Shown here: positions 1-15,563 of the stretch, one piece after another | Numbering within the stretch: position 1 is the stretch's first letter | Layout of the letters: each line of letters opens with the position of its first letter | IMG/VR virus record: IMGVR_UViG_3300042562_001768 | Length of the DNA stretch: 15,563 bases | Reading direction: 5' to 3' (one strand) | From: a virus | Notes under the pieces: generated by a model | The model's input: the letters and a program-made list of their open reading frames with translations, nothing else | What the model was told of the DNA's origin: nothing | Databases searched by the model: none | Translations under genes and position numbers: made by a program

Positions 1-127
1 GGGGGGGTGGGAGGTCTTTGGGGAGGTCATGCAAGCCATCGAACGGCACGATCCGCGAGCCCAGGGAGACCTGCCCGGACAGCGCCGCGTCGTGCGTCGG
101 CGCCTGGATGAACTCGGCATCAAGGAC
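1..127. repeat. Terminal direct repeat, copy 1; exact duplicate of 15437..15563 (circular-closure overlap or terminal redundancy)
   Basis: Read directly: the first 127 nt (ggggggg tgggaggtctttggggaggtcatgcaagcc ... ctcggcatcaaggac) recur exactly as the last 127 nt of the window. Confidence 0.9.
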
Positions 128-280
128 GGCGACGCGCGCGGCGCGTGGCAGCTCTTGGTCCGCAGTTGGGCCTCGACCGGGCGGCGCCCGTACGACCGCT
201 TGGTCGACCTGACTGATCGCCTGCAAGGCGCCAGAGACCCGCGCGCGGTCATCCTTGCGCGGATCAGGGAGGTCGCATGA
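2..280 (+). CDS. C-terminal part of the junction-spanning winged-helix initiator-like gene (same gene as 15027..15563 after wrap-around); the ORF track shows it as 29..280
   Basis: Position 2 corresponds to 15438 and is in the same frame as the ORF opening at 15027. The frame stays open to TGA at 278-280. The Met at 29 is internal to this longer frame. Confidence 0.6.
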   Translation, partial: GGWEVFGEVMQAIERHDPRAQGDLPGQRRVVRRRLDELGIKDGDARGAWQLLVRSWASTGRRPYDRLVDLTDRLQGARDPRAVILARIREVA

Positions 281-687
281 TGGACGAGCAGTGCAAATCG
301 TGCCAAGATTGGCGAGACTTGTTCGTGAGATCGAATCGTGAAAATCAGGAGCTCAGGCGCCTGAACATTGCATTCAACAGACCGGAGCCATCACCAGACT
401 TGCAGCAGGAATACAGAGAAATGAAGGTGCAGAACCGAGCGATGATGGACGTTCACAACCTTCTGGTGAAGGAACATGGCGAAGCCGTTCGCCAGGTACC
501 AGCCCTCAGCGCAACGATTGCACGCCTTAAGCGCGACATTGTTCTGATCCATCAGATCTGCACGCCGCGCCAACGCTACAAACTGAGGCGCGTCTTATGG
601 CTTGACCAGCAAGAAATCGAGCATTACCGCAAGTCGCTTCACCCTGAATACATGTACGGACACGGGAAGAAGAGAAAGACAGCATGA
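277..687 (+). CDS. Hypothetical protein (136 aa), basic C-terminus
   Basis: ATG at 277 overlaps the upstream stop (ATGA). ORF-track protein MMDEQCKSCQDW...GHGKKRKTA. The region is visibly lower in G+C than the structural genes (by eye, not computed). No motif recognised. Confidence 0.5.
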   Translation: MMDEQCKSCQDWRDLFVRSNRENQELRRLNIAFNRPEPSPDLQQEYREMKVQNRAMMDVHNLLVKEHGEAVRQVPALSATIARLKRDIVLIHQICTPRQRYKLRRVLWLDQQEIEHYRKSLHPEYMYGHGKKRKTA

Positions 688-779
688 TCGGCTTCATCTT
701 CGTGTCGTTCCTGCTCCTGTTGGCGGCAGCGCCATTCATCGCCATAGCCACACTCTTACCCTGGGAATCAGATGACTAA
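684..779 (+). CDS. Small hydrophobic peptide (31 aa), putative single-pass membrane protein
   Basis: ATG at 684 overlaps the stop of the previous gene (ATGA). My translation is MIGFIFVSFLLLLAAAPFIAIATLLPWESDD, ending at TAA 777-779, and overlaps the next gene start at 772. Below the ORF-track length cutoff. Confidence 0.3.
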   Translation: MIGFIFVSFLLLLAAAPFIAIATLLPWESDD

Positions 780-1023
780 GAAAGAACTTGAGTCCATCCG
801 CCACGAGATCGCCGTCCTCAAGCGCGAGGTCGAACTCCTGCGCGACACCAACCTCGCGCGCGTGACGTACGGACGGCCCGTCATGGTCGTCCGTCGCGAC
901 AGCATGGGCGTGCACTTCGAAGACGCGCCACAACGGCGCGACACCATCGAGGATCTTGCCGCCGCGCACCGATGCGTAACCGATCGAGACATCGAGCGCG
1001 CGATGTATGCGGGGGAAGGATGA
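772..1023 (+). CDS. Hypothetical protein (83 aa)
   Basis: ORF-track frame MTKKELESIRHEIAVLKREVELLRD...; the next gene starts at 1020 overlapping its stop. No motif recognised. Confidence 0.5.
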   Translation: MTKKELESIRHEIAVLKREVELLRDTNLARVTYGRPVMVVRRDSMGVHFEDAPQRRDTIEDLAAAHRCVTDRDIERAMYAGEG

Positions 1024-1511
1024 GCCTTCCCACCAACAGCCGTATGAAGGGCAAACGGGGCGAACTGGACGCTGCCGCGCACCTCACTGAGTTGACCAGG
1101 TGGAAGTGGGAGCGCACCGCGCAACGCTGGGGCAAGGCCACGGCGGACGTTTGGTGCCCGCGCGCGCCCGCTCTGTTCCAGTTGCACGTGGAGGTGAAAC
1201 TGTACGGGCGCGGACTGGCCAAGCTTCACACCGCGGCAGCGGCGTATCCGCTGGTGGTCACGCGCGATGGCCTGCACATCTGCGAGCTCAGCCGCCTGCG
1301 CGTCCAACTGCTCAGGCTTGGCCCGCCGAACGTCACCTTGAGCGTTCACAACACGACCGCCGCCTTCATGCGCCAGGCAGTAGCCGACGCGTCAGGCGTC
1401 ACGCCGCTCGTCCTCATGCGACAGGACCGACACCCGTGGCTGGCAGTCTGGCGAAGCGAGGACGAGGACCGAGTCGCCTACCAACTCGACCAGGTGTGGA
1501 ATGAGACGTGA
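1020..1511 (+). CDS. PD-(D/E)XK-type nuclease, Holliday-junction-resolvase-like (Hjc/RecU-like pattern)
   Basis: ATG at 1020 overlaps the upstream TGA at 1021-1023 (ATGA). The N-terminal region MKGKRGELDAAAHLTE...ADVWCP...FQLHVEVK fits the G-x-x-x-E ... D ... (hydrophobic)3-E-V-K pattern of Hjc-like PD-(D/E)XK nucleases. Judged by eye only. Confidence 0.5.
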   Translation: MSLPTNSRMKGKRGELDAAAHLTELTRWKWERTAQRWGKATADVWCPRAPALFQLHVEVKLYGRGLAKLHTAAAAYPLVVTRDGLHICELSRLRVQLLRLGPPNVTLSVHNTTAAFMRQAVADASGVTPLVLMRQDRHPWLAVWRSEDEDRVAYQLDQVWNET

Positions 1512-1776
1512 GCCCCAATGCATCCACGCGCGCAAGGCGCCCGTCGTGCGGTCAGCCCACACTGGCAAGGGCAGTGGTCGACCGATGTTTCGGTTGAGTC
1601 GGACCACGCGCGCCAACCATCCGATGTGCCAGGAGAACTGCGGTCGACCATCGACCGAAGTGCATCACATCGTTCCTTGGTCCGAGTCAGTCGTGCTGCG
1701 GCTCGACCCAAATAATTTGGTCGCAGTTTGCCGTGACTGCCATGAGCGTTTGGAGGCGCTGCGGCTGACCAAGTAG
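1501..1776 (+). CDS. HNH endonuclease
   Basis: Protein contains C-x2-C ... EVHHIVP ... NNLVAVCRDCHERLE, the HNH zinc-finger and catalytic His pattern. ATG at 1501 overlaps the upstream gene by 11 nt. The true start could be a later in-frame Met (1585 or 1624). Sits immediately upstream of large terminase. Confidence 0.8.
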   Translation: MRREPQCIHARKAPVVRSAHTGKGSGRPMFRLSRTTRANHPMCQENCGRPSTEVHHIVPWSESVVLRLDPNNLVAVCRDCHERLEALRLTK

Positions 1777-1800
1777 CGATCCGTTTTTCAATTATGAGCC

Positions 1801-1822
1801 CCCCCCTATAGCCCCCCTATAG
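1801..1822. repeat. Tandem direct repeat, 2 x cccccctatag, in the HNH-terminase intergenic region
   Basis: Read directly: cccccctatag at 1801-1811 and again at 1812-1822, preceded by two more C and followed by cgagggg. Confidence 0.8.
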
Positions 1823-1868
1823 CGAGGGGTTTGAAGTACCTACGAGGTCAACCCACGGATAAACGCCG

Positions 1869-1911
1869 CCAATGCATAAGGAAAACACCCCCAATGCATA
1901 AGAAAACGCCC
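1869..1911. repeat. Tandem imperfect direct repeat (22 + 21 nt) overlapping the terminase ribosome-binding site and start codon
   Basis: ccaatgcataaggaaaacaccc (1869-1890) is followed by ccaatgcataagaaaacgccc (1891-1911). The ATG of the second copy (1894) is the terminase start; AAGGA at 1878-1882 lies 11 nt upstream. Confidence 0.7.
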
Positions 1912-3609
1912 ATCAGACGGTCACGCAAAGCGCCCGCCGGAGCGCTCCAGATTGCGGACGCCTACGCTCACGAAGCGCTGAAGGGCAAGCGCTACAACAC
2001 CCGCATCCGCGCCTTCAGTTCCCAGTGGCTGGCCGCGCGGGCGGCACCAAAGTCGGCTGGTTACGTGTGGGATGAGGAGCGCCTGACCAGCCTGGTGGAG
2101 TACGCGCGGGAGCGGTTCAAGATCACGCTCCTGCCGTGGCAGTACCTGGCCTTCGCCACGCTCGTTTCGTGGCGCGATCAGGCCGACCTTCCGGTGGTTC
2201 GGGTGTTCGCGATACAGGTCGCGCGGGGTGCGGGGAAGACGGAGATGGTGGCGATCCTGGCGTCTTGGCTGGTCGAGTGGACCGCGCGCGCGGGTCGTTC
2301 GCCGATCGAGATCGTGGTGCTCGCGACGCAGATGGAGCGCGCCAAAGACGTGTGGCTTCGGCAGAAGGTCAGCCTCGCGGACGACCCGTCCTGGCGCCTG
2401 GTCGGTGGTCTGTCGTCGCTCGTCATTGCCGCGGCCCACCACGCTGGCGGGGTGGTCAAGTGCAAGCCATCGACCCCTAAGAACGCGGACGGAATCCTGC
2501 CCACGCTCGTCGTCTTGGACGAGGCGGCGCGCATCGAAGACGAGACCTACGCGCGCGCGCTCAGTTCGATCAGCAAGGTGCCAGGCTGCCAGGCGCTGAT
2601 CGTTACGACGCCGGACAAGGATCAGCGCCGCCGCGGATACGGCACGACCATCGGACTGCTGGAGCGCGCCTACGACGAGAACACTTCGCCGCCGCCAGGG
2701 ATCGCCGGGATGATCTTCGGCATCGACACCACCGATCGACCGGACGATCCGGAGGCGTGGTACAAGGCGCACCCCAGCCTCGGCATCACGAAGCAGCTCA
2801 GCGACTACACGCTCGGCAAGGCGCTGCTCTTGGATCCCGGCGCACCGAACGATCGCGACGAGTTCTACACCCAGTTCCTCGCGACCTTCACGGATGACCT
2901 GGCCGGTGCCATGCCGCTAAGTCTGTTCGACGCGTGCGTCGAGGACTGGGATCTCTCCGACTTCCGCGGCTTCCCGGCAGTGGTCGGAGTCGACTTCAGC
3001 CAGGGCGGTTGGAGCGGTCAGCAGACGGACCTGACCTCGATCAATGTGTCGGTGTGGGACGGCGTCCGCATCCGCTCCAGGTCGTACCACTACTGGGCCG
3101 GGACCAACATCGAAGCGGACGAAGTCAAGTGCCGACAGCCGCTGCGCGAGTGGCGGGACGCGGGTCTCTTGGAGGTCTGCGGCAACACCATTGACTACTC
3201 GCTACTGGAGGCGCGGACCATCGCCATCGCGTCGATCGTTGACCTGCGGCACTGGGTCGCGGACCCAGCAGGGAAGGCGCCCGCCTGGTGCGAGGCGATG
3301 GAGAAGCGACACGGATGGCGCTGGTCGCGCGCTCCTCAGTCGCACATTTACATGGGCTCGGCGTGGGCAATTTGGAGCGACGCCGTGCGCGGTCGGCGCA
3401 TCCAGTTCGCACCCGATCCGGTGCTCCGCGCGAACCTGTCGCACACGCGCGCGGTGCCAACCGACCGAGGTCTGAGCGTGCCAAGCAAGGGGCGCAGCAC
3501 CAGCAACATCGACGCCGTCACCGCGTGCTGCATGTGCATCAAGGTGCTCAACGATCGCGAGCTCATGACCGAGAGTCTGTACGGCGACCCGGGCAAGATC
3601 TCCTTCTGA
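1894..3609 (+). CDS. terL: Terminase large subunit
   Basis: Long ORF with a P-loop-like segment VFAIQVARGAGKTEMVAILASWLV and a Walker-B-like LVVLDEAARIEDE, followed by a C-terminal nuclease-sized region. ATG at 1894 has an AAGGA Shine-Dalgarno; the ORF-track start at 1831 is a TTG extension. Followed by portal and capsid genes. Confidence 0.9.
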   Translation: MHKKTPIRRSRKAPAGALQIADAYAHEALKGKRYNTRIRAFSSQWLAARAAPKSAGYVWDEERLTSLVEYARERFKITLLPWQYLAFATLVSWRDQADLPVVRVFAIQVARGAGKTEMVAILASWLVEWTARAGRSPIEIVVLATQMERAKDVWLRQKVSLADDPSWRLVGGLSSLVIAAAHHAGGVVKCKPSTPKNADGILPTLVVLDEAARIEDETYARALSSISKVPGCQALIVTTPDKDQRRRGYGTTIGLLERAYDENTSPPPGIAGMIFGIDTTDRPDDPEAWYKAHPSLGITKQLSDYTLGKALLLDPGAPNDRDEFYTQFLATFTDDLAGAMPLSLFDACVEDWDLSDFRGFPAVVGVDFSQGGWSGQQTDLTSINVSVWDGVRIRSRSYHYWAGTNIEADEVKCRQPLREWRDAGLLEVCGNTIDYSLLEARTIAIASIVDLRHWVADPAGKAPAWCEAMEKRHGWRWSRAPQSHIYMGSAWAIWSDAVRGRRIQFAPDPVLRANLSHTRAVPTDRGLSVPSKGRSTSNIDAVTACCMCIKVLNDRELMTESLYGDPGKISF

Positions 3610-3674
3610 GAATCTCCGCCGCACTGCAACGGGAACCCATTGACATCGCTGCCGCGATTGTTGTTACTACTCGC

Positions 3675-4796
3675 ATGAACCGTCTGTTCAAGCTCTTCGG
3701 CTTCAAGTCTGCACCGATGAATATCGGTTGGGACTCTCCGTCGAACTACGTCCGAGCAGACGTCGCGGCGCTGCCGTCCGTGCAGCGATGCATGAACCTG
3801 ATCGCGAACGATGTCGCGCGCTGCCCACTGGTGGTGCGCGACGCCGAGCAGATGATGGTCGAAGACTCGACGATCACCGCGCTCTTTACGAATGCGGCGC
3901 AGGCCGAGCTAAGCGGAACAGACTTCCGCCGATGGATGGCTTCGGAAGCGCTGCTGTCTGGCAACGCCTTCGCGCAGATCGTGACCGACTCGATGGGCCA
4001 GCCCGTCGCGTTGCGTCCGCTGGCGAGCTCAGCCGTCAGCCTGAACGAAGACAGTAACGGCGTGCTGCATTGGACCTACTCCGGCACCGAGATCGACTAC
4101 GCCTCGATGCTGCACTTCAAGGGTGCGCCGAGTCCAGGGAATCCGTACTGGGGCACAAGTGTCCTGAGCGCTGCGGCGACAAGCCTCGACGCAGTCGCGC
4201 AAACCGAAGCAGCCTGGAACGCATACACCCGGAGCGGCGGATACGGCAAGCTTGTCTTCAGTCATCCCGGCGCTCTCCAGCCTGCGACCCGCGACGCCAT
4301 GCGGACCGCCTTCATGTCGGGACACATGACTGCCGCCGCAGCGGGCACACCGATCTTCGTCGGCGAAGGGATGACCGTGACCGCGCTCTCGCCGTCGTGG
4401 GGCAAGGACATGATCGAGCTCCGCGCCGCGGGCGCGCGCGTGGTCGCGAACATGTTCGGCGTACCAGCCGCGTACCTCGACATGAGCGAGGCGCGCACGC
4501 AACCAGAGATCGCACAGTCGTACGTCTCGTCGTGCTTAGAAATCTGGGCCACGACCTGGGAAGCGGAGATCAGTAACAAGCTCTTGCGACCTGGTCTTCG
4601 TGTTCGTTGGGACTGGTCGCCTGTCTTGGAAGGAGACTTCCGAACCGCTGGCAAGGCGTACGGAAAGTTCGTCGAGGTCGGCGTGCTCAGTCCGAACGAC
4701 GTCCGCGTTCGCCTTGGCTACTCGCCGCTGCCTGGTCTCTGGGATCCGAGGCCAGTGATGAGTGGCATCACCATCGAATCGGACGGTCTGCAATGA
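3675..4796 (+). CDS. Portal protein (HK97-like family)
   Basis: 373-aa ORF directly between terminase and prohead protease; MNRLFKLFGFKSAPMNIGWDSPSNYV... First in-frame ATG after the terminase stop; the ORF-track start at 3288 lies inside terminase. No clear Shine-Dalgarno, so the start is uncertain (alternative ATG at 3717). Confidence 0.8.
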   Translation: MNRLFKLFGFKSAPMNIGWDSPSNYVRADVAALPSVQRCMNLIANDVARCPLVVRDAEQMMVEDSTITALFTNAAQAELSGTDFRRWMASEALLSGNAFAQIVTDSMGQPVALRPLASSAVSLNEDSNGVLHWTYSGTEIDYASMLHFKGAPSPGNPYWGTSVLSAAATSLDAVAQTEAAWNAYTRSGGYGKLVFSHPGALQPATRDAMRTAFMSGHMTAAAAGTPIFVGEGMTVTALSPSWGKDMIELRAAGARVVANMFGVPAAYLDMSEARTQPEIAQSYVSSCLEIWATTWEAEISNKLLRPGLRVRWDWSPVLEGDFRTAGKAYGKFVEVGVLSPNDVRVRLGYSPLPGLWDPRPVMSGITIESDGLQ

Positions 4797-6403
4797 TGCG
4801 AGAACTCCGCGCACAACTGGCACCGACTACCGACGGGACGGTCCGCGGATACGCGGCGCTGTTCGACTCTTGGTCGCTGCCGATCACCGAGCGCGGACGC
4901 ACGTTCCGCGAACGCATCAAGCCGGGCGCACTACAGCCGGACGGGAACGTCTCACTGTGGTGGATGCACGACCACACCGACCCACTCGCGAACACGCGCA
5001 GCGGATCGCTCACGATTACAGAGGACGCGAAGGGGATCGCATTCGTAGCCGACTTGGGTACGAGCGCGCGCGCGGACGAGATCCGCGACCTCATTCGCCG
5101 CGGGGTGGTCGACCAGATGTCGATCGGCTTCGTCGCACTCTCAGATATCTGGGACGGCAATACGTCCCGCACGATCACTAAGGCCACGCTCCATGAGGTG
5201 AGTTTGGTCGAATCGGCTGCGTACCCCGGTACGTCAGCAACCGTCCGCAACCACCAAAGGAAACCCGCTATGTCCGTCAAAGAAGATCGTGCTCGCATCG
5301 CCGAGCTCAACGCTGAATACAACACCGCTACCGATGAGCGTCAGTTCGCCATCATGGACGAAGTCGCAGAGTGTGAGGAGCGCATCGCTGGCGCCCAGGC
5401 TGCATTCACCAACCGCGCCGCCACACCGTTGGCAGTCGCACCGTCGGCACCGCTTGCCGTCGTTCGTCGCATCACGCCTCCAGTCCGTGACGAGCAGCGC
5501 GAGTGGTTCCGCACTGGCTTCAAGCAGAACCGATCCATCGGTCTGAGCGTGACGGGTGGCAACGCTACCGCCGGGCAAACTTTGCCGACCCTGAGCGGTG
5601 AGTTCATCAAGGCGCTCGACCAAGAGTCCGTGATGCGTAGCCTCGCAACCGTCGAGACCCGTGGACTCGATACCGATATCCAAGTGATCGGCACGCGCCA
5701 GACCGCTGTTCTGCTGGCAGAAAAGGCGGCGTACACATCGACCGACTTCACCGCGACCAAGCTCTCTTTCAAGAGCTACAAGTCCGGCGCGCTGACCGAC
5801 GTCACGGAAGAGGCCTTGCAGGACACCGTGTGGGATGTTGCGAGTCAGGTAGTCAGTGAACACGGTCGCGCTCACTCGCGACTCTGGGAGAACTACTACG
5901 TAAACGGTACCGGCACTTCCCAGCCGCAAGGCGCGTTTGCTGCGACCTGGACAACGACGTACACCACGGCGGCTGTTGGCTTGCCAACGGTGGCGGACTT
6001 GGTCACGGCTGCGTACAAGTTGCCAACCCCGTACCAGGCGAACGCGTCCTGGCTCATGCACTCAACTGTTTGGGCTGCGGTCGTCGGCAGTGCGGCCAGC
6101 GGCAAGTACCTCCTGAACGGTGAGAACGGGAACATCCTCAAGGACGGGGCCGTCGCTCTGTTCCTCGGCAAGCCTGTCTACCTCAGCGAGTGGGCACCAT
6201 CGGCAGCAACCGCTGCTACGGTGTCGTGCCTGTACGGTGACTTCAAGGCGGGCTACCGAATCATCGACCGCTCGATGCTGAGCTTCACCGTTGATGATGT
6301 GTCCCAGATGTCTAACGGACTCATCCGCTACACCAGTCGTATGCGCTCCGACGCCAAGGCCGTCGACGCGACCGCGATTGTCCCGGTCGTCATCAAGACC
6401 TGA
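4793..6403 (+). CDS. Prohead (capsid maturation) protease fused in frame to HK97-type major capsid protein; internal ribosome-binding site and ATG at 5270 may also give stand-alone capsid protein
   Basis: ATG at 4793 overlaps the portal stop (ATGA). The N-terminal ~159 aa (VRGYAALFDS...WWMHDHTD...VDQMSIGFVALSD...LHEVSLVESAAYPGT) match the HK97 prohead protease pattern. From MSVKEDRARIAELNAEY onward it is a coiled-coil delta region followed by a capsid-protein-like body ending ...DATAIVPVVIKT. No stop codon separates the two parts. AAGGA at 5257-5261 precedes the in-frame ATG at 5270. Confidence 0.85.
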   Translation: MMRELRAQLAPTTDGTVRGYAALFDSWSLPITERGRTFRERIKPGALQPDGNVSLWWMHDHTDPLANTRSGSLTITEDAKGIAFVADLGTSARADEIRDLIRRGVVDQMSIGFVALSDIWDGNTSRTITKATLHEVSLVESAAYPGTSATVRNHQRKPAMSVKEDRARIAELNAEYNTATDERQFAIMDEVAECEERIAGAQAAFTNRAATPLAVAPSAPLAVVRRITPPVRDEQREWFRTGFKQNRSIGLSVTGGNATAGQTLPTLSGEFIKALDQESVMRSLATVETRGLDTDIQVIGTRQTAVLLAEKAAYTSTDFTATKLSFKSYKSGALTDVTEEALQDTVWDVASQVVSEHGRAHSRLWENYYVNGTGTSQPQGAFAATWTTTYTTAAVGLPTVADLVTAAYKLPTPYQANASWLMHSTVWAAVVGSAASGKYLLNGENGNILKDGAVALFLGKPVYLSEWAPSAATAATVSCLYGDFKAGYRIIDRSMLSFTVDDVSQMSNGLIRYTSRMRSDAKAVDATAIVPVVIKT

Positions 6404-6421
6404 TTACTTGCCATCCTCGCA

Positions 6422-6449
6422 GCCGGGGCGGTCTTCGGACCGTCCCGGC
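6422..6449 (+). terminator. Strong GC-rich hairpin with UUCG tetraloop just after the capsid gene (terminator or RNA-stability element; no U-tract)
   Basis: gccggggcggtc (6422-6433), ttcg (6434-6437), gaccgtcccggc (6438-6449): a 12-bp stem with one G-U wobble. Lies between the capsid stop (6403) and the next start (6465). Confidence 0.4.
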
Positions 6450-6464
6450 AGCGCAAGGGGAACT

Positions 6465-6737
6465 ATGCCAGTACCAACCGTAGCAGAGTGCAAGGCCTGG
6501 CTGAACATCGCACACGCGACGGATGACGCTGTGCTACAGGCACAGATTGACGCAGCGATGAGCGAGCACACCGAAGCCACTGGCCGGATCTCGGCAACCA
6601 TCACCCAGGTCGAGAAGATCGCGCTGATGGAGAAGGTCGGCCAGCTCTATGGGTTCCGCGGCGATGACGTTGTCTCGCCGTCCACTTGGTTCACCGACGG
6701 CATCAGACGGATGTTCAACCCCAACAGCATCGGATGA
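6465..6737 (+). CDS. Head-tail connector / adaptor protein (gp6-like)
   Basis: 90 aa, MPVPTVAECKAWLNIAHATDDAVLQAQIDAAMSEH..., resembling gp6-like head-tail connector N-termini. AAGGGG at 6455-6460 sits just upstream of the ATG. Position immediately after the capsid gene. Confidence 0.65.
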   Translation: MPVPTVAECKAWLNIAHATDDAVLQAQIDAAMSEHTEATGRISATITQVEKIALMEKVGQLYGFRGDDVVSPSTWFTDGIRRMFNPNSIG

Positions 6738-6740
6738 ATC

Positions 6741-7070
6741 ATGGCTGGCGCTGGATACCGACGCGAACGCATGATCTACCAGACGCCGAGCCGCAGCACT
6801 GATGTCGCAGGCCAGCAGACGGTAACGTGGTCGGACGTTGTCACTCTGGCTTGCGCCATCACACCGACACAGCGCGAGGTCCTCGACGATCTTGGTGTGT
6901 CCGTGCGGACGGACATCTCGGTCGAGTCTTCGTACCACGCGAGCGTCGTGGCGAAGGGTCGGCTGAAGCACACGGTCAGCCTGTCGATCTACAACATCAT
7001 GAGCGTGACCGATCCGGACGCGGGGCGCAAGCGGCGCCTCCGGATCCTTGCTGCGGAGATCGTCCCATGA
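6741..7070 (+). CDS. Head closure / head-tail joining protein
   Basis: 109 aa, size and position typical of head-tail joining proteins (MAGAGYRRERMIYQTPSRS...RLRILAAEIVP). Call is mainly by synteny. Confidence 0.5.
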   Translation: MAGAGYRRERMIYQTPSRSTDVAGQQTVTWSDVVTLACAITPTQREVLDDLGVSVRTDISVESSYHASVVAKGRLKHTVSLSIYNIMSVTDPDAGRKRRLRILAAEIVP

Positions 7071-7846
7071 TCGCAGCCAAGGTCGACCTGAAGGTGATCA
7101 ACGGATACATCGAACGGCTCACCCTCGCGGGTCGCGCCAAGGTCTACGCACAGGCCGCGCGCGATGCAGCGAACCCAGTACGAAACGAACTGCGCCGCGC
7201 CTGGCGCAAGGCCAAGCGCCGCCGTGGCAAGATCACCAGGAAGATCGCGGCAGCCCAAGAGGTGCGCGTCTTCGTCGGTCAGCGCGGCGGGCGCAAGGGC
7301 GTGGCCACCGTGATGGTGGGAACGAACTACAAGCGCGGCGGCTCGGTCAAGTTGTGGCATCTGCTTGAGCGCGGATATCAGCACTACGGCGGGGGATCGA
7401 ACTCGGTCTACACCCCACGCGACGCGCGCGCGCGCGACACGGAGAAGCGCGAGGACGAGGTAGCCCGCGTGACTGGGGAAGAACAAATCGCGCACGAGGT
7501 GCGGATGGGAACCGATGGAACCAAGTACTCCCGGCAGCGCGTGGCACAGGTGCGCCATCAAGCGCGCGTGTGGTTCCGACAGAACAACCCAGCCGACACG
7601 GCGCACCGCCGCGCAGCCTGGGCAAGCAAGCAGTCAGCGATGAAGTCCGCGCGCGGCGGGGTCATCGCAAACCGGAAGCGCATCCTCGGTCGGCACATCT
7701 CTGAGCCCATCGCGCGGCTCGCGAAGGAACGCCTGCCAGCCATCGCAGCGCAACACGCGCAGCGCCTCGCGTGGTATCAGATCGACGGACGCAAGGCCGG
7801 GGCGGCGAAGCCGAAGTTCTCGAACGCCGACTGGTGGCAGCAATGA
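7067..7846 (+). CDS. Basic structural protein, possible neck / tail-completion protein
   Basis: ATG at 7067 overlaps the upstream stop (ATGA). 259 aa, very Arg/Lys-rich. Function inferred from position only. Confidence 0.4.
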   Translation: MIAAKVDLKVINGYIERLTLAGRAKVYAQAARDAANPVRNELRRAWRKAKRRRGKITRKIAAAQEVRVFVGQRGGRKGVATVMVGTNYKRGGSVKLWHLLERGYQHYGGGSNSVYTPRDARARDTEKREDEVARVTGEEQIAHEVRMGTDGTKYSRQRVAQVRHQARVWFRQNNPADTAHRRAAWASKQSAMKSARGGVIANRKRILGRHISEPIARLAKERLPAIAAQHAQRLAWYQIDGRKAGAAKPKFSNADWWQQ

Positions 7847-8247
7847 GCGTGGCAGGAGCAGAGTTCTATCAAGCGCTCTACACCCGCGCGACCACCGTGG
7901 CGGGTCTCGTCCTGAGTCCCGACCTGCGGCGCGAGGGTGACCCCACGCCAGCGATGTCGTACGAAATCACCAGCGCTTCTTTCAGCGTCGAGACCGACGG
8001 CAGAATCAACGAGGTCACCGCGATCGAGGTCCGCTGGGAAGCGGTCGCCGATTCACTCATCACCGCGTGGGATCTCGCGTGGAGTGTGCGCGGCGCGATC
8101 GACGGCAAGTGGGGGGTCGGCAGTCTCGACTTCGTCCTGACGTCGGCATCGATGTCCTCCGGTATGGCAACGCCCGACGACGGGCAAGGGGACGCCGAGC
8201 GCGTCGTAACTCTCACTACATCTTTCCTCGTCATGGAGACAACCTGA
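7843..8247 (+). CDS. Tail terminator-like protein
   Basis: ATG at 7843 overlaps the upstream stop (ATGA). 134 aa, located directly upstream of the major tail protein candidate. Synteny-based. Confidence 0.4.
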   Translation: MSVAGAEFYQALYTRATTVAGLVLSPDLRREGDPTPAMSYEITSASFSVETDGRINEVTAIEVRWEAVADSLITAWDLAWSVRGAIDGKWGVGSLDFVLTSASMSSGMATPDDGQGDAERVVTLTTSFLVMETT

Positions 8248-8642
8248 TGGCAACTCGCGCAATGGCTGGCTACGGCGGCACACTCACCTTTAAGATCGGG
8301 GCCGGGACCGCCAACGGTATCCCAGTCCGGAACATCACCATGTCGCGCCAGGCGGCAGAGTTCGATATGACGTCGATCTCGGATACCAAGATCTACAGCG
8401 GTCCCGGTCGCGTGAAGCGGAGCGGCTCCTGTGATGCGTACTTCGGAACGCTGTCGGCAAACTTCACGACCTCGATCGAAGCCATCGACCTAGCAGCGCC
8501 AGCCGAACTCGTCATCACGGACGCGGCTGGCGGGTCCACGACCATGAAGGTCATCATCACCGCCGCGGACTTGAAGTACGACGGCAGCGATGCGGTCATC
8601 TACTCCATCAGCTTTTCCGAAACGATCAGCATCACCGTATGA
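8247..8642 (+). CDS. Major tail (tube) protein candidate
   Basis: 131 aa, Gly/Thr/Ser-rich and beta-like: MATRAMAGYGGTLTFKIGAGTANGIPVRNITMSRQAAEFDMTSISDTKIYSGPGRVK... Pattern and position are typical of small siphovirus tail tube proteins. TGATG overlap with the upstream gene. Confidence 0.55.
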   Translation: MATRAMAGYGGTLTFKIGAGTANGIPVRNITMSRQAAEFDMTSISDTKIYSGPGRVKRSGSCDAYFGTLSANFTTSIEAIDLAAPAELVITDAAGGSTTMKVIITAADLKYDGSDAVIYSISFSETISITV

Positions 8643-8890
8643 CCTACCGACCAGTCATCCTCGAATACTCGTCGCTCACCCTTGAGGTCCGGAGACCAAC
8701 CCTCCGCGACACCGTGGAGGCAGACACATCGGACAAGCTTTGGTGGGTTCGCTGCGTGCGCCATGTCGGCGGCGCAGACCTCACCAGGGACGAGGCGCTC
8801 GACCTCGATGCCGCGGACGGTAACACGCTCGCGCAGGAGGTGCTTCGCCCACACCCTACACCGCCGCTGAGAAGCGGCTCTGGAGACTGA
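8639..8890 (+). CDS. Tail assembly chaperone candidate
   Basis: 83-aa ORF between the major tail and tape-measure candidates. ATG overlaps the upstream stop (ATGA). Call by synteny. Confidence 0.4.
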   Translation: MTYRPVILEYSSLTLEVRRPTLRDTVEADTSDKLWWVRCVRHVGGADLTRDEALDLDAADGNTLAQEVLRPHPTPPLRSGSGD

Positions 8891-9063
8891 TGCCACACCT
8901 AGACGCCGACGCCGCACTCGCAAGCGAGCACACCACGCTGGAGCGGATCGAGTACCTACTCGCCACGCTTGCCTGCGCGATGACTGGCCAGGCGCCACAG
9001 CAGTTGCTGCCGTGGCGTCGGCGTGGCATCGAGGACTTCATGGGGCGCATCAATGGCCAATGA
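8890..9063 (+). CDS. Small ORF (57 aa) in the -1 frame relative to the upstream chaperone candidate; possible second chaperone ORF
   Basis: My translation is MPHLDADAALASEHTTLERIEYLLATLACAMTGQAPQQLLPWRRRGIEDFMGRINGQ, with ATG at 8890 (TGATG overlap) and stop TGA at 9061-9063. Not in the ORF track (below length cutoff). No canonical slippery heptamer seen upstream. Confidence 0.3.
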   Translation: MPHLDADAALASEHTTLERIEYLLATLACAMTGQAPQQLLPWRRRGIEDFMGRINGQ

Positions 9064-9661
9064 GTTCAAGTCAGTCCTCACCCTGACCGCGGACAGTTCC
9101 GGCGTCACCGCCGGAGTTAACCAGGCGATGCAGTCCCTCAACAAGTTGCAAGGCGGGATGTCCGCGCTGACATCGCTCGCGGGCGTCGGCTTTGCCATCG
9201 GCATTGGCAAGCAACTCTTCGGCGCAGCCACCGACGAGATGGCACGGATCAAAGACCTCGCGCACTCCTTCAGTCCGGAAGGGATGCGCGGCGCCAACGC
9301 CATGAACATGGCGACCCAGCAGGCGGACATGGCTATCGGCAAGGCGTTCGGTCCGATCGTGGAAGCGATCGACCAGGCATCCGTCGCAGCGATCAAGGAA
9401 CTGACCACGTTCATCATCGAGCACAAGGACGAGATCGGGATGGCGATGATCTATCTGACCGAGGTCACGCACGTGGCAGCAATGGCTATGGCAGAGTTCC
9501 TCGTCGGTCTGGGCAAGACCGTCGAGTGGCTGCATAACTTCATGGACAATCCACTACAGGCGACCGCCCAACTCGCTGGCGATGTTGCGATGCAGGCCAG
9601 TGGCGCCAACCTCGTCATCGGTATCTATGACCTCCTCAAACAGAAATTGGGTGGCACATGA
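9053..9661 (+). CDS. Tape measure protein candidate, unusually short (~202 aa)
   Basis: Ala/Gly/Met-rich, apparently helical protein with a hydrophobic segment ALTSLAGVGFAIGIGKQLFGAA, at the tape-measure position after the chaperone-like ORFs. ATG at 9053; an alternative GTG lies at 9023. Confidence 0.45.
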   Translation: MANEFKSVLTLTADSSGVTAGVNQAMQSLNKLQGGMSALTSLAGVGFAIGIGKQLFGAATDEMARIKDLAHSFSPEGMRGANAMNMATQQADMAIGKAFGPIVEAIDQASVAAIKELTTFIIEHKDEIGMAMIYLTEVTHVAAMAMAEFLVGLGKTVEWLHNFMDNPLQATAQLAGDVAMQASGANLVIGIYDLLKQKLGGT

Positions 9662-10611
9662 CCGCGAAGCTCATCGAGATCCCATCAAGCGATACCGTCG
9701 AGATGGCGATGCCTGGCGAGGAGATGAGTTGGACGCAGCACTTCCGCTACGTCTCAAACGCCGCCAAGCTCACCGCGTGGGATGTGCTCGGCGACACCGC
9801 CACTGGCGTACCGCAGCAGGGTTCAAGATACCCAGCCACGCCGTCGACCAACTGGAAGTGCAACTTCGTCGCGCGCAGTGTGACAGCGACACCCGTACCA
9901 CAAGCGGCTGCGGGGTGCGCCTTCGACGTCCGAGTGAAGTGGACCGGGCGCGCGGCGCAGGATCCGACGCGTCCGTACTTCAAGATCACGCGCTCGACCT
10001 CGACGCGCAGTCATGGCTTCTACCGCACAGGCGACATGTTCACGATCACGCAGGCAAACGGCAGCGAGCCCTTCCCGCCAGTCCAGGACATGGGCGGGGT
10101 AAAGAGTGACACCAACGGTCAGCCGATTGTGATGCCGATCTACCAGCAGCAGATCCAGGTCGACATGCTCTGGGACCGAAGCCGGGACAACGCCAGCTCG
10201 CTTGGCTTTACGGCATCGCCTGACCCGCCGATGAACTGGTACGACAACTACTGCCTCACACGGAACTCCGTGCCGTTCCTCGGTTGGCCGATCGGATACG
10301 TCACCTACCTCGGATGGAGTCTGAACCCGTCACCGGACGAGGTGTGCGTTTTATCGCATCGCTTCCTGGCGGACGATTTCCAGTTCTGTGAGCAGCGCCC
10401 GCTACCGAATCAAAGCGGCAAACCGTTCTTAGCGGCGGGTCTGACCTGGGGCGGAACGGCTAGCACACCAGCCGTAACCGTGCAATCCCAGGCGTACGTC
10501 TTCTGGTACCAACCGTTCCAGACTCTTGTCGACTACTCCACGCTCTTCACCATCCGTCCGAATCTGTGGACGGCGATCAACACTCCGAAGCCAGCGTGGC
10601 CGTCGCCATGA
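9658..10611 (+). CDS. Minor tail protein (distal tail / baseplate candidate)
   Basis: 317-aa ORF, ATG overlapping the upstream stop (ATGA). Trp/Tyr/Pro-rich. Position after the tape-measure candidate. No specific motif recognised. Confidence 0.5.
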   Translation: MTAKLIEIPSSDTVEMAMPGEEMSWTQHFRYVSNAAKLTAWDVLGDTATGVPQQGSRYPATPSTNWKCNFVARSVTATPVPQAAAGCAFDVRVKWTGRAAQDPTRPYFKITRSTSTRSHGFYRTGDMFTITQANGSEPFPPVQDMGGVKSDTNGQPIVMPIYQQQIQVDMLWDRSRDNASSLGFTASPDPPMNWYDNYCLTRNSVPFLGWPIGYVTYLGWSLNPSPDEVCVLSHRFLADDFQFCEQRPLPNQSGKPFLAAGLTWGGTASTPAVTVQSQAYVFWYQPFQTLVDYSTLFTIRPNLWTAINTPKPAWPSP

Positions 10612-11111
10612 CGTACGAATGGCCGATCTTTACCGAAGGGCTTTACGGCAAGGCGAACGCCTCGGTGTGCAACGCCTGGACGCAATCGGCGCGCATCGTG
10701 CTATCAAGCGCGGAGGCGCTCGACTGGGCGAACCGAACGAAAGACGGTATGGACCAGCCCGATCGGTGGCTTGCGAAGGTCACGGGCGCAGCAGTCATCA
10801 GCAGTAATCGCTGGTCGTACACCTTTGTGCCTGTCATTATCTCCGGCACGACTACCGCGAACCTATCCGGCACTGGCCAGGCTGGCTCCGGCGCCTTGAA
10901 CTTGCGCGAGATGAACAACACCACAATCCTCGCGGATGGTTCGCCGCTCGCGAGTGGCGTGACCATCGGTCCCGTCGGCTCCACCTGGGGCGGATCGAGT
11001 TGGTCTACGAGTTCGCTGACTGGAATCGTCGAGATGAACGTCGAACATAAAGCCGACGGCAGCGTCGCGTATTGGTTTTCCTCACCGAACCCTGGGAGAT
11101 GTGCAACATGA
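10608..11111 (+). CDS. Minor tail protein, Gly/Ser/Thr-rich
   Basis: 167 aa from ATG 10608 (ATGA overlap); the ORF-track start at 10566 lies inside the previous gene. Low-complexity GTTTANLSGTGQAGSG and SSWSTSS segments are typical of fibre-like proteins. Confidence 0.5.
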   Translation: MTYEWPIFTEGLYGKANASVCNAWTQSARIVLSSAEALDWANRTKDGMDQPDRWLAKVTGAAVISSNRWSYTFVPVIISGTTTANLSGTGQAGSGALNLREMNNTTILADGSPLASGVTIGPVGSTWGGSSWSTSSLTGIVEMNVEHKADGSVAYWFSSPNPGRCAT

Positions 11112-12415
11112 AATACGACGTAATCCGGTCATACTGGCCAGCTCCGATCTACGACACGCCTCTTCCTGCTGGCGTTTATGGCAGTATGCGGGCGTTCAAC
11201 TTCATACGGGAAACCACTACCAAAGGGCTAGACGTAGCAATCGTTGGAGACAGCAACACGGGCTACAACGCTCCGAACGATGGCGGTTACGTTCAAGGCA
11301 TTTCCTATGGTTTGGATGTTGCGTTCCCTTCAAATGCTTACGCCACCGCTACGTTTACGCTGATGAACGAAGGGAACTCTGCTGGCTACAAGTGCTCAAT
11401 GCAAGGCGCATCACTGGCCAGCGCACCGGGTGGCTACGTTTCGGGAAAAGCGAGCGGCGACGCGGGTATTAAAACTTTCTTTGACCGTGGTAGTGGAAGT
11501 TGGAGTGATGCGGGCGGCGCGAACGCAGGGACGTACACGGATTTCCCATGGCTTGAATCGGGAAATCAAACCGAGAACATTAACCGTGGTATGACAATCG
11601 ACTCAGATCACCCCATCGGCGTAAACAACGCGCTCCGATATAGAGTCCTGCGGAGTCAGACCACAACGGGCGGCAGTTTCTATATGCGCGTTCGTCTGAA
11701 TGGTGGCTCATATGCACCGATTGCCACATCGGCTTCGATCCCTTGCAGTGGCGCAACTAATCTAGTTGCATCAGAACTACCGATCACTGTTGGCACTCGC
11801 AATCTGTCCTTGGCTTCATTCTGGAGCATCCAAAACGCAGTTGGTCTTTACACGGTCGGCCCGTGGGGCGGTTTGTTGCAATCGATGTACCGCCCAACAG
11901 TTGGTTGGGCAGTGGATGCGATGTATTTCATGGGTGGTGCAACCATCACCGCCATCGATACAGACTTCGCCGCAGCAAACACCGCTGGGTATCTCACCGC
12001 CACCATGCTTGCCGAGTATTACAACCGACAACTAGCGGCGGGTGGGGATGGTCGCATCGTTGTTTGGATTCAAGGCGGAGCCAACCAAAGCGACTGGACA
12101 TCGAGTCCAAGCACATGGCCAGCAAAGTGGGAATCCATTATGAATTACGTCCGCACAGCAGCCACATACGCCGCCATACCTTCGGAGAAGTTGGCATTCG
12201 TTGCGATGTGTACGCATGACATCACGGGTTATGACTTTGCTTCTAGGCGAGCCGCGCTCATCGCATTGACTACTGCAAACCCTGATCTAACGGTAGTCAA
12301 CATTCCGGAGATTATTCCGTTTGCTTCTTACTCTGCCTATGCAAGCGGAGCGCACTTGTCTAAGACCGGATACCAAACGATTGGCAATGCCATTATTCAA
12401 CGGATGCTTTCTTGA
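11108..12415 (+). CDS. SGNH/GDSL-like hydrolase (esterase/deacetylase-like) protein, tail-associated or lysis enzyme
   Basis: 435 aa from ATG 11108 (ATGA overlap). Block-I-like VAIVGDSNTGYNA near the N-terminus and a block-V-like ASGAHLSKTGYQTIGNAI near the C-terminus, with a long Gly/Ser/Thr-rich insert between. The Asp three residues before the His is not conserved (SGAH), so catalytic integrity is uncertain. G+C visibly lower than the head genes. Confidence 0.45.
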   Translation: MKYDVIRSYWPAPIYDTPLPAGVYGSMRAFNFIRETTTKGLDVAIVGDSNTGYNAPNDGGYVQGISYGLDVAFPSNAYATATFTLMNEGNSAGYKCSMQGASLASAPGGYVSGKASGDAGIKTFFDRGSGSWSDAGGANAGTYTDFPWLESGNQTENINRGMTIDSDHPIGVNNALRYRVLRSQTTTGGSFYMRVRLNGGSYAPIATSASIPCSGATNLVASELPITVGTRNLSLASFWSIQNAVGLYTVGPWGGLLQSMYRPTVGWAVDAMYFMGGATITAIDTDFAAANTAGYLTATMLAEYYNRQLAAGGDGRIVVWIQGGANQSDWTSSPSTWPAKWESIMNYVRTAATYAAIPSEKLAFVAMCTHDITGYDFASRRAALIALTTANPDLTVVNIPEIIPFASYSAYASGAHLSKTGYQTIGNAIIQRMLS

Positions 12416-12714
12416 TCCACCTAGCGGTCGTCATCCTCACGTTCCTCCTGTCAGCCTGTGCATCGAGCACGGCGCAGATCGCGCACGCAGCCAACGCGTC
12501 CCGCGTCTCGGTCGGCGCCGCGCGCGGACACCTGGTCGCCGCCAGCGCGGAGCTCGACCAGATAGAGGCTCAATGCCAGGTGGTGAGCGAGCAGATCCCG
12601 TACGTCTCTGATGATGTGCCGAGCTACATGTCGGTTCTTCAGTACGCCAGTGTTGCCGTCGTCGTCTTCGTCGTTGGCAGTCTCATCTACACCTACATAC
12701 CGCGGAAGAAATGA
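12412..12714 (+). CDS. Membrane protein with N-terminal lipoprotein-type signal (lipobox LSAC) and C-terminal transmembrane helix; lysis-associated candidate
   Basis: TTG start overlapping the upstream stop (TTGA). MIHLAVVILTFLLSAC ASST... has a hydrophobic h-region followed by L-S-A-C. The C-terminus ASVAVVVFVVGSLIYTYI PRKK is a hydrophobic helix with a basic tail. No in-frame ATG near the N-terminus, so the start is uncertain. Confidence 0.4.
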   Translation: MIHLAVVILTFLLSACASSTAQIAHAANASRVSVGAARGHLVAASAELDQIEAQCQVVSEQIPYVSDDVPSYMSVLQYASVAVVVFVVGSLIYTYIPRKK

Positions 12715-12839
12715 TGCTGACCCAAACTCAATATCTGATATGGCTCGTTGCGATTCTCGTCACGACAGCGGCTGCGGGGTGCCGAGTTGGCGCCACTTGG
12801 TCGACCTTCAAACATCAAACAAAAAAGGCTCGCAAATGA
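12711..12839 (+). CDS. Small single-pass membrane protein (42 aa), holin-like candidate
   Basis: My translation is MMLTQTQYLIWLVAILVTTAAAGCRVGATWSTFKHQTKKARK: one hydrophobic helix and a basic C-terminus. ATG overlaps the upstream stop and the next start overlaps its stop. Below the ORF-track length cutoff. Confidence 0.3.
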   Translation: MMLTQTQYLIWLVAILVTTAAAGCRVGATWSTFKHQTKKARK

Positions 12840-12949
12840 TTACGCAAGCAGACCTCTCCAGTACCCTCGGCTCAATTTTCTTCGCGACCAGTCTCGGATT
12901 CGTGGGCTTGATACTTGGTTACATCCTGTGCCGCCGGGCAAGCAAATGA
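12836..12949 (+). CDS. Small single-pass membrane protein (37 aa), holin-like candidate
   Basis: MITQADLSSTLGSIFFATSLGFVGLILGYILCRRASK, the C-terminal part of ORF-track ORF 12611..12949, whose N-terminus overlaps the previous genes. ATGA overlaps at both ends. Confidence 0.3.
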   Translation: MITQADLSSTLGSIFFATSLGFVGLILGYILCRRASK

Positions 12950-13707
12950 GTCTGCTTCGGTGTTGCTGCGGTAGCGCAACCTGTGCATCCTGTCCATCGT
13001 TACCAGGCGACTGGTCGACGCGGGACTATCGTTTGTTCATACCAGCAGTCAAGCCTGTTGGATATGGTCGCGCGAGTTCAGTGCCGAGCGGTCTATACAC
13101 CGGGCCCTGCACGCCAGCGGATCCGTACTGGAACTTGGCAGAGTGTGCATTCGACTTTACCACTGGCTCGCTGTACTACGTCTATTCTCGACTCGCAAAC
13201 TGCGAGCCCTTTCCAGAAGCTTGCGGCGAAGTCTTAAAGTTCCCGCGGGAGATCGGTGGCTTCTATACGGACAACCTTGTCCCGTCGATTACGTTCTCTA
13301 CGCAGATTGCCACGCGCACATACAACCAAACAGGCGACGTTTCATATTTCATCCAGGCGGACGTATCGCGATGCTGGGGCGGATGGGCTGGGTGTGAGAG
13401 TTGCACCAACCGAACCAAGGTCAGCCTCTACTACTTTTTTGGCAACAACTTCACATACAACGACAACTGCACAAACCATCCTGCTGGTGTTACAAAGACT
13501 GTGGAGCTGGAGTATCTCTCGAATCCTTACGCCGCAAGTGAAGGCATCGGAAAAACTTGCTACCTCAGAACCTGGAAAGTGAGCCCTGGGCCGACAGCCT
13601 TCTGCTACCCGGAAACAGGTCAATATGGCTGCGCTGATCCTTGCGTCCTTGGATCGTGTTCGTTCTTTGGATCAAGCAACTTTCCCTCAACGGTAACAAT
13701 CGTATGA
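12946..13707 (+). CDS. Cysteine-rich protein (18 Cys in 253 aa), unknown function
   Basis: ATG at 12946 overlaps the upstream stop (ATGA); the ORF-track start at 12748 is an upstream extension. N-terminal MSLLRCCCGSATCASC cluster and Cys spread through an aromatic/Asn/Thr-rich body. G+C at third codon positions visibly lower than the head genes. Confidence 0.6.
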   Translation: MSLLRCCCGSATCASCPSLPGDWSTRDYRLFIPAVKPVGYGRASSVPSGLYTGPCTPADPYWNLAECAFDFTTGSLYYVYSRLANCEPFPEACGEVLKFPREIGGFYTDNLVPSITFSTQIATRTYNQTGDVSYFIQADVSRCWGGWAGCESCTNRTKVSLYYFFGNNFTYNDNCTNHPAGVTKTVELEYLSNPYAASEGIGKTCYLRTWKVSPGPTAFCYPETGQYGCADPCVLGSCSFFGSSNFPSTVTIV

Positions 13708-13910
13708 AGATCCCAGGACAGATTGAGGCGTCGGAACATCAACCGCCCGCGCGCATAGGTCTCGGCGACGCCGTGGCAGCAGCCACAAAGGCTGTCGGGG
13801 TCAAGCCTTGCGGCGGATGTGCCAAGCGCCAGGCGGCGATGAACCGGGCGACGCCAGCCTGGGCGCGGCGGGCGCTTGGTTGGTGGTCGCGGCATTTCGG
13901 TGTACCGTGA
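13704..13910 (+). CDS. Small protein (68 aa) with a GDAVAAATKAVGVKPCGGCAKRQAAMNR motif
   Basis: ATG at 13704 overlaps the upstream stop (ATGA). The CxxC-containing segment looks like a conserved small-protein motif, but I cannot name the family. Confidence 0.45.
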   Translation: MKIPGQIEASEHQPPARIGLGDAVAAATKAVGVKPCGGCAKRQAAMNRATPAWARRALGWWSRHFGVP

Positions 13911-13914
13911 CCAC

Positions 13915-14220
13915 ATGTCCACAATCCGTCAAGCTCTTCGGGGAGTCGATCGCCGCCGCGATGAGTGGTGGATGGTTCGGCGCGACTCGGACCCGCCAGG
14001 GGTCTGGGCTTTGACGCTCGATCCGAGTGCCGGGGACTGGGACTGGCGCGTCCGCGCAGTGACCAATATGCCTTTCATGAAGCGGCGCATAGCCTCGGCA
14101 AAGATTCTCTCCGATAAGCAGGGAAGATTACTTGAATTGCGACGAATGGTCGATAGGATGCGCGGCGCGATGGTGGCGCGGGGGGATGACGCGGCTGCGA
14201 GGACTCCGAGTGGAGTTTAA
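13915..14220 (+). CDS. Hypothetical protein (101 aa)
   Basis: First ATG after the upstream stop; MSTIRQALRGVDRRRDEWWMVRRDSDPPGVW... No Shine-Dalgarno seen. The 3' half is AT-richer and contains promoter-like hexamers, so the coding assignment is tentative. Confidence 0.4.
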   Translation: MSTIRQALRGVDRRRDEWWMVRRDSDPPGVWALTLDPSAGDWDWRVRAVTNMPFMKRRIASAKILSDKQGRLLELRRMVDRMRGAMVARGDDAAARTPSGV

Positions 14221-14274
14221 CGTAACAGCCATAGCCGCGTCTCCCGATGGTCACCTCGCGCGGGAGATTCGCGC

Positions 14275-15027
14275 ATGGATGGCATCACGAAGCTTGCTGC
14301 GGCACTGGTCGCAGCCCAGAAGGATCTGACAAACCCCAAGTTTGATAAGCAGAATCCGCACTATCACAGTAAGTACGCATCACTGGCAGGCATTATCGAC
14401 ACGGTCCGCCCGGCGCTCTTAAAGCACGGACTGGCGGTGGTGCAACCGATCGAAACGGGGACCACATCCGGGACGATTCAGGTCCACACGATCCTGATCC
14501 ACACCTCCGGCGAGTCGATCAAGTCGACCCAGTCGGCACCGGCCCCAGGCGACCCGCAAAAGTTGGGCAGCCTGGTCACGTACTTGCGCCGCTATGGACT
14601 GTCTGCGCTGCTCATGCTGGCAGGGGACGACGACGACGATGCGAACGCCGCCGCGGCACCAACGCAGAAGACCCAGCAAACGCTTGAGCGCCACGTAGAG
14701 GCGTCCGCAGCGCTCTCCGGTGTCGAGAGAGCCATCGCAACCGCAGCCGCTCCTAGGGCATCCAAGGCGCCCGCGCGCGCTGCCGCCGCGAAGGGCATCC
14801 GAGTCGACGCAACGGTGAGCAAGATCGAGGAGCGCACCTCGGCGGCTGGCAAGGAGTACGCATGGATCCACACCGAGGACGCGGGGCGCCTCACATCGTT
14901 TGACAACATCGACGGGATGTCGGTCGGCGCGCGGTACACGTTCCTCCTCCGGAACGACCGCGACGGCAACCCGACGATCGTGGACGACTTCAGCGCTTGC
15001 GTCTCCGACGAGGAGATCCCATTCTGA
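14275..15027 (+). CDS. erf: ERF-family single-strand annealing protein (recombinase)
   Basis: N-terminal NPKFDKQNPHYHSKYASLAGIIDTVRPALLKHGLAVVQ, then DPQKLGSLVTYLRRYGLSALLMLAGDDDDD, which resembles the conserved core of ERF proteins. GGGAG Shine-Dalgarno 8 nt upstream of the ATG. Confidence 0.75.
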   Translation: MDGITKLAAALVAAQKDLTNPKFDKQNPHYHSKYASLAGIIDTVRPALLKHGLAVVQPIETGTTSGTIQVHTILIHTSGESIKSTQSAPAPGDPQKLGSLVTYLRRYGLSALLMLAGDDDDDANAAAAPTQKTQQTLERHVEASAALSGVERAIATAAAPRASKAPARAAAAKGIRVDATVSKIEERTSAAGKEYAWIHTEDAGRLTSFDNIDGMSVGARYTFLLRNDRDGNPTIVDDFSACVSDEEIPF

Positions 15028-15563
15028 TGCGCGTCGCCAAGCAACACATCCACATGGGAGAGATCTTCCGCTGCTCCGGACTTGCTCCGATGCAGCGTTA
15101 CCTACTCATGGCAATAGCCGATTACGGGCTCCCCGCCTGGCCGTCCCAGGCGCGCCTCGCAAACAAAACTGGACTCTCGCGATCCAGCATCAACACGATG
15201 GTGTCAGAGTTACGTCGCCTCGGCGTCCTTACGACGGAAGGTCGGGGCAAGTCTTTGACCTATCGAATTGACCTGTCTGGGAAGGGTGAGGTGTCGTCCG
15301 CAGCGACACCTCACCTGTCGTCCACAGCGACACCACCTGTCGTCCACAGCGACAGCAGGTGTCGCCCACAGCGACAGGGATCAGAACTCTCCAAGGAACT
15401 CTCCAATGAACCCTCCCAGTCCGCGGTGGAAACCGCGGGGGGGTGGGAGGTCTTTGGGGAGGTCATGCAAGCCATCGAACGGCACGATCCGCGAGCCCAG
15501 GGAGACCTGCCCGGACAGCGCCGCGTCGTGCGTCGGCGCCTGGATGAACTCGGCATCAAGGAC
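15027..15563 (+). CDS. Winged-helix DNA-binding protein, putative replication initiator with embedded iterons; truncated by the window edge and completed by 2..280 (229 aa in total)
   Basis: ATG at 15027 (TGATG overlap with erf stop). N-terminus MQRYLLMAIADYGLPAWPSQARLANKTGLSRSSINTMVSELRRLGVLTTEG is HTH-like. The frame is open to the window end and continues through the duplicated 127 nt. The Ser/Thr/Pro-rich linker is encoded by the iteron array. Confidence 0.65.
   Translation, partial: MRVAKQHIHMGEIFRCSGLAPMQRYLLMAIADYGLPAWPSQARLANKTGLSRSSINTMVSELRRLGVLTTEGRGKSLTYRIDLSGKGEVSSAATPHLSSTATPPVVHSDSRCRPQRQGSELSKELSNEPSQSAVETAGGWEVFGEVMQAIERHDPRAQGDLPGQRRVVRRRLDELGIKD
15285..15376. promoter_or_regulatory. 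Array of four 17-bp palindromic iteron-like repeats (tgtcgYccRcagcgaca), candidate origin of replication or operator
   Basis: Units at 15292-15308, 15316-15332, 15338-15354 and 15360-15376, spaced 24/22/22 bp. Each is an inverted repeat tgtcg-N7-cgaca. The first is extended to 12-bp arms (ggtgaggtgtcg / cgacacctcacc, 15285-15315). Followed by an AT-richer 11-bp direct repeat gaactctccaa x2 at 15384-15406. Confidence 0.55.

Follow-up and report, generated by a model that had tools for sequence, protein, structure and literature searches.

A very likely complete 15.4-kb genome of an uncultured siphovirus-like phage with predicted cos packaging

Small siphoviruses and the window genome

Fusion of the prohead protease with the major capsid protein has been reported as a hallmark that is common among unusually small siphoviruses (PMC7302621, PMC5513430). 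This size class comprises Rhodococcus phage RRH1 (14,270 bp), Arthrobacter clusters AN, AX, and FE (∼15.3 to 15.6 kb), Microbacterium cluster EE (17.0 to 17.5 kb), and Gordonia clusters CW and DM (PMC7302621, PMC5513430). With respect to DNA packaging, an HNH gene located directly upstream of the gene for the large terminase subunit (TerL) is described as a signature of the HK97-type cos phages (PMC9410871, PMC3592412). The HNH protein gp74 of HK97 stimulates cos cleavage, and the cohesive ends of that phage carry 3′ overhangs (PMC9410871).

The window analyzed here is the whole 15,563-nt stretch of the IMG/VR record IMGVR_UViG_3300042562_001768. Very likely, it represents the complete 15,436-bp genome (61.6% GC) of an uncultured siphovirus-like dsDNA phage, probably a virulent one, that uses cos packaging and whose circle was closed in the record with a k-mer-sized overlap of 127 nt. 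Among known kinds of phages, the window genome comes closest to the small-genome siphoviruses in which the protease and capsid genes are fused (14.3 to 17.5 kb); it is a new lineage, and miniature phages of this kind were already known. Similarly to the actinobacterial small siphoviruses, it falls into the same size class, has its genes transcribed in one direction, carries the protease, scaffold, and HK97-fold capsid in a single gene, encodes an HNH protein, and lacks an integrase or repressor. In contrast to those phages, the lineage is known only from metagenomes. No nucleotide similarity to the actinobacterial phages was detectable, and the TerL, portal, and capsid proteins are at most 24 to 30% identical to those of any cultured phage. 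The relatives compared here comprise a set with 84 to 99% nucleotide identity and a clade with ∼45 to 65% amino acid identity; their circular gene order is unchanged, and the family genomes span 15.3 to 17.4 kb.

Head and tail genes

The head module consists of the following genes, in addition to the TerL gene listed in the next section.

3675..4796, plus strand: portal, 373 aa (Pfam Phage_portal, 3e-56)
4793..6403, plus strand: 536-aa fusion of an S78 prohead protease, a coiled-coil scaffold linker, and the HK97-fold major capsid protein
6465..6737, plus strand: gp6-like head-tail adaptor, Ad1 (Pfam Phage_connect_1, 9e-5; PHROG 40, 2e-5)
6741..7070, plus strand: head completion protein (Pfam Phage_HCP, 2e-8)

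The fusion is a single open reading frame (ORF) that matches Pfam Peptidase_S78 (3e-28) in its N-terminal part and Phage_capsid (3e-41) in its C-terminal part, and it is present in all relatives. The connectors are followed by a block of tail-like genes.

7067..7846, plus strand: 259-aa protein, N terminus weakly HK97-gp10-like (neck or tail completion), C-terminal half very basic
7843..8247, plus strand: 134-aa protein, tail terminator by position only; 37 to 43% conserved in the distant clade
8247..8642, plus strand: probable major tail tube protein, 131 aa (p131); subthreshold tube match, tube-like fold
8639..8890, plus strand: probable tail assembly chaperone, 83 aa (Pfam Phage_TAC_7, E = 0.027, subthreshold)
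8890..9063, plus strand: 57-aa ORF shifted by −1 from the frame of the preceding chaperone gene, where a chaperone frameshift product would lie
9053..9661, plus strand: probable tape measure protein by position, 202 aa (p202), rich in Ala, Gly, and Met
9658..10611, plus strand: conserved tail-tip (distal tail or hub-like) protein by fold matches, 317 aa (p317)
10608..11111, plus strand: tail-tip protein by position, 167 aa (p167); 39 to 52% conserved across the family
11099..12415, plus strand: variable tail-associated protein, 438 aa (p438); GC content of 54%, replaced in close relatives

The sequence-only reading had credited this genome with a full head and tail module. The head part of that statement is certain, as TerL, portal, protease-scaffold-capsid fusion, and connectors all pass the Pfam thresholds. 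The tail part is probable rather than proven: no tail gene passes a curated Pfam or PHROG threshold, and the assignment comes from synteny, from subthreshold gp10, tube, and chaperone matches in the expected order, and from fold matches. The HK97-gp10_like match of the 259-aa protein (E = 0.003) is under the Pfam cutoff, and the 134-aa protein, p202, and p167 have no family matches. No canonical slippery heptamer was found for the 57-aa ORF. If each residue accounts for ∼0.15 nm, p202 would give a short tail, about 30 nm in length. For p317, which has no homolog in cultured phages, a high-confidence model gave tail-tip and hub-like proteins as the best fold matches. The p438 protein is a probable receptor-binding or SGNH-esterase-like fiber; one homolog, P0082, has a Phage_TTP_11 tail-tube domain at its N terminus (E = 6e-6), and another, P0085, shows a weak SGNH match (E = 0.013).

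The lack of tail genes over the curated threshold would also suit a capsid-forming satellite similar to cf-PICIs, with its own small heads and packaging and with tails borrowed from a helper phage. The 15-kb size is typical of satellites. Furthermore, among the cultured records, the capsid protein best matches that of the 16.5-kb vB_KppS-Ant, which itself resembles a satellite in its gene content (integrase, primase, capsid, portal, connectors, and terminases). Like such elements, the window genome encodes its own terminase, portal, protease, capsid, and connectors, and small-capsid packaging of ∼15-kb DNA would be expected. However, the vB_KppS-Ant match is only 29.5% identical, comes in two pieces, and is not syntenic, and the window genome lacks an integrase, a primase, or an alpA-type module. 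Unlike cf-PICIs, it has a conserved 5.3-kb post-connector block in the canonical siphovirus order, with the tube, chaperone, and gp10 matches, the tube-like fold, the tail-tip-like p317, and a variable distal cassette with a domain that occurs elsewhere as a fusion to a tail-tube domain; moreover, no integrated copy is known from 185,579 genomes. A satellite is therefore an improbable reading of this sequence, and a phage with its own compact tail is preferred.

The cos site and packaging

The packaging genes and the predicted cohesive end lie close together.

1501..1776, plus strand: HNH endonuclease, 91 aa (Pfam HNH, 8e-12; PHROG 144, 2e-12)
1800..1829, unstranded: candidate element for terminase recognition, a twin C-run motif (CCCCCCTATAG twice, followed by GGGG) shortly before the right end
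1840..1851, unstranded: predicted 12-nt cohesive end CTACGAGGTCAA; right end of virion DNA at 1839, left end starting at 1852
1861..1904, unstranded: two 22-nt direct repeats AAACRCCSCCAATGCATAAGRA from a repeat search, overlapping the TerL start
1894..3609, plus strand: TerL, 571 aa (Pfam TerL_ATPase, 9e-8, and TerL_nuclease, 5e-11; PHROG 9, 1e-58)

Nine of the ∼57 true contig ends fall inside the ∼120-nt spacer between the HNH and TerL genes (enrichment P of about 6e-9), and a further scan found 16 contigs that begin just upstream of TerL. In total, about 20 family contigs begin or end at homologous nucleotides in this spacer, and they come from many samples and from diverged lineages. For every one of the 12 TerL-side starts with a contiguous relative, the distance from the conserved ..(G/C)(T/A)AC, at which the right-end contigs stop, is exactly 12 nt. 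Three contigs (15,391, 16,284, and 17,008 bp) run from cos to cos, with TerL as the first gene and HNH as the last. For the strain of the window itself, the right end is seen directly in two contigs that end at 1839 (L003 and L004); the left end is placed from an 88%-identical relative (L008/L022) and from the family pattern. Because the contig ends cluster at one site with a constant 12-nt offset, the most likely form of the virion DNA is a linear molecule that has 12-nt cohesive ends beside the terminase gene. The overhang is probably a 3′ one, as in HK97, since contigs on both sides end without the 12-mer.

Two runs of 6 to 9 C residues are found at the equivalent position in all lineages despite sequence divergence. 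The 22-nt direct repeats are present in L005, L007, and L035, are absent in L022, and are confined to the window's own lineage; they are possibly a terminase binding or regulatory site. The HNH protein, encoded last before the cos site, is the presumed cofactor of TerL in cos cleavage.

The genome of HK97 is ∼40 kb long, and that of the window is 2.5 times smaller, with the protease fused to the capsid protein. The two share a TerL with the PF03354 and PF20441 domains, an HNH gene immediately upstream of cos and the terminase, and virion DNA with the terminase first and HNH last. They also share short cohesive ends with an apparently 3′ overhang, predicted here to be 12 nt long versus the 10 nt given for HK97 (PMC9410871). 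Whereas HK97 encodes gp74, TerS (gp1), and TerL (gp2), no TerS was recognized by Pfam or PHROG anywhere in the window genome, and none lies between cos and TerL.

This lack of an identified TerS or pac site, together with the circular assembly, would fit headful packaging of a circularly permuted, terminally redundant genome. Headful phages, however, have no preferred contig ends, whereas here the ends fall at homologous nucleotides with a constant offset and three contigs are exactly cos to cos. With the HNH-TerL arrangement as a further argument for cos (PMC9410871, PMC3592412), headful packaging appears quite improbable and cos packaging remains the preferred mode.

Replication and recombination genes

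These genes lie on both sides of the junction between the two ends of the window.

15027..15563, plus strand: replication initiator, 5′ part (229 aa in all), with N-terminal winged HTH (Pfam, PHROG); continues across the junction to 280
1..280, plus strand: replication initiator, 3′ part, stop codon at 278 to 280; a single 229-aa gene in L001, L002, and L004
15289..15376, unstranded: four ∼20-nt iterons with TGTCG-N7-CGACA cores, spaced 22 to 24 nt, in the rep linker (repeat search)
14275..15027, plus strand: ERF-family single-strand annealing recombinase, 250 aa (Pfam ERF, 5e-24)
1020..1511, plus strand: PDDEXK-type nuclease (Pfam PDDEXK_15, 3e-8; PHROG 244, 1e-11), annotated as a Holliday-junction resolvase via its PHROG match

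The initiator matches Pfam HTH_36 (7e-7) and MarR_2 (1e-6), as well as PHROGs 270, 345, and 391 (replication initiation O-like), the best at 7e-13. The iteron array is a putative origin of replication; arrays of three copies, with different sequences, occupy the equivalent place in rep in L040, L047, L050, and L055. The arrangement resembles phage lambda, in that a winged-helix DNA-binding domain forms the N-terminal part of the initiator, which has O-like PHROG matches, and the four dyad-symmetric iterons lie within the initiator's coding sequence, between its two domains. In contrast to lambda, no P-like helicase loader is recognizable, the GC content drops only slightly beyond the iterons (58%, compared with 62%), and recombination is via ERF and not Red.

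Lysis region and other small genes

The remaining genes are small.

12412..12714, plus strand: 100-aa lipoprotein, lipobox (LSAC) and transmembrane helix at the C terminus (hydropathy segments 1 to 24 and 69 to 98)
12836..12949, plus strand: single-pass membrane protein, 37 aa (hydropathy), holin-like by position only
12946..13707, plus strand: cysteine-rich (18 Cys) variable protein, 253 aa, no family match
13876..14220, plus strand: 114-aa family-wide protein, 40 to 52% identity in distant relatives, no family match
277..687, plus strand: 136-aa protein, no Pfam, PHROG, or NCBIfam match
684..779, plus strand: single-pass membrane peptide, 31 aa (hydropathy segment 1 to 29), called in L001, L003, and L004
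772..1023, plus strand: 83-aa protein, no family assignment

The 100-aa lipoprotein has the architecture of a unimolecular spanin, as defined previously (PMC6139136), and may function as one; its lipobox Cys and C-terminal transmembrane segment are kept in relatives. Such a protein suggests a host with an outer membrane, in contrast to the actinobacterial hosts of the other small siphoviruses. No endolysin or holin families were recognized in the genome, whereas cluster AN phages have peptidase and amidase lysins (PMC5513430). With TerS likewise unrecognized, the gene set explains packaging and lysis only in part. The 136-aa protein is not conserved in the ∼60% clade; tblastn did not find it in L018, L040, and other relatives.

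Genome ends and extent

The sequence-only reading had taken the window for a whole ∼15.4-kb tailed-phage genome written once with overlap, which is supported by the circles of the relatives, the contigs across the junction, and the lack of host flanks.

1..127, unstranded: left copy of the assembler overlap, inside the rep gene; single copy in independent contigs
15437..15563, unstranded: right copy, redundant; the unique genome is 1 to 15436

As that reading had stated, the repeat is exact: in a self-comparison, the longest end overlap is exactly 127 nt, beyond which the bases do not match. A match of this length cannot be due to chance. The ORF that it had traced from 15027 across the junction to the stop codon at 280 (alternatively from TTG 14997 in the circularized sequence) is confirmed as the initiator, which independent contigs call as a single gene. 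The junction is real DNA, because contigs from four independent assemblies (Logan SRR27335580, ENA ERZ27272054 and ERZ27272078, and JGI 3300033995) span it without a mismatch (100% identity), each containing the 127-mer once; the diverged IMG/VR relatives L007, L010, and L022 cross it as well.

Relatives with the identical gene circle have end overlaps of 108, 111, 123, 127, 127, ∼130, and ∼188 nt, the last two being imperfect. The values 108, 111, and 123 nt are not standard k values. These overlaps share no common site, being located within TerL, downstream of p167, or between the p202 and p317 genes; the 127-bp repeat is therefore not a terminal repeat but an assembler overlap, 127 being the largest k in commonly used assemblers. 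Of the two forms proposed earlier, circular or circularly permuted, the circle stands, as the cos-joined form, whereas permutation does not agree with the pileup of contig ends between HNH and TerL at the 12-nt offset. The size, which had been placed near the lower limit for siphoviruses, indeed compares with the smallest in the literature, RRH1 (14,270 bp) and Arthrobacter cluster AN (about 15.5 kb) (PMC5513430).

Continuation into a host chromosome, which the earlier reading had named as evidence against a free genome, was looked for, and no family contig carries host flanks. The scan of 185,579 species genomes revealed no integrated copies and only two short matching contigs in metagenome-assembled genomes (MAGs). 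The presence of two relatives in MAG bins could point to an excised prophage, an integrative island, or a phage-plasmid, as could the initiator and origin of the genome, which a plasmid-prophage would require too. However, the MAG contigs are 2- to 4-kb fragments without host genes, no integrase, partition, or repressor families were detected by Pfam, and all long family contigs are either no longer than one unit or wrap around (the sole contig longer than one unit, of 21,146 bp, is a 1.2-unit wraparound with a period of 17,352 bp). Such an origin is accordingly a shade more improbable even than headful packaging, and a free, probably lytic phage is preferred. A T7-like reading, in which the 127 bp would be a true short direct repeat at the fixed termini of a linear genome starting at position 1, has next to no probability: such a genome would likewise collapse to a circular assembly, and some relatives have overlaps of nonstandard length, but the repeat sits in the middle of rep at a site that the syntenic relatives do not share and matches the largest assembler k, while contig ends gather elsewhere in a 12-nt register and the HNH-TerL pair points to cos packaging.

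Predicted life cycle

The virion DNA would be linear, as in HK97-type phages, beginning with TerL and ending with HNH, and the HNH protein would assist TerL in cos cleavage. After injection, the 12-nt ends could anneal to form a circle, which would replicate from the iteron origin inside the initiator gene, as in the lambda O/ori system, aided by the ERF annealase and the PDDEXK resolvase. Transcription in a single rightward direction would then yield the terminase, portal, protease-scaffold-capsid fusion, connectors, and compact tail. The fusion protein can be expected to build a small HK97-fold head, perhaps of T=3 or T=4, and the tail would combine a tube, chaperones, the 202-aa tape measure protein, tip proteins, and a swappable receptor-binding cassette. 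Lysis would depend on a small region with the unimolecular-spanin-like lipoprotein, which suggests that the phage may infect a host that has an outer membrane.

Genome closure and completeness

The window, a 15,563-bp JGI/NCBI contig (P0077), carries exactly the same 127 nt at its start and at its finish (positions 1 to 127 and 15437 to 15563); this is the longest exact end overlap, and the bases flanking it differ. The non-redundant sequence comprises 15,436 bp with 61.6% GC, and in its circularised form an ORF that starts at TTG 14997 or ATG 15027 runs through the junction to a stop codon at 280. The identical ends and the junction ORF, both described in the earlier sequence-only reading, were thus reproduced. 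An exact match of 127 nt cannot be due to chance, and 127 is the top k value of commonly used assembly settings.

A look-up with the ERF recombinase protein led to contigs in four assemblies of independent origin (Logan SRR27335580, ENA ERZ27272054, JGI 3300033995, and ENA ERZ27272078). The near-identical metagenome contigs L001 to L004 match the window at 100% identity (99.99% in one case), and each of them crosses from position 15436 to position 1, the 127-mer being present just once. The contigs L007, L010, and L022, which represent relatives, likewise cross the junction. The relatives show end overlaps of their own, five of them exact (111, 123, 108, 127, and 127 nt) and two inexact (∼188 nt at 98.9% and ∼130 nt at 94.6% identity). 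These overlaps are scattered over the gene circle, being found within the terminase large subunit (TerL) gene, after the gene for the 167-aa protein p167, and between the genes for p202 (probable tape measure) and p317 (tail tip), while that of the window lies in rep, the gene for the junction-crossing replication initiator. A genuine 127-bp terminal repeat would be expected at one conserved site; since the overlap sites differ among the relatives, the 127-mer is an assembly artefact of a self-closing sequence. The exact overlaps of 123, 108, and 111 nt (L040, L041, and the 15,406-bp contig L010+L035, respectively) differ from the standard assembler k values.

Host genes flank none of the family contigs, and a scan of one genome per species (185,579 species) returned just two 2- to 4-kb fragments from bins of metagenome-assembled genomes (MAGs) and no integrated copy, so that in none of the genomes sampled does the element exist as an integrated prophage or island. 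A gene transfer agent-like cluster was also rejected, as the element provides for packaging and replication of its own genome, is self-closing, and lacks host flanks. The longest contig encoding family proteins, L055 (JGI 3300042480; 21,146 bp), wraps around over 1.2 units, its period being 17,352 bp. It carries the rep-PDDEXK-HNH-TerL genes at both ends and exceeds one unit, which is what concatemeric or circular read paths would produce. The reading of the window as one complete miniature tailed-phage genome, circularised through a k-mer overlap, is essentially right, given the independent contigs that cross the junction and the scattered positions of the overlaps. The 15,416-bp MEGAHIT contig of ERZ27272054 contains the entire circle except for 20 nt (684 to 703) at the start of a gene for a 31-aa membrane peptide; this gap is probably a graph break.

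Gene content of the family

Relatives in IMG/VR fall into one group with 84 to 99% nucleotide identity and a second clade with 45 to 65% protein identity, and the gene order is common to all of them. Their genomes range from 15.3 to 17.4 kb. Coding sequence makes up 96% of the window, with all 25 genes on the plus strand; GC3 frame analysis and gene calls on independent contigs agree on the gene coordinates.

Genes of the window with matches above curated thresholds (Pfam, PHROG)
15027-280 (across the junction), plus strand, O-like replication initiator
1020-1511, plus strand, PDDEXK nuclease (Holliday-junction resolvase in PHROG)
1501-1776, plus strand, HNH endonuclease
1894-3609, plus strand, TerL
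3675-4796, plus strand, portal
4793-6403, plus strand, S78 prohead protease and HK97-fold capsid in a single 536-aa ORF with a coiled-coil linker
6465-6737, plus strand, gp6-like adaptor
6741-7070, plus strand, head completion protein
14275-15027, plus strand, ERF recombinase

No window protein matched integrase, repressor, terminase small subunit (TerS), holin, or endolysin families, and tRNA, Rfam, and promoter/terminator scans of the window revealed nothing beyond chance. The full head and tail module credited to the window earlier is borne out for the head, which is proven by families above threshold; the tail part is only probable.

Predicted physical ends of the genome

Among the ∼57 true contig ends that were first collected, 9 fall in the ∼120-nt spacer between the HNH and TerL genes, which represents ∼1% of the genome (binomial P of ∼6e-9). 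A further scan for TerL added 16 contigs that begin 7 to 35 nt before this gene. Contigs reaching the right end (L003 and L004, both identical to the window, as well as L043 and L044) traverse the twin C-run motif, itself conserved, and terminate behind the conserved ..(G/C)(T/A)AC; left-end contigs start with CC(A/G/C).... A relative that is contiguous across the site is available for 12 of the 16 contigs with a left end, and in all 12 cases the start lies exactly 12 nt past the right-end stop. This constant 12-nt gap is seen in at least 6 lineages. In addition, three contigs (15,391, 16,284, and 17,008 bp) extend from the left end, with TerL first, to the right end, with HNH last, and show no overlap. 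In window coordinates, the predicted right end is at 1839, the 12-mer (CTACGAGGTCAA) occupies 1840 to 1851, and the predicted left end is at 1852; in the window's own strain, it is the right end alone that was directly observed.

Loss of coverage at a C-run/G-run palindrome was considered as the cause of this hot spot and rejected, because the right-end contigs cross both C-runs and stop 17 to 30 nt further on at the conserved ..AC, with the left ends exactly 12 nt beyond. In end repair, 3' overhangs are lost, whereas 5' ones are filled in and would then show at both ends. Since the 12-mer is absent from both contig ends, we infer a 12-nt cohesive end that is probably 3'. Judging from the same ends, the genome is very likely not permuted and has cos ends instead. 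Of the circular or circularly permuted molecule suggested in the sequence-only reading, the self-closing sequence stands, and the permutation is not supported, as the contig ends cluster at one site in a 12-nt register.

Several further features of this region were observed. The conserved twin C-run motif, within 1800 to 1852, precedes the end/start site of contigs from many samples. The sole mismatch between the window and the Logan contig L001 over their 9.6-kb overlap is apparently at position 1841, as deduced from contig comparisons rather than from a base-by-base alignment: the window has CTAC, and the 12-mer begins with CG in L001, L005, and all other lineages. This difference may reflect either genuine variation or a sequence error at a place where few reads bridge the cos junction. 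Directly after the predicted left end, two 22-nt direct repeats (AAACGCCGCCAATGCATAAGGA and AAACACCCCCAATGCATAAGAA) occupy 1861 to 1904, the second of which holds the TerL start codon; these repeats are restricted to the close lineage of the window.

Packaging module

The HNH protein gp74 of phage HK97 is reported to be encoded beside cos and the terminase genes and to stimulate cleavage by TerL, and the HK97 ends have 3' overhangs (PMC9410871; PMC3592412). The window resembles this type in having a TerL with the PF03354 and PF20441 domains, both above the curated cut-offs, and in the HNH gene (1501 to 1776) that adjoins the TerL gene (1894 to 3609), an adjacency kept in every relative. Unlike HK97, it has no recognisable TerS gene: none of the window ORFs matched a TerS family, and just 42 nt separate the predicted left end from the TerL start. 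Judged by its gene content, the packaging module apparently lacks TerS.

Putative replication origin

Four dyad-symmetric iterons of ∼20 nt, spaced by 22 to 24 nt, are located at 15289 to 15376 inside rep, between the regions encoding the winged-helix and C-terminal domains. Four diverged relatives have three-copy iteron arrays of different sequences at the same position in rep, a pattern expected if the initiator and the origin co-evolve. An iteron array within the initiator gene is the arrangement of phage lambda O/ori, which the window shares; no lambda P-like gene was recognised in the window. Behind the iterons, where GC is slightly lower (58%), a GAACTCTCCAA motif occurs in duplicate.

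Probable tail module

The 5.3-kb block that follows the connector genes is conserved in the family, and the tail-like signals in it are suggestive. None of its nine genes (7067 to 12415) has a significant match in Pfam, PHROG, or NCBIfam at default or relaxed thresholds. Sub-threshold Pfam matches were found at the expected positions, namely, HK97-gp10-like for p259 (E value of 0.003), Phage_tube_2 for the probable tail tube p131 (0.009), and Phage_TAC_7 for the probable chaperone p83 (0.027). The sizes and order of the genes fit the siphovirus canon, the predicted folds include tube-like and hub-like resemblances, and the tail region contains no sheath-sized gene. A non-contractile tail is accordingly quite probable. 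If p202 is the tape measure, the tail would be only ∼30 nm long, at ∼0.15 nm per residue.

Profile HMMs of the p131, p317, p134, and p202 families returned only noise from the PDB, and a search of 1.84 billion representative proteins with the p131 profile gave 14 matches, the 8 more distant, single-domain ones of which have no Pfam tail family. Alignment of the p131 profile (hhalign) with P0082, a metagenomic protein with a tail-tube domain, was not significant, and no slippery site of the XXXYYYZ type for a chaperone frameshift was found between the p83 and p57 genes. The C-terminal ∼150 residues of p259 (7067 to 7846) are extremely rich in Arg and Lys, and the DNA encoding them has a strong AT skew (0.25).

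The gene for p438, a variable tail-associated protein, has 54% GC and is swapped in close relatives. P0082, a homolog of p438, joins the p438 domain to a tail-tube domain of the lambda-like kind (Phage_TTP_11; E value of 6e-6), and another homolog, 36% identical, shows a weak SGNH match. These features of p438 fit a swappable fibre that would serve in receptor binding or as an esterase.

Putative lysis region, variable cassettes, and host

Downstream of the tail genes, a 100-aa protein is encoded at 12412 to 12714, with a lipobox (LSAC) at residues 13 to 16 and hydrophobic segments at residues 1 to 24 and 69 to 98; next to it is the gene for a 37-aa membrane protein (12836 to 12949). The lipobox and the C-terminal transmembrane helix of the 100-aa lipoprotein are kept in the relatives. 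A lipoprotein signal combined with a C-terminal transmembrane domain is the defining architecture of the unimolecular spanins of the T1 gp11 type (PMC6139136). The lipoprotein of the window has one periplasmic Cys residue, unlike the 58 unimolecular spanins surveyed in that study (PMC6139136). Neither the window nor any relative encodes a recognisable endolysin family. The spanin-like architecture suggests a host with an outer membrane, so that, as far as the protein sequences indicate, the host is likely to be a diderm. The two short MAG fragments from the genome scan described above belong to a Sandaracinus bin and a Verrucomicrobia bin, respectively, and are too weak to name a host.

Two cassettes, 11158 to 12413 with the 438-aa gene and 12972 to 13757 with a Cys-rich 253-aa gene, give way to unrelated sequence in relatives with 84 to 95% identity elsewhere. 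The stretch from 11099 to 13707 has 54% GC, versus 63% elsewhere, and several assemblies break there. The 253-aa protein (12946 to 13707) contains 18 Cys residues (7%), with a CCC and CxxC cluster at the N terminus, and has no family match in any library. The two cassettes look like exchangeable host-range modules.

Comparison with known phages

Megablast detected no match to the whole genome among 50,697 phage records, and the best identities to any cultured phage are at most 24% for TerL, at most 26% for the portal, and ∼30% for the capsid protein. The best capsid match, vB_KppS-Ant (16.5 kb), differs from the window in having an integrase, a primase, and separate capsid and protease genes and is not syntenic with it; this element looks like a capsid-forming satellite. 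Capsid-forming satellites of the PICI type feature an integrase and chromosomal integration, whereas the window has no integrase family match and no integrated copy. Such satellites also lack tail genes; in the window, the 5.3-kb block behind the connectors shows the suggestive tail-like signals described above.

The closest parallels in architecture are the small-genome siphoviruses of Actinobacteria, exemplified by RRH1 (14,270 bp), Arthrobacter cluster AN (∼15.5 kb), and Microbacterium cluster EE (17.0 to 17.5 kb), in which a protease-scaffold-capsid fusion is reported to be common, an HNH gene is present, and an integrase is absent (PMC5513430; PMC7302621). Similarly, the window is below 20 kb and encodes the S78 and Phage_capsid domains in one ORF. 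In sequence, however, it is unlike AN, EE, and RRH1: protein identities do not exceed 30%, and the best matches are to other phages. The resemblance is architectural, not phylogenetic, and the family is a new lineage of an already known kind of small siphovirus. The earlier placement of the genome close to the lower size limit of siphoviruses holds in that it is near but not below this limit, RRH1 being smaller. In a capsid model, T=3 heads hold 8.1 to 17.1 kb and T=4 heads hold 13.2 to 24.5 kb (PMC7762592); both ranges include 15.4 kb, so either head is compatible with this genome. Such a T=3 or T=4 head would be isometric and measure ∼43 to 50 nm.

Implications

With this uncultured lineage from dozens of metagenome samples, the few tailed phages near the lower size limit, a miniature class so far described mainly from Actinobacteria, gain a further member. 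A broader proposal is that these are the first recognised miniature (15.3 to 17.4 kb) autonomous siphoviruses of outer-membrane hosts, with a T=3 or T=4 fusion head, a tail of ∼30 nm whose proteins have no cultured relatives, 12-nt 3' cos ends produced by HNH and TerL alone in the absence of TerS, and lysis with no recognisable endolysin; taken jointly, these statements make up a tentative and rather doubtful picture. For sequence catalogues, a call of "circular with DTR" can mask a cos genome, and comparison of contig ends across samples can recover the true termini.

The phage draws moderate interest from its minimal cos siphovirus layout, its likely diderm host, and packaging apparently without TerS. 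The family presents the minimal gene set of a cos siphovirus in compact and almost fully syntenic form, with ∼25 genes and 96% coding sequence, and combines a fused protease-scaffold-capsid protein, HNH/TerL packaging apparently without TerS, and an unusually short tape measure. It can serve as a test case for what a tailed phage can dispense with and for the predictions of T=3 and T=4 capsids with the HK97 fold (PMC7762592).

Follow-up and report, generated by a model that had tools for sequence, protein, structure and literature searches.

What the three small open reading frames directly downstream of the replication initiator do in the virus genome IMGVR_UViG_3300042562_001768, and whether they form a single unit at all, is the question that this locus raises. 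A first-pass annotation, made from the letters of the DNA, had described positions 277-1023 as an AT-richer block of small genes without recognisable motifs, lying early and next to replication genes, where phages often carry host-takeover or anti-defence functions. Here the block was examined within the whole stretch of DNA analysed (the window; 15,563 nucleotides) and against related contigs, of which those cited individually carry the labels L001 to L052. Our data favor, with a probability of roughly 0.55, a block of two different parts, in which the first two genes (A136, encoding 136 aa, and B31, encoding 31 aa) would be an accessory pair and the third (C83, encoding 83 aa) a core gene, each with the role proposed for it in the Discussion.

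Genome and Operon Context

The window begins and ends with the same 127 nt, and this terminal overlap identifies it as a circular assembly, so that it represents a complete circular phage genome of 15,436 bp. The GC content of the genome is 61.5% and every gene lies on the + strand. Exact-protein look-ups retrieved many circularly permuted metagenomic contigs of 14-16 kb with the same genome type. A nucleotide search of GenBank phages with positions 1-4000 gave no match, Rfam models found nothing in the window, and a literature search returned nothing directly relevant describing this phage group. Neither C83 nor the large terminase (TerL) has a relative in 185,579 representative bacterial genomes, so that no prophage or host could be assigned; a lipoprotein with a C-terminal transmembrane segment, encoded at 12412-12714, suggests a Gram-negative host.

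All three open reading frames were recovered with the positions, lengths and strand given in Table 1. They stand in an operon with the order ERF annealase, O-like initiator, A136, B31, C83, PDDEXK nuclease and HNH endonuclease, and 3' of TerL follow genes for the portal, a protease-capsid fusion, connectors and unannotatable tail proteins. A small terminase was not recognisable anywhere in the genome. From the initiator as far as the PDDEXK gene, adjacent genes overlap at every border, by ATGA at the initiator/A136, A136/B31 and C83/PDDEXK borders and by ATGACTAA at the B31/C83 border, and a consensus scan of the + strand over positions 1-2000 found no promoter-like or terminator-like site. 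The block is therefore part of one translationally coupled operon, and its membership in the replication/recombination operon, immediately after the initiator, bears out the positional premise of the first-pass annotation. Gene content suggests that this operon, of which the block is the distal part, is expressed early.

The assignment of the upstream 229-aa gene as a replication initiator is well supported by its predicted product and its repeats. The protein matches the replication-initiation family phrog_270 (6.9e-13) and several O-like PHROGs (~1e-8), and the gene combines what is expected of an O-like initiator, namely an initiator-family match, taken as the criterion for the winged-helix N-terminal domain, with intragenic iterons (Table 1). 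The earlier placing of the block directly 3' of an initiator thus stands. A run of seven G at the start of the window, considered as the cause of the split initiator calls in some contigs, was discarded as it is identical in all relatives.

Table 1. Positions of the genes, repeats and variable segments discussed in the text, in window coordinates.
Feature	Positions	Strand	Remarks
ERF annealase	14275-15027	+	
O-like replication initiator	15027-15563 plus 128-280	+	229 aa; wraps the circular assembly; 3' part listed as 29..280
Iterons	15288-15377		four 22-nt direct repeats inside the initiator gene
Short repeats	15384-15419		three 12-nt repeats in the 5' part of the initiator gene
Junction repeat GCATGATGGAC	275..285	+	initiator/A136 border
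A136	277..687	+	136 aa; SD-like GGGAGG upstream
A136 part without nucleotide similarity in the alternative 103-aa allele	281..566	+	L019-L021
A136 segment deleted in the 103-aa alleles of relatives	300..410	+	~residues 10-46; contains a 22-nt replaced patch (~311-333)
Junction repeat copy GCGATGATGGAC	439-450		inside A136
Junction repeat copy GCATGATCGGC	682-692		A136/B31 border
B31	684..779	+	31 aa; optional single-pass hydrophobic peptide MIGFIFVSFLLLLAAAPFIAIATLLPWESDD
B cassette (indel unit)	688..801	+	~20 nt in its place in relatives without B31
C83	772..1023	+	83 aa; conserved core protein
PDDEXK_15 / RusA-like-annotated nuclease	1020..1511	+	start overlaps the C83 stop (ATGA)
HNH endonuclease	1501..1776	+	directly 5' of TerL
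TerL	1894-3609	+	118-nt gap after HNH

Base Composition of the Block

The lower G+C that had been ascribed to the block was tested by ranking each region against all same-length windows of the genome, and it holds for the first two genes only. The GC content is 52.3% in A136 and 53.1% in B31, and positions 277-779, which cover both, have 52.7%, the 1.5th percentile; C83 is normal in GC (63.1%, 59th percentile) and in GC3 (0.76). Taken as a whole, the interval 277-1023 has 56.5% GC and lies only at the 14th percentile; nor is it the main anomaly of this genome, as the genes at 11108-12415 and 12711-13707 deviate more strongly (GC 51-54%, GC3 0.53-0.59). Deviant composition of the kind expected of an accessory cassette was thus found for 277-779 and for the GC3 of A136, and C83 is free of it.

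Within A136 the largest deficit is at the second codon position (GC2 0.34 vs ~0.50), which points to amino-acid composition, that of a coiled coil rich in K, E, Q, N and R. The drop in GC3 (0.64 vs ~0.78 in core genes) is real and moderate, amounting to ~4 binomial SD over 137 codons. The low GC of A136 is largely an effect of amino-acid composition and gives no clear sign of foreign origin. The low-GC part of the block coincides with the part that varies by recombination, that is, with A136 and B31.

Variation of the Slot Among Close Relatives

Close relatives show at least eight architectures of the slot that is bounded by the stop codon of the initiator gene and the start codon of the PDDEXK gene. 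The arrangement A136-B31-C83 of this genome recurs in L001-L006, and a version with a 103-aa A protein (A103-B31-C83) in L026-L029; a 32-aa B and C83, with A lacking, were seen in L023 and in L030, which comes from a UViG of 15,406 nt; A proteins of 136 or 140 aa stand directly before an 81-aa C in L011-L015, A103 before an 82-aa C in L010, and an alternative A103 allele before an 81-aa C in L019-L021. Two further arrangements end in an additional gene of the HTH_17 type, either without B (A103, a 90-aa C and HTH_17; L007-L009, L016-L018 and L031) or with it (A103, B31, a 92-aa C and HTH_17; L025). The flanks of the slot are 90-97% identical, while positions 281-566 and 688-801 have no counterpart in some of these relatives. 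Beyond the close relatives, A and B are absent from the wider phage family, and L046-L052 leave no room for them between the initiator and C.

Most of the variation within A136 falls in its N-terminal part, which appears to be swappable, as three alleles, a deletion form and complete loss (L023 and L030) were seen. The alternative 103-aa allele is 43% identical to A136 overall at the amino-acid level, in a setting where identity of the flanking DNA reaches 93% on the upstream side and 74-81% on the downstream side. The C-terminal ~45 aa, of the form T-x-RQRYKL...DQ-EI...PEY-GHGKKRKTA, are nearly invariant even in this 43%-identical allele. The type of A allele does not co-vary with the sequence of the initiator. 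L023 and L030, which lack A, carry the B cassette, and L007-L021 do not. The cassette includes an alternative 5' end of C83, so that the C protein begins with MTKKELES or with MSQFEEL.

The borders suggest how such variants may arise. Three copies of a short junction repeat lie at the initiator/A136 border, inside A136 and at the A136/B31 border (Table 1), and the A136/B31 border of L025 reads ATGATGGAC; the motif GCATGATGGAC recurs at this border in relatives. The variants without A read GGTCGCATGATGGAC followed directly by TTCATC, where the border motif is GCATGATGGAC, and this junction appears to match what recombination of the two outer repeat copies, the first and the third, would be expected to leave. 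The comparison indicates that A and B are acquired and lost, shortened or exchanged for other alleles through recombination at short repeats that lie at the junctions, around the ATGA borders. Some genomes carry a further small gene on the other side of C, encoding either the HTH_17 protein or a 62-aa coiled-coil protein; with A and B upstream of C and these genes downstream of it, both C-flanking junctions act as insertion hot spots.

Presence/absence or allele swapping, the behavior expected of an accessory cassette, was seen for A136 and B31 and not for C83. An autonomous transcription unit, with its own promoter and terminator, was not found for any of the three, and their borders overlap. 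The genomic comparison shows A136 and B31 as apparently dispensable, lineage-specific accessory cassettes, mobile by recombination, and their distribution marks them as putative later insertions in one high-GC sub-lineage. A136 and B31, which are orphan, deviant in composition and gained, lost or swapped, thus behave in the manner usual for accessory genes of the host-interaction type, and C83, which has normal GC and belongs to a deeply conserved core, does not.

Coding Status and Predicted Properties of A136 and B31

Comparison with relatives gives dN/dS values of 0.15-0.31 for A136 and 0.18-0.38 for C83 (dS 0.37-1.9), and the GC pattern by codon position agrees with the + frame; on these estimates, both are shown to be real genes under apparent purifying selection. 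A136 is basic (pI 9.7), with a net charge of +7 in its last ~45 aa. An AF2 model built from a shallow alignment (pLDDT 71.6, pTM 0.34) predicts helices at residues 2-32 and 40-94 and three short ones, with the GHGKKRKTA tail disordered. The C-terminus gave weak homeodomain- and TrpR-like Foldseek matches, non-significant (E about 6 for the homeodomains), which serve as a lead only. A conserved zinc site (CxxC, residues 6-9) was considered and rejected, as the cysteines are missing in several alleles.

B31 is as strongly hydrophobic as had been proposed, with a mean Kyte-Doolittle value of 2.57 over residues 2-25; the hydrophobic stretch is 24 residues long, contains no basic residue and is followed by an acidic C-terminus. 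Its SD sequence is weak. Compared with the L030 version, B31 has 2 synonymous and 8 nonsynonymous codon differences, and its substitutions are mostly hydrophobic-for-hydrophobic. Across five haplotypes the reading frame survives an in-frame codon insertion and the hydrophobic core and the PWES(D/N)D end are retained, and both other + frames of the region contain stops. We consider B31 a probable peptide gene on this evidence; given the near-neutral pattern, it could also be an ORF tolerated in a spacer, with no role beyond maintaining translational coupling. Set against what is expected of holins or single-gene lysis proteins, B31 has one hydrophobic segment and an acidic rather than basic C-terminus, lies away from the candidate lysis genes (12412-12839), is optional among relatives and has no PHROG match.

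Conservation and Linkage of C83

C83 was found in every related locus, in 15 clusters at >=73% identity. More sensitive pattern scans extended its range to a wider family, with contigs of 13-16 kb. The homologues there are ~40-55% identical in their C-terminal half, and identity to the window is ~29% for TerL, ~36% for the portal and ~39% for the initiator. The conserved C-terminal motif reads ED-P-RRDTI...CVTDRDIERA. In the AF2 model (pLDDT 59.8, shallow alignment) confidence is confined to an N-terminal amphipathic, leucine-zipper-like helix at residues 3-25. With a pI of 6.3, the protein has no evident HTH or basic DNA-binding segment.

The gene always lies immediately 3' of a replication gene and, where sequence is available and no small gene is inserted, immediately 5' of PDDEXK. 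In L046-L052 it starts at the initiator stop with PDDEXK directly next, and in L039, which has a primase zinc-finger protein and a primase/helicase in place of the O-like initiator, a C-like gene still stands directly upstream of PDDEXK-HNH. The adjacency to PDDEXK is not absolute, as a small gene comes next after C in the L007-type genomes and in L041, in which the C-like gene follows the initiator and precedes the 62-aa coiled-coil gene and the end of the contig. A distant PDDEXK match among viral contigs (L037) was set aside as an unrelated low-GC phage. Across these loci C83 is shown to be an apparent core gene linked to the PDDEXK-HNH block.

Searches for Function

Searches of A136, B31 and C83 and their divergent homologues against Pfam, PHROGs, NCBIfam and PADLOC returned only sub-threshold coiled-coil or transmembrane noise, in agreement with the earlier remark that the block holds no recognisable motif, and word-indexed homology searches returned only lineage-restricted close relatives. 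For A136 and C83, PDB profile searches gave nothing meaningful and tblastn against GenBank phages gave no match at E<=1. By fold, A136 had no significant match in the PDB and none in BFVD. A profile of the A family, run against 1.84 billion cluster representatives, recovered only its own two clusters; two long coiled-coil proteins also appeared in this search, with marginal E-values. The remote-homology and structure comparisons gave no functional match.

Neither Pfam nor PHROGs (E<=1), nor the PDB searched with sequence profiles and by fold, nor BFVD yielded any similarity to anti-defence proteins. A136 matched none of the helicase-loader families (P, DnaC/DnaI, DnaD), and no match to the small-terminase families was found in Pfam or PHROGs at E<=1.

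Discussion

The reading that we prefer divides the block into the accessory pair A136/B31 and the core gene C83. The mechanistic part of this reading draws on composition, predicted helices and synteny, from which we infer the roles of the three proteins. A136 would most likely be a coiled-coil dimer or oligomer, with nucleic acid or a conserved acidic partner as the putative target of its invariant, strongly basic last ~45 residues and with specificity set by the exchangeable N-terminal coiled coil. Its most likely role would be to modulate DNA transactions or a host factor without being essential, rather than to form part of the replication machinery, and it may thus be a host-interaction or fitness gene. 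B31 would span the inner membrane once and be under selection chiefly for its hydrophobicity. It would probably be a small accessory factor acting at the membrane, for instance in exclusion or in the modulation of a host membrane protein. C83 would work with the DNA-processing/maturation block (PDDEXK-HNH-terminase) rather than in host takeover.

An alternative closer to the first-pass annotation holds that all three genes form one horizontally acquired, AT-rich island of early host-takeover or anti-defence genes, such as inhibitors of restriction, RecBCD or abortive infection. A and B are orphans of lower GC and GC3 beside recombination and replication genes. Counter-defence genes usually show in populations what is seen here, namely presence/absence and a hypervariable N-terminal part in genomes that are otherwise nearly identical. 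C83, however, has normal GC and is core across a wide family, much of the low GC of A136 comes from GC2 and hence from amino-acid composition, none of the three genes has its own promoter or terminator, being coupled translationally into the operon, and no known protein, fold or defence-related model was matched; we therefore regard the single island as unlikely. From the variation among relatives, the anti-defence or host-takeover idea appears plausible for A136 and B31, and it is unlikely for C83. A combined reading, in which A136 would be a counter-defence or host-takeover protein of a new kind, with an N-terminal coiled coil diversifying in an arms race and a basic C-terminus docking on a conserved nucleic-acid or host target, B31 an independent exclusion peptide acting at the membrane and C83 an unusually small packaging or maturation factor, is also tentative at best and on balance improbable. 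More doubtful again is the proposal that C83 acts on HNH-TerL, whether as the small terminase that seems to be missing, as a factor for packaging specificity or as a regulator of late genes. A small terminase is nowhere recognisable, TerL follows directly after HNH with its 118-nt gap, and C83 is small, universally conserved, predicted to begin with an oligomerisation-type helix and linked to PDDEXK-HNH even where the replication module is a different one. Wherever the contig of a relative reaches far enough, C lies upstream of PDDEXK-(HNH)-TerL, a linkage that is necessary for a small terminase and insufficient alone. Against this, C83 has no match at E<=1 among the small-terminase families of Pfam and PHROGs, shows no evident HTH or basic DNA-binding segment and is separated from TerL by two genes; the C83-type proteins (77-83 aa) are also, to our knowledge, shorter than the known characterised small terminases. 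A136 is the less likely candidate for this function, and indeed it cannot be the small terminase, since A-less contigs exist, one of them from a 15.4-kb UViG.

The position of A136 immediately 3' of an O-like initiator to which it is translationally coupled, and its basic, probably oligomeric product, recall lambda P, and A136 might on that account be a replication accessory, an adaptor or loader linking the initiator to the host helicase. We think this very unlikely, as L023, L030 and all distant relatives (L046-L052) keep the initiator without A136, which does not resemble P, DnaC/DnaI or DnaD and whose allele type varies independently of the initiator. That at least one of the open reading frames is not a gene is the least credible of the readings considered. 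Such doubt falls above all on B31, which with 31 codons, a weak SD, a near-neutral pattern and absence from most relatives could be a chance hydrophobic spacer ORF preserving translational coupling; yet five haplotypes, with an in-frame indel among them, retain its frame and its hydrophobicity, the other + frames contain stops and the B cassette persists where A is deleted. For A and C, dN/dS well below 1 and codon-position GC in agreement with the + frame stand against it.

The mosaic accessory ("moron" or nin-like) slots at module boundaries of lambdoid and HK97-like phages likewise hold small orphan genes between the replication genes and the Holliday-junction-nuclease or packaging genes, and share presence/absence variation, exchange at short conserved junctions and deviant composition. 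Classical morons carry their own promoter and terminator, whereas none was found here and the cassettes are ATGA-coupled; the products of A136, B31 and C83 resemble none of the nin, ren or moron families. As in the lambda O-P pair, A136 directly follows an O-like initiator with iterons inside its own gene, but it is dispensable, confined to one sub-lineage and without similarity to P or other loaders. The phi29 protein p16.7 is a membrane-anchored replication organiser composed of a transmembrane segment, a coiled coil and a small helical DNA-binding domain. By that description the coiled coil and basic helical C-terminus of A136 and the transmembrane segment of B31, in a replication operon, are comparable, but here the elements lie on two polypeptides, in a different order, and occur independently in relatives. 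The anti-RecBCD proteins Gam of lambda and Abc1/Abc2 of P22 are small, helical and encoded next to phage recombinases, and A136 is likewise small, helical, of similar size and found beside an ERF-type annealase; it differs from them in having no Pfam or PHROG match at E<=1 and no PDB fold match. The feature is of an ordinary kind, orphan genes in a mosaic accessory slot next to the replication genes of a phage, and no evidence for a new mechanism was found.

What had been flagged as one AT-rich block is, in the reading we prefer, two different entities, a pair of accessory cassettes on the one hand and a core gene on the other, and the value of this distinction is modest. The precise recombination boundaries can guide tests, with A136 and B31 as candidates for host interaction or defence and C83 as a candidate for an essential function in replication or packaging. 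The wider context may matter more, that of an uncultured HK97-type family of 13-16 kb in which no small terminase can be recognised and most tail genes defy annotation. C83 is among the best-conserved proteins of this family and, should the packaging assignment prove true, would stand in for the missing small terminase across the whole of it.

Genome organization and relatives

The window covers a phage genome of 15,436 bp in a complete, circular assembly; the window ends overlap exactly over 127 nt (1-127 = 15437-15563), and all genes are carried on one strand. This genome is very small among HK97-type tailed phages. The large terminase (TerL) shares only about 22% identity at best with GenBank phages, and the proteins of the tail region (7067-12714) gave no PHROG matches. 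The gene order initiator-C83-PDDEXK nuclease-(HNH endonuclease)-TerL-portal-protease/capsid is common to related loci L046-L052, L039 and L041, an uncultured wider family of 13-16-kb contigs with a GC content of 54-59%, in which L039 has a primase/helicase module in place of the O-like initiator. No small terminase subunit was recognisable across the whole genome; HNH is separated from TerL by a 118-nt gap of lower GC (1777-1893), a possible cos region.

Features in the phage genome and in relative L007
Feature	Position	Description
HTH_17 (MerR/excisionase-like) gene, 62 aa	L007 3142-3330	extra gene between C83 and PDDEXK genes
Head maturation protease (Peptidase_S78) and HK97-type major capsid protein	4793-6403	fused, single 536-aa ORF
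Low-GC block	11108-13707	435-aa protein, 42-aa transmembrane peptide, 253-aa protein
100-aa protein	12412-12714	lipobox (LSAC) signal, C-terminal transmembrane segment
42-aa transmembrane ORF	12711-12839	adjoins 100-aa protein gene
ERF annealase	14275-15027	C-terminal end ...SDEEIPF
Iterons	15288-15377	four of 22 nt, within initiator gene
Tandem repeats	15384-15419	three of 12 nt, within initiator gene

The extra HTH_17 gene is also present in L008, L009, L016-L018, L025 and L031, and the protein of these L007-type relatives matched the PADLOC model 'mad1' at 3e-10. One source labelled P0004, the 103-aa allele of the 136-aa ORF (A136), as 'translation elongation factor EF-Ts', a name that looks spurious because sequence and family scans lend it no support.

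Replication and recombination genes

The repeats inside the initiator gene (15288-15419) resemble the lambda ori in their arrangement. Some gene callers split this gene to an 83-aa fragment in the near-identical contigs L001, L004, L005 and L026. The ERF annealase, whose counterparts end in GEEIPF (L039) and EEEVPF (L041), may recruit host SSB-interacting proteins, as suggested by its ending, which resembles the acidic tail at the C-terminus of bacterial SSB.

Low-GC block and candidate lysis genes

The first-pass annotation had flagged 277-1023 as AT-richer, but the block at 11108-13707 is the stronger in both low GC (51-54%) and low GC3 (0.53-0.59). BLAST identity with close relatives also collapses at about 10687-12413, which suggests that the block holds exchangeable host-recognition or lysis genes. 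The transmembrane ORF at 12711-12839 could be a candidate for a holin gene. The neighbouring 100-aa protein, 51-57% identical to its versions in distant relatives, resembles a unimolecular spanin in layout and points to a Gram-negative host.

Follow-up and report, generated by a model that had tools for sequence, protein, structure and literature searches.

A probable cos site in the HNH-terminase spacer of a 15,436-bp HK97-like tailed phage

Does the short spacer between the HNH endonuclease gene and the large terminase (TerL) gene of an uncultivated phage hold the site at which its DNA is cut for packaging, and if so, what kind of site is it? The window (the whole stretch of 15,563 nt that was analysed, IMG/VR virus record IMGVR_UViG_3300042562_001768) encodes on its + strand an HNH endonuclease of 91 aa (1501-1776; Pfam HNH E 8e-12, phrog_144) and a Terminase_1-type large terminase of 571 aa (1894-3609; Pfam TerL_ATPase and TerL_nuclease, phrog_9 E 2e-58). 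Both TerL domains, the ATPase (PF03354) and the nuclease (PF20441), score above the gathering cut-off. The 117 nt between the HNH stop and the TerL ATG (1777-1893) contain no ORF. According to the original prediction this 117-bp spacer carries a C-run, two copies of cccccctatag and a 21-22-bp tandem repeat, all of which are indeed present, and was to be regarded as a candidate packaging site of either the cos or the pac type. Here we argue that the interval very probably contains the cos site of a complete HK97-like tailed phage of 15,436 bp.

The two ends of the window share an exact overlap of 127 bp (1-127 against 15437-15563), and the window is therefore a complete circular assembly of a tailed-phage genome of 15,436 bp. 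Its G+C content is 61.6% and the + strand carries every gene, in the order O-like replication initiator, ERF, 277-687, 772-1023, PD-(D/E)XK nuclease, HNH, TerL, portal, protease-capsid, followed by connector and tail genes. At this size it is among the smallest genomes for an HK97-type siphovirus-like gene set (relatives measure 15.2-17.7 kb). The HK97-type portal (PF04860), the S78 prohead protease (PF04586) and the capsid (PF05065) are all recognised by Pfam, and the Peptidase_S78 prohead protease and HK97-type major capsid protein are fused into one ORF of 536 aa (4793-6403). An ORF at 8639-8890 gives a weak match to a tail assembly chaperone and is followed by ORFs of 57 aa (8890-9063) and 202 aa (9053-9661). 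The latter, which has no family match, occupies the tape-measure position by gene order; if it is a tape measure, the tail would be unusually short. Profile searches of the genome recognised no lysis or integrase genes, Rfam returned no match and no tRNAs were found.

The O-like replication initiator (229 aa, + strand, with a winged HTH) runs from 15027 across the window ends to 280, and the ORF listed as 29-280 is merely its C-terminal part. Within the initiator ORF we find 3.8 copies of a 22-bp iteron (15292-15376) together with a 12-bp array of 2.8 copies (15384-15416); the iterons are probably a replication origin inside the initiator's own gene, as in lambda O. The gene of the PD-(D/E)XK nuclease (1020-1511, + strand; Pfam PDDEXK_15 E 2e-8, phrog_244 RusA-like resolvase E 1e-11) overlaps the HNH start with its 3' end and is kept in all 25 related loci that were clustered (25/25); its likely role in the packaging operon is that of a resolvase or debranching nuclease. 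Across these loci the family-wide genes upstream of cos are rep, ERF, the PD-(D/E)XK nuclease and HNH only. The ORF at 277-687 (136 aa, helical) is hypervariable, with 61% identity in the relative L003, whose neighbouring genes are 96-97% identical. Situated between the modules for replication and packaging, it resembles an accessory (moron-like) gene.

Relatives were collected through TerL-, HNH- and portal-based scans of IMG/VR, which yielded many contigs of 15.2-17.7 kb, and a metagenome scan contributed 3 loci only. A DNA search of window positions 1-4000 against 50,697 phage records gave no match, and the matches of the TerL protein among sequenced phages all have an identity of at most 24%. 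A search of representative genomes of bacteria and archaea turned up no relative of TerL, which leaves a prophage origin unsupported.

The position of the cut was inferred from the ends of assembled public contigs (IMG/VR and exact-protein look-ups). Among the contigs that encode an identical HNH protein, 4 out of 5 end exactly at 1839 (…GAAGTAC), 63 nt past the HNH stop; these are L164, L165, L166 and L167, from samples 3300033995, ERZ27272063, 3300010885 and ERZ27272078. A contig with an identical TerL (L162) starts exactly at 1852 (CCCACGG…), and four more identical-TerL contigs start at most 40 nt away: two at 1858 (6 nt inside), one at 1835 (17 nt outside) and one at 1813 (39 nt outside). 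Among the relatives, starts at the base homologous to 1852 are seen in 15 contigs, which represent about ten lineages, and 12 others start scattered inside TerL. The 15 include L099, a member of a sister sub-lineage that has its upstream cos half in common with L003. Four contigs (L068, L055, L052 and L056) end at the AC homologous to 1839, and in the relative L069 the contig end lies 7 nt inside the overhang. Four full-length linear contigs have one end at each of the two positions (3300034062_003039 of 17,589 bp, 3300031857_002148 of 17,305 bp, 3300011113_000280 of 17,008 bp and 3300032334_001356 of 16,284 bp); where their lineage also offers a contig that spans the site, comparison shows that exactly the intervening 12 nt are missing from them.

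The contig ends thus outline the parts of the site. A conserved flank of GAAGTAC up to AC (1833-1839) is where contigs end, either at 1839 itself, with which the base-paired part of the right end stops, or at the homologous base. It is followed by the presumed 12-nt cohesive end CTACGAGGTCAA (1840-1851, + strand), missing from linear contigs and present in spanning ones, and by the left duplex end CCCACGGAT... (1852-1860), where L162, L099 and 14 other relatives start. It is the fixed ends 12 nt apart that identify the site as cos, since headful packaging or terminal repeats would not yield such a pattern: 8 contigs end on the same homologous base and in 4 contigs both ends are fixed. Both bases fall inside 1777-1911, the interval that had been put forward, so that of the two site types considered at the outset it is cos, and not pac, that is borne out.

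At one position the window deviates from its closest relatives: it has T at 1841 (CTACGAGGTCAA), where every other contig of the species and sub-lineage has G (CGACGAGGTCAA), fitting the family consensus CGNCG. The T may reflect genuine variation, or the assembly may be wrong in this region of low coverage. A separate observation concerns the contigs L084, L085, L088 and L090 of more distant HNH relatives (16.6-39.8 kb; HNH identity 35-38%), which end about 100 nt past HNH in …GAT or …GAC, after G/C runs. The contig-end approach may be of use to map cos in other HNH-terminase phage groups.

The fate of the 12 nt also bears on the polarity of the overhang. End repair trims 3' overhangs and fills in 5' overhangs. 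The signature of a 5' overhang, in which the 12 nt are repeated at both contig ends, is absent; the linear contigs are without them. In two contigs the 12 nt are retained next to a tail: at the end of L072 they are followed by the low-complexity tail TTCTCTTCCCCCCTCT (last 16 nt), and L127 starts with AAGGAAG (first 7 nt) followed by the 12 nt. Both tails are C/T on the 3' end of the respective strand, which we take to be the composition of adaptase tails, and they are probably such tails that survived trimming. Adaptase tailing is used for JGI low-input viromes (PMC6511391). In public viromes, tails of this kind can help to flag true 3' ends. Given that the 12 nt are lost rather than duplicated and that the tails are found on 3' ends, we infer that the 12-nt overhang is a 3' overhang, formed by the top strand at the right end and by the bottom strand at the left end; our confidence in this polarity is somewhat below that in the cos assignment.

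On the right-end side of the cut lies a pair of C-runs (1799-1822), consisting of C8 at 1799-1806 and C6 at 1812-1817, with an exact tandem 2 x CCCCCCTATAG at 1801-1822. In the window the second C-run ends 22 nt before the bottom-strand nick. These two are the only runs of at least six C on the + strand of the genome, and G/C runs of six or more number 5 in total against about 18 expected from shuffles. The pair is present in 27/27 distinct junction variants of related contigs, which exceeds what chance would give, and all of them show the same arrangement: a C-run, 5-11 nt, a C-run, 19-23 nt to AC, 12 nt (usually with a CGNCG start) and CC. The coding context of the runs differs between lineages. 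The first C-run encodes the HNH C-terminal …IPPA in lineages B-D, both runs are proline codons of the TerL N-terminal extension in lineages A and E, lineage B reads the runs in another frame, and in the window's group they come after an in-frame TGA and are untranslated. As frame and coding context change while the runs and their spacing stay, it is the DNA that is conserved here. The C-run pair is probably a recognition or positioning element of cos, located on the side that is packaged last.

In the relatives the HNH and TerL ORFs overlap. For most lineages outside the window's group, the stretch from the left end to the conserved TerL motif ALDIADAYA offers none of the start codons ATG, GTG and TTG (lineages A and F have a single in-frame GTG each in this segment), and each such lineage has an ATG, preceded by an SD sequence, at or overlapping the HNH stop and in the TerL frame. 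TerL ORFs that begin upstream of cos extend over 1936-3759 in L007, 763-2586 in L009 and 5881-7695 in L010, and similar ones are seen in other lineages; the predicted N-terminal peptide of a straddling TerL is, for example, MARKPGGRSGGRK…. In lineage E, 8 of the 9 variable codons among extension codons 5-15 (beyond the HNH stop) are purely synonymous, which shows that the extension is translated and that the TerL ORF crosses cos. In most relatives, then, the TerL ORF is predicted to begin upstream of cos and to straddle the cut, and the virion DNA of such relatives would carry the first 20-30 terL codons at its right end and the rest at its left end. A search for genes spanning cos in the literature library used here yielded nothing relevant.

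It might be argued that the spacer of the window is coding as well, with TerL beginning upstream (at TTG 1831 or earlier) and the C-runs serving as proline codons as in the relatives. The TerL frame is open from 1798 onwards and aligns with the extension of the relatives (APPYSPP..KY.R against APPGISPP..EY.R), of which the lineage-E version is translated according to its substitution pattern. Nonetheless, in the window, L001 and L005 the segment is immediately preceded by an in-frame TGA (1795-1797 in the window), the only start codon available is TTG 1831, 1-3 nt after GAGGGG, and the in-frame substitutions within the window's group are 2 synonymous against 5 non-synonymous. The upstream frame of the sister L047 is out of phase with TerL, and the C-runs occur in different frames in different lineages. 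Overall we consider a coding spacer in the window unlikely; moreover, it could hold alongside cos and would not take its place. In public assemblies the TerL gene is called from ATG 1894. With the TGA at 1795 and the new ATG at 1894, the window's group has escaped straddling. The description of the spacer as intergenic needs a correction in this respect: in most relatives the homologous DNA is the translated 5' end of TerL.

The top-strand cut also shows up in the mosaic structure of the family. L047 is near-identical to L003 until GGTCAA/ (around 3340-3360 of L047) and then diverges, precisely at the top-strand cut; compared with the window, its identity is 73.6% for TerL, 94.5% for HNH and 90% for the portal. 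Similar mosaic junctions at the top-strand cut are found in other lineages (table of 27 variants); in the family, recombination junctions coincide with this cut.

Since CTATAG is a palindrome, the 11-bp direct repeat at the C-runs is also an inverted repeat, giving the dyad CCCC..CTATAG / CTATAG..GGGG (1799-1829). In the window this dyad folds better than shuffles (z -3.3), a compensatory change is seen in L003 and L047 (CTATGG / CCATAG), and further downstream the AAGGA and ATG of TerL lie within the tandem repeat. Such features could belong to ordinary regulatory sequence, i.e. a terminator hairpin after HNH and a promoter or ribosome-binding site for the late operon, with the repeats being incidental. 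However, a consensus scan of 1777-1893 detected no terminator- or promoter-like site on the + strand (the only one nearby being a hairpin on the - strand, 1919-1907), the hairpin is without a T-tract (the dyad is followed by TTTGAAG only) and it is not consistently stable across lineages. The C-runs, moreover, persist where they are inside HNH or TerL coding sequence, and the precise contig ends 12 nt apart are left unexplained by regulation, which makes this a very unlikely account of the spacer. We also considered a conserved hairpin as the core of cos; with z values from -3.6 to +0.8 over 12 lineages (DNA folding) this idea was dropped for the family, and the structure is kept only as a local dyad of the window's group.

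Could the contig ends have arisen during assembly, because the C-runs and the hairpin sequence poorly, without reflecting physical ends of the DNA? Illumina coverage drops at homopolymer G/C runs and at G+C-rich dyads, so that contigs can break nearby, and some contigs of the window's species start at 1813, 1835 or 1858 instead of 1852. Breaks due to coverage loss scatter, however, whereas here 16 left and 8 right ends hit two exact homologous bases, which lie 22 and 34 nt downstream of the C-runs and recur over many samples, assemblers and divergent lineages. Single contigs have both ends there with exactly 12 nt missing, and two (L072 and L127) carry the 12 nt plus non-templated tails, so that an artefact is even harder to credit than a regulatory role. 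The least credible reading, to which we give next to no weight, takes the region for a pac site used in headful packaging, or for the edge of a direct terminal repeat: the window and several relatives do assemble as circles, like permuted genomes, but both ends are base-exact in many contigs whereas under headful packaging the right end is not fixed, a terminal repeat should be seen twice, once at each contig end, where instead 12 nt are missing, and the TerL type with its HNH partner is that of HK97-type cos phages.

Within the cos reading, the tandem repeat takes a different place than the C-runs. It has a period of 22/21 bp and 2.4 copies (1861-1911, + strand; TRF score 81, 86% matches), scores 21 matches for the 22-bp repeat where 60 shuffles never exceeded 14, and occupies positions +10 to +60 inside the left end. 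As described originally, it spans the ribosome-binding site and start codon of TerL, with AAGGA at 1878-1882 and ATG at 1894. Relative to other lineages it amounts to an insertion of 7 aa, and it is missing in the sister sub-lineage L047/L099, where a separate ATG lies 19 nt (six codons) past the cut. A family-wide array comparable to cosB was considered and rejected, as 11 other left ends contain no significant direct repeat. The 22-bp repeat is a private duplication; the present TerL start arose with it, and it does not belong to cos in general. Of the repeats noted at the outset, the C-run pair is thus found in cos throughout the family, and the tandem repeat is private to the sub-lineage. 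The ATG of the second repeat copy (1894) is the TerL start. The ATG of the first copy (1872) is out of the TerL frame and opens a mini-ORF of 9 codons (MHKENTPNA; 1872-1901, + strand, read from the sequence), whose TAA stop at 1899-1901 overlaps the TerL start; this mini-ORF is probably a by-product of the duplication.

In the absence of an ORF between HNH and TerL (the lack of one of small-terminase size had been noted from the outset), the question arises where a small terminase (TerS) might be encoded. For none of the ORFs of the complete genome did we find a TerS family match (Pfam, PHROGs, E<=0.1), and the sole 'terminase small subunit' match in PHROGs (phrog_4581) is the HNH domain itself. 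TerL itself has the usual length, with no additional domain fused to it. The original prediction named 277-687 and 772-1023 as possible unrecognised small terminases and proposed profile searches of the small upstream ORFs; these gave no TerS match, and both candidates turn out to be poor. ORF 277-687 is absent from the complete 15,406-bp genome L005/L045 (TerL 98.7% identical, same cos), and the 61% identity in L003 is likewise at odds with such a role. ORF 772-1023 is confined to the window's lineage, whereas cos, HNH and TerL are family-wide, and it shows no co-variation with either cos half; other lineages have an unrelated small ORF at this position (…AERDEARREVC…GWDCF). Searches of both ORFs in Pfam, PHROGs and PDB sequences returned nothing meaningful, jackhmmer over the related loci recovered homologues in the window's lineage only, and single-sequence AlphaFold models reached pLDDT values of 47 and 61, too poor for a fold search. 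Taken together, either the family is without a TerS or it has one that profile searches do not reach.

As candidates for reading cos we see HNH, TerL and the basic N-terminal arm of TerL. This short extra arm (MHKKTPIRRSRKAPAG) precedes the canonical N-terminus, is rich in lysine, arginine and proline, contains a conserved R-x-S-R-K/Q-x-P motif and is encoded right at cos. A tentative and rather doubtful extension of the cos reading is that recognition proceeds free of TerS, with HNH and/or TerL reading the C-runs, a straddling terL that is split by the cut, and the left end plus the arm acting as a specificity module. If true, terminase could be produced only from circularised or concatemeric genomes, because terL is cut in two in the virion, and a split of this kind would couple terminase expression to genome circularisation. 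Likewise, left-end DNA and TerL arm would be inherited together because recombination junctions fall at the cut.

The steps of packaging may be pictured as follows. Concatemeric or circular replicative DNA would be the substrate for two nicks 12 bp apart, made by the Terminase_1-type TerL with the help of the adjacent small HNH endonuclease. The bottom strand would be nicked at 1839/1840 (…GAAGTAC/C) and the top strand at 1851/1852 (…GGTCAA/CCC), giving a virion chromosome that runs from 1852 round to 1851, with TerL as the first gene at the left end and HNH as the last gene at the right end. Both ends would carry complementary 12-nt 3' overhangs (1840-1851). The C-run pair, which keeps a fixed distance from the cut on its right-end side, would serve as the conserved recognition or positioning element, and a separate small terminase would not be encoded.

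For the annotation of this uncultivated phage group, a true genome start at 1852 and end at 1851 are now fixed. The complete genomes of the family (15-17.6 kb) offer a minimal natural system for how HNH and TerL find and cut cos, and the C-run pair provides a concrete, mutable candidate for the recognition element.

Phage HK97 is among the closest known systems. Its DNA ends in short 3' overhangs, and cos cleavage by its TerL is stimulated by the HNH protein gp74 (PMC9410871, PMC11331095). The overhang is given as 10 nt in PMC11331095 and in Fig. 1 of PMC9410871, and as 12 nt in the Discussion of the latter. HK97-type cos packaging is understood as a three-protein system in which TerS recognises the site, and this recognition site has been mapped 15-29 bp downstream of the cut (PMC11331095). 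As in HK97 (gp74 HNH - gp1 TerS - gp2 TerL), HNH is the last gene before cos and the terminase the first after it, TerL is of the Terminase_1 type, the portal, S78 protease and capsid are HK97-type, and defined ends come with a short 3' overhang (12 nt as deduced for the window). The window thus shares with the HK97-type module the HNH-TerL adjacency, the Terminase_1 TerL, the portal/protease/capsid set and the fixed ends; the one feature not found is a TerS gene, neither between cos and TerL nor elsewhere in recognisable form. Two further differences are that the conserved element of the window lies 22-50 bp upstream of the cut whereas the TerS site of HK97 lies downstream, and that the HK97 genome measures about 40 kb against 15.4 kb here.

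The best TerL match among isolates is that of Geobacillus phage vB_GthS_PK3.5 (OP341626), even though the identity is only about 21%. Here too HNH lies close to the right end (93 nt) and terminase and portal are at the left end, an arrangement also seen in similar HNH-TerS-TerL siphoviruses, but PK3.5 has an annotated TerS of 164 aa (16-510) directly upstream of TerL, which the window is without. The cos site of lambda (cosQ-cosN-cosB) likewise has staggered nicks 12 bp apart, and the accessory element of the window, which lies on the last-packaged side at a short, fixed interval from the nick, calls cosQ to mind. Unlike the window, lambda has 5' overhangs, no HNH partner, and R-sites for gpNu1 (TerS) plus IHF in cosB, none of which are seen here.

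Phages P22 (gene 3) and SPP1 (gene 1) have their pac sites inside terS, with terminally redundant genomes and no gene that is physically split. Most relatives of the window resemble them in having the packaging site inside a terminase ORF, with the difference that the cos cut would part the first 20-30 codons of terL from the rest. Summarizing, the module is an HK97-type, HNH-assisted cos system without a recognisable TerS, to which an upstream C-run element is added, and in most relatives terL straddles cos.

Follow-up and report, generated by a model that had tools for sequence, protein, structure and literature searches.

Fusion of the prohead protease to the major capsid protein is a common feature of siphoviruses with genomes of about 14-18 kb, and it has been described in clusters AN, EE, CW, DM and RRH1 (PMC5513430, PMC7302621). 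In these small-genome siphoviruses (Jacobs-Sera 2020; Klyczek 2017), an ORF of about 515-660 aa encodes an S78-type protease, a scaffold or delta region and an HK97-fold capsid domain, and the portal gene immediately precedes this ORF and often overlaps it by 4 nt. The same layout and genome size were observed in the window, by which we mean the whole stretch of viral DNA analysed here (15,563 bp, nearly complete, GC content 61.6%); the related contigs are 15.0-17.8 kb long. The preliminary description of this DNA treated a protease and a capsid protein in one gene as a departure from the usual HK97-type arrangement, and it mentioned fused genes in some small actinophages. This is correct (PMC5513430, PMC7302621), and the fusion is less unusual than had been assumed, being a described feature of this phage class. 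NCBIfam NF045541 (scaf_prot_MCP2, prohead protease/major capsid protein fusion protein) and PHROGs 2263, 617 and 13042 span both protease and capsid, so the architecture is already catalogued. As the fusion is on record for the smallest siphoviruses, it contributes little by itself.

Megablast against deposited phages gave no near DNA match to the window. In a tblastn search of a phage collection, no fused cultured-phage gene covered the query, and the best matches, all below 31% identity, were to separate genes. With no useful similarity in sequence to the fusions of the described clusters, the gene has the same architecture in a different sequence family; as judged from its sequence, the window is a new uncultured sequence family of the known fusion kind. 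While phrog_2263 aligned with aa 16-533 of the fusion, the score against NF045541 was 20.3 bits, in the protease part only and below the cut-off of 525, so the window is not a member of that family. RRH1, GMA5 and EricDab have an N-terminal transmembrane extension, whereas the window has none. A scan of a genome collection for hosts or prophages matched only two short MAG contigs, with inconsistent taxonomy.

In the lambda C/Nu3, Mu I/Z and herpesvirus UL26/UL26.5 nested genes, the long product bears the protease, and most of the assembly protein is a short C-co-terminal product of an internal in-frame start. The protease is brought into the procapsid by the C-terminal part that both products have in common. 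That common part is a scaffold in these systems, which encode the capsid protein in a gene of its own, whereas in the window the predicted short form would comprise a scaffold-like delta region and the capsid protein itself. A conserved in-frame codon predicted to be an internal start, with a candidate ribosome-binding site, was found inside the protease-containing ORF of the window. The scaffold-protease fusion of lambda is mentioned in PMC5513430. In gp9 of the Gordonia phage EricDab (EpicDab), which fuses capsid and protease within a genome of 16.7 kb, Pollenz et al. (2022, PMC9671378) pointed out an internal ATG at a domain boundary. Our scan independently found the EricDab ATG at aa 117 as the internal ATG with the best Shine-Dalgarno (SD) sequence. 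It precedes the protease domain and follows a holin-like extension with two transmembrane segments, whereas the one in the window lies between protease and scaffold. No description of an internal start at the protease/scaffold boundary was found in the literature on small-genome fusions.

The features of the locus are as follows.

4793-6403, plus strand: full-length fused ORF of 536 aa in continuous translation (prohead protease, delta/scaffold and HK97-fold major capsid protein)
4793-4796, plus strand: ATGA overlap of the fusion start codon and the portal stop codon (sequence ATGATGA; portal gene, 3675-4796)
4829-5257, plus strand: prohead serine protease domain, aa 13-155 (PF04586, TIGR01543, AF2)
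4967-4969, plus strand: codon of His59 in the WWMHD motif, putative catalytic His (nearly invariant in the alignment)
5120-5122, plus strand: codon of Ser110 in the MSIGF motif, putative catalytic Ser (nearly invariant; BLASTP)
5216-5272, plus strand: inter-domain linker, aa 142-160, ending at Met160 (variable in sequence and length)
5256-5263, plus strand: Shine-Dalgarno-like AAAGGAAA, 6 nt upstream of the ATG at 5270, with its core AAGGA (5257-5261) 8 nt upstream
5270-5272, plus strand: in-frame internal ATG, Met160, predicted internal initiation codon (MSVKEDRARIAELNAEY; conservation, mRNA structure)
5270-6403, plus strand: nested ORF of 377 aa, predicted stand-alone capsid precursor with delta/scaffold and capsid parts (TIGR01554)
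5276-5422, plus strand: delta/scaffold-like helices, aa 162-176 and 181-210 (AF2 pLDDT about 71-83; N-terminal part of TIGR01554)
5423-5602, plus strand: second disordered stretch, aa 211-270 (AF2 pLDDT below 50; variable, with indels)
5585-6391, plus strand: HK97-fold capsid domain, aa 265-533 (PF05065, Foldseek)
6422-6449, plus strand: 12-bp GC-rich hairpin with a UUCG loop, within the 61-nt gap downstream of the fused gene

Translation confirmed that 4793-6403 is one uninterrupted frame, as first reported, with 536 codons and a TGA stop at 6401-6403. A second ATG at 4796 aligned with Met1 in most homologues in the protein alignment, and the 4-nt overlap with the upstream gene is likewise annotated in Inspire2, Anseraureola and RRH1. 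The N-terminal part had been called a prohead protease, and two profiles matched it above their curated cut-offs: PF04586 (Peptidase_S78; E 2.7e-28, 99.6 bits vs a cut-off of 21) and TIGR01543 (70.4 bits vs 59, model positions 1-139 of 142). AF2 predicted a folded domain at aa 1-141 with pLDDT values of 67-84, and a PDB sequence search with the protease domain returned chance matches only and no solved homologue. Ser110 was paired by BLASTP with Ser114 of HK97 gp4 (MSVGF), and His59 resembles FFNH65K of the same protein at the motif level only. We take His65 and Ser114 to be the catalytic residues of HK97 gp4, and the roles of His59 and Ser110 are assigned on that assumption. The alignment of Ser110 with Ser114 and the near invariance of His59 and Ser110 suggest that the protease is probably active.

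The remainder of the ORF, aa ~160-536, had been read as capsid, and it matched the full HK97-type capsid precursor profile TIGR01554 (E 2e-50, 172 bits vs a cut-off of 27.5, about positions 15-384 of 385). The capsid domain itself matched PF05065 (E 2.5e-41, 142 bits vs 24.2), and Foldseek found the capsids of RcGTA (top match, E 1e-12), cf-PICI EcCI2, T5 and HK97, with E values from 1e-12 to 1e-5. In the AF2 model, which has a moderate overall mean pLDDT of 64, helices within aa 162-210 precede the HK97-fold domain, and the linker at aa 142-160 has a pLDDT below 50. Residues 11-374 of the nested product match positions 16-384 of the 385 in TIGR01554, and its length of 377 aa is close to the 385-387 aa of free-standing homologues. 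The N-terminus of one of these (P0036) aligned about 27 residues before Met160, in a region where the alignment is unreliable. The nested product thus appears, from these alignments, to be roughly collinear with a free-standing HK97-type precursor.

HK97 has two genes that are 2 nt apart, gp4 for the protease and gp5 for the capsid protein, whereas the window has one fused gene. Both match the same two NCBIfam equivalog models, both have the order portal-protease-capsid-adaptor-head closure-gp10-like, and in both a helical delta region lies ahead of the HK97 fold. HK97 gp4, at 225 aa, extends at its C-terminus past the 142 positions of the protease model, while the protease part in the window ends about 5-7 residues short of Met160 and has a covalent link to the delta domain. 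PHROGs and Pfam recognised an adaptor, a head-closure and a gp10-like protein in the window. The same two collections did not recognise a major tail protein or tape measure, or anything in 7843-13707, where the longest ORF is 435 aa.

The preliminary description placed AAGGA 8 nt before an in-frame ATG at 5270, and this was confirmed: AAGGA (5257-5261) is followed by aacccgct and then by the ATG. The duplex of AAAGGAAA with the anti-SD sequence had an energy of -6.1 kcal/mol, compared with a median of -6.4 kcal/mol at the presumed gene starts in the window, and the TerL start at 1894 has the same AAGGAAA. An equally good SD was found at 5 of the 93 internal in-frame ATGs across the window's genes (5.4%), and the fusion gene has a second such ATG at 5117. 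An SD and an ATG in a single window are by themselves weak evidence, and the boundary signal exceeds chance only through comparison with relatives. The SD of the window is due to unusual codon choice (synonymous-recoding P = 0.0245). In one related contig that lacks the upstream part (P0002), the gene caller took the Met160 ATG as the start. A scan with the sigma-70-type consensus only found no promoter-like site within the fused gene, a result that fits nesting at the level of translation rather than transcription.

We consider it reasonably probable that one mRNA yields two proteins with a common C-terminus, a protease-delta-capsid polyprotein and an internally started delta-capsid precursor. 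The two products had been suggested in the preliminary description; the invariant ATG, the conserved SD, the mRNA-structure minimum and the recurrence in other lineages described below back this suggestion, with internal initiation as a prediction. The first product would be the 536-aa polyprotein started at 4793/4796, and the second the 377-aa precursor started at the ATG at 5270 via AAAGGAAA in unstructured mRNA. At 110 Da per residue, their masses are estimated at roughly 58-59 kDa and 41 kDa, and the short form would begin with (f)Met-Ser-Val-Lys-Glu. The delta and capsid parts, identical in both, would let them assemble together into a small procapsid in which only a fraction of the subunits bears the protease. 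This covalent carriage of the protease into the particle would take the place of the C-terminal tail by which free proteases, HK97 gp4 among them, are targeted non-covalently. After assembly, cleavage by the protease would fall within the disordered stretch at about aa 211-270, where the maturation cleavage that removes protease and delta may be placed by analogy with HK97 gp5, and a mature capsid protein of about 270-320 aa would remain. The logic would be that of the lambda, Mu and herpesvirus nested genes, extended to the capsid protein itself. We also lean, by little more than an even chance, towards a broader claim, namely that internal initiation at the protease/scaffold boundary is the normal, selected expression strategy of the fusion genes in many very small tailed phages. 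One gene would then supply the subunit that carries the protease as well as the bulk of the capsid subunits, and the protease:capsid ratio would be set in this way.

A weak first start combined with a strong internal start was considered as the means of setting this ratio and found no support: the two SDs are comparable in the window (-7.3 vs -6.1 kcal/mol), and the first start has a good SD (a strong GGAGG) in most homologues. Since the first start also has a good SD, control of the ratio is not readable from sequence alone.

If only the 536-aa polyprotein were made, each subunit would bring its own protease, autoproteolysis would remove protease and delta, and Met160 and the purine-rich stretch would be kept for their role in the protein, for example in a flexible charged linker, as a helix N-cap or in determining cleavage. 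We regard this reading as unlikely. Published annotations list one product for the gene, and crowding does not forbid it: by a rough estimate (assumed values: T=4, 235 subunits, 1.21 nm3 per kDa), about 40% of the procapsid interior would be filled if every subunit bore a protease, which is crowded and not impossible. However, a structural Met should sometimes become Leu, Ile or Val, and Met160 was invariant in 35 of 35 aligned proteins, with ATG as its codon in 82 of 82 related loci at 58-66% identity. It is the only invariant residue of the variable linker, which is the least conserved segment; indels and low conservation immediately precede it, and the mean conservation of the six upstream columns is 0.54.

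The SD bears on the single polyprotein in both directions. An AGGA/GAGG core was found 8-9 nt upstream of the Met160 ATG in all 23 distinct junction sequences, and it was kept despite differing residues (QRK, RKE, RKD, QKE, KKE, NKE, REE, RQE, TNEA) and a varying codon phase. Over 12 divergent representatives, the anti-SD duplex averaged -8.3 kcal/mol and was never weaker than -6.1 kcal/mol. Among five conserved Met columns, only Met160 has an SD. On the other side, K-E or E-E residues force AAGGAG or GAGGAG in most lineages, so that the SD is automatic in 8 of the 12 representatives (recoding P 0.78-0.99) and may be a side effect of a charged linker; in such K-E lineages the synonymous-recoding test carries no information. 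Equally strong conserved SD-like sites also occur elsewhere in the gene without a start codon, for example at TEEAL. In the window and in one other lineage (L026; recoding P = 0.007), codon choice and not the residues creates the SD, a point against the single polyprotein.

The mRNA structure also speaks against the single polyprotein, as the boundary is the global structure minimum of the gene. Alignment columns 160-163 took ranks 1-4 of 521 for least structure in the 12 representatives, which share ancestry, with means of -4.4 to -4.9 kcal/mol vs -11.4 kcal/mol. The z-score was positive in all 12, and the Met160 ATG is the centre of the gene's least-structured 40-nt mRNA window. Since the lower-GC, purine-rich composition also reduces structure, the SD and the mRNA-structure lines of evidence are not fully independent.

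The same boundary was then compared in other fusion lineages. In 10 of the proteins, boundaries were placed by Pfam and motif-anchored alignment; Pfam detected the protease in 3 of these, and the boundaries of the others rest on the alignment. An SD with an ATG at the protease boundary was found in 8 of the 14 cultured small-genome fusions examined: Inspire2 (M160), Anseraureola (M166), RRH1 (M274), Root (M178), Atraxa (M165), GMA5 (M265), Coeur (M307) and Jeanie (M276). The signal is also present in a distant metagenomic family (L071-L075). Only weaker or more distal candidates were found in Piku, Whytu, BlueFeather and Schiebs, and the signal is ambiguous in ScienceWizSam, a 58-kb AU phage. 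The fused genes of Emperor and EricDab gave no boundary SD and ATG candidate, a point in favour of the single polyprotein, and a fusion can evidently work without a boundary start. Against it stands the recurrence of the three-part signal (ATG, SD and low structure) at the same boundary in lineages without detectable linker similarity.

It is quite improbable, in our view, that the SD and ATG are a fossil start, still recognisable and now out of use, from the time when the capsid gene was separate and the protease had its own stop codon. The 2-nt spacing of gp4 and gp5 in HK97 means that a fusion would naturally leave an SD and an ATG at the junction, and the fused genes without a signal may stem from earlier fusions and have lost it by decay. 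However, the linker within this family now differs in both sequence and length, and at about 60% protein identity synonymous sites have reached saturation; the persistence of the ATG, the fixed-spacing SD core and the low mRNA structure despite that divergence indicates purifying selection. The RRH1/GMA5/Coeur/Jeanie and Inspire2/Root/Atraxa groups retain the signal at 26-44% identity.

The chance that a sequencing or assembly error erased a stop or frameshift between two real genes is negligible, since all 82 related loci, from many independent metagenomes and with 68 distinct nucleotide sequences, are fused in a single frame with no stop, and no support for such an error was found. A missed stop or frameshift, raised as a caution in the preliminary description, is thereby excluded. 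Both domains are present in all 33 protein clusters (58-96% identity), and the identical architecture is shared by cultured, finished phage genomes. P0002, which had been called capsid-only, was rejected as a naturally split gene, as its contig ends about 170 nt upstream, within the protease domain.

If the boundary ATG is used, as the two-product reading predicts, a few proteases among many capsid subunits would come from one gene and one mRNA. This would carry the lambda C/Nu3 nested-gene trick over to the capsid protein, explain protease targeting without the C-terminal tail of HK97 gp4, and offer a compact design for self-processing protein cages. In hundreds of deposited genomes, the annotation would then have to show two nested CDSs instead of a single one. 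Use of the boundary ATG is open to direct testing in cultured analogues (Arthrobacter AN, Microbacterium EE), and the same signal is present in Arthrobacter phage Inspire2/Decurro gp7 (Met160), Microbacterium EE gp5 (Met166) and Curtobacterium phage Root gp6 (Met178).

Downstream of the fused gene, the hairpin at 6422-6449 had an MFE of -35.2 kcal/mol (z -4.8), and none of 200 shuffled sequences was as stable. It is possibly a terminator, an attenuator or an mRNA stabiliser; in HK97, a putative terminator is annotated at the corresponding position behind gp5.

An S78 protease and a complete precursor of the HK97 capsid type are fused in a single conserved open reading frame, and a conserved signal resembling a start site lies exactly at the join. 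Positions 4793-6403 on the plus strand were translated without a break into 536 amino acids, ending in a TGA at 6401-6403. The ATG at 4793 shares bases with the portal stop codon (ATGATGA; portal 3675-4796, Pfam Phage_portal), and the second ATG, at 4796, is the counterpart of Met1 in most aligned homologues. AAGGA at 5257-5261, inside AAAGGAAA (5256-5263), is followed 8 bases downstream by the in-frame ATG at 5270, which opens MSVKEDRARIAELNAEY. A check of the sequence reproduced exactly the single frame, the AAGGA and the ATG of the preliminary description. The N-terminal part had been described there as a prohead protease, and it matched both Peptidase_S78 (residues 13-155, E 2.7e-28) and the NCBIfam equivalog for HK97-family prohead proteases (70.4 bits, cut-off 59; model positions 1-139 of 142). 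Phage_capsid was matched at residues 265-533 (E 2.5e-41). The HK97 major capsid equivalog TIGR01554 was matched over model positions 15-384 of 385, and thus the predicted 377-residue product starting at Met160 is collinear end to end, delta included, with a free-standing HK97-type precursor.

An AlphaFold model made from 35 homologues (mean pLDDT 64) showed the following regions.

Regions of the modelled fusion protein
aa 1-141: folded protease domain
aa 142-160: low-confidence linker, ending exactly at Met160
aa 162-176 and 181-210: two helices
aa 211-270: second disordered stretch
C-terminal to aa 211-270: capsid fold

Solved structures that best matched this last region were the Rhodobacter GTA capsid, the cf-PICI EcCI2 capsid, T5 and HK97. 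The small capsids of Rhodobacter GTA (6tsu, 6tb9) and EcCI2 (9gyi) outranked HK97 for the modelled capsid domain (5585-6391). In the alignment, Ser110 (MSIGF) pairs with Ser114 of HK97 gp4 (MSVGF), and His59 and Ser110 are almost invariant across the family; we take their HK97 gp4 counterparts to be the catalytic residues. The protease of the fused gene is probably active. HK97 gp4, with 225 residues, has a long C-terminal extension past the protease core (core model 142 positions), whereas the fusion lacks it.

Within the window alone the internal start was a weak signal: five of 93 internal in-frame ATGs of its genes had a Shine-Dalgarno (SD) sequence at least equal to it, including the one at 5117 in the fused gene. 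Comparing sequences across relatives changes this picture. Met160 is invariant in 35/35 aligned proteins, even though the linker that holds it is prone to indels and is the least conserved part, and its codon is ATG in all 82 loci with a match across residue 160 (68 distinct nucleotide sequences, from IMG/VR and JGI metagenome scans). An AGGA or GAGG core is located 8-9 nt 5' of this ATG in each of the 23 distinct junction sequences, while the residues encoded there differ (QRK, RKE, RKD, QKE, KKE, NKE, REE, RQE and TNEA), as does the codon phase (CAA-AGG-AAA in the window, AAG-GAR in most relatives). Among 12 representatives below 90% identity, the anti-SD duplex energy 5' of Met160 averaged -8.3 kcal/mol and was never worse than -6.1. 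Of five conserved Met columns it is the only one with such an SD, and its upstream peptide is the least conserved (0.54). In a synonymous-recoding test, codon choice made the SD where the residues do not force it, both in the window (P=0.0245) and in the related locus L026 (P=0.007); K-E and E-E lineages give no information in this test. The mRNA is also least structured here: 40-nt windows centred on residues 160-163 occupy ranks 1-4 of 521 alignment columns, with mean folding energies of -4.4 to -4.9 against -11.4 kcal/mol gene-wide, and the z-score is positive in 12/12 representatives. In the window the SD is as strong as that of the median presumed genuine start of this genome (-6.4), and an identical AAGGAAA is used at the start of TerL. 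No sigma-70-like promoter was found inside the fused gene.

Similar signals were observed in other fusion lineages. In a distant metagenomic family (L071-L075, ~25% identity, contigs of 14.6-18.5 kb), AAAGGA and an ATG directly follow the protease C-terminus. Eight of 14 cultured small-genome fusions have a clear SD and ATG 10-26 residues past the protease C-terminal motif, where the mRNA is locally unstructured, and in several of them this SD is the best in the whole gene.

Internal start and SD duplex energy in eight cultured phages
Inspire2: M160, -9.2 kcal/mol
Root: M178, -9.6 kcal/mol
Atraxa: M165, -7.5 kcal/mol
Anseraureola: M166, -9.4 kcal/mol
RRH1: M274, -9.3 kcal/mol
GMA5: M265, -10.3 kcal/mol
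Coeur: M307, -7.4 kcal/mol
Jeanie: M276, -6.6 kcal/mol

These eight cases are not all independent: identity among Inspire2, Root and Atraxa is 40-44%, and a '(T/P)-M-N' junction is common to RRH1, GMA5, Coeur and Jeanie. Counting the window's family and L071-L075, roughly five lineages carry the signal. Candidates in Schiebs, BlueFeather, Piku and Whytu are weaker or more distal, and Emperor and EricDab have no SD and ATG at the boundary. The signal is therefore common but not universal. In the 58-kb Arthrobacter phage ScienceWizSam (L099, cluster AU; gp14, 5009-7165), the strongest internal SD and ATG (aa 241, -11.7) is far from the protease end, in an acidic scaffold-like region with no mRNA-structure minimum; it could mark another nesting point or have arisen by chance.

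RRH1 gp07 (L097) and the proteins of GMA5 (L109), Coeur (L113), Jeanie (L114) and EricDab (L111) have an extra ~100-150 residues N-terminal to the protease, hydrophobic in RRH1. The EricDab extension is a possible holin-like 2-TM domain, and an internal ATG of gp9, 5' of the protease and after this extension, has been remarked on (Pollenz et al. 2022, PMC9671378). The best-SD internal ATG of EricDab, aa 117 (-9.8), lies at the extension/protease boundary, a hint that the nested gene of some phages may have three products.

The preliminary description had proposed a fusion together with a stand-alone capsid protein from internal initiation. The fusion and the conserved boundary signal both hold, and sequence analysis, as far as it can reach, supports this interpretation. 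On balance we favor a conserved nested start, a credible version of the lambda C/Nu3-type strategy that seems not to have been described before. Neither full-text searches nor the cluster papers gave any mention of initiation at the protease/scaffold boundary, with subscription journals thinly covered, so prior art is possible. Two co-terminal products would be made, a 536-residue protease carrier and a 377-residue capsid precursor, which would co-assemble via their identical delta and capsid parts and so deliver the protease covalently into the procapsid, as would fit a protease part that lacks the long C-terminal extension of HK97 gp4. By analogy with HK97 gp5, a cut within the disordered 211-270 region would free protease and delta. 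Such a start is readily testable in the cultured analogues.

The serious rival, to which we give a smaller though real chance, is that the polyprotein alone is made and that the Met and the purine-rich linker are kept for protein-level reasons. Residues such as K-E force an SD by themselves and some fusions have no boundary signal, as this reading would allow; however, Met-to-Leu/Ile/Val changes are wholly absent, codon choice creates the SD in the window and L026, and the signal recurs across lineages with unrelated linkers. In a rough estimate (T=4, 235 subunits, 2.1 nm3 per bp for head size, 1.21 nm3 per kDa, procapsid radius 0.85 x mature radius), the procapsid interior would be ~40% filled if all subunits carried the protease and ~16% by delta domains alone, so that an all-fusion procapsid would be crowded yet possible. 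A fossil start left behind by the fusion event is improbable, because the site persists while the linker around it diverged. That two genes were merged by a sequencing artefact, through the missed stop or frameshift considered in the preliminary description, is excluded in practice, since all 82 loci, in 68 distinct sequences, stay in one frame and none has a stop.

A large protein search also returned 33 clusters (58-96% identity) in which both Pfam domains are present, in many cases from contigs 15-17.8 kb long. The one homologous protein called capsid-only, P0002, was rejected as a natural capsid-only gene: its contig ends ~170 nt upstream, within the protease domain, and the gene caller's start is the internal SD and ATG.

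Fused genes, which the preliminary description mentioned for some small actinobacteriophages, have indeed been described, in Arthrobacter clusters AM, AU and AN and Rhodococcus phage RRH1 (Klyczek et al. 2017, PMC5513430). For Microbacterium cluster EE, a fusion of protease, scaffold and capsid has been reported (Jacobs-Sera et al. 2020, PMC7302621). Fusion families are also present in NCBIfam and PHROGs, and hence the fusion as such is already known. The window scored 20 bits against NF045541 (cut-off 525) and none of its matches to cultured phages reached 31% identity; judged from these comparisons, it is a new sequence family with the known fusion architecture of the smallest siphoviruses. 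Capsids of phages with this architecture are small in negative stain (GMA5 37 nm, GRU3 43 nm; PMC4524720).

The window (GC 61.6%) represents nearly the whole genome of a tailed phage that is very small and uncultured.

Genes of the window
1020-1511: PDDEXK nuclease
1501-1776: HNH endonuclease
1894-3609: TerL
3675-4796: portal
4793-6403 (+): protease-capsid fusion
6465-6737: head-tail adaptor
6741-7070: head-closure protein
7067-7846: gp10-like protein
7843-13707: ~6 kb of genes without recognised match, presumably tail
14275-15027: ERF recombinase

No near relatives were found among 50,697 deposited phages. In a scan of 185,579 species genomes, the sole matches were contigs of 4.0 and 2.1 kb (L101, L102) from MAGs labelled Sandaracinus and Verrucomicrobia; most likely they are mis-binned phage contigs, unreliable as host evidence. 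The ORF from 15027 extends past the right window end. Its counterpart in the relative L002 is an HTH-type gene (229 aa), after which come a gene of 31 aa and the counterpart of window 29-280 (83-aa gene), and this order across the window ends indicates that the window is an almost complete genome, either circularly permuted or end-trimmed, with ~150-300 bp missing. Related contigs are 15.0-17.8 kb.

The co-oriented ORFs at 7843-13707, 3' of the connector genes, had no PHROG or Pfam match, and these databases revealed neither a tape-measure nor a major tail protein there. The longest encodes 435 residues (11108-12415), and its L098 homologue has a weak CBM_4_9 match. The HNH gene (PF01844, E 8e-12) is directly 5' of TerL, an arrangement that typically goes with HNH-assisted cos packaging; in cluster AN, the small actinophages have an HNH gene too, located at the genome end. 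The portal ATG at 3675 follows TerL after a 65-nt gap, and no SD could be detected for it (duplex energy +1.5), in contrast to most starts of the window. The fused gene and the adaptor gene are 61 nt apart, and in this gap a strong 12-bp GC-rich hairpin with a UUCG loop was observed at 6422-6449 (MFE -35.2 kcal/mol, z -4.8), without a T-run. In HK97 a putative terminator is annotated at the corresponding place 3' of gp5, and the hairpin may be a terminator, an attenuator or an mRNA stabiliser raising capsid-gene expression.

Follow-up and report, generated by a model that had tools for sequence, protein, structure and literature searches.

Positions 9053-9661 of the window, by which the whole 15,563-base stretch of the IMG/VR virus record IMGVR_UViG_3300042562_001768 is meant, carry an uninterrupted open reading frame on the plus strand. 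The frame runs from an ATG at 9053 to a TGA at 9659-9661 and encodes a protein of 202 aa, with a mass of 21.1 kDa and a pI of 5.0. An alternative start, the GTG at 9023, would yield 212 aa; the start is placed at 9053 because every homologue opens with a MANEFK-type N-terminus.

Genome content

The window is a complete circular assembly. Its bases 1-127 recur as 15437-15563, and with this 127-bp terminal repeat the true genome measures 15,436 bp. Relatives in IMG/VR and in the protein collections lie on contigs of at most 15.4-16 kb, occasionally about 19 kb. Since the genome is complete, no longer tape measure can be hidden elsewhere, and 9053-9661 is the sole candidate genome-wide for a tail length tape measure protein (TMP). 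Leaving aside an 82-aa minus-strand ORF at 15311-15559, the convincing-looking genes are all on the plus strand. The features outside the tail genes are as follows; all but the membrane proteins are named from Pfam matches.

972-1511, plus strand: PDDEXK nuclease
1501-1776, plus strand: HNH endonuclease
1831-3609, plus strand: large terminase
ending at 4796, plus strand: portal
ending at 6403, plus strand: S78 prohead protease and HK97-type capsid protein, fused in a single ORF
6465-6737, plus strand: gp6-like adaptor
6741-7070, plus strand: head completion protein
7067-7846, plus strand: HK97 gp10-like protein (weak match)
12412-12949, downstream of the tail genes: membrane proteins, separate from the 202-aa protein
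14275-15027, plus strand: ERF recombinase

Between 7843 and 13707, no Pfam or PHROG match lies above threshold, and the complete 15.4-kb genome contains no sheath-sized or sheath-like gene. A capsid-forming satellite like vB_KppS-Ant, the best capsid match, was considered and rejected: vB_KppS-Ant has no tail genes, whereas a full tail module is present here.

Tail genes around the locus

The tail region comprises the following features, all of them on the plus strand.

7843-8247, plus strand: probable tail terminator or completion protein, 134 aa, named by position
8247-8642, plus strand: probable major tail (tube) protein, 131 aa, directly upstream of G and with weak matches
8639-8890, plus strand: probable tail assembly chaperone "G", 83 aa, with the tube-like gene before it and the TMP gene after it in a kept order, and with a weak Phage_TAC_7 match
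8854-8878, plus strand: candidate -1 frameshift cassette, consisting of C_CCU_AC, a 5-nt spacer and a 6-bp G+C-rich hairpin
8890-9063, plus strand: "T" frame, 57 aa from its own ATG, in the -1 frame relative to G and probably expressed as a G-T fusion
9053-9661, plus strand: probable TMP, 202 aa, on family, position, helicity and N-terminal motif
9658-10611, plus strand: distal tail protein with a predicted tail-tube-fold domain, 317 aa, Dit-like or hub-like
10608-11111, plus strand: conserved small tail-tip protein, 167 aa, with kept gene order
11108-12415, plus strand: probable receptor-binding protein or tailspike, 435 aa, a variable gene with SGNH-hydrolase-like motifs by eye

A run of eleven tail genes starts with the head-completion gene and ends with g20 at 12412, and every junction within it is a start/stop overlap of 1, 4 or 11 nt. 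The ATG of the 202-aa frame lies 11 nt within the preceding ORF, and its stop codon shares bases with the start codon that follows (ATGA). Such overlaps at every junction place the 202-aa gene within one tightly coupled tail operon. The first-pass annotation had described its product as the only protein of its kind between the two chaperone-like ORFs (8639-8890 and 8890-9063) and the downstream tail genes, and this description is borne out.

The order of the tail genes is fixed. Searching the window proteins against the fetched relatives by tblastn recovered the series 134 aa, 131 aa, G (83 aa), T (57 aa), 202 aa, 317 aa, 167 aa and a variable gene. This order is common to IMG/VR relatives at 42-99% identity, and the same series is found in a relative with a 25%-identical 205-aa protein (132-126-92-49-205-329-167 aa). 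Among 50,697 GenBank phage records, the tail-module proteins have no relative.

Upstream of the chaperone pair, the 134-aa gene lies between the HK97 gp10-like and tube-like genes, overlapping both in a conserved order, and its product gave no family match in Pfam or PHROG scans. The family of the 131-aa protein comprises at least 138 clusters, the listed full-length members of which measure 120-140 aa and carry no Pfam domain. The window member matches Phage_tube_2 of Pfam below threshold (E 0.0094), while members of its family show weak matches to T6SS_HCP of Pfam and to the PHROG annotations "major tail protein" (9e-4) and "tail tube protein". The 131-aa protein is probably the tube protein, mostly on account of its position, to which these consistent sub-threshold matches are added.

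Downstream of the 202-aa gene, no canonical Dit or Tal was recognised. The 317-aa protein has a confident predicted structure (pLDDT 89.7, pTM 0.82, from a 29-sequence alignment). A Foldseek search of this model against the PDB gave nothing significant; the top-ranked match is the phage T1 tail tip, and the monocin cap and tube and the phage 812 neck also rank high. These high-ranked matches, none of which is significant, are tail-tube-fold proteins, and the 317-aa protein is thus predicted to contain a tube-fold domain, like Dit and hub proteins. Against BFVD, the model matches uncharacterised proteins of uncultured phages only. The 167-aa protein has no Pfam, PHROG or PDB match. Moreover, PDB profile searches with the tube-like, 317-aa and 167-aa proteins returned nothing, and hhalign detected no relation of the tube-like family to the 317-aa or 167-aa families. 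In the 435-aa protein, the first ~29 residues alone are conserved in close relatives and the remainder is replaced; GDS, GGANQ and H motifs are visible by eye in its translation, and Pfam and PHROG gave no family match.

Probable chaperone pair and candidate frameshift

The G protein matches Phage_TAC_7 of Pfam below threshold (E 0.027), with nearly the whole profile covered. In each of the five diverged lineages that were compared, T is read in the -1 frame with respect to G. In the window, this frame has a stop at 8821-8823 and afterwards no ATG, GTG or TTG until 8890. Just upstream of the ATG of T, the T-frame peptide PPY[TS][AS]A.[KR]R[LM][WF]R is kept in five of five lineages and is better conserved than the C-terminal part of G that it overlaps; an in-frame 8-codon insertion is tolerated in one lineage. 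As this peptide is conserved where a start codon is missing, the frame appears to be translated upstream of the ATG, and a shift from G is needed for that.

The hexamer CCCUAC (8854-8859, CCCTAC in the DNA) is invariant in all lineages. A G+C-rich hairpin of 6 bp is predicted by RNAalifold 5 nt downstream of it; the loops vary, and one pair has undergone a compensatory change from C-G to U-A. No canonical XXXYYYZ slippery heptamer exists within the interval permitted in the window, and a single-tRNA slip on C_CCU is therefore proposed, in which the G-frame codon CCU (8855-8857) could slip and re-pair as CCC; we infer the exact slip site from this arrangement. On the sub-threshold match and their position, 8639-8890 and 8890-9063 probably behave as a G/GT chaperone pair. 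A G/GT pair was reportedly recognised by Xu et al. in 2004 as a hallmark of the genes that precede the tape measure in long-tailed phages.

Family of the 202-residue protein

The gene for a protein of about 202 aa, proposed in the first-pass annotation, proves to be real, with an intact ORF and a conserved family. A word-indexed search returned six homologues at 41-95% identity, of which five measure 202-207 aa and the sixth is a fragment of 178 aa. When 1.84 billion representatives were searched exhaustively with a profile, the family grew to 39 clusters at 50% identity, including full-length relatives down to about 20% identity. Among the 40 aligned family sequences, 37 measure 191-236 aa and the other three 254, 269 and 416 aa; length is variable near residues 160-190.

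Three conserved elements characterise the family. The N-terminal block reads K-A-V-I-x-L-T-A-D-x-S-G-V-x-x-G-V, the central block FSPE(G/A)M ... G-x-A-F-G-P, and the very C-terminal end I-Y-D-L-L-K-x-K-L-G-G. All named members in the databases are called "hypothetical protein". A scan of GTDB genomes with the TMP alignment found no relatives, and hence no prophage copies were seen.

Predicted structure and hydropathy

AlphaFold2, run on a 7-sequence alignment, predicts nine helices over most of residues 3-198, with a pLDDT of 35 and a pTM of 0.25. The chain is split into these helices by glycine-rich linkers, and the tertiary structure is not confident. Such a low-confidence helical model fits a protein that would be ordered only as an oligomer inside a tube. 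PDB profile searches with the 7- and 38-sequence TMP alignments returned coiled-coil and helical-bundle noise only.

The first-pass annotation had spoken of a helical protein with hydrophobic segments. Its helical part agrees with the AlphaFold2 prediction, which is helical almost throughout and contains no beta region, whereas the hydrophobic segments were somewhat overstated. The hydrophobic stretches at residues 32-60, 127-160 and 174-195 are moderate, with a 19-residue Kyte-Doolittle maximum of 1.38, which is under the usual transmembrane threshold, and they are missing in several distant relatives. The first two stretches (32-60 and 127-160) are rich in Gly and Ala.

Hydropathy along the chain is also periodic. 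The period of 3.6-3.65 residues stays in phase across all 202 residues, with a z-score of 5.5 at a fixed period of 3.6 and an empirical p of 0.015 once the scanning over periods is corrected for. Of the 38 relatives, 17 have p<=0.01, in most cases with this same period, and these values are not independent, as the sequences are related. No such periodicity occurs in seven other proteins from the same genome. A period close to 11/3, the spacing of a straight helical bundle, that holds its phase for some 200 residues points to a long and almost straight amphipathic rod of helix more than to a compact bundle, and this is taken as supporting evidence only.

Links to known tape measures

Profile searches against tape-measure families, which the first-pass annotation had suggested, gave a divided answer: some relatives match TMP PHROGs, whereas the window protein itself has no Pfam, PHROG or PDB match. 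Nor was a match to a non-tail family found for the 202-aa protein. When the 40 family members were compared with PHROGs, 36 families matched at E<=0.1; among the 25 matches listed, 11 are annotated "tail length tape measure protein" and three have other tail functions. The strongest link is that of P0043, a 416-aa borderline member of the family (profile E 3.4e-4), which matches phrog_9483 at 1e-13 and four further TMP phrogs at 7e-7 to 1e-2. The solid member P0013 (E 2e-39) matches phrog_4200 at 6e-4, and further relatives match TMP PHROGs at 1e-2 to 1e-4.

The resemblance to known tape measures lies at the N-terminus. In an hhalign comparison of the 38-sequence family profile with the annotated 553-aa TMP of Virus Rctr41k, columns 11-41 align with residues 11-41 at 58% identity (E 1.4e-4, probability 52%), and the shared motif is K-x-V-x-L-T-A-D-S-S-G-V-x-x-G-V-N-x-A. 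Furthermore, a tblastn search of the 50,697 phage records with the 49-residue N-terminal consensus returned 13 weak matches (E 0.7-9), each of which is non-significant alone. Eleven of these 13 fall inside annotated TMP genes from three unrelated groups, namely Xanthomonas phiL7/CP1-like phages, Streptococcus Javan phages and Rctr41k. Both matches that were opened, in phiL7 gp16 (973 aa) and in the Javan633 TMP, begin precisely where the TMP itself begins, at its first codon. Searches of the same phage records with the whole 202-aa protein gave one match, which is non-significant, and with the C-terminal 37 residues nothing. That weak matches should cluster in TMP genes, always N-terminally and in one register, would be difficult to account for if the family did not carry a tape-measure N-terminal signature.

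Probable tape-measure assignment and estimated tail length

The frame at 9053-9661 most likely encodes the TMP of a complete siphovirus-type phage of 15.4 kb. The gene follows a tube-like gene and the G/GT pair and precedes the gene for a protein with a predicted tube-fold domain. Its product is predicted, from AlphaFold2 and hydropathy, to be mainly alpha-helical and extended, without a compact globular fold. Position and predicted structure, together with the N-terminal signature and the PHROG matches of the relatives, favour the tape-measure reading of the first-pass annotation, and hence its short tail, over the other possibility that it had named, a protein that is not a tape measure.

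According to the established model, which draws on lambda, SPP1, T5 and RcGTA, G and G-T hold the tape measure, its C-terminus is anchored in the tip complex, and the tube grows to the N-terminal end, where the terminator binds. In the present phage, the G and G-T chaperones would keep the 202-aa protein soluble. The protein would form an extended, largely alpha-helical rod, probably a trimer, we infer, with its C-terminus anchored in a tail-tip complex composed of the products of 9658-12415. The 131-aa tube protein would then polymerise around the rod up to its N-terminus, where the terminator would cap the tube. In this manner, the 202-aa protein would function as the ruler of the tail, a role to which the narrow length range of the family (37 of 40 members at 191-236 aa) lends indirect support.

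Tail length in classical phages reportedly amounts to about 0.15 nm per TMP residue, a relation ascribed to Katsura and Hendrix in 1984. With 202 residues at 0.15 nm each, the measured part would be about 30 nm long, equivalent to 6-8 tube or Dit rings of ~4 nm. The whole non-contractile tail with neck and tip would measure ~30-50 nm, as estimated by means of the ruler rule and the RcGTA precedent. More tentatively, the lineage may represent autonomous phages, recurring on many metagenome contigs and without a cultured relative, that have the shortest tape-measured tails known (~30-50 nm, so far found only in a GTA) and a tip of three proteins without a recognisable Dit or Tal.

Alternatively, the 202-aa protein could be a tail-lumen plug, a needle-like protein or an ejection protein, residing in a fixed stub built from a single ring or a few rings of the 131-aa protein. 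The length of the stub would then not be set by the 202-aa protein, and the function would be podovirus-like despite the siphovirus gene order. Such a role has a precedent of a kind, as the RcGTA authors liken their ~216-aa protein to the P22 tail needle gp26 (PMC7296036). The very short length of the 202-aa protein, the lack of a recognised canonical Dit or Tal downstream and the curated TMP models, which do not match the window protein, point in the same direction. However, the N-terminus is in register with the N-termini of long TMPs, and a tube-like protein and a gene in the terminator position are both present. Additionally, the protein is predicted to be all-helical and has no counterpart of the beta-rich C-terminal part of gp26 or RcGTA g11, and a G/GT frameshift pair is regarded as a hallmark of tails built around a tape measure. 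A plug or needle is thus considered unlikely.

Another alternative retains the tape measure and concerns the rule of 0.15 nm per residue, which would fail if part of the rod were folded back, giving a shorter tail, or if the tube outgrew the rod, giving a longer one. In RcGTA, the long helix accounts for only 113 of ~216 residues and the rest is compact (PMC7296036). Similarly, the AlphaFold2 chain is broken into nine helices by its glycine-rich linkers, and the relatives differ in length around residues 160-190. Against this stand the tight length conservation of the family, with 37 of 40 members at 191-236 aa, and the 3.65-residue repeat, which is in phase along the whole chain and argues for a mostly continuous helical rod. 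Failure of the rule is quite unlikely in view of these features. Lastly, a small membrane protein unrelated to tail assembly, holin-like or for superinfection exclusion and located in the tail operon by chance, would agree with the moderate hydrophobicity of the Gly/Ala-rich residues 32-60 and 127-160, but it is very improbable given a hydropathy maximum of 1.38 that is under the transmembrane level, relatives without these segments, overlaps with tail genes on both sides in a constant slot, separate membrane proteins at 12412-12949 and an N-terminus of the TMP type.

Significance

The kind of protein, its mechanism and a TMP of such a size, in a GTA, are already known. The novelty lies in a sequence family without annotation, carried by apparently autonomous phages of ~15.4 kb that form a recurrent uncultured lineage and have a minimal tail tip. 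If the tape-measure assignment is true, the family adds a previously unannotated group of TMP sequences, and tails of GTA size would also occur in apparently free-living phages near the lower genome-size limit for tailed viruses. On the more tentative reading of autonomous phages with the shortest tape-measured tails and a three-protein tip, they would stand midway between siphovirus and podovirus morphology by nature and would offer a minimal system in which tape-measure function can be studied. A TMP of 202 residues, together with its chaperones, a tube protein and a three-protein tip, would be a small system for structural work on how the TMP is loaded, how tube growth is stopped and how the TMP exits from the tail. 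Moreover, pipelines that seek the longest gene of a tail module miss such short TMPs, which can be found by the N-terminal motif combined with the G/GT context.

Comparison with known systems

The closest counterpart in size is g11 of RcGTA (Rcc01694). It consists of 113 + 83 + 20 residues and fills five tube discs and the distal ring of a 49-nm tail, and it has no atomic model in the PDB (PMC7296036). Its ~216 aa are similar to the 202 aa found here, and its slot is the same, with the tube gene and two chaperone ORFs preceding it and the distal tail genes following. Like the present protein, g11 belongs to an HK97-type head-tail module, about 15 kb long. It lies in the lumen of a very short non-contractile tail, as is predicted for the 202-aa protein. 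However, RcGTA is a domesticated, non-replicating element; the present genome is circularly assembled and has its own terminase, HNH endonuclease, ERF recombinase and lysis-like genes. Furthermore, RcGTA g11 has a beta-rich 83-residue C-terminal part, unlike the protein here, which is predicted to be all-helical, such that size and context are all that the two share.

The RcGTA authors propose P22 gp26 as a relative of short tape measures (PMC7296036). This protein of ~230 aa forms a short, trimeric rod of helices within the tail channel, to which the proposed short rod can be likened. It is a podovirus protein, and its context includes neither a tube protein nor G/GT chaperones; PDB profile searches detected no similarity between gp26 and the 202-aa protein.

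The long TMPs of siphoviruses, of the lambda gpH type and including phiL7 gp16, Javan633 and Rctr41k, share the gene position, the helical character and the N-terminal signature from residue 1 with the 202-aa protein. They are likewise preceded by a chaperone pair in a -1 frame relation. However, they measure 553 to >1000 aa compared with 202 aa, and the alignable N-terminal part covers only ~30-40 residues. A similar difference in length is seen in Rhodococcus phage RRH1, the smallest cultured siphovirus (14.27 kb), in which the TMP, gp13 by its GenBank annotation, has 532 aa and is 2.6 times longer. RRH1 and other actinophages of small genome, those of Arthrobacter cluster AN and Microbacterium cluster EE, resemble the present phage in genome size (14-17 kb), in the fusion of protease and capsid genes, in having an HNH endonuclease and in a compact siphovirus gene order.

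Genome completeness and gene content

The first 127 bp of the window (1-127) recur exactly as a direct terminal repeat at 15437-15563, which is the signature of a circular assembly, and the genome is thus complete at 15,436 bp. This size is close to the lower extreme of known tailed-phage genomes with a tube-type tail. The only recognisable DNA-metabolism genes in the genome are the following two.

972-1511: PDDEXK/RusA-like nuclease
14275-15027: ERF single-strand annealing protein

Genes for an integrase, a repressor, a polymerase, a primase or a small terminase were not recognised in the genome.

Proposed frameshift in the tail assembly chaperone pair

Both reading frames are conserved across the overlap of the chaperone ORFs G and T (window 8824-8890), where no classical XXXYYYZ heptamer is present. 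The same interval holds the following element.

Within 8824-8890: CCCUAC, invariant, separated by a 5-nt spacer from a 6-bp GC hairpin

This arrangement suggests that T would be reached by a non-canonical, single-tRNA -1 slip on C_CCU.

Relatives of the tail proteins

P0043, a 416-aa protein encoded at 951-2201 of sequence L019, is a borderline relative of the probable tape measure protein, with the N-terminal ~130 residues in common with the tape measure family. It clearly matches tape-measure PHROGs, and its gene is followed on L019 by that of a 1,217-aa tail protein. P0043 may be a form intermediate in evolution between tape measures that are long and those of ~200 aa. Additionally, the 317-aa protein encoded directly downstream of the probable tape measure gene has a sole relative among 185,579 GTDB species genomes, located on CAIWAH010000255.1 (L024, 3,057 bp). 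This 3-kb contig is binned in the freshwater Verrucomicrobia MAG LaPlata_bin-1618; binning is unreliable for such a short contig, and its placement hints weakly at habitat and host.

Further downstream, the 435-aa product of 11108-12415 carries GDS, GGANQ and H motifs that resemble those of an SGNH hydrolase. Close relatives conserve only its first ~29 residues and have the remainder replaced, the pattern that a swappable receptor-binding or depolymerase module should show.

Candidate lysis genes

The 100-aa product of 12412-12714 combines an N-terminal lipoprotein-type signal (lipobox LLSAC) with a C-terminal hydrophobic helix, both assigned by eye. Judged in the same way, this layout would be of the unimolecular spanin type which, if true, implies a diderm (Gram-negative) host. 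Adjoining this spanin-like gene, window 12836-12949 possibly encodes a 37-aa single-pass membrane protein (MITQADLSS...GLILGYILCRRASK), a holin-like candidate. The cysteine-rich ORF at 12748-13707 (at most 319 aa) is only ~30% conserved in relatives, and its product matches no Pfam or PHROG family. Because no endolysin was recognised in the whole genome, this product is one possible candidate for the function and the SGNH-like protein is another.

Capsid gene and comparison with known small phages

The Peptidase_S78 prohead protease and the HK97-type major capsid protein form a single fused ORF (4795-6403). The top capsid match among GenBank phages is vB_KppS-Ant (L002, LR881103.1, 16.5 kb), an induced element of ~16.5 kb with an integrase and a primase. 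It encodes capsid, portal and terminase, its sole annotated tail gene being a 'tape measure', and appears to be a capsid-forming satellite, not a phage. A protease-capsid fusion likewise occurs in the small-genome actinophages RRH1 (Rhodococcus) and clusters AN (Arthrobacter) and EE (Microbacterium), although these are not closely related in sequence to the ORF described here.

Follow-up and report, generated by a model that had tools for sequence, protein, structure and literature searches.

Gene organization at the SGNH locus

The window analysed here, a stretch of 15,563 nucleotides of viral DNA (IMG/VR record IMGVR_UViG_3300042562_001768), holds a complete phage genome of ~15.4 kb, as shown by ends that overlap by 127 bp and by three assemblies that are permuted relative to one another. 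A 435-codon reading frame encoding a protein of the SGNH type opens with ATG at 11108 and closes with TGA at 12413-12415, and a GGGAGA sequence sits 9-14 nucleotides 5′ of its start (Table 1). It shares 4 bp with the gene on either side: an ATGA joins its start to the stop codon of the upstream gene, and a TTGA joins its own stop to the TTG with which the next gene begins. These overlaps, together with promoter and terminator matches at chance level, led us to reject the idea that the gene is an autonomous moron equipped with a promoter and a terminator of its own. The opposite strand of 11108-12415 contains open reading frames of 52-71 amino acids only and nothing else of note.

The gene lies in the tail/host-recognition block, where it is preceded by a putative tape-measure gene and by two tail genes with conserved counterparts in the siphovirus contig L001. 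The order tape-measure, 317-aa, 167-aa and SGNH gene is syntenic between the two phages; in L001, the homologues of the 317- and 167-aa proteins are encoded between the tape-measure gene and a gene in which a tail-tube-like domain is fused to the N terminus of the SGNH homologue, and a Gly-rich fibre gene comes next.

On its 3′ side, the gene directly precedes a cluster of membrane proteins, as the first-pass annotation had stated, although inspection of the short reading frames revealed three members (100, 42 and 37 aa) rather than two. The 100-aa protein combines an LSAC lipobox with a C-terminal transmembrane segment, the architecture by which u-spanins are defined (PMC6139136). None of the three proteins matched a known lysis family in Pfam and PHROG scans. 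Homologues of the cluster are found directly 3′ of the SGNH gene in five other contigs (L006, L009, L012, L014 and L015) and at 10 of 44 distant loci. The late block ends with a gene for a Cys-rich orphan protein, which has only six homologues, none of them with a Pfam match, and which may be a receptor-binding protein. Its counterpart by position in L006 is a 537-aa protein whose first residues resemble the N terminus of a tail fibre, and Mtd_N was among the Pfam families matched when the reading frames of L006, L009, L012, L010 and L015 were scanned as one pool, a match that belongs to the pool rather than to a given reading frame.

A muralytic enzyme (lysozyme, amidase, peptidase or transglycosylase) was not detected among the predicted proteins of the window by Pfam and/or PHROG searches, the PHROG scan over all window proteins covering the best 25 of 63 matching families. 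Pfam scans of the reading frames of L006, L009 and L015 likewise yielded no muralytic domain, and the SGNH protein itself matched no muralytic Pfam or PHROG family.

Table 1. Coordinates of genes, protein segments and motifs at the SGNH locus (E, strand; H, helix)
Feature	Coordinates	Strand	Basis
Upstream tail genes, ends overlapping one another	9053..11111	+	Gene order
Putative tape-measure protein, 202 aa	9053-9661	+	Gene order
317-aa protein	9658-10611	+	Homologue in siphovirus contig L001, E 1e-7
167-aa protein	10608-11111	+	Homologue in siphovirus contig L001, E 3e-9
Predicted SGNH esterase gene, 435 aa, with inserted beta-sandwich	11108..12415 (stop codon included)	+	ORF call
N-terminal residues 1-21, lineage-specific	11108..11170	+	Mean pLDDT 49 (residues 1-10) and 71 (11-20)
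SGNH core segment 1, residues 22-75	11171..11332	+	Model: E23-25, H28-39, E41-47, H61-72
Block I, G47-D48-S49-N50, predicted nucleophile Ser49	11246..11257	+	Alignment of 51 sequences, translation checked
Inserted beta-sandwich, residues 76-265, placed like CBM35 of Ape1	11333..11902	+	Structure model
SGNH core segment 2, residues 266-435	11903..12412	+	Alternating strands and helices in model: E267-275, H280-310, E317-323, H337-354, E362-368, H377-389, E394-397, H419-434
Block II, G276-G277-A-T279, predicted oxyanion-hole Gly	11933..11944	+	Directly after core strand 267-275; alignment
Block III, G323-G324-A-N326-Q-S-D329, predicted oxyanion-hole Asn	12074..12094	+	Alignment of 51 sequences
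Block V, S413-G-A-H416-L-S, predicted general base His416	12344..12361	+	Alignment of 51 sequences
Exchanged tract, 84% DNA identity to sister phages L009 and L012	11189..12400 (to 12479 in L012)	+	blastn
Downstream membrane-protein cluster, three small proteins	12412..12949	+	Sequence features
100-aa protein, lipobox and transmembrane segment (u-spanin architecture)	12412-12714	+	
42-aa protein, transmembrane segment and lipobox	12711-12839	+	ORF under usual length cut-offs
37-aa single-transmembrane protein	12836-12949	+	Sequence features
Cys-rich 253-aa orphan protein, last gene of late block	12946..13707	+	GC3 0.587

Conserved SGNH blocks

The first-pass annotation had proposed a hydrolase of the SGNH/GDSL type from a GDS block near the N terminus and a block V-like His segment near the C terminus. 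Both motifs are present, the former as GDSN at residues 47-50 and the latter as SGAHLS at residues 413-418, and two further blocks that had not been listed were recognized, GGAT at 276-279 (block II) and GGANQSD at 323-329 (block III). In an alignment of 51 sequences with identity down to ~22%, Asp48, Ser49, Gly324, Asn326 and His416 are invariant (51/51), and conservation extends to the flanking positions of block I (Asn50 in 50/51 and Gly47 in 49/51), block II (Gly277 in 48/51 and Thr or Ser at 279 in 49/51) and block V (Leu417 in 49/51). Given this conservation, the array of motifs is not a chance occurrence. Gly277 is assigned as the putative oxyanion-hole glycine from its position.

Block V differs from the classical form in that the Asp of the DxxH motif is missing. 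The residue three positions before the His is Ser in this protein and is variable in the family (Gly in 19, Ser in 8 and Asp in 8 of the 51 sequences), and Asp occurs two positions before the His in only 4 of the 51; the protein studied here has Asp at neither position. Retention of the His in the absence of the Asp suggests catalysis by a Ser-His dyad. SGNH esterases that operate with such a dyad exist in CAZy family CE2.

Structure model and resemblance to Ape1

A structure model built from the 51 sequences reached a pLDDT of 91.8 and replaced an earlier model from 9 sequences (pLDDT 54). The SGNH fold anticipated from the motifs was borne out by this model, and the top structural matches, which were also the sole matches to span both domains, were to the carbohydrate esterase Ape1. 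The catalytic core is split into two segments, the first comprising a strand, a helix, strand β1 and a further helix just after block I, and the second carrying the remaining three blocks. Between them, residues 76-265 form a β-sandwich, most 10-residue blocks of which have a mean pLDDT of ~90 or more, with two dipping to 67 and 78. This region had been described as a long Gly/Ser/Thr-rich insert. The enrichment is real, at 34% Gly/Ser/Thr compared with 16-25% in most other proteins of the genome, but the insert is a folded domain in the position of the CBM35 domain of Ape1 and neither a linker nor a low-complexity spacer.

In Ape1 of Neisseria and Campylobacter (PDB 4k3u and 8gld), as in the phage protein, a CBM35-type β-sandwich separates the block I helix from the block II strand and packs against the SGNH core. 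Loops of the Ape1 sandwich form the lining of the active-site groove and support the oxyanion loop. Sequence similarity between the two is not significant, a profile of the 51 sequences giving E values of 0.17-0.18 against the PDB over block V only. The profile alignment nevertheless places the family His on the HLT motif of Campylobacter jejuni Ape1 (CjApe1), that is, on the catalytic His369, which belongs to a D367-V368-H369 motif (for CjApe1, the residues of the active site and the extents of the domains are those given in the literature). Superposition on Ape1 implies that Ser49 and His416, the invariant pair of the family, would be spatially adjacent.

Several differences were also evident. 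The insert comprises 190 residues in the phage protein and ~129 in CjApe1; Ape1 has a Ser-His-Asp triad, whereas block V of the phage protein reads S413-G414-A415-H416; and Ape1 belongs to a bacterial patA/patB/ape1 cluster, whereas the present gene is part of a phage late operon. Ape1 carries a signal peptide and is exported to the periplasm; by contrast, the N terminus of the phage protein, MKYDVIRSYWPAPIYDTPLPA, contains no hydrophobic signal. Only ~21 residues, modelled poorly, lie ahead of the catalytic core, and a recognizable virion-attachment domain is lacking. These residues may act as a docking peptide.

A large family in uncultured phages

Searches with the single sequence were empty, both against Pfam (E ≤ 10, including the GDSL models PF00657 and PF13472) and against PHROGs (E ≤ 1) and, with phmmer, the PDB. 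No match was obtained by tblastn of the protein against 50,697 cultured-phage records or by megablast of the whole window, so that the protein remains "hypothetical" in current annotation. A word-indexed protein search returned only nine close homologues, and the family became visible only in an exhaustive profile search of 1.8 billion sequences, which yielded 434 cluster representatives at 50% identity, almost exclusively from uncultured phages. Four more loci were found in a metagenome scan. Bacterial species-representative genomes contained no close relative and three distant ones, all on contigs of 1.9-14.7 kb from metagenome-assembled genomes.

Of the 51 aligned relatives, 8 gave weak matches to Lipase_GDSL_2 (E ≤ 0.01, best 4e-6); in one relative (P0009), the match scored 24.4 bits, below the cut-off of 32.9, and covered the region equivalent to core segment 2. 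An N-terminal anchor or trimerization domain is absent from the protein studied here, but relatives possess tail-tube, gp15, connector and baseplate-wedge domains. The fusion partners identified in the family were Phage_connect_1, HCP, Phage_TTP_11, T4-gp15, Baseplate_wedge, Gly_rich_2, TIG, fn3, Big and CBM_5_12, and PG_binding_1 and PG_binding_3 domains are present in three relatives. Matches in BFVD from cultured phages are annotated as minor tail protein, tail fibre or hydrolase, and some as lipase. A resemblance of the family's N-terminal region to a phage baseplate protein (8kea_J, E 0.05) was set aside, as it covers 40 residues around GDSNT and is too short to interpret.

The genomic settings of the relatives are similarly dominated by virion genes. 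Among 150 non-redundant genes neighbouring distant relatives, the 25 commonest described PHROG families belong without exception to the head, tail, fibre, adaptor or terminase classes, and no lysis family is among them. In L003, the homologue adjoins and precedes a gene for a T7-type tail tube, and in the T7-like L008, a stand-alone homologue has the fibre gene on one side and the terminase genes on the other. In a group of ~16-kb contigs, the gene appears to be fixed in the tail block, as judged solely from gene order and from the sizes of genes and contigs.

Base composition and recent exchange of the SGNH gene

It had been suggested from codon composition that the gene is AT-richer than the head genes and was recently exchanged, and both points were upheld. 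The gene has a GC content of 0.530 and a GC3 of 0.541, ~4.4 standard deviations below the mean of the 20 other genes (0.764, sd 0.050), and sliding windows show a low-GC tract at ~11000-13750. This tract is not uniform: GC3 is also low in the 253-aa gene (0.587) and the 37-aa gene (0.632) but normal (0.792) in the 100-aa gene directly 3′ of the SGNH gene. Across the family, GC3 is below that of the neighbouring genes at 60 of 70 loci, in GC-rich and AT-rich phages alike. A lower GC3 is therefore a family-wide habit, which weakens it as evidence of recent acquisition, and composition alone would not prove recent transfer.

Sequence identity to sister phages provided stronger evidence. The exchanged tract listed in Table 1 is the only blastn match between the window and either L009 or L012. 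The SGNH protein is 87.5-88.4% identical to its counterparts in these phages, whereas all other proteins are 23-58% identical. We conclude that the SGNH gene was recently exchanged horizontally between phages. The 100-aa lipoprotein/transmembrane protein is only 46-58% identical to the copies of the sister phages, and this value, together with its normal GC3, led us to reject the whole low-GC tract as a single transferred island. Identity to the L009 and L012 homologues begins at residue 19, the N-terminal 18 residues not being shared. The gene body may therefore constitute an exchangeable host-range cassette, with the first ~18 residues remaining lineage-specific. With 88% identity in the SGNH protein compared with ~35% in the rest of the genome and a lineage-specific N-terminal peptide, the locus offers a clean example of cassette exchange.

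Proposed function and alternative explanations

The protein is probably a virion-associated SGNH esterase that removes O-acyl groups from a glycan of the host envelope. As a carbohydrate O-acyl esterase, most likely acting on O-acetyl groups, it would use an active site assembled from both core segments, Ser49 being contributed by residues 22-75 and Gly277, Asn326 and His416 by residues 266-435, with the 190-residue β-sandwich inserted after the block I helix at the place, and in the relative position, of CBM35 in Ape1. Catalysis would depend on a Ser-His dyad, without the block V Asp, and on an oxyanion hole formed by Gly and Asn. Produced late from the gene that closes the tail block, the enzyme would be carried on or beside the tail tip, where it could strip acyl groups from O-antigen, capsule or exopolysaccharide, or possibly peptidoglycan, and so allow the phage to bind to or pass through the glycan layer. 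A tail deacetylase and a lysis enzyme had both been entertained from the outset, and the evidence favours the former. The tail-module synteny, the fusions to virion proteins in relatives and the exchange of the gene body behind a lineage-specific N terminus are all in keeping with it, and phage SGNH receptor-binding proteins such as G7C gp63.1 and Klebsiella prophage proteins are proven esterases.

Several observations argue against this reading. A recognizable virion-attachment domain is lacking, as is the acid that would complete a classical triad, and the best structural match acts on peptidoglycan and not on surface polysaccharide. The gene also overlaps a u-spanin-like gene, beyond which two further small membrane proteins are encoded; this is the slot usually taken by the endolysin gene, and the complete genome has no recognizable muralytic enzyme. 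In an alternative explanation, the protein would be a cytoplasmic, holin-released peptidoglycan O-acetylesterase occupying the endolysin slot. Removal of MurNAc 6-O-acetyl groups would render the wall degradable by host lytic transglycosylases, which require prior de-O-acetylation, or by an unrecognized phage lysin, and the u-spanin-like and small transmembrane proteins would complete disruption of the envelope. Further points in its favour are that the order of SGNH, lipoprotein/transmembrane and ~38-aa transmembrane genes recurs in the unrelated backbones of L006, L014 and L015 and at 10 of the 44 distant loci, that a signal peptide is lacking, as in canonical endolysins, and that PG_binding domains occur in three relatives. 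However, the fold is that of an esterase, and an esterase is unable to cleave glycan strands or peptide cross-links, so that lysis would still require a second lytic activity. In addition, relatives are fused, unlike endolysins, to neck gp15, tail-tube, connector and baseplate-wedge domains; homologues lie between tail genes and the fibre gene in L001 and beside the tail tube gene in L003; no lysis family is among the commonest families of the 150 neighbouring genes; and the lipoprotein/transmembrane partner was not co-transferred with the SGNH gene and is missing at 34 of the 44 distant loci. A lysis function is accordingly considered unlikely. The more specific proposal that this esterase, translationally coupled to the u-spanin-like gene and released by a small holin, is itself the factor that attacks the wall, de-O-acetylation exposing it to destruction by host lytic transglycosylases or autolysins, is judged a little less likely still; if true, it would represent a lysis strategy that dispenses with a classical endolysin, and the module would act in like manner at entry in other phages, where it is fused to virion proteins.

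The absence of an attachment domain, the neighbouring lysis-like cluster of membrane proteins and the variable positions of stand-alone homologues in T7-like genomes (in L008 flanked by fibre and terminase genes, in L003 ahead of the tube gene) are also consistent with a soluble, non-virion enzyme that is freed at lysis and deacetylates receptor glycans on debris and neighbouring cells, so that progeny are not trapped or the surface is modified. Analogues would be the receptor-destroying esterases of other viruses and NanS-p of Stx phages, whose gene adjoins the lysis genes; NanS-p sialate O-acetylesterase genes are described as flanking the Shiga toxin operon in Stx2a phages. Such a role is improbable in view of the many relatives in which the module is fused to a structural protein, the combination of a lineage-specific N terminus with an exchanged body, which is typical of virion-anchored receptor-binding proteins, and the tail-block location that the gene appears to keep throughout the ~16-kb contig group. 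A lipase-type SGNH enzyme acting on outer-membrane lipids or the acyl chains of lipid A during entry or lysis, in the manner of mycobacteriophage LysB esterases or acyloxyacyl hydrolase, would fit the lipase annotation of some BFVD matches and the adjoining envelope-disruption genes, but this is very improbable because the only matches over both domains are carbohydrate esterases, the β-sandwich occupies the position of a carbohydrate-binding module and the fusion partners are glycan-binding or structural (CBM_5_12, PG_binding, Big and TIG), none being lipid-binding. There is equally little to recommend a catalytically dead protein in which the SGNH fold is kept only as a scaffold for receptor recognition. 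The missing triad Asp, with Ser413 three residues before the His and no conserved acid at this or the next position, and the failure to reach the Pfam GDSL thresholds would be compatible with loss of activity, but near-invariance of the Ser, the oxyanion-hole residues and the His in sequences as little as 22% identical is not expected without catalytic constraint.

Relation to known viral esterases

That phage SGNH esterases deacetylate host surface glycans is established, and such enzymes are increasingly recognized as determinants of host range. Escherichia coli phage G7C gp63.1 (PDB 4qnl) contains an SGNH esterase domain, as does the protein described here. However, gp63.1 and the SGNH receptor-binding proteins of Klebsiella, Acinetobacter and Pectobacterium phages are fibres or spikes of ~600-1100 aa with N-terminal anchor and trimerization domains, and the gp63.1-type SGNH domain is not split in the manner of Ape1, whereas the present protein is a compact, stand-alone protein of 435 aa with a split core. 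NanS-p of Stx prophages also differs, being a nutritional accessory enzyme with another domain layout that is encoded outside the tail block. Influenza C virus and coronavirus haemagglutinin-esterases are SGNH O-acetylesterases with an inserted lectin domain that act as receptor-destroying envelope glycoproteins of eukaryotic viruses, and their likeness to the phage protein is a functional analogy only, with no homology claimed.

The Ape1-like architecture itself has been seen in prophages. Predicted deacetylases of Curtobacterium prophages include a "cluster 8" that is Ape1-like (4K7J-like) and that, like the present protein, is reported to resemble N. meningitidis Ape1, with a central β-barrel read as the carbohydrate-binding part (PMC9862828). 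These prophages reside in a Gram-positive actinobacterium, and the likeness is one of architecture. What is added here is a large sequence family of 434 cluster representatives, which searches of this protein with Pfam, PHROGs and tblastn against cultured phages had not brought to light, and the placement of one member in a genome that, at ~15.4 kb, is among the smallest complete tailed-phage genomes known. Since this genome encodes no recognizable endolysin, it may offer a compact system for the study of both phage entry and exit. The 51-sequence alignment could seed a profile with which several hundred metagenomic phage proteins might be annotated.

Sequence family of the SGNH protein

The first-pass annotation had called an SGNH/GDSL-like hydrolase in a 435-codon reading frame, and inspection of the DNA bore out that frame. 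It opens with an ATG preceded by a Shine-Dalgarno-like motif (GGGAGA) and overlaps both flanking genes, at its start with the stop codon of the 167-aa gene upstream (ATGA) and at its stop with the TTG start codon of the 100-aa gene downstream (TTGA). The opposite strand holds short ORFs only, and promoter-like or terminator-like sites flanking the gene were no more numerous than chance would give. The GDS block and the block V-like His segment that had been proposed for the two ends of the protein are present as GDSN (residues 47-50) and SGAHLS (residues 413-418), and two further motifs, GGAT (276-279) and GGANQSD (323-329), were found that had not been listed.

The single sequence gave no match to Pfam (E ≤ 10), PHROGs or PDB chains, nor did tblastn of the protein or megablast of the whole window against 50,697 cultured-phage records. 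A word-indexed search of 5.8 billion proteins returned only nine homologues, all unnamed and with 43-100% identity. Run exhaustively against 1.84 billion cluster representatives, a profile of these nine recovered 434 proteins with E ≤ 1e-3, of which 70 had E ≤ 1e-30; among the 150 matches listed, the majority covered most of the profile. The sequence family of the protein is large and goes undetected by current profile libraries. IMG/VR contains at least 108 distant relatives; species-representative bacterial genomes yielded no close relative, and just three distant ones turned up there, each on a MAG contig (1.9-14.7 kb).

In an alignment of 51 sequences with identity down to about 22%, residues Asp48, Ser49, Gly60, Gly266, Gly324, Asn326, His416 and Gly421 are invariant, and Gly47, Asn50, Gly277, Arg179, Arg307, Gln308, Leu417 and Tyr422 are nearly so. 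Judged from the alignment, the conserved set is the SGNH signature, with the Ser of block I, the Gly of block II, the Asn of block III and the His of block V. Conservation does not extend to the acid of the DxxH motif: three residues before the His, 19 of the 51 sequences have Gly, 8 have Ser and another 8 have Asp. The window protein has Ser413 there and probably works as a Ser-His dyad. Weak matches to Lipase_GDSL_2 were obtained for 8 of the 51 members and are confined to the C-terminal half. The N-terminal part of the profile also weakly matched residues 99-137 of a 155-aa phage baseplate protein, gp16 (PDB 8kea_J; E 0.05), a match that includes GDSNT and is too short to interpret.

Predicted structure and likeness to Ape1

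AlphaFold produced a poor model from the nine sequences (pLDDT 54) and a confident one from the 51 (pLDDT 91.8, pTM 0.93). The modelled core is a Rossmann-like alpha/beta/alpha fold (residues 22-75 and 266-435). Residues 76-265, inserted behind the helix following block I, had been described as a long Gly/Ser/Thr-rich insert; the composition stands (34% Gly/Ser/Thr, against 16-25% in most other proteins of the genome), but the segment is modelled as an all-beta domain.

The expected SGNH fold was recovered in structural comparisons. The best matches were to Ape1, the peptidoglycan O-acetylesterase of N. meningitidis (4k3u; score 22.4, 303/350 residues), and to a second Ape1 entry (8gld; 22.3, 310/365), which stand ahead of the others because the second domain also matches. 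The tail-fibre esterase gp63.1 of phage G7C (4qnl) followed (14.2, 186 residues), together with more than 50 further SGNH hydrolases (10-14, 145-188 residues), and the ranking was identical with the first, low-confidence model. In the structure of the C. jejuni enzyme (CjApe1), the SGNH domain comprises residues 41-87 and 228-392, a CBM35 domain (94-222) is inserted after helix alpha2 with its loops bracing the oxyanion loop, which Q105, N121 and R123 contact, and the catalytic residues are S73, G237, N270, H369 and D367. The modelled topology of the phage protein is the same, although its insert is longer. The family His lines up with the 'HLT' motif of CjApe1 in an alignment of the profile to PDB that is not significant (E 0.17). 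Two 'uncultured Caudovirales' proteins in BFVD match over the full length (TM 0.73-0.77), and cultured-phage matches there are annotated as minor tail protein, tail fibre, hydrolase or lipase. With high confidence, we assign the protein as a predicted esterase of the SGNH fold that carries a beta-sandwich inserted in the Ape1 manner.

Genome and gene order

An exact 127-bp repeat is present at the termini of the window, and two independent JGI contigs (96% and about 100% identity) are circular permutations of it; the window therefore represents the whole genome, about 15,436 bp in length, which is among the smallest of tailed phages. This genome was recovered from three samples. The genes encode, in order, an HNH endonuclease, the large terminase, the portal, a protease-capsid fusion, a connector and a head completion protein; no small terminase subunit was identified in the window. 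There follow a gp10-like protein, a 134-aa protein, a 131-aa tube-like protein (weak Phage_tube_2 match only), two small proteins, a putative tape-measure protein, whose 202 residues imply a very short tail, and then the 317-aa, 167-aa and SGNH genes. Downstream lie genes for 100-, 42- and 37-aa proteins and a 253-aa Cys-rich protein, and then early genes, including ERF.

Features of the window and related lipoprotein/transmembrane genes
Feature	Coordinates	Strand	Remarks
Terminal repeat	1-127 and 15437-15563		exact, 127 bp
HNH endonuclease gene	1501-1776	+	about 120 nt upstream of large terminase gene
Prohead protease-capsid fusion, 535 aa	4796-6403	+	one protein; Peptidase_S78 at residues 12-154, HK97-type major capsid protein at 264-532
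259-aa protein	7067-7846	+	weak HK97-gp10-like match, residues 25-103; long Arg/Lys-rich C-terminal extension
Putative tape-measure protein, 202 aa	9053-9661	+	
SGNH protein, 435 aa	11108-12415	+	ATG at 11108, TGA at 12413-12415
100-aa protein	12412-12714	+	N-terminal lipoprotein signal (LSAC), C-terminal transmembrane segment
42-aa ORF	12711-12839	+	MMLTQTQYLIWLVAILVTTAAAGC...; transmembrane segment, lipobox
Cys-rich orphan protein, 253 aa	12946-13707	+	N-terminus MSLLRCCCGSATCASC
Relative of 100-aa protein, contig L006	9807-10292		
Relative of 100-aa protein, contig L014	3895-4389		

A search of 5.8 billion proteins gave no more than 6 homologues of the 253-aa protein, and two sister phages (L009 and L012) have other Cys-rich proteins, 276 and 439 aa long, in its stead. 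The 253-aa protein may be a receptor-binding protein, since a 537-aa fibre-like protein occupies the same slot in contig L006. The latter probably derives from an SU10-like podovirus, because SU10 portal and adaptor families were matched in a pooled Pfam scan of ORFs from five contigs, and carries, in order, genes for proteins of 244 and 187 aa, the SGNH protein, membrane proteins and the fibre-like protein.

Exchange of the SGNH gene between phages

The two sister phages share the gene order of the window, with these protein identities: 30% for TerL, 37% for the portal, 30-32% and 37-39% for the 317- and 167-aa proteins, 46-58% and 53-58% for the 100- and 37-aa proteins, and 23% for the 253-aa protein. 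The SGNH protein, from residue 19 onward, is 87.5-88.4% identical, and the sole blastn match of the window to these phages, at 84% DNA identity, spans 11189-12400 (to 12479 in L012). These sequence comparisons are direct evidence of a recent swap of the SGNH gene body between diverged lineages, as the first-pass annotation had suspected. The first ~18 codons are lineage-specific, and a lineage-specific start with an exchanged body is the pattern typical of virion-anchored receptor-binding proteins.

The lower GC content that had been reported was also confirmed: the gene has a GC of 0.530 and a GC3 of 0.541, ~4.4 sd under the 20 other genes of the window (mean 0.764, sd 0.050). The sliding-window dip (~11000-13750) is uneven, taking in the 253-aa (GC3 0.587) and 37-aa (0.632) genes, whereas the 100-aa gene lying between these and the SGNH gene has a normal GC3 of 0.792. 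The low GC3 fits exchange, yet is not peculiar to the window phage. Across 70 family loci (L019-L098), it lies below its neighbours in GC3 at 60 (mean difference -0.089), in GC-rich and AT-rich phages alike (for example 0.14 against 0.26 in L064); the shift is family-wide.

Membrane-protein genes downstream

As had been noted, the SGNH gene directly precedes a membrane-protein cluster. An N-terminal lipoprotein signal with a C-terminal transmembrane segment defines the unimolecular spanins (PMC6139136), and the 100-aa protein has, by its sequence, a u-spanin-like architecture; it differs in carrying a periplasmic Cys, which is present in 0 of 58 known u-spanins (PMC6139136). The 42-aa ORF fills the apparent gap before the gene for the 37-aa transmembrane protein; it is conserved in both sister phages, is below usual length cut-offs and is absent from the gene calls of the permuted contigs. 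A lipoprotein/transmembrane gene lies directly behind the SGNH gene in the sister phages, where it is detectably homologous, and one of the same architecture does so in L006, L014 and L015, which have other backbones. Such a partner, with a sequence motif in common with the window protein ('VSDD.P...STL.Y'), accompanies 10 of 44 non-redundant distant loci. Members of this family, also encoded at L036, L043, L047, L049, L061 and L093, are either ~100 aa with a C-terminal transmembrane segment or ~160 aa with an additional cytoplasmic tail, and a conserved ~38-aa transmembrane protein often comes next.

Role of the SGNH protein

Fusions and neighbours of the relatives bear on its role. One fusion joins the module to a neck protein of the T4 gp15 type with TIG, which means that the module is displayed at the myovirus neck; others join it to a baseplate wedge, a gp6-like connector, a head completion protein or a Gly-rich fibre. 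Repeat or adhesion partners (RCC1 repeats, Big, fn3, dockerin) and glycan-binding ones (CBM_5_12, PG_binding_1, PG_binding_3) also occur, and the module lies within giant multidomain proteins of 4412 (P0078, module 3434-3861), 2005 (P0100) and 954 (P0072) aa. In the siphovirus contig L001, a 556-aa homologue (P0006) begins with a tail-tube-like domain, and the gene behind it encodes a Gly-rich fibre; the 317- and 167-aa proteins are homologous to two genes between its tape-measure gene and P0006. In two T7-like podoviruses, the homologue lies immediately before the genes for tube, nozzle, gp13 and gp14 (L003) or between the fibre and terminase genes (L008). In a non-redundant set of 150 neighbouring genes, taken from at most two positions before and three behind each relative, every family with a description among the 25 most frequent PHROGs was a head, tail, fibre, adaptor, scaffold or terminase family, and none of these was a lysis family.

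The protein is rather likely to be a virion-associated tail-end enzyme removing O-acyl groups from a host envelope glycan, and the gene would serve as an exchangeable host-range cassette. A lysis-associated peptidoglycan de-O-acetylase would suit the slot, which is the usual one for an endolysin gene, and the protein's best structural match, Ape1, acts on peptidoglycan. The complete genome also lacks a recognisable endolysin family: no lysozyme, amidase, peptidase or transglycosylase was found among window proteins (Pfam; PHROGs, best 25 of 63 families) or, by Pfam, in the ORFs of L006, L009 and L015, and no holin or spanin family was recognisable in the complete genome by Pfam or PHROGs. An esterase alone, however, does not cut the sacculus; elsewhere the module forms fusions with proteins of the neck, tube, connector and baseplate; the membrane-protein genes did not travel with it; and the lipoprotein/transmembrane partner is missing at 34 of the 44 distant loci. 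We consider a lysis role unlikely, and that of a soluble receptor-destroying enzyme freed at lysis quite unlikely. A lipid deacylase is highly improbable, as is a catalytically dead binding protein. Esterase activity is proven for G7C gp63.1 and for the receptor-binding proteins of Klebsiella prophages, and Ape1-like versions were reported earlier from prophages of Curtobacterium (PMC9862828). Because phage SGNH esterases, including Ape1-like ones, are already well documented, the protein is a further case of a known kind.

Relatives on contigs of similar size

Ten distant relatives (L028, L040, L051, L052, L054, L062, L072, L081, L093 and L095) lie on IMG/VR contigs of 15.9-17.5 kb. Gene sizes on these ~16-kb contigs are similar (~300 aa, ~170 aa, SGNH, ~100 aa, ~290 aa and ~90 aa), which suggests that they form a clade of tiny phages, large and diverse, with the esterase gene at a fixed position.

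Follow-up and report, generated by a model that had tools for sequence, protein, structure and literature searches.

The late region of this small tailed phage is best explained, with moderate confidence, as two exchangeable host-interaction cassettes, the genes g19 and g22, which flank a conserved trio of membrane-protein genes that is the likely lysis apparatus; no standard endolysin appears to be hidden between positions 11108 and 13707 of the window. The window is the whole 15,563-nucleotide stretch that was analysed, IMG/VR record IMGVR_UViG_3300042562_001768. An earlier sequence-only reading had found no recognisable endolysin in this interval, had considered that lysis might take an unusual route, and had named an SGNH-like protein (g19) and a Cys-rich protein (g22) as possible atypical lysis factors. 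The missing standard enzyme and the possible unusual route are borne out, since the complete genome yields no match to a muralytic catalytic domain. Both named candidates, on the other hand, look unlike lysis enzymes.

A 127-bp exact direct repeat at both window ends, together with two other metagenome contigs that are circular permutations of the window, shows that the genome is complete, circular and 15,436 bp long, so missing lysin or integrase genes are no edge effect. Pfam was run on the called plus-strand ORFs, three long minus-strand ORFs and the ORF spanning the window ends, and PHROGs and NCBIfam covered most of the same set; none of these searches found a lysozyme, amidase, transglycosylase or cell-wall peptidase domain in the scanned ORFs. 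Family profiles of g17, g18, g22 and the gp10-like protein likewise gave no muralytic match among PDB sequences, and the sole peptidase in the genome is an S78 prohead protease fused to the capsid protein. The AT-richer character of the interval, also remarked on earlier, is a codon-level effect, with GC3 of 0.54 in g19, 0.54 in g20b, 0.63 in g21 and 0.59 in g22 against 0.73-0.85 in the structural genes. From g17 through g23, successive stop and start codons overlap.

The first cassette, A, consists of g19 (11108..12415, plus strand), whose 435-aa product would be an exchangeable receptor-binding tail fibre with an SGNH/GDSL-type esterase carrying a ~230-aa insert. This assignment draws on conserved sequence blocks, body exchange and homologue context, and shares the moderate confidence of the overall reading. 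The N-terminal 17-residue adaptor MKYDVIRSYWPAPIYDT (11108..11158, plus strand) marks the upstream boundary of the cassette. It is identical in the relative L011, whose other 414 residues are unrelated, and DNA homology to L103, L102 and L106 stops at window positions 11157, 11158 and 11151, respectively. Even in relatives about 94% identical in DNA, the first 17 residues are kept and the body is unrelated. The slot lies after the tail-tip genes and combines a conserved N-terminal anchor with an exchangeable distal part.

The SGNH motifs are present, and blocks I, III and V are conserved across a nine-member family: G47-D48-S49, G324-x-N326-x-x-D329 and H416. Block I, with the nucleophile Ser, is conserved in all members covering the region, and G324, N326, D329 and H416 are invariant, while the block V Asp occurs in P0009 only. 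One of the nine homologues matches Lipase_GDSL_2 (E=4.8e-5), and another family member carries an N-terminal tail-tube-like domain (Phage_TTP_11, 5.9e-6); g19 itself has no Pfam match and no significant GDSL profile match. Its profile weakly matches an acylhydrolase in the PDB (E=1.9), and its best Foldseek match, from a weak model (pLDDT 54), is the CE2 carbohydrate esterase 2waa (E=6e-3). Homologues occur after the tape-measure and tip genes in L003, a second siphovirus, and beside tube/nozzle genes in L005, a T7-like phage; none was found in 50,697 GenBank phage records. Like phage SGNH-type receptor-binding esterases, such as the O-antigen deacetylase tailspike gp63.1 of G7C, and like CE2 esterases, g19 has Ser-Gly-Asn-His block motifs and combines a beta domain with a predicted esterase; as with the phage fibres, its gene occupies the tail module's fibre slot and is swapped as a unit. 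It differs from them in the long insert, which falls between blocks I and III, in the lack of a block V Asp in most family members, and in having no direct GDSL profile match. At adsorption, the esterase would most likely strip acyl groups from surface polysaccharide.

Downstream of g19, the membrane-protein cluster noticed earlier is confirmed as three genes. The first, g20 (12412..12714, plus strand, 100 aa), starts at a TTG that overlaps the g19 stop and encodes a lipoprotein of u-spanin architecture: an LSAC lipobox (Cys16), an Ala-rich middle and, at the C-terminus, a transmembrane helix. All family members examined keep the lipobox Cys and this helix. Their lipoboxes read LSAC, SSGC, LAGC or LTGC, the Cys being invariant and position +2 never Asp, as suits an outer-membrane lipoprotein signal, and the 17-residue hydrophobic window at residues 80-96 has equivalents in all homologues. 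The family comprises more than 165 clusters, all of about 100 aa and on contigs of at most ~17 kb; against NCBIfam, g20 gives weak lipoprotein matches. Read by its composition, the middle of the protein is helical.

The other two members are single-pass membrane proteins, each small and with one transmembrane segment and a charged C-terminus by hydropathy and charge analysis. The g20b product (12711..12839, plus strand, 42 aa) has an invariant Cys at the helix end and a +5 C-terminal tail; its gene shows ATGA overlaps at both ends and is conserved in L006, L008, L009, L014, L016, L125 and others. It is absent from public annotation. The g21 product (12836..12949, plus strand, 37 aa) is acidic at its N-terminus and basic in its tail; its helix is Gly-rich and one Cys is invariant. 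As many as 71 related loci have a g21-like gene. The lipobox, transmembrane segments and basic tails of the trio are kept even where the relatives' g22 is only 30% identical.

Beyond g22 lies g23 (13704..13910, plus strand), encoding a 68-aa protein that carries a G-L-G-D...K-P-C-G-G-C motif and whose C-terminus is basic and amphipathic. It matches phrog_32048 (E=1.5e-6), a function-unknown PHROG, and its homologue comes next after the CCC-head gene, the counterpart of g22, in every relative inspected. It forms the downstream flank of the second cassette, B, where homology to L103 resumes at 13758. Like g20b, g23 is missing from public annotation. A large clade of phages with 15-17 kb genomes, drawn mainly from lake-type metagenome assemblies, keeps the trio and g23. 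More than 100 complete or partial genomes of this size share the late-operon membrane module and have no detectable wall hydrolase, and the module is present in all capsid relatives with a locus extending into the region.

With the same moderate confidence, the trio and g23 can be taken as the most likely lysis apparatus, judging from gene sequence and order. The trio qualifies because it is conserved and is placed between the fibre and the integrase/early genes, as lysis cassettes are; the position between fibre and integrase is seen in L009. In this apparatus, g20b and g21 would permeabilise the inner membrane as holins, and g20 would couple the inner and outer membranes as a spanin. The unimolecular spanin gp11 of phage T1 is a lipobox lipoprotein with a C-terminal transmembrane helix and about 80 beta-rich residues between them (Kongari et al. 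2018, PMC6139136). In g20, the N-terminal lipobox signal, the C-terminal helix and the neighbouring small, holin-like membrane-protein genes of a late operon recall gp11. It differs in having ~60 rather than ~80 residues between lipid anchor and helix, in looking Ala-rich and helical rather than beta-rich, in not being homologous (hhalign probability 8%), and in having no endolysin partner in the genome.

Similarly, g20b and g21 resemble holins and the lysis proteins of small ssRNA and ssDNA phages in being tiny and single-pass, with highly basic C-termini, and in lying in a post-tail cassette. They are shorter than typical holins at 37-46 residues, are always paired, and both have an invariant juxtamembrane Cys. 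No trio member significantly matches a holin or spanin family (best PHROG E-values 0.07-0.4); for g20b and g21, the best PHROG holin match is E=0.073 in 1 of 14 sequences, and no endolysin gene adjoins. It also counts against a lysis role for the trio that, mechanistically, a spanin has little point where no endolysin is present, and that the only clues to the host, and through it to the envelope type, are two binned MAG labels (Planctomycetota and Sandaracinus).

Cassette B is g22 (12946..13707, plus strand), whose start overlaps the g21 stop and whose 253-aa product begins with the head MSLLRCCCG (12946-12972), followed by an exchangeable body. The Cys-rich protein picked out earlier is real, with 18 Cys invariant among close homologues. 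In 68 of the 71 related loci, the slot directly after g21 holds a CC-head ORF with the start M-S-[RK]3-C-C-C, and the complete CCC-head proteins fall into at least 10 mutually unrelated body clusters with 4-11% cysteine and no Pfam domain in any of them. Recombination boundaries lie precisely after head codon 9, and the body is exchanged between genomes ~94% identical.

The predicted fold of g22 is confident and beta-rich; it has no structural neighbour and no likeness to any muralytic fold, and no Asp, Glu, His or Ser is invariant in the g22 family. Variable cysteines in g22 are gained and lost in pairs, as covariation shows, although total Cys counts in CCC-head proteins have no even-number bias (29 odd, 26 even). 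The confident beta-rich fold and the paired cysteines suggest that g22 is probably disulfide-stabilised, which in turn would probably place its action outside the cytoplasm. The likely places are the periplasm, the virion or the cell surface, and its role there would probably be binding or an effector function, not conventional hydrolysis; the conserved head would tie it to the membrane trio. The slot can thus be viewed, again with moderate confidence, as an exchangeable host-interaction cassette. As in phage tail fibres and bacterial polymorphic toxins, a short N-terminal head is joined to swapped, unrelated bodies, and recombination occurs at a fixed boundary with conserved genes flanking. 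The CCC-head proteins differ from these in a head of only ~8 residues (polybasic plus Cys-Cys-Cys), in Cys-rich bodies without a known domain or fold, and in having no recognisable immunity gene or tail-attachment domain.

This architecture, in which a late-operon protein joins a short conserved N-terminus to an exchangeable body without homology, matches that of g19, and the CCC-head proteins might instead be a second virion-borne receptor-binding or host-range protein, with the MS-RRR-CCC head as an attachment or assembly signal and lysis a separate matter. Their bodies are acidic, Gly/Pro/Ser/Thr-rich, beta-rich and without membrane segments, and the probable disulfide stabilisation of the g22 family would suit extracellular proteins; moreover, the g22 and g19 bodies vary independently among near-identical genomes. 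Three membrane-protein genes nevertheless separate the CCC-head gene from the tail genes, and the gene is always coupled to g21 and then to g23. The head is also far more conserved than the tail-tip proteins on which it would dock, remaining unchanged where g17 falls to 22-30% identity. A second receptor-binding protein is accordingly a minor, though real, possibility.

The clade-wide lack of a detectable lysin, set beside a trio that is always kept, also accommodates lysis by phages that encode no muralytic enzyme at all. One or more of the small membrane proteins or lipoproteins would then block wall synthesis, in the manner of the single-gene lysis proteins of small ssDNA and ssRNA phages, or, like colicin lysis lipoproteins, trigger host autolysins or an envelope phospholipase, a scheme that fits the strong size economy of 15-17 kb genomes. 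The lysis proteins of ssRNA phages can be as short as ~37 residues, and colicin lysis proteins are lipoproteins of ~45 residues. We know of no tailed dsDNA phage shown to lyse without a muralytic enzyme, however, the evidence is negative and comes from sequence profiles, and the spanin-like architecture of g20 normally implies earlier wall degradation. Enzyme-free lysis is therefore rather unlikely.

A new, non-canonical class of endolysin made up of g22 and the other CCC-head proteins would restore a wall-degrading effector to the preferred membrane module. It would stay reduced in the cytoplasm, pass through a lesion made by g20b and g21, and be activated by oxidation in the periplasm. Thiol-controlled endolysins exist, P1 Lyz among them, and the paired cysteines suggest an oxidising compartment. 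In addition, g22 is the sole soluble protein of more than 100 aa inside the membrane module, occupies the usual endolysin position directly overlapping g21, and has no detectable competitor as lysin. The same findings that count against g22 as an atypical lysis factor of the kind first proposed make this idea doubtful: each of the at least 10 unrelated bodies would need to be a new muralytic enzyme, the family has neither an invariant residue of catalytic type nor a muralytic fold, and body exchange between nearly identical genomes is typical of host-range determinants, not of housekeeping lysins.

It is equally improbable that a standard endolysin or virion-associated lysin, too divergent for profiles, lies in g17, g18, the C-terminal half of the gp10-like protein or g24. 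Pfam often misses metagenomic phage lysins, these four proteins are conserved across the clade, and g17 and g18 have invariant acidic residues (D151 and D239, and E101). Against this stand the empty Pfam, PHROGs and NCBIfam searches, the equally empty comparison of g17, g18 and gp10-like family profiles with PDB sequences, and the tail-tip and neck positions that the candidates occupy. The last idea, that g19 lyses the cell from within as a peptidoglycan O-acetyl esterase or lipase, is very improbable. No other protein in the interval looks like an enzyme, g19 weakly matches PatB in Foldseek, and peptidoglycan O-acetyl esterases are found among the SGNH enzymes that have an inserted beta domain. 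Unrelated non-esterase fibres, however, replace g19 in ~94% identical genomes and across the clade, its homologues in other phage types belong to clusters of tail or virion structural genes, and an esterase cannot cut the glycan or peptide backbone.

Returning to the two-cassette reading, a wider proposal can be put forward tentatively: that small tailed dsDNA phages of a widespread clade lyse their hosts without a classical peptidoglycan hydrolase, through a cysteine-themed envelope module. This module would comprise a lipoprotein-transmembrane bridge, two membrane proteins of ~40 residues that each have a juxtamembrane Cys, a very small CxxC protein, and an MS-RRR-CCC-head effector, polymorphic and probably disulfide-stabilised, that exchanges its body to suit the host envelope. 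To our knowledge, holin, endolysin and spanin are held to be universal for tailed phages of Gram-negative bacteria, and five small genes now make that universality experimentally testable. Whether they are lysis effectors, second receptor-binding proteins or envelope modifiers, the CCC-head proteins define a second hotspot of host interaction next to the tail fibre. They form a new polymorphic family, with an 8-residue head, at least 10 Cys-rich bodies and precise cassette exchange. One body already has a confident predicted fold without a known neighbour, and the family could supply new folds and binding specificities.

Claims about lifestyle fared less evenly. The plus strand is tiled with genes, and the complete window holds no gene with a Phage_integrase domain by Pfam, PHROGs or NCBIfam and no tblastn match to a relative's integrase, in agreement with the earlier reading. 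The reported absence of a repressor is correct in that no ORF matches a CI-type repressor family, but it overlooks a 229-aa winged-helix protein running from 15027 across the junction to 280 (HTH_36, 29.3 bits, cut-off 25; MarR_2, 28.9 bits, cut-off 27), a gene missed because the window cuts it. From these domain matches, this protein is as likely to be a replication initiator as a repressor. The suggestion of an obligately lytic phage is consequently weak: integrase is absent here, yet some relatives carry one, and L009 has a tyrosine integrase exactly between its CxxC gene (the g23 homologue) and ERF. By reading of the sequence, a small HTH-looking reverse-strand gene adjoins that integrase.

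The genome measures 15,436 bp and is either circular or circularly permuted. An assembly overlap accounts for the exact 127-bp direct repeat at the two ends of the window (1-127 and 15437-15563), and two independent metagenome contigs, L001 and L002, are circular permutations of the window. The repeat and the permuted contigs together establish a complete circular assembly, so claims of absence apply to the whole genome. Every gene lies on the + strand, and many are coupled by ATGA-type stop/start overlaps. Pfam identifies a PDDEXK nuclease, an HNH endonuclease, a large terminase, a portal, an S78 protease fused to an HK97-type capsid protein, head-tail connector, head-completion and gp10-like proteins, and an ERF recombinase, with weaker matches for a tail tube protein and an assembly chaperone. 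One 536-aa ORF (4793-6403) encodes both the S78 prohead protease and the HK97-type major capsid protein, which are separate genes in the more distant relatives L016 and L018. A 202-aa gene in the tape-measure position (9053-9661, +) would imply, by the usual rule of 0.15 nm per residue, an unusually short non-contractile tail of ~30 nm; the conserved genes after it, g17 (317 aa) and g18 (167 aa), are read as tail-tip genes from their position. Because the head, tail and fibre gene set is full, a helper-dependent satellite is unlikely. vB_KppS-Ant, the GenBank phage record with the best capsid match, lacks an annotated tail fibre or lysis gene, looks satellite-like and was set aside as a comparator. 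Among 50,697 GenBank phage records, megablast finds no nucleotide match to the whole window, and tblastn finds none for g19, g20, g22 or g23. Replication candidates are only the ERF, PDDEXK, HNH and winged-helix proteins; a DUF5906 primase/helicase-like protein in L006 (7317-8621) and L014 (8379-9686), and a metallophosphatase-looking protein, judged by motifs, in the 17-kb relatives L125 (13324-14205) and L137 (14865-15743), are not in the window. Scans for promoters and terminators in 10500-15563 stay at chance level.

No scanned ORF matches a lysozyme, transglycosylase, amidase or cell-wall peptidase family in Pfam, which covered all of them, or in PHROGs and NCBIfam, which covered most; the scan took in the called + strand ORFs, three long - strand ORFs and the ORF spanning the window ends. 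Searching PDB sequences with family profiles built for g17, g18, g22 and the gp10-like protein retrieves nothing, and no relative inspected has a Pfam-recognisable lysin. The sequence-only reading had seen no recognisable endolysin, integrase or repressor, and the ORF scans and PDB profile searches confirm the first of these for the complete genome. The absence of an integrase is likewise upheld, with tblastn of the window using a relative's integrase negative. For the repressor, the claim stands in that no CI-type family matches, and it is qualified by a 229-aa winged-helix protein across the window ends (15027-15563 continuing 128-280, +). This protein matches HTH_36 and MarR_2 above the curated cut-off and Phage_rep_O faintly, starts at an ATG at 15027 that overlaps the ERF stop by one base, and may act as a regulator or as a replication initiator. 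What looks like the first gene, ORF 29-280, is just the C-terminal portion of this protein, and in L001 too the public annotation calls the 83-aa part alone. The remark that 11108-13707 is AT-richer also holds, as a codon-level effect: GC3 is 0.54 in g19, 0.54 in g20b, 0.63 in g21 and 0.59 in g22, against 0.73-0.85 in structural genes. The published literature searched contains nothing relevant on endolysin-less tailed phages or Planctomycetes phages.

The SGNH-like protein g19 (11108-12415, +), once suspected as a lysis factor, is probably an esterase interrupted by a domain of ~230 residues. A G-D-S motif (Ser49), G324-x-N326-x-x-D329 and His416 are conserved across its nine-member family, one member of which matches Pfam Lipase_GDSL_2 (E=4.8e-5). 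Against PDB sequences, the g19 profile pairs its block V with an acylhydrolase, without significance (E=1.9). The best Foldseek match of its AlphaFold2 model is a CE2 carbohydrate esterase (E=6e-3); at pLDDT 54 the model does not allow the fold to be assigned firmly. Homologues sit among tail genes. In L003, a second siphovirus, the homologue lies downstream of the tape-measure gene and two tip genes and has an N-terminal tail-tube-like domain, and in L005, a T7-like phage, it adjoins tube and nozzle genes. The L005 homologue (491-1897) is 43% identical and lies just upstream of the podovirus tube/nozzle genes, so the esterase module moves between phage morphotypes.

The body of g19 is exchanged between close relatives. 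In L011, the product in this slot has the identical first 17 residues followed by an unrelated 414-residue body, and DNA homology with L103, L102 and L106, which are 84-95% identical to the window over structural genes, ends at 11151-11158 and restarts at 12413-12469. Jelly-roll-like or glycine-rich fibres occupy the slot in other relatives. Gene context and body exchange thus argue that g19 is not a lysis enzyme and that it behaves like a receptor-binding fibre, of an ordinary kind with a new sequence. Where the fibre cassette ends on its downstream side is not fixed, since the first 57 nt of g20 (12412-12468, the signal-peptide region) lie outside the L103 homology block and inside the L102 and L106 blocks. 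In relatives, small genes encoding 70-103 aa separate the fibre gene from g20 (L009 2512-2721, L013 947-1159, L016 9541-9786, L137 12252-12563); they seem to co-vary with fibre type and may be fibre-assembly factors; the window has no such gene after its esterase fibre.

The Cys-rich protein g22 (12946-13707, +), the other suspected lysis enzyme, also proves to be an exchangeable cassette, and no Asp, Glu, His or Ser is invariant in its 17-member alignment. Exhaustive profile searching of 1.84 billion representatives recovers only 13 family members, all orphans of ~215-290 aa except for two marginal matches of 110 and 847 aa; a scan of genome contigs with the family finds none. The AlphaFold2 model is confident and beta-rich (pLDDT 89.8, pTM 0.86). 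Variable cysteines are lost or gained in exact pairs (13/153, 55/93, 150/205, 229/238), each with its own phylogenetic depth. This is a disulfide signature, and g22 therefore probably works in an oxidising compartment, though it has no signal peptide.

Retrieval of 80 IMG/VR loci with g20 as a handle shows that the g22 slot is polymorphic. Of 71 loci with a g21-like gene, 68 have an ORF at or just after the g21 stop that begins M-S-[RKL]-[RK]-[RK]-C-C-C; the other three are contig ends. The 64 complete CCC-head proteins form 10 clusters without detectable similarity past the head, and a Pfam domain is found in none of the 10 representatives. The complete proteins range from 256 to 618 aa, are acidic and Gly/Pro/Ser/Thr-rich, with 10-44 Cys (median 7%), and nearly all lack a membrane-length hydrophobic segment; their total cysteine counts show no even-number bias. 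Homology between the window and L103, which elsewhere in the genome is ~94% identical, runs through 12469-12972 (to g22 codon 9), breaks, and restarts at 13758 within g23; with L106 the breaks fall at 12937/13764. The g22 body thus forms a second exchange cassette, with g21 and the head on its upstream side and g23 on its downstream side. It is independent of the fibre cassette: L011/L102 has a different fibre and an unchanged g22. The SGNH-like and Cys-rich proteins are exchangeable host-interaction cassettes, not housekeeping enzymes.

Three small membrane proteins lie between these cassettes. The first, g20 (12412-12714, +; 100 aa), combines a lipoprotein signal, whose lipobox Cys is invariant, with an Ala-rich middle part and a C-terminal transmembrane helix. 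A lipoprotein signal plus a C-terminal transmembrane helix is the defining architecture of unimolecular spanins (PMC6139136); g20 shares it, yet is shorter than T1 gp11 and not homologous to it, the hhalign alignment being limited to the lipobox region. Its family comprises at least 165 clusters, all ~100 aa and on contigs no longer than ~17 kb. A role in receptor-blocking superinfection exclusion, as played by lipoproteins of the T5 Llp or Cor type, is unlikely, because most of g20 is kept when the fibre body is swapped. The other two, g20b (12711-12839, +; 42 aa) and g21 (12836-12949, +; 37 aa), each cross the membrane once and have a basic C-terminal tail and an invariant Cys where the helix ends. 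An invariant lipobox-like A-[AS]-G-C in g20b recalls a true lipoprotein of the o-spanin/colicin-lysis-protein type, which its uncharged N-terminus and +5 C-tail disfavour; an N-out/C-in membrane helix is favoured from these features. None of the three significantly matches holin or spanin families. Downstream of g22, the conserved 68-aa g23 (13704-13910, +; phrog_32048, function unknown) has a G-L-G-D...K-P-C-G-G-C motif and a basic amphipathic tail.

These five genes (g20, g20b, g21, the CCC-head gene and g23) are retained in L014, whose g22 is 30% identical, in L125 and L137, and in the most divergent locus, L140, with a longer g20; they occur in every capsid relative (at least 58% identity) whose locus extends this far. 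L009 carries a tyrosine integrase, positioned exactly between its g23 homologue and ERF and adjoining a small reverse-strand gene with an HTH/excisionase-type product by eye. The module thus occupies the classical lysis-cassette position, from fibre to lysogeny/early genes. The obligately lytic lifestyle proposed earlier agrees with the window's lack of an integrase and not with the clade, which by its gene content includes temperate members. Relatives differ in this stretch through an insertion or deletion: L009 (4154-5633) has a reverse-strand membrane protein, the small HTH-looking protein and the integrase, L013 (2595-3316) has the membrane protein alone, and the window has neither set. 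Whole-genome relatives are binned in a Planctomycetota MAG and a Sandaracinus MAG, phage-contig binning being weak evidence of host, and a scan of genome contigs with the capsid yields one 4-kb contig, binned as Sandaracinus, with no prophage context. Planctomycetota and Sandaracinus have Gram-negative-type envelopes.

Among clade-wide genes, lysis-like properties are confined to g20, g20b and g21, possibly with g23. We give roughly even chances to a joint reading in which g19 would be a receptor-binding fibre bearing an esterase, the trio would form the membrane part of a lysis system (g20b and g21 holin-like, g20 spanin-like), and the CCC-head protein would be an extracytoplasmic binding or effector protein, probably disulfide-stabilised and tied to the trio via its head. 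The CCC-head protein may instead be a second virion host-range protein, a reading of limited likelihood; its body is exchanged as a fibre body is, and its head stays next to g21. For the wall-breaching step, one rather unlikely reading is that no phage muralytic enzyme acts at all; the empty searches across the clade speak for it. A CCC-head protein acting as a non-canonical effector is improbable as a true enzyme, given g22's lack of invariant Asp, Glu, His or Ser, and a very divergent lysin in g17, g18, the gp10-like protein or g24 is just as improbable, the family profiles of the first three having drawn no PDB match. The readings overlap in part. That the module is a new lysis mechanism is a tentative and rather unlikely proposal; the whole is a lysis or host-interaction module. 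The literature searched describes neither a conserved membrane trio with a polymorphic CCC-head cassette and a CxxC protein nor a whole clade in which no endolysin is recognisable. In identical contigs, public annotation leaves g20b, g23 and g24 uncalled; all three are conserved in relatives, and g24 (13915-14220, +), located before ERF, encodes a Trp-rich protein of ~100 aa with the pattern R..EWW..R.D.DP.G.W...DP...WDW.

Follow-up and report, generated by a model that had tools for sequence, protein, structure and literature searches.

A conserved trio of overlapping small membrane-protein genes as a candidate lysis module in a compact uncultivated tailed phage

Organization and conservation of the gene trio

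Three small genes, each encoding a predicted membrane protein, lie between two larger genes on the plus strand of IMG/VR record IMGVR_UViG_3300042562_001768, an uncultivated tailed phage with a genome of ~15.4 kb. The window (the whole stretch of 15,563 nucleotides that was analyzed) represents the complete circular genome, since it has a 127-nt terminal repeat and permuted contigs of 15.4 to 15.9 kb are present. The genome encodes ~27 proteins, all on one strand, with head genes followed by tail genes and then by ORF1, ORF2, and ORF3. The genes at the locus are as follows.

11099..12415, plus strand: upstream neighbor, 438 aa, in the position of the variable receptor-binding or tail-fiber gene (by synteny); its stop overlaps the ORF1 start
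12412..12714, plus strand: ORF1, 100 aa, TTG start; predicted lipoprotein signal, periplasmic coiled coil, hinge, and C-terminal membrane helix
12711..12839, plus strand: ORF2, 42 aa, ATG start; predicted single-pass peptide
12836..12949, plus strand: ORF3, 37 aa, ATG start; predicted single-pass peptide, holin-like
12946..13707, plus strand: downstream neighbor, 253 aa, Cys-rich; ATGA overlap with ORF3
13704..13910, plus strand: small protein, 68 aa, with the motif GDxVAxATKAVGxKPCGGCxKRQAAxN; phrog_32048 (function of the family not assigned)

Overlaps of 4 nt join the three genes of the trio, and the junctions read, in order, TTGA (upstream stop and ORF1 start), ATGA, ATGA, and ATGA (ORF3 and the next gene, at 12946). 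All three genes are present in 67 of 67 related loci of 15- to 17-kb phages with at least 400 nt downstream of ORF1, and the trio is also kept in divergent relatives. Median pairwise dN/dS values are 0.31 for ORF1, 0.20 for ORF2, which the source's gene caller left uncalled, and 0.26 for ORF3. ORF1 to ORF3 are real, conserved genes under purifying selection, far beyond chance open reading frames. A preliminary description of this DNA had proposed three coupled small membrane-protein genes, the first of which would need a TTG start. The exact reading frames are confirmed by these comparisons, and the unusual start is supported as well: the aligned codon is ATG in 35 of the 67 loci (CTG in 15, GTG in 11, and TTG in 6), in 61 loci it shares an NTGA overlap with the stop codon of the gene before it, and relative L006, which is 99% identical, has ATG at this position.

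Related phages of the family have genomes of 15 to 17 kb, on contigs obtained from lakes; contigs of 28 and 33 kb are concatemers, and host flanks are absent. ORF1, ORF3, and ORF2 (clusters c1, c16, and c44) are the only membrane proteins conserved across the family. A scan of the sequence for promoters and terminators gave counts not above chance expectation. Under the favored interpretation, the phage is taken to be short-tailed and siphovirus-like, with an HK97-type head. Relatives of the capsid and portal proteins all have less than 31% identity, and therefore no cultured relative or host can be inferred from them. Searches of 50,697 phage records returned no match to the region by blastn, and none by tblastn to ORF1, three long-form ORF1 homologues, or one ORF3 homologue.

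Predicted topology of the three proteins

Topologies were derived from hydropathy, charge distribution, conservation, and an AlphaFold2 model. Four elements are predicted in ORF1.

12412..12459, plus strand: signal peptide, aa 1-15 (MIHLAVVILTFLLSA), and lipobox Cys16 (12457-12459); the TTG overlaps the TGA stop of the upstream gene
12469..12597, plus strand: coiled coil in the periplasmic part, aa 20-62; six heptads, core rich in Ala
12595..12621, plus strand: conserved hinge IPYVSDDVP, aa 62-70; invariant residues, loop in the AlphaFold2 model
12625..12711, plus strand: C-terminal membrane helix, aa ~72-95, and basic end IPRKK; hydropathy, invariant residues

ORF1 is a predicted lipoprotein, in which the lipobox LSAC occupies residues 13 to 16 and Cys16 is invariant among 44 family members. 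Kyte-Doolittle hydrophobic segments cover residues 1-24 and 69-98, and the AlphaFold2 model (pLDDT 75.6) has two helices, at 2-61 and 71-95, joined by a loop at 62-70. The lipoprotein signal and C-terminal transmembrane helix first noted in this 100-aa protein are thus borne out by the invariant cysteine, the hydropathy profile, and the second helix of the model. The n-region contains no Lys or Arg in the clade of the window. Homologues that are distant or of the long form carry canonical lipoprotein signals, in which a basic n-region precedes an L[AST][GA]C lipobox; MKRLAAILLLTGC and MIRWAVILALAGC are examples from distant homologues. A true membrane helix at the N-terminus was considered and rejected, with only ~14 hydrophobic residues preceding the cysteine. 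The residue at +2 is Ala in ORF1, and Asp never occupies this position in the sequences inspected.

Mean hydropathy within the coiled coil is 2.67 at the a and d heptad positions versus -0.97 elsewhere. Cys55, found only in the window clade, occupies an a position. Residues I62, P63, V65, S66, D67, and D68 of the hinge are invariant, as are Q77, Y78, G89, Y93, P97, and R98 of the membrane helix and C-terminal end. The periplasmic part comprises 56 to 58 aa, is ~80% helical, and is predicted to form a rigid helix spanning at most ~10 nm. ORF1 represents the short form within a broader family (hhalign against the long forms: probability 98.7%, E = 1.5e-16), whose long members have a periplasmic part of about 75 to 95 aa and retain the hinge as LPxVEDKxP. 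Since these long forms run beyond IPRKK/IPKKK into a conserved cytoplasmic domain, the basic IPRKK end of ORF1 is placed on the cytoplasmic face. A PDB profile search with ORF1 gave nothing significant, with Braun's lipoprotein Lpp among the best matches (E = 1.3), and among viral structures none matched the ORF1 model by fold. In NCBIfam, PRK15396 was recovered at E = 0.067, under its 108-bit cutoff, and all sub-threshold matches there were to lipoprotein families.

Two single-pass peptides of 42 and 37 aa with basic C-termini had been described after ORF1, and this holds for both. ORF2 has one hydrophobic helix (aa 8-28, Kyte-Doolittle) and a tail with a net charge of about +6, and ORF3 has one membrane helix of the glycine-zipper type (aa 9-33, Kyte-Doolittle) and the basic end RRASK. 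The conserved face of the ORF3 helix is formed by G12-F16-L20-G24-G28-C32. The ORF2 helix ends in a conserved A-[AGS]-G-C motif, with Cys24 at 12780-12782. The peptide would be single-pass with an N-out/C-in orientation or, with lower probability, a lipopeptide; divergent versions are present in L086, L087, and L093. The conserved cysteines of both peptides are located at the predicted cytoplasmic membrane boundary, and that of ORF3 is missing in many family members.

ORF2 and ORF3 have the traits of holins, namely small size, at least one transmembrane domain, and a charged C-terminus. They resemble small holins in their single hydrophobic helix and basic C-terminus, and ORF3 also in its glycine-zipper face. 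To our knowledge, at about 35 to 46 aa they are smaller than any known holin. No holin family in Pfam, PHROGs, or NCBIfam matched either peptide; the sole near-match was phrog_13969 (E = 0.053), a family with no function assigned. A profile search led by a 40-aa homologue places ORF3 in a family of more than 164 clusters of 34- to 46-aa single-helix peptides, with members on phage contigs of 30 to 64 kb as well.

Related trios in other phages

ORF3 homologues are located downstream of a gene for a lipoprotein with a membrane helix in all six of the other phage types examined. In five of these six, the ORF3 homologue directly follows the lipoprotein gene, which is itself preceded by a gene for a small membrane protein. 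Some of these trios follow tail-fiber genes, and the others occupy other positions within the late gene block or close it. For example, T7-like contigs have, in order, a T7-fiber-like gene, a 72-aa protein with a helix and a coiled coil, a membrane-helix lipoprotein of 188 aa, a 42-aa ORF3 homologue, and a gp18-like small terminase gene. This position, between tail fiber and small terminase, is the slot of the holin gene 17.5 in T7. ORF2 and ORF3 differ from T7 gp17.5 (67 aa) in their smaller size and in being two different peptides, and they have no similarity to known holins. In L106, the trio forms the final genes of the late block, after tailspike and collar genes, and its neighbors in L103 are a small, o-spanin-like lipoprotein of 59 aa and a single-helix peptide of 36 aa. 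In L110, the lipoprotein encoded before the ORF3 homologue has 211 aa, begins with a proline-rich stretch, and contains several hydrophobic segments. No annotated muralytic gene adjoins the trio in any context examined.

Comparison with known lysis and envelope proteins

Operationally, a u-spanin is recognized by an outer-membrane lipoprotein signal together with a C-terminal membrane helix (Kongari 2018, PMC6139136). ORF1 fits this topology, with an outer-membrane-type lipoprotein signal followed by a C-terminal membrane helix. U-spanins such as T1 gp11 share with ORF1 a signal with a lipobox cysteine, a membrane helix and basic end at the C-terminus, and a residue other than Asp at +2; like ORF1, they are small and encoded among late or lysis-type small membrane-protein genes. 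Among 55 u-spanins listed in that survey, periplasmic domains run from 60 to 149 aa, and the 56 to 58 aa of ORF1 are slightly under the shortest of these. The u-spanins described there are mostly beta, with several families about 40% helical and at most about 43%, and the prototype T1 gp11 has 14% helix and 32% beta, in contrast to the ~80% helix and six-heptad coiled coil of ORF1 (Kongari 2018, PMC6139136). None of the 58 known u-spanins covered there has a periplasmic cysteine, whereas ORF1 of the window clade has Cys55. Further, ORF1's long-form relatives add a cytoplasmic domain, unlike u-spanins, and ORF1 is first in its cluster rather than last, an atypical order. A u-spanin would be encoded in a lysis cassette with a holin and an endolysin; holin-like peptides adjoin ORF1, and no endolysin is detectable in the genome. 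ORF1 matched no spanin-flagged family in PHROGs or Pfam, and NCBIfam gave nothing above threshold.

The arrangement in some relatives recalls lambda Rz/Rz1. L097, L101, L106, and L110 encode a protein with a membrane helix and coiled coil right before the lipoprotein, which corresponds to the order of i-spanin then o-spanin, and the L110 lipoprotein starts with a proline-rich stretch as Rz1 does. Unlike in Rz/Rz1, the lipoprotein carries a membrane helix of its own, and the phage of the window has ORF2 in place of a helix-plus-coiled-coil partner. ORF1 is also comparable to Lpp in being a lipoprotein with a mature periplasmic segment of similar length and an Ala-rich coiled coil. However, it is encoded by a phage and ends in a membrane helix instead of a peptidoglycan-linked lysine, and the matches to Lpp and PRK15396 are not significant.

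A canonical muralytic enzyme had been reported as missing near the trio, and the searches extend this beyond the locus. Across the whole genome, most called proteins were compared with Pfam and the others with PHROGs or NCBIfam, and none yielded a muralytic domain; Pfam likewise detected none among 120 representatives of the family's gene clusters. Genomes without an endolysin are known from small phages with single-gene lysis peptides, such as the 37-aa LysM and phiX174 E, which are similar to ORF2 and ORF3 in size and in having a single helix. The genomes of those phages are ssRNA or ssDNA, whereas the window belongs to a tailed phage with dsDNA, and neither ORF2 nor ORF3 resembles those peptides in sequence.

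A candidate lysis module and alternative functions

We favor, with moderate confidence, the interpretation of the trio as an envelope-disruption (lysis) module of this ~15.4-kb phage. The preliminary description had read the three genes as a lysis cassette, and this reading is supported by context, because trios with ORF3-family members recur, one of them occupies the T7 holin slot, and the three proteins are the only conserved membrane proteins of the family. None of the three proteins matches a known holin or spanin family, and no endolysin is detectable in the genome. Translation of the trio would occur late, by coupling to the tail genes. ORF3, alone or with ORF2, may insert N-out/C-in in the inner membrane, oligomerize via its glycine-zipper face, and permeabilize the membrane at the end of infection in a holin-type role, with ORF2 as a possible partner or antiholin. 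ORF1 would be lipidated at Cys16, and its N-terminus would be sorted to the outer membrane, as expected from the E. coli rule because +2 is Ala and not Asp, while the C-terminal helix would stay in the inner membrane. A parallel, Lpp-like coiled-coil oligomer of about 6 to 10 nm could then tether both membranes and, once the wall is breached, disrupt or fuse them in a u-spanin-type role, which presupposes a double-membraned host; in a monoderm the spanin part of the reading would not apply.

If this interpretation is true, the trio includes two undescribed lysis-protein families, one of lipoproteins that combine a coiled coil with a membrane helix and come in short and long forms, the other of 34- to 46-aa glycine-zipper peptides. 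Both families are present in several unrelated types of uncultivated aquatic phages and would fill in lysis genes that are missing from many metagenomic phage annotations. The u-spanin class would also extend to a minimal, fully helical, Lpp-like form.

Counted against a lysis function are the unmatched families, the lack of matches in cultured phages, the lack of a detectable muralytic domain, the short periplasmic helix of ORF1, Cys55, and the small size of ORF2 and ORF3 next to known holins. Further such points are the cytoplasmic domain of the long forms, which a pure spanin does not need, the n-region without Lys or Arg, and the atypical gene order.

Several of these features would suit a lysis module without a spanin, in which ORF1 does not span the periplasm and has its lipid anchor in the inner membrane or an uncleaved N-terminal anchor, acting in a holin/antiholin set as a holin regulator, antiholin, or holin subunit. 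The rigid coiled coil of 56 to 58 aa (at most ~10 nm) falls under the 60 to 149 aa of the listed u-spanins, the conserved cytoplasmic domain of the long forms suits regulation, and the very high conservation of the membrane helix and hinge suggests specific partners in the membrane; the n-region of the window clade, without Lys or Arg, is also in keeping with it. However, the ~14 hydrophobic residues before Cys16 are too few to form a stable membrane helix, neither Cys16 nor the lipobox varies, Asp is never at +2 in the inspected sequences, and several relatives encode a separate helix-plus-coiled-coil protein just upstream, like an i-spanin/o-spanin pair. We consider this account unlikely.

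Somewhat less likely again is a function outside lysis, in which the proteins of the trio act at the envelope to shield the infected cell or remodel its surface, for example through superinfection exclusion or receptor masking, comparable to P22 SieA, T4 Imm/Sp, and T5 Llp. Exclusion systems typically involve small lipoproteins and proteins with a membrane helix, and the make-up of the trio, its location between two hypervariable genes of host-range type, and the lack of a lysin nearby are consistent with such a role. Exclusion genes are usually accessory and patchy, however, whereas this trio is universal among the 67 loci, is retained in divergent relatives, and is coupled translationally inside a late structural operon. 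Its relatives are found at the holin slot of T7-like phages, and under this explanation the phage would have no candidate holin.

The genome, which is tailed, ~15.4 kb in size, and has no recognizable endolysin, is a compact test case for endolysin-free lysis versus a new type of lysin. It is improbable, in our assessment, that this 15- to 17-kb tailed dsDNA family lacks any endolysin and that the mini-peptides alone lyse the host, after which ORF1 finishes the outer membrane. The mini-peptides would then either block a step of wall synthesis, like the single-gene lysis proteins of ssRNA and ssDNA phages, or unleash host autolysins. If true, the family would provide the first known case of tailed phages that lyse with no muralytic enzyme of their own.

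Neighboring genes and potential host

The upstream 438-aa protein has SGNH-esterase-like motifs, recognized by eye only, and the alignment of its cluster is too heterogeneous for a test. The version in the window had no match in any library searched and no PDB sequence match. The 120 cluster representatives were scanned completely against Pfam, and the PHROG matches considered are 25 of 85 families; among the matches listed, those of tail-fiber or spike type were Mtd_N, beta-helix, pectate-lyase-like, and Laminin_G_3 only, recorded for the set as a whole and not by individual cluster.

In the downstream Cys-rich protein, the N-terminus (MS-x-x-R-CCC) is conserved and the body is hypervariable; the gene is coupled to ORF3 by the -4 overlap in 67 of 67 loci. 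The AlphaFold2 model of this 253-aa protein is mostly beta with a pLDDT of 46 and is therefore unusable for a fold search; no PDB sequence match was found. This gene was considered as an endolysin candidate and rejected, since unrelated types are swapped in near-identical phages and the small partner co-varies (the N-terminal part of the 68-aa protein changes with the type of Cys-rich protein upstream), which is host-range behavior. The Cys-rich protein is probably a second host-range protein and not a lysin. It is very improbable that the trio serves as a membrane platform that matures, tethers, or exports the Cys-rich protein: the conserved RR-CCC near a peptide pair with boundary cysteines, the CxxC motif of the small protein encoded next, and the ORF1-ORF2-ORF3-'RRCCC' block, which is invariant in the 15- to 17-kb family (always with the ATGA junction) and present in divergent L086 and L093, would all fit such a platform, but ORF3 and the lipoprotein occur without an RRCCC gene in the T7-like contigs, L101, L103, L106, and L110, and the ORF3 cysteine is often lost.

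In a search for hosts, the ORF1 family was absent from a set of one genome per bacterial and archaeal species, and the metagenome-bin labels in the cluster names conflict, with Planctomycetes versus Proteobacteria. Relatives of the 68-aa protein are present in Planctomycetes contigs, and its motif is found in a genuine Planctomycetes chromosome contig. Because of these Planctomycetes links and the relatives in T7-like phages, there are hints that the host may belong to the Planctomycetota or to other double-membraned (diderm) bacteria.

The phage genome and its relatives

The 15,563 bases of the window hold the entire genome of a small phage. A 127-base repeat at its ends (1-127 = 15437-15563), together with circularly permuted contigs of the same sequence (14.5-15.5 kb) from independent assemblies, shows that this genome is complete, either circular or with terminal redundancy, at about 15,436 bp. 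Few tailed phages that build an HK97-type head have a genome as small. No close cultured phage was found in 50,697 phage records, the capsid and portal having <31% identity to anything among them. The genes lie on the + strand throughout, in the following order.

First part (+): HNH endonuclease, large terminase, portal, fused protease-capsid, head-tail adaptor, head-completion protein
Middle (+): short tail module, ORF1-ORF2-ORF3, Cys-rich protein, small CxxC protein
End (+): replication/recombination genes for ERF, a helix-turn-helix (HTH) protein and a RusA/PDDEXK-like nuclease

The prohead protease (Peptidase_S78) and major capsid protein form a single fused 536-aa gene (4793-6403), whose nearest cultured analogue is in the 16.5-kb phage vB_KppS-Ant (29.5% identity). 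In the early region, a very hydrophobic 31-aa ORF (MIGFIFVSFLLLLAAAPFIAIATLLPWESDD; 684-779, +) overlaps the end of a 136-aa gene. It was called as a gene in the source assemblies and is kept in the closest relatives only, other clades having different small hydrophobic early peptides in its place.

The relatives comprise 80 loci on contigs from viral metagenomes, their genomes measuring roughly 15.4-17 kb; genes 3' of ORF1 were traced in the 67 loci that reach far enough downstream. Two loci (L016 and L021) come from one 33-kb contig (IMGVR_UViG_3300042293_000483) and a third (L020) from a 28-kb contig. These contigs were rejected as prophages with host flanks, since they consist of one or two related ~16-kb genomes joined head to tail; the two genome copies within the 33-kb contig differ in their tail-fibre and Cys-rich genes.

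Three overlapping genes for small membrane proteins

The preliminary description had reported three small ORFs, and all were found at exactly its positions:

12412-12714, +, ORF1: TTG start, 100 aa
12711-12839, +, ORF2: 42 aa
12836-12949, +, ORF3: 37 aa

Every junction in this trio is a 4-nt start/stop overlap, and ORF1, ORF2 and ORF3 were each found in 67/67 related loci. Median pairwise dN/dS values of 0.31, 0.20 and 0.26, respectively, point to genes under purifying selection. ORF2 is a real gene, although it was skipped by the source's gene caller. The TTG start of ORF1, which had been questioned, proved sound: the aligned codon is ATG in the most-represented class (35 of 67 loci, among them a 99%-identical relative; GTG in 11, TTG in 6, CTG in 15). 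In 61 of the 67 loci the start shares an NTGA with the stop codon of the preceding gene. The 15 CTG loci always have CTGA overlapping that stop, with GGAG 5 nt upstream, and no other in-frame ORF1 start was found in them, suggesting that translation from this start (12412 in the window, and in the CTG relatives) may occur by coupling or reinitiation, or from a non-canonical start.

Predicted structure of the trio proteins

Invariant positions in ORF1 are Cys16, the IPYVSDD hinge and a large share of the C-terminal helix (Q77, Y78, G89, Y93, P97, R98). Only 14 clusters emerged when 1.84 billion representative proteins were searched with a profile, and distant homologues share the VSDD hinge and C-terminal helix and have canonical lipoprotein signals (MKRLAAILLLTGC, MIRWAVILALAGC, MEKMNLHLYIVLIALIAGC). 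Only about 14 hydrophobic residues precede Cys16 in ORF1, a segment too short for a stable membrane helix and of the length usual in lipoprotein signals. In none of the sequences inspected is residue +2 Asp. The AlphaFold2 model (pLDDT 75.6) has helices at 2-61 and 71-95, joined by a loop (62-70). Across 44 sequences, one heptad register (20, 23, 27, 30, 34, 37, 41, 44, 48, 51, 55, 58, 62) holds hydrophobic and invariant residues, with a mean hydropathy of 2.67 versus -0.97 elsewhere, suggesting that the periplasmic part is a coiled coil of six heptads whose core is rich in Ala. The sole database echoes of ORF1 were sub-threshold matches to lipoprotein families, including Braun's lipoprotein Lpp; these were taken as likeness in composition and not accepted as homology.

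ORF1 represents the short form of a broader family, whose long forms (159-188 aa) align to it with an hhalign probability of 98.7% (E = 1.5e-16). The long forms have a conserved cytoplasmic domain of ~50 aa beyond an IPRKK motif, which indicates that ORF1's own basic end faces the cytoplasm. In a lambda-like, GC-70% phage (L089, 9705-10549), a 182-aa long form lies between capsid and head-tail genes, an unusual position for lysis genes, and overlaps by 4 nt an upstream gene whose 99-aa product has a coiled coil at its N-terminus and a membrane helix at its C-terminus.

ORF2 has an uncharged N-terminus, a single hydrophobic helix that closes with a conserved A-[AGS]-G-C motif, and a tail of 18-23 aa with a net charge of about +6. 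By the positive-inside rule, this tail favours an N-out/C-in orientation. The A-[AGS]-G-C motif also fits a lipobox, and ORF2 could, less probably, be a lipopeptide. ORF3 consists of a single helix, one face of which is conserved at four-residue intervals (G12-F16-L20-G24-G28-C32), and ends in basic residues. Its family, with >164 clusters and the well-conserved motif LA[DS]xxSF[LI]GS[LI]WFAG, is larger than that of ORF1 and is present on phage contigs of 30-64 kb.

Relatives of the trio in other phage types

In all six other readable genomic contexts, an ORF3 homologue lies downstream of a gene for a lipoprotein with a membrane helix; in five of six the succession is direct, with a small membrane protein just before. 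Arrangements in these more distant relatives are as follows.

L097-L099 (T7-like), 5' part: nozzle, T7-fibre-like gene, 72-aa protein with membrane helix and coiled coil
L097-L099, 3' part: 188-aa lipoprotein with membrane helix, 42-aa ORF3 homologue, gp18-like small terminase, large terminase
L100-L102: fibre-like gene, then 66-aa, 167-aa and 38-aa genes
L106: 88-aa, 173-aa and 37-aa genes closing the late block, behind tailspike and collar genes
L103: 36-aa single-helix peptide, 59-aa small o-spanin-like lipoprotein, 159-aa gene, 35-aa gene
L110: 104-aa protein with membrane helix and coiled coil, 211-aa lipoprotein with proline-rich start, 35-aa gene
L094: lipoprotein and ORF3 homologue with two inserted genes between

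In phage T7, the holin gp17.5 occupies the slot between fibre and small terminase. The trio's relatives occur as one travelling unit across unrelated phage types, at positions typical of lysis genes.

Search for a lysin and the flanking genes

No lysis family was found among the window proteins, nearly all of which were covered by Pfam or PHROGs scans (NCBIfam and PHROGs for the 68-aa CxxC protein, precomputed Pfam hits only for the HTH protein). The genes of the 80 loci form 120 clusters, and a Pfam scan of a single representative per cluster gave no muralytic domain; the 22 families matched belong to head, tail-fibre/spike and DNA metabolism. The earlier remark that no muralytic enzyme lies nearby therefore holds for the scanned proteins and the 120 representatives.

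Downstream of ORF3, the Cys-rich gene (12946-13707, +) has at least eight unrelated versions among its counterparts (L006-L085), with bodies of 244-609 aa and a constant start, MS-(R/L)-(R/K/L)-(R/K)-CCC, in every one. No version has a Pfam domain, and the AlphaFold2 model was too poor for use. The version differs even among phages with 99%-identical ORF1, and the N-terminus of the small CxxC protein that follows (13704-13910, +) co-varies with the type upstream. The pair behaves as a host-range gene and its partner would, and the Cys-rich protein was rejected as an endolysin on these grounds. The small protein carries the motif GDxVAxATKAVGxKPCGGCxKRQAAxN and belongs to phrog_32048, whose function is not described. 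Upstream of ORF1, a 438-aa protein (11099-12415, +) has SGNH-esterase-like blocks by eye (VGDSNT ... QGGANQSD ... GAHLSKTGY) and no match in Pfam, PHROGs, NCBIfam or PDB sequences. Relatives have unrelated proteins at this position.

A candidate lysis module

The trio are the only membrane proteins conserved across the phage family. This, the travelling unit, its lysis-type positions and the holin- and spanin-like topologies lead us to prefer, by a modest balance of probability, a lysis or envelope-disruption module as the best explanation. The lysis-cassette reading of the preliminary description is partly supported, by those topologies and by the relatives in the T7 holin slot, but not by any lysin or match to known families. 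The u-spanin-like (unimolecular spanin) topology it had described for ORF1 is borne out by the invariant lipobox Cys16 and the C-terminal helix (71-95), and this predicted topology fits the operational u-spanin definition. ORF1 nevertheless differs from described u-spanins, matching no known family. Its periplasmic part has 56-58 aa, versus 60-149 aa in 55 listed u-spanins, and is about 80% helix, versus 14% helix and 32% beta in the prototype T1 gp11 and up to about 40% helix in some families, the PB1-like group among them. ORF1 of the window clade has a periplasmic cysteine (Cys55), found in none of 58 known u-spanins. Modelled as a rigid coiled coil, ORF1 would span about 10 nm at most, so that bridging two membranes would need close apposition or membrane deformation. 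A lysis module in which ORF1 acts in the inner membrane, as a regulator or antiholin and not as a spanin, seems doubtful.

Superinfection exclusion or surface modification is an unlikely role, since the trio is universal in the family and coupled late, and the phage would be left with no other holin candidate. A membrane platform serving the Cys-rich protein is highly improbable, because ORF3 and the lipoprotein occur without the Cys-rich gene in five other phage types. Returning to the lysis module, it is rather improbable that the phage lyses its host without any endolysin. The three proteins represent new families within a functional kind already known. They are unusual for that kind in that the lipoprotein is minimal and helical and carries a membrane helix, the partner peptides have 35-46 aa, and no lysin was detected.

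Host

Bin labels assign one homologue to Planctomycetes and a portal fragment to Proteobacteria. The CxxC-protein motif occurs on a genuine Planctomycetes chromosome contig beside hallmark DUF1559/N-methyl genes, on a 35-kb phage contig from a Planctomycetaceae bin, which encodes an ORF3 homologue and a long-form ORF1 as well, and in a bin labelled Pseudonocardiaceae. The chromosomal copy is fused to a zinc ribbon. Loci with the motif are:

Window, 13704-13910
L094, ~7990-8183
L096, 535-924
L095, 849-1019

To our knowledge, T7-like phages are known only from Gram-negative hosts, and the homologues in such phages argue that the cassette functions in double-membraned hosts. The host of the window phage is itself probably double-membraned. 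In the T7-like contigs, the small terminase is followed by a 224-aa protein (L097, 6359-7033) with, by eye only, a signal peptide and a PEP-CTERM-like C-terminus (..LPSPGALALLGFGGLVCYRRR); this sorting signal, if real, would imply a Gram-negative host with an exosortase.

Follow-up and report, generated by a model that had tools for sequence, protein, structure and literature searches.

What role does a markedly Cys-rich protein of 253 residues, encoded beside a run of small membrane-protein genes, play in a minimal tailed phage? The question is raised by IMG/VR record IMGVR_UViG_3300042562_001768, a stretch of 15,563 nucleotides referred to hereafter as the window. From a 127-bp terminal direct repeat the window can be recognized as a circular assembly, complete at 15,436 bp, and its content is that of a complete tailed-phage genome of ~15.4 kb with every gene on one strand. 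Gene order starts with a PDDEXK/RusA-like nuclease, HNH, TerL, portal and a protease-capsid fusion, followed by an adaptor, a head-completion protein, a gp10-like protein and weak matches to tube and chaperone proteins. A 212-aa gene stands at the tape-measure position (assigned by position alone, as it has no family match); beyond it lie genes for two conserved proteins of 317 and 168 aa and for a variable fibre/receptor-binding protein (RBP). The cassette considered here comes next, in the order lipoTM, tmA, tmB, Cys-rich gene and p68, and precedes Erf and other early genes (Table 1). No tRNA or Rfam match was found, and a promoter and terminator scan gave counts at shuffle level, so that it defines no operon boundary. 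Two related genomes (L012 and L013) carry a minus-strand gene after p68, indicating that the cassette closes the late operon.

Table 1. Coordinates of the cassette genes, the preceding fibre gene and two conserved elements of the Cys-rich gene.
Feature	Coordinates	Strand	Remarks
Variable fibre/RBP, 435 aa	11108..12415	+	Upstream of cassette; GC3 0.54
lipoTM, 100 aa	12412..12714	+	Lipoprotein signal LLSAC; C-terminal TM, then PRKK
tmA, 42-aa single-pass membrane protein	12711..12839	+	Conserved A-G-C after TM; very basic tail
tmB, 37-aa single-pass membrane protein	12836..12949	+	Glycine zipper; basic C-terminus ...ILCRRASK
Cys-rich 'CCC-handle' protein gene	12946..13707	+	253 aa, 18 Cys; ORF, homologs, dN/dS, AF2
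N-terminal handle M-S-L-L-R-C-C-C-G	12946..12972	+	Cys triplet codons 12961-12969
C-terminal beta-strand motif F-P-S-T-V-T-I-V	13681..13704	+	Strand 249-252 pLDDT; P247 invariant
p68, 68 aa	13704..13910	+	Motif GLGDxVAxATKAxGxKPCxxCxxRxxxxN..TPxW; translationally coupled to Cys-rich gene

The gene is interlocked with both of its neighbours: its ATG overlaps the TGA of the upstream transmembrane (TM) gene (ATGA), and its stop at 13705-13707 overlaps the ATG of p68. The encoded protein begins MSLLRCCCGSATCASC. A first-pass annotation of the window had described an aromatic-rich and unusually Cys-rich product of an AT-richer gene, situated just after a membrane-protein cluster, and this description was borne out. 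Cysteines make up 7.1% of the residues (positions 6, 7, 8, 13, 16, 55, 67, 86, 93, 143, 150, 153, 175, 205, 220, 229, 233 and 238), compared with 0.9% in core proteins of the same genome, a level at which about two would be expected by chance. Tyr accounts for 7.1%, Phe for 5.9% and Trp for 2.0%, and there is a single Met and a single His. The GC content of the gene is 53.5% and its GC3 0.59, as against a GC3 of 0.73-0.84 in head, tail and replication genes, and three membrane-protein genes lie directly upstream.

The Cys-rich gene is genuine and under purifying selection, with dN/dS values of 0.16 (window versus L001) and 0.21 (L002 versus L009). A frame artefact, the caveat attached to the first-pass annotation, is refuted by conservation: apart from an atypical GC1 < GC2 < GC3 pattern nothing favours it, and it is opposed by full-length homologs at 21-95% identity that keep key residues invariant, by the dN/dS values, by a confident structural model and by the lack of comparable support for alternative overlapping ORFs.

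Relatives of the protein are few and are confined to one setting. When 1.84 billion representative proteins were searched exhaustively with a profile, just 13 were recovered, and a second profile search added a few more. All homologs occur in the same cassette of the same ~15-kb phage type, and the check for co-occurrence proposed in the first-pass annotation found the same neighbours in every related genome examined. Six full-length metagenomic homologs (49-95% identity) retain all 18 cysteines. Two gene calls (P0020 and P0021) are N-terminally truncated, apparently as is a third (P0018), and the true GTG start restores M-x4-CCC. Alignments of 20-21 members, the most distant at 21% identity, show invariance at M1, C6, C7, C16, P20, R26, Y28, P33, C67, C86, R142, C143, N155, C175, Y190, L207, C220 and P247, and at no Asp, Glu, His, Ser or Lys. 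The earlier failure to match the protein to any family was borne out by profile searches of Pfam, PHROGs, NCBIfam and PADLOC, none of which gave a match; nor did Pfam match any of 20 family members. The sole match in a PDB sequence-profile search, a topoisomerase-associated factor, had an E-value of 0.16-0.57 and is noise. Searches of 50,697 phage genomes by megablast and tblastn with the window, the Cys-rich protein, p68 and lipoTM gave no match, and a pattern scan of 185,579 species genomes found no member of the family. No description of the protein was found in the literature searched; the 'cysteine-rich proteins' of Asgard viruses that surfaced there are HNH-like nucleases and unrelated.

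An AlphaFold2 (AF2) model built on a 17-sequence alignment consists of a single domain (pLDDT 89.8, pTM 0.86) with seven long beta-strands (residues 75-83, 92-100, 121-128, 132-144, 156-172, 177-192 and 204-215). Coil is well ordered at both ends, residues 1-8, which include the Cys triplet, are disordered (pLDDT below 50), and a further strand at 249-252 has high pLDDT. Foldseek comparison with BFVD and PDB returned nothing significant, and no match to a hydrolase or a known RBP. The model thus predicts that the Cys-rich body is an all-beta domain whose fold is without a known match in either database. A known fold with a cytoplasmic role, which the first-pass annotation had named as a finding that would overturn its view, was encountered neither by Foldseek nor in the profile searches. 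Within a 90% cluster of 15 members no Cys varies, and multi-allelic sites (160, 164 and 183) fall on two adjacent long strands. The cysteine pair C55 and C93 is lost jointly in three family members, behaviour expected of a disulfide pair. In a hydropathy scan no stretch of 19 residues reached the hydrophobicity of a signal peptide or TM segment, and a Tat or Sec signal was rejected because the N-terminus is too short and non-hydrophobic and RR is not conserved.

The position of the gene proved more general than its sequence. When IMG/VR was scanned with a p68 profile, 80 loci were obtained, and an upstream ORF of at least 150 aa was located in this slot in 72. In 59 of the 72 the gene as called directly began M-x(3-6)-CC and its start codon overlapped the preceding stop; contig ends cut three of the remaining 13, and 10 had an internal x-CCC at the evident true start. 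These ORFs, together with other collected family members, made up 78 distinct handle-bearing sequences. The Cys run begins at residue 5-7 in all 78 and is a full triplet in 72; it is preceded by residues rich in Arg, Lys, Leu and Phe, and followed by Gly in 40. Slot proteins from more than 70 related mini-phage loci are Cys-rich, 253-643 aa long and start M-x(3-5)-CC(C), examples being a protein of 428-429 aa with 39 Cys that starts MSLKKCCCGGG and one of ~310 aa with 27 Cys that starts M/V-RFFCCCQG. Median Cys content across the 78 is 7.0%. The first-pass annotation had drawn on the even number and the spacing of the cysteines to suggest disulfides; this argument is weak, since distant members of the protein's own family have 11-15 Cys, often an odd number, and the count is odd in 51 of the 78 slot proteins (23 odd versus 15 even by group, not significant).

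Removal of the first 12 residues resolved the slot proteins into 12 BLAST clusters. Among 12 slot groups compared profile to profile, at least eight are unrelated beyond the first ~10 residues: the window family is related to two other groups alone (probability 81% and 86%), and the remaining pairs align only over the first 8-12 residues or nowhere. The handle is the sole part common to otherwise unrelated families. Many of them also end in an alternating beta-strand, with motifs akin to the FPSTVTIV of the window protein (FPSTITLT, FPSTIAVG, PPSITVF and PPTYITVV). Ten representatives of the other slot families gave no Pfam match. Slot proteins differ from core proteins in Cys (7.0 versus 0.9%), Pro (8.3 versus 4.7%), Tyr (5.0 versus 2.7%) and Asn (4.9 versus 3.0%), and are depleted in Lys, Arg, Ala, Leu and Met. 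Their genes start with GTG or TTG in 76% of cases and rely on the stop-start overlap, signals that would suit low-copy expression. M-x4-CCC is a conserved handle shared by many unrelated proteins, a feature not visible to the author of the first-pass annotation, and, judged from sequence, the Cys-rich gene is a member of an undescribed 'CCC-handle' superfamily that fills a fixed late-gene slot throughout a large clade of tailed phages of ~15-16 kb.

The slot was never empty in the genomes examined, where it accounts for 5-12% of ~15.5 kb, and its content moves independently of the rest. L012 and L013 are 82% identical in capsid, 85% in lipoTM and 35% in the Cys-rich protein; between L013 and L014 the capsid is 34% and the Cys-rich protein 74% identical; between the window and L002 the 317-aa tail protein is 32% and the Cys-rich protein 61% identical. 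The tree of the Cys-rich protein is incongruent with head and tail gene trees. In every genome the GC3 of the slot gene is below genome level, as is that of the RBP genes. From these comparisons, slot bodies are shown to be radically different between phages and to be exchanged among phage backbones. The upstream RBP is itself variable: in L008, otherwise ~98% identical to the window, it is replaced save for a 20-aa N-terminal stretch, though the Cys-rich protein remains 99% identical. The 435-aa RBP of the window has no Pfam, PHROGs or NCBIfam family match; its GDS(N)T motif, possibly SGNH-like, is confirmed by no profile.

The neighbours of the slot suggest a membrane setting. lipoTM gave a weak NCBIfam lipoprotein match and is conserved in all related loci; from its architecture alone it may be a unimolecular spanin, and the pairing of a lipoprotein signal and a C-terminal TM would be in keeping with a diderm host. 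tmA is predicted to be holin- or antiholin-like. Its interpretation as a lipoprotein signal was rejected, as it is without a basic n-region and its strongly basic C-tail favours an N-out/C-in topology. tmB is a putative holin-like protein by inferred topology. A frameshift fusion of tmB to the slot gene was also rejected, because the AAATGA or AAGTGA junction lacks a slippery sequence. p68 matches phrog_32048, annotated as of unknown function, and has at least 2,296 homologs, many on contigs of 15-16.7 kb; the neighbourhood of a homolog in a larger low-GC phage (L094) carries no functional annotation. Further upstream, the tail-tip-region protein g168 has an invariant C-terminal Cys and invariant Glu101 and Asp110. 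As to the host, MAG contigs that carry capsid relatives have been binned to Sandaracinus (61% identity) and to Bradymonadia (a syntenic phage contig), and one p68 homolog is labelled Planctomycetota; such binning of small viral contigs hints weakly at Planctomycetota and Myxococcota. Among cultured relatives the nearest by capsid, vB_KppS-Ant, is a satellite-like element without a tail and was unhelpful as an analogue.

We tentatively propose, with a probability of roughly 0.35, that the Cys-rich protein is an exchangeable, Cys-stapled module that binds the host envelope, its N-terminal Cys handle serving as the docking point. Its site of action would lie beyond the reducing cytoplasm, whether on the virion as an accessory adhesin or in the surroundings once lysis has released it. 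Oxidation of the scattered cysteines to disulfides would there make the body rigid, and this body would bind some variable component of the host's envelope without acting as an enzyme. The Cys triplet may serve as a docking handle to a conserved partner through a metal-thiolate or disulfide bridge, or possibly as a lipid anchor. Candidate partners are the CxxC of p68, the juxtamembrane cysteines of tmA and tmB, and the C-terminal Cys of g168.

Hypervariability, horizontal exchange, RBP-like GC3 and extracellular-type composition, taken together, are best fitted by such an envelope-binding module, and the want of any invariant Asp, Glu, His, Ser or Lys argues for binding rather than catalysis. 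Of the roles suggested in the first-pass annotation, that of a receptor-binding or adhesin protein is accordingly the best-fitting guess on variability, exchange, GC3 and composition; similarity to RBPs in sequence or fold is the part that failed to appear. Other observations speak against envelope binding as well. Three membrane-protein genes separate the Cys-rich gene from the tail genes, and its coupling on both sides inside a lysis-like cassette favours a role at the envelope of the infected cell. The protein has no signal peptide and no fold likeness to known receptor-binding proteins in BFVD or PDB. A variable RBP locus already exists upstream, and its replacement in L008 left the Cys-rich protein nearly unchanged. 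Finally, the clade is without a recognizable endolysin, a function that the slot could supply.

The cassette context is taken further by an explanation that we consider unlikely, according to which the protein is an effector or regulator of the lysis cassette and is tethered to tmA/tmB, the holin-like pair. Its basic Cys cluster would hold it at the cytoplasmic face through the cysteines of tmA/tmB or the CxxC of p68; once the membrane was permeabilized, it would be released to act non-enzymatically on the envelope, or it might time the holins in the manner of an antiholin. Consistent with this are the invariant order lipoTM-tmA-tmB-slot-p68, the overlap of slot start and tmB stop in 59 of 72 loci, the conserved GC in tmA, a Cys within the last nine residues of tmB in 50 of 58 recovered sequences, and the closing of the late operon by the cassette in L012 and L013. 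That terminal Cys is missing from the other eight tmB sequences, however, and a regulator is not expected to be 250-640 aa long, hypervariable and extracellular-like in composition. Gene position is in any case weak evidence, because overlapping genes in a compact genome freeze synteny.

Hypervariable, horizontally exchanged bodies beside membrane-protein genes could also reflect an arms race, with the product acting as a superinfection exclusion, anti-defence or host-takeover factor, or as a toxin released at lysis. A slot that is filled in every genome, at such a cost to a ~15.5-kb phage, makes this distinctly unlikely, and for the same reason the toxin-like cargo gene of the first-pass annotation finds little favour. 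The gene lies at the end of the late operon and not among early genes, and PADLOC and other searches gave no matches.

The same cysteines might instead be ligands. A cytoplasmic Zn or Fe-S protein with a structural or regulatory role would need no signal peptide, and two observations point towards metal: C13, C150 and C153 are all present or all absent, so that the CxxC pairs C13xxC16 and C150xxC153 co-vary as a zinc site might, and His replaces Cys233 in two members. Odd Cys totals are also readily accommodated. The eight invariant cysteines (67, 86, 143, 175, 220 and others) are nevertheless widely dispersed, unlike cluster motifs; there are no conserved His partners, no Pfam zinc-finger match above noise among 20 family members, and a composition unlike that of cytoplasmic proteins. 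Hypervariability would be left unexplained, and we regard a metalloprotein as very unlikely.

An equally long shot is that, in this clade of mini-phages, the CCC-handle proteins stand in for the classical endolysin as a new class of envelope effector. A reactive Cys triplet and the Cys-, Pro-, Thr- and Tyr-rich body would attack, or intercalate into, a disulfide-cross-linked protein layer of the wall by thiol-disulfide exchange, and the diversity of bodies would follow variation in the wall proteins. Bacteria whose envelopes are rich in Cys, such as Planctomycetota, would be possible hosts.

It is highly improbable that the protein is a novel endolysin, supplying the wall-degrading activity that these phages seem to lack and perhaps redox-activated in the oxidizing periplasm. 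The first-pass annotation had suggested a lysis enzyme of a new type, and the circumstantial part of that suggestion stands: no gene of the window or of at least seven complete relatives matches a lysozyme, amidase or peptidase domain, the slot gene is universal in the clade, and it lies within a holin- and spanin-like cluster (identities by architecture). P1 Lyz, moreover, provides a precedent for an N-terminal Cys that controls activation. The enzymatic part is disfavoured. Not one Asp, Glu or His is conserved in all 21 members, the slot holds at least eight unrelated bodies, none of 11 representatives matches a muralytic family, and there is no hydrolase fold match; a many-disulfide protein, furthermore, should not pre-fold in the cytoplasm.

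If the envelope-binding module is the correct explanation, minimal tailed phages of a very large clade, itself undescribed so far, possess a kind of module not seen before: a single fixed slot in which many unrelated Cys-rich bodies are each joined to a Cys-triplet handle of 8-10 residues. This would constitute a new solution to host recognition or cell exit in phages without a recognizable endolysin, and phage biology would gain at least eight new protein families and one or more folds that seem to be new. Further examples could be sought by scanning for M-x(3-5)-CCC immediately behind a small TM gene, and the handle poses a biochemical question: does it clasp a metal, dock through a disulfide or receive a lipid?

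We know of no nameable analogue in which a short Cys handle is combined with many unrelated Cys-rich bodies in one slot, and comparisons with known systems are accordingly partial. Phage RBPs and adhesins with exchangeable distal modules, such as T4 gp38, T5 pb5 and the C-terminus of lambda J, resemble the slot genes in that these are late, have a hypervariable, exchanged body with a short conserved terminal element, possess no conserved catalytic residues and show low synonymous GC, as does the RBP gene of the same genome. They differ in that the Cys-rich protein, with 7% Cys, has no sequence or fold similarity to them, that ~8-10 residues rather than a whole docking domain are conserved between slot families, and that the slot gene lies among membrane-protein genes and not tail genes.

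SAR endolysins such as P1 Lyz combine an N-terminal element bearing a regulatory Cys with various catalytic bodies. Slot proteins likewise belong to a holin/spanin-type cassette and place a Cys-bearing N-terminal element before a variable body, and the Cys-rich protein likewise has no cleavable signal peptide; the slot N-terminus, in contrast, is not a hydrophobic signal-anchor, and there is neither a muralytic profile or fold nor a conserved acid or His. In eukaryotes, S-acylated proteins are anchored by N-terminal polybasic and Cys-cluster elements, for example the MLCCMRR of GAP-43. The two or three cysteines of slot proteins, 4-6 residues from the N-terminus with basic and hydrophobic flanks, bear a resemblance to these, and resemblance is all that is meant; neighbouring TM proteins of the slot also have juxtamembrane cysteines, and we know of no report of a cytoplasmic protein S-acyltransferase from bacteria or phages. 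Thaumatin-like proteins and Cys-rich lectins, lastly, share with the Cys-rich protein a composition high in Cys, Gly, Pro, Thr, Asn and Tyr and low in Lys, Met and His, a predicted all-beta body and, in C55/C93, one co-varying Cys pair.

No gene of the window phage, nor of at least seven complete relatives (L012, L013, L014, L038, L040, L042 and L043), matched an endolysin of any known family; genes resembling holins and u-spanins were nevertheless present. The two small transmembrane proteins that precede the Cys-rich gene, tmA and tmB, each carried a conserved cysteine at the predicted cytoplasmic membrane boundary. In tmA this residue ended the motif ..A-G-C; in tmB, which also had a glycine-zipper transmembrane segment, the motif ..Y/W-C-R/S-x-K was found in 50 of 58 relatives.

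Positions of the features discussed, in window coordinates unless stated
Feature	Position	Remarks
Terminal direct repeat	1-127 = 15437-15563	
Fused prohead protease-major capsid gene	4793-6403	
g168, conserved 168-aa protein	10608-11111	between 317-aa tail protein and RBP
Fibre/RBP gene	11108-12415	counterpart in L008, 7930-9234
tmA + tmB, small TM proteins	12711-12949	
p68, small protein	13704-13910	motif GLGDxVAxATKAxGxKPCxxCxxRxxxxN

The fibre or receptor-binding protein (RBP) was swapped between the window and the related genome L008; only a 20-residue N-terminal stretch was common to the two proteins, while the genomes were ~98% identical elsewhere. One to three different genes occupied this position in related genomes. 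A GDSNT motif, putatively SGNH-esterase-like, was present in the window RBP and in the 505-aa RBP of L042. Third-position GC (GC3) was lowered in the RBP, tmA, tmB and Cys-rich genes, but not in lipoTM, the u-spanin-like gene lying among them, both within window positions 11000-13800 and for the same genes in L002, L010 and L014. This drop, sparing lipoTM, suggests mosaic acquisition from lower-GC relatives.

The tail-tip-region protein g168 had no match in PDB or Pfam. Its invariant residues were N98, R100, E101, N104 and D110, together with a cysteine near the C-terminus (..NPxRC). Its possible roles are those of a tail-tip enzyme or of the docking partner for the N-terminal M-x4-CCC handle of the Cys-rich protein.

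GTG or TTG was the start codon in 76% of the genes surveyed at the position of the Cys-rich gene, between tmB and p68. The public calls in L013 (9845-10645) and L014 (9845-10636) lacked the N-terminal part of the protein, since translation in fact begins at a GTG codon overlapping the upstream stop. The adjacent p68 belonged to a very large, uncharacterized family (phrog_32048) with 2,296 or more members. Most of these lay on contigs of ~15-16.7 kb, but the family extended to larger phages of low GC content, L094 among them. Capsid or p68 relatives lay on metagenome-assembled genome (MAG) contigs labelled Sandaracinus, Bradymonadia, Planctomycetaceae and Planctomycetota (L016, L017, L032; protein homologue P0130); these labels, which come from binning alone, are possible hints of the host.

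The 33,269-bp contig L042 contained a ~16.6-kb mini-phage genome twice in tandem, with the portal-capsid-HCP series repeated; it represents an assembly concatemer or, alternatively, an intermediate of replication. In the window genome, the tape-measure position was occupied by a 212-aa gene. The exact 127-bp terminal direct repeat shows that the assembly is circular and that the window covers a tailed-phage genome in full; at 15,436 bp, this genome is among the smallest for an HK97-type phage.

Follow-up and report, generated by a model that had tools for sequence, protein, structure and literature searches.

A probable lambda-type replication origin inside the gene of its putative initiator in a very small uncultured tailed phage

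The DNA analysed here, hereafter called the window, is the whole 15,563-nt stretch of the virus record IMGVR_UViG_3300042562_001768. Bases 1-127 of the window are identical to bases 15437-15563, and this exact 127-nt terminal overlap indicates that the contig is circular and complete, with a length of 15,436 bp. The genome is that of a very small tailed phage (15.4 kb, 62% GC) with all genes on one strand, arranged in the order of an ERF gene, an initiator-like gene, small ORFs, a RusA/PDDEXK-like nuclease, an HNH endonuclease, TerL, portal, a protease-capsid fusion, and head/tail genes; the HNH gene lies directly 5′ of TerL, and the initiator-like gene is located five genes away from TerL. 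The ERF recombinase gene occupies 14275-15027 (Pfam ERF, E-value 4.9e-24), and its stop codon is overlapped by the ATG of the initiator-like gene (ATGA). The latter runs on the plus strand across the circular junction, with its 5′ part (codons 1-179) at 15027-15563 and its 3′ end (codons 180-229 and the stop) at 128-280. The joined ORF comprises 690 nt encoding 229 aa, and it is identical to the gene found on four independent metagenomic contigs (L001-L004), which share a 100% identical rep gene and hence carry no comparative signal. An 83-aa product (P0003), which would arise from an internal start as a separate C-terminal protein, is not conserved in relatives and probably represents an artefact of the gene caller. 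Neither helicase, loader, primase, nor polymerase was recognised in the 15.4-kb genome, and the search downstream of the initiator-like gene found no P-like, DnaC-like, or DnaB-like loader gene, the 136- and 83-aa ORFs located there belonging to no Pfam or PHROG family. Megablast of positions 13500-15563 and tblastn of the protein gave no match in 50,697 deposited phage genomes.

The initiator-like gene carries an array of four iterons. A repeat finder identified a 22-nt unit in four copies at 15288-15377, with start spacings of 24, 22, and 22 nt, and the core TGTCGNCCNCAGCGACA is present in four exact copies starting at 15292, 15316, 15338, and 15360, and nowhere else in the window. Both results agree with the preliminary description of this DNA, which had noticed four tandem palindromic units about two helical turns apart and had suggested a genome-wide search for further copies of the core; only the four copies of the array are exact. 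Iteron 1 (15292-15308) has the core TGTCGTCCGCAGCGACA, and its perfect dyad widens to 15285-15315 with 12-nt arms at 15285-15296 and 15304-15315. Iteron 2 (15316-15332) and iteron 3 (15338-15354) share the identical core TGTCGTCCACAGCGACA, and iteron 4 (15360-15376) has the core TGTCGCCCACAGCGACA. Each unit is a hyphenated inverted repeat of the core form TGTCG-N7-CGACA, with arms of 5-7 nt separated by a 7-nt spacer, and the half-sites alternate in orientation across the array, one every 11-12 bp. Allowing for three mismatches, TGTCGNCCNCAGCGACA yields 7 matches, compared to a mean of 0.99 in 200 dinucleotide-preserving shuffles, none of which reached 7. The looser pattern TGTCG-N7-CGACA with at most one mismatch is found at two extra sites, 885 and 8341, for a chance expectation of 1.18, and the near-iteron at 885-901 (one mismatch) was rejected as an additional site since it lies within that expectation.

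The iterons correspond to nt 266-350 of the 690-nt gene (38-51% of its length), namely residues 89-117. With a 22-nt period, successive units fall in different reading frames and the loss of one unit shifts the frame, and thus the array cannot be a peptide repeat; a natural variant, L005, lacks one 22-nt unit, either iteron 2 or the identical iteron 3. A promoter and terminator scan around the gene returned nothing at the repeats. GC skew, which the preliminary description had named in its cumulative form as a possible indicator, was calculated as sliding and detrended cumulative values on the 15,436-bp circle, and its extremes are located at 8.2 and 13.7 kb, away from the repeats; this absence of an origin signal at the array is uninformative, since every gene has the same orientation in a genome of this small size.

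Directly 3′ of the array, on the plus strand, stands the conserved DNA motif GGATCAGAAC (15378-15387; family form GGAT(C/T)(A/C)(G/T)AAC), and the dyad centre of iteron 4 lies 9.5 nt before its GGATC, as in all relatives of close geometry. On the same strand, three tandem 12-nt units, GAACTCTCCAAG at 15384-15395, GAACTCTCCAAT at 15396-15407, and GAACCCTCCCAG at 15408-15419 (identity 100, 92, and 83%, respectively), constitute a candidate DNA-unwinding element spanning 15384-15419. What had earlier been taken for an AT-richer direct repeat of 11 bp is a genuine repeat, with a unit of 12 nt rather than 11 and three copies, and its AT-richness is only moderate. The 40 nt after GGATC have a GC content of 0.53, compared to 0.64 for the gene, and the strand asymmetry of this stretch is clear, with A+C reaching 0.70 and G only 0.12 on the coding strand. 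Pooled over ten loci, the same 40 nt contain A.35, C.38, G.15, and T.12, compared to A.19, C.32, G.34, and T.15 for the genes overall, and (G/T)AAC recurs at +6, +18 to +20, and +30 to +33, thereby delimiting three units of approximately 12-13 nt. The 36 nt after GGATC form the lowest-stability stretch of the gene in eight out of ten relatives. The corresponding 36-mer of this phage is the second-lowest in its gene and ranks about 390th among 15,436 windows taken along the genome (top 2.5%), so that lower helix stability is here a real but moderate effect.

The preliminary description had ended the element at 15410, a limit that has to be moved, given that a GC-rich inverted repeat and a G-run continue it. 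The inverted repeat, CCGCGGT-ggaa-ACCGCGG, is located at 15421-15438, with wider imperfect arms at 15412-15450, and the G-run GGGGGGGTGGGAGG occupies 15437-15450 on the plus strand, where it codes for the conserved Gly-Gly-Trp that opens the C-terminal domain. In all ten compared loci a GC-rich inverted repeat begins between +30 and +45. Its sequence differs from locus to locus, and taken singly it exceeds background only weakly (about 10% of random windows typically equal it); in nine of the ten relatives a run of at least 5 G comes after it. In a single-strand DNA fold, the block shows far more structure than its shuffles (z = -7.25), with the A+C-rich stretch left unpaired between hairpins. 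The GATC in the motif is unlikely to be a special methylation site, as GATC is over-represented genome-wide (117 occurrences vs. about 54 expected), with 23 instances of GGATC.

The encoded protein was modelled with AlphaFold2 on 23 family members. The model consists of a winged helix at residues 1-82 (pLDDT >90), a disordered linker at about 85-140 (pLDDT <50), which is compositionally biased and rich in Ser, Thr, and Pro, and a five-helix C-terminal domain at 144-229 (pLDDT >95). Residues 89-117 fall inside this disordered segment, in agreement with the earlier placement of the repeats within the linker between the HTH and the C-terminal domain. Among Pfam families, PF13730 HTH_36 passed its threshold (29.9 bits for a cutoff of 25, E-value 4.9e-7, residues 19-66) and is carried by the relatives as well, and the C-terminal domain matches no Pfam family. 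PF04492 Phage_rep_O failed its threshold with 14.7 bits vs. 28.7 (E-value 0.047, residues 39-75 only), and hhalign of the family profile A1 with lambda O gave a probability of 13% (E-value 0.002), confined to the HTH. Among PHROGs, 12 of the 13 matches at E-values of 0.01 or below belong to the replication module, comprising ten replication-initiation families, one Ren-like, and one primosomal. The best is phrog_270 (3.7e-13, residues 19-129), and phrog_391, phrog_678, and phrog_345, annotated as “replication initiation O-like,” match at 2e-8 to 6e-8. Together with phrog_1032, these HTH_36-type families resemble the N-terminal 110-130 residues of the window protein at E-values of 3.7e-13 to 6e-8. 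Their profiles are 280-380 aa long and are matched over the first third to half only, the window protein being 229 aa in length with its C-terminal domain unmatched.

A word-index protein search retrieved near-identical proteins only, and a search of IMG/VR with the single protein retrieved only contigs that are 97-100% identical. Exhaustive HMMER search of 1.84 billion representative proteins resulted in 117 matches, of which about 25 are full-length at 30-42% identity. DNA was compared for nine relatives at 30-42% protein identity and for two more found by a DNA-motif scan. In the family alignment both domains are conserved and the linker is not, almost every linker having its own internal peptide echoes. 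Every distant relative that was compared, the nine and L024 included, nevertheless possesses 3-5 dyad-symmetric units of 17-19 bp with a period of 22-24 bp at the same mid-gene position, built from different half-sites: TGTCG, TGCGCAC, TGCGTCAC, TCGGCA, CTGTAGC, TCGCTCA, GGTGTCAC, and AGCGCAC, that is, eight types in 11 loci. The dyad centres lie exactly 9.5, 31.5, 53.5, and 76.5 nt before GGATC in L007, L008, L010, L012, L013, and L016, where for L012 the centre at 9.5 was missed by the automatic scan and the fourth unit is visible in a separate inspection of repeats. The window shows the same offsets except for the outermost, which is 77.5 instead of 76.5, and three relatives, L015, L017, and L018, have a looser iteron geometry.

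The motif GGAT(C/T)(A/C)(G/T)AAC is nearly invariant, and among the relatives it is translated in all three reading frames, as G-S-E in the window, L008, and L018, as (R)D-P/Q-N in six loci, and as G-I-L-T-N in L013. Conservation in three frames, together with the 22-nt period, indicates that selection acts on the DNA and not on the protein. The rates of change agree with this picture: when the window is compared with two near relatives whose DNA differs from it by 3-8%, the linker-coding block turns out to have changed least within the gene, with 2.3-2.6% divergence, followed by the winged helix with 4.3-5.5% and the C-terminal domain with 6.9-9.2%. As read from these alignments, the linker peptide is a passenger and the constraint acts on DNA.

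An origin situated within the gene of its initiator is best known from bacteriophage lambda, in which ori-lambda, made up of iterons and an AT-rich tract, lies midway along gene O; the iterons number four in lambda and six in Stx phages (PMC7466680). In lambda O, a flexible linker connects the N-terminal domain, which binds DNA, with the C-terminal domain, which binds P, and an O dimer on each iteron leads to the formation of the O-some, which destabilises the AT-rich region (PMC6022878). In the lambda sequence J02459, four annotated 18-bp iterons occupy nt 349-433 of the 900-nt O gene (39-48%) with spacings of 20, 24, and 23, and an A-rich stretch comes after them on the coding strand. The locus described here resembles ori-lambda in the order of its parts, their relative position in the gene, and their strand polarity, including four dyad units about two helical turns apart and, 3′ of the iterons on the same strand, a strand-asymmetric stretch, which is A-enriched in lambda and A+C-rich here, where it is only moderately less stable. 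The model of the window protein follows the same plan as lambda O, with a predicted N-terminal DNA-binding domain, flexible linker, and C-terminal domain, and the number of iterons varies in both groups, four vs. six between lambda and Stx phages and 3-5 among the relatives of the window. On the other hand, unlike lambda O, the window protein falls outside Pfam Phage_rep_O, its C-terminal domain has no Pfam family, and no P-like or DnaC-like loader gene accompanies it. Likewise, the unwinding candidate is A+C-rich with a GC content of about 0.5 in a 62% GC genome and thus not truly AT-rich, and the strict 22-nt period and the fixed 3′ module of GGATC, triple 12-mer, GC palindrome, and G-run also set this locus apart from lambda. 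By analogy, the functional likeness to the lambda origin is close, and membership in the O family is not established.

Two other types of origin offer partial parallels. In iteron plasmids with initiators such as RepA, RepE, and pi (pPS10, mini-F, R6K, RK2), the repeats are phased at about 22 bp and the unwinding element is made of short tandem repeats. These plasmid iterons are located outside the rep gene, are usually not dyad-symmetric, and are bound by monomers, and the Rep proteins have two winged-helix domains (Rep_3). Common to both are the repeats phased at about 22 bp beside a short-repeat unwinding element and a winged-helix initiator (both of them candidates in the case of the window), whereas the repeats of the window lie inside the gene and are dyad-symmetric, and the protein shows a single winged helix in its model and no match to Pfam Rep_3 at an E-value of 0.1 or below. 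The unwinding element of E. coli oriC contains three tandem 13-mers beginning with GATC. Three tandem units of 12-13 nt beside the initiator sites, the first starting at GATC, are a likeness that we regard as a lead only; the unit GAACTCTCCAAG is far less AT-rich than GATCTnTTnTTTT of oriC, and the initiator is not DnaA.

Given these parallels, we propose, with a probability of roughly 80%, that the region from about 15285 to 15450 is the vegetative replication origin of the phage, a lambda-type origin embedded in the gene whose product would bind it as initiator. This reading is preferred because the protein matches initiator PHROGs, because the layout agrees with that of J02459, and because the relatives conserve the architecture with changing repeats and keep the motif in three frames; on the same grounds, the lambda-O-like origin that the preliminary description had suggested is supported. 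As far as sequence can test the origin reading, every part of it came out in favour, and the decisive part of the case is the comparative evidence from the relatives. The arrangement as such is a familiar one, and the protein belongs to an uncharacterised family of HTH_36 type in small uncultured phages.

Homology alone does not prove that the protein is an initiator, since its winged helix is generic. Pfam MarR_2 passed its threshold (29.6 bits for a cutoff of 27), and among solved structures it is regulators of the ArsR/SmtB/MarR type, which include repressors, that match best in sequence and fold, so that the repeats could be read as an operator array, with the protein acting as a transcription regulator on its own gene, as a roadblock or autoregulator, and having no role in replication. 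Dyad-symmetric sites are typical of operators, and a match to a transcription-factor family is what the preliminary description had considered to speak against an origin. Nominally this match exists, but MarR_2 covers residues 17-71 only, a generic winged helix for which HTH_36 scores as well, and the fold matches span only 60-90 residues, whereas nearly all PHROG matches are replication-initiator families, and they reach beyond the HTH (residues 19-129). The compact dimeric plan of MarR/ArsR proteins, about 100-150 aa without further domains, is not that of the window protein, in which the winged helix is followed by a 55-residue linker and a separate five-helix domain. Moreover, operators sit at promoters and not in the middle of coding regions, with no promoter-like site found near the repeats, and an operator would leave unexplained why GGATC, three units of about 12 nt, and a GC palindrome are held at base-pair-fixed distances. 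It would also leave the genome without any recognisable replication function. We therefore consider an operator without replication role improbable, and autoregulation as an additional role of an initiator is possible.

In a second alternative, the array would be a pac site and the protein a small terminase subunit. Such subunits have a length of about 150-230 aa and an N-terminal HTH and often recognise a site within the gene that encodes them, no gene for one was recognised in this genome, and an HNH gene directly precedes TerL, all of which fit such an assignment. However, the protein has no match to a terminase small-subunit family in Pfam or PHROGs as against ten replication-initiator families, and its model is devoid of the oligomerisation core or beta-barrel typical of small terminases. 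Five genes lie between it and TerL here, and in L018 a distant homologue with the same PHROG matches as the window protein stands first in a rightward early operon, with TerL about 7 kb further downstream, beside a divergent operon with ERF and Cro/CI-like HTH genes. A packaging role is thus very improbable.

Slightly less probable still is a partition site, with the array as the centromere-like element of a plasmid-like prophage and the protein as its winged-helix binding partner. AspA and TubR, two winged-helix proteins that bind centromeres, are among the weak sequence and fold matches, and centromeres are iterated repeats as well; the genome has no integrase, and a single-protein search of 185,579 species genomes found no prophage or other copy of the protein. 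Yet AspA and TubR match no better than other winged helices, no partition NTPase of the ParA, ParM, or TubZ type is encoded in the genome, and a centromere does not account for the low-stability triple 12-mer. The notion that the repeats were selected as a low-complexity Ser/Thr/Pro linker or arose by neutral slippage, as a disordered and compositionally biased coding region and the existence of a unit-deletion variant might suggest, is effectively refuted by the frame analysis and the fixed dyad geometry, considering that each unit is palindromic and falls in a different frame with the 22-nt period, that the geometry is conserved to the base pair where the linker peptides are unrelated, that the flanking motif is read in three frames, and that the linker-coding block evolves slowest in the gene.

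Under the origin reading, we infer from the analogy with lambda how the protein would bind, melt the DNA, recruit further proteins, and give the locus its origin activity. The 229-aa protein would bind the four dyad iterons as dimers, through the N-terminal winged helices, and with a phasing of 22-24 bp every site would lie on one face of the helix. The nucleoprotein complex formed in this way would then strain the adjoining, less stable A+C-rich triple 12-mer until it melts, with the GC-rich palindrome and the G-run limiting the bubble. The helical C-terminal domain would recruit replication proteins of the host, a step that is proposed because no gene for a helicase, loader, primase, or polymerase was recognised in the phage. 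Throughout, the disordered linker of the protein would be carried along as a passenger, its sequence being set by the DNA element.

A broader scenario can be put forward tentatively, and we consider it rather doubtful as a whole: the locus would be a minimal, single-protein replicon resembling that of lambda, with an undescribed initiator family found in tailed phages of 15-17 kb, a rigid origin scaffold, a frame-indifferent linker, direct recruitment of helicase, and an on/off coupling through the loss of units. The scaffold may consist of the four phased dyads, GGATC, the three 12-mers, the GC palindrome, and the G-run, rigid to the base pair, and the unmatched helical C-terminal domain may take over the direct recruitment of the host helicase, so that no P-type loader would be needed. 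If this were true, gain or loss of a 22-nt unit, as in L005, would alter the origin and frameshift the initiator at once, coupling cis and trans effects in an on/off manner.

With this locus, a probable origin and its probable initiator are located for very small uncultured tailed phages that otherwise have no recognisable replication genes. Current understanding of replication initiation is unchanged by this result. Its main by-products are an apparently single-protein replication module and a base-pair-rigid origin scaffold read in three frames, an unusually clear case of a cis-acting element ruling a coding region, in which the DNA is conserved to the base pair, the reading frame drifts through three frames, and the encoded linker peptide appears to be merely a disordered tether. 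The testable unit is small, consisting of rep with the approximately 170 bp of the element, and if a host were found, orthogonal minimal replicons could possibly be derived from the rep-ori cassette, which measures about 700 bp and whose iteron specificities would be interchangeable. As to these specificities, the similar half-sites TGCGCAC and TGCGTCAC are paired with the similar recognition helices SRRCVQ and SRRTVQ, as seen by eye in two loci.

Exactly 127 nt at the start of the window (1-127) recur without change at its end (15437-15563), so the record is a circular assembly with a true genome of 15,436 bp. This is the complete genome of a very small tailed phage, with all of its genes on one strand, and the related contigs are of 15.4-16.9 kb. 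At 1501-3609, its HNH endonuclease gene (1501-1776) is directly followed by TerL, with no small terminase gene recognisable between the two, which is unusual among HNH-associated packaging modules. Further downstream, prohead protease (Peptidase_S78) and major capsid protein (Phage_capsid) are fused in a single ORF of 536 aa (4793-6403), and the best deposited-phage match to this fusion, with ~30% identity, is LR881103, a 16.5-kb record described as an 'induced prophage'. Genes for helicase, primase and polymerase were not recognised across the entire window genome. Directly 3' of the predicted replication initiator gene lie ORFs of 136 aa, ~31 aa and 83 aa (277-1023), all three without a Pfam or PHROG family match, and if the genome possesses a helicase loader or a small terminase, it would be concealed among them.

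In L005, a natural variant ~95% identical to the window at the DNA level, exactly one 22-nt iteron unit is missing (L005 768-1313, corresponding to window 15312-15355), so that three iterons are left and a frameshift shortens the initiator to 181 aa. Either a genuine allele, defective or phase-variant, or an assembly collapse of the repeat may account for this three-iteron form. In the distant relative L015, the standard dyad iterons number only three. The place expected for a fourth, immediately upstream of these (L015 8250-8290), is taken by a short tandem repeat of GCAACGC in three or four copies, the sequence of which is unlike theirs. Elsewhere in the window, a single near-iteron, GGTCGTCCGTCGCGACA (885-901), differs by one mismatch from TGTCG-N7-CGACA and falls inside the 83-aa ORF, ~1 kb downstream of the candidate origin; with 1.18 such sites expected by chance, it is compatible with a chance occurrence.

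The stretch GGGGGGGTGGGAGGTCTTTGGGGAGG (15437-15463, equivalent to 1-27) contains several G-runs. At this position the relatives persistently use GGG glycine codons despite high GC, a coding pattern suggesting that the G-run itself may be constrained as DNA, with a putative role such as a bubble boundary or G-quadruplex potential.

Base composition is clearly lower in GC at 11000-13600 (0.51-0.57, vs. 0.60-0.68 in the rest of the genome). This segment, whose ORFs of 438, 100 and 253 aa are without family match, is a possible module for host interaction or lysis that was gained by horizontal transfer. Across the window genome GATC is over-represented rather than avoided, occurring 117 times against ~54 expected from base composition, and this excess may offer a clue to the restriction or methylation systems of the host.
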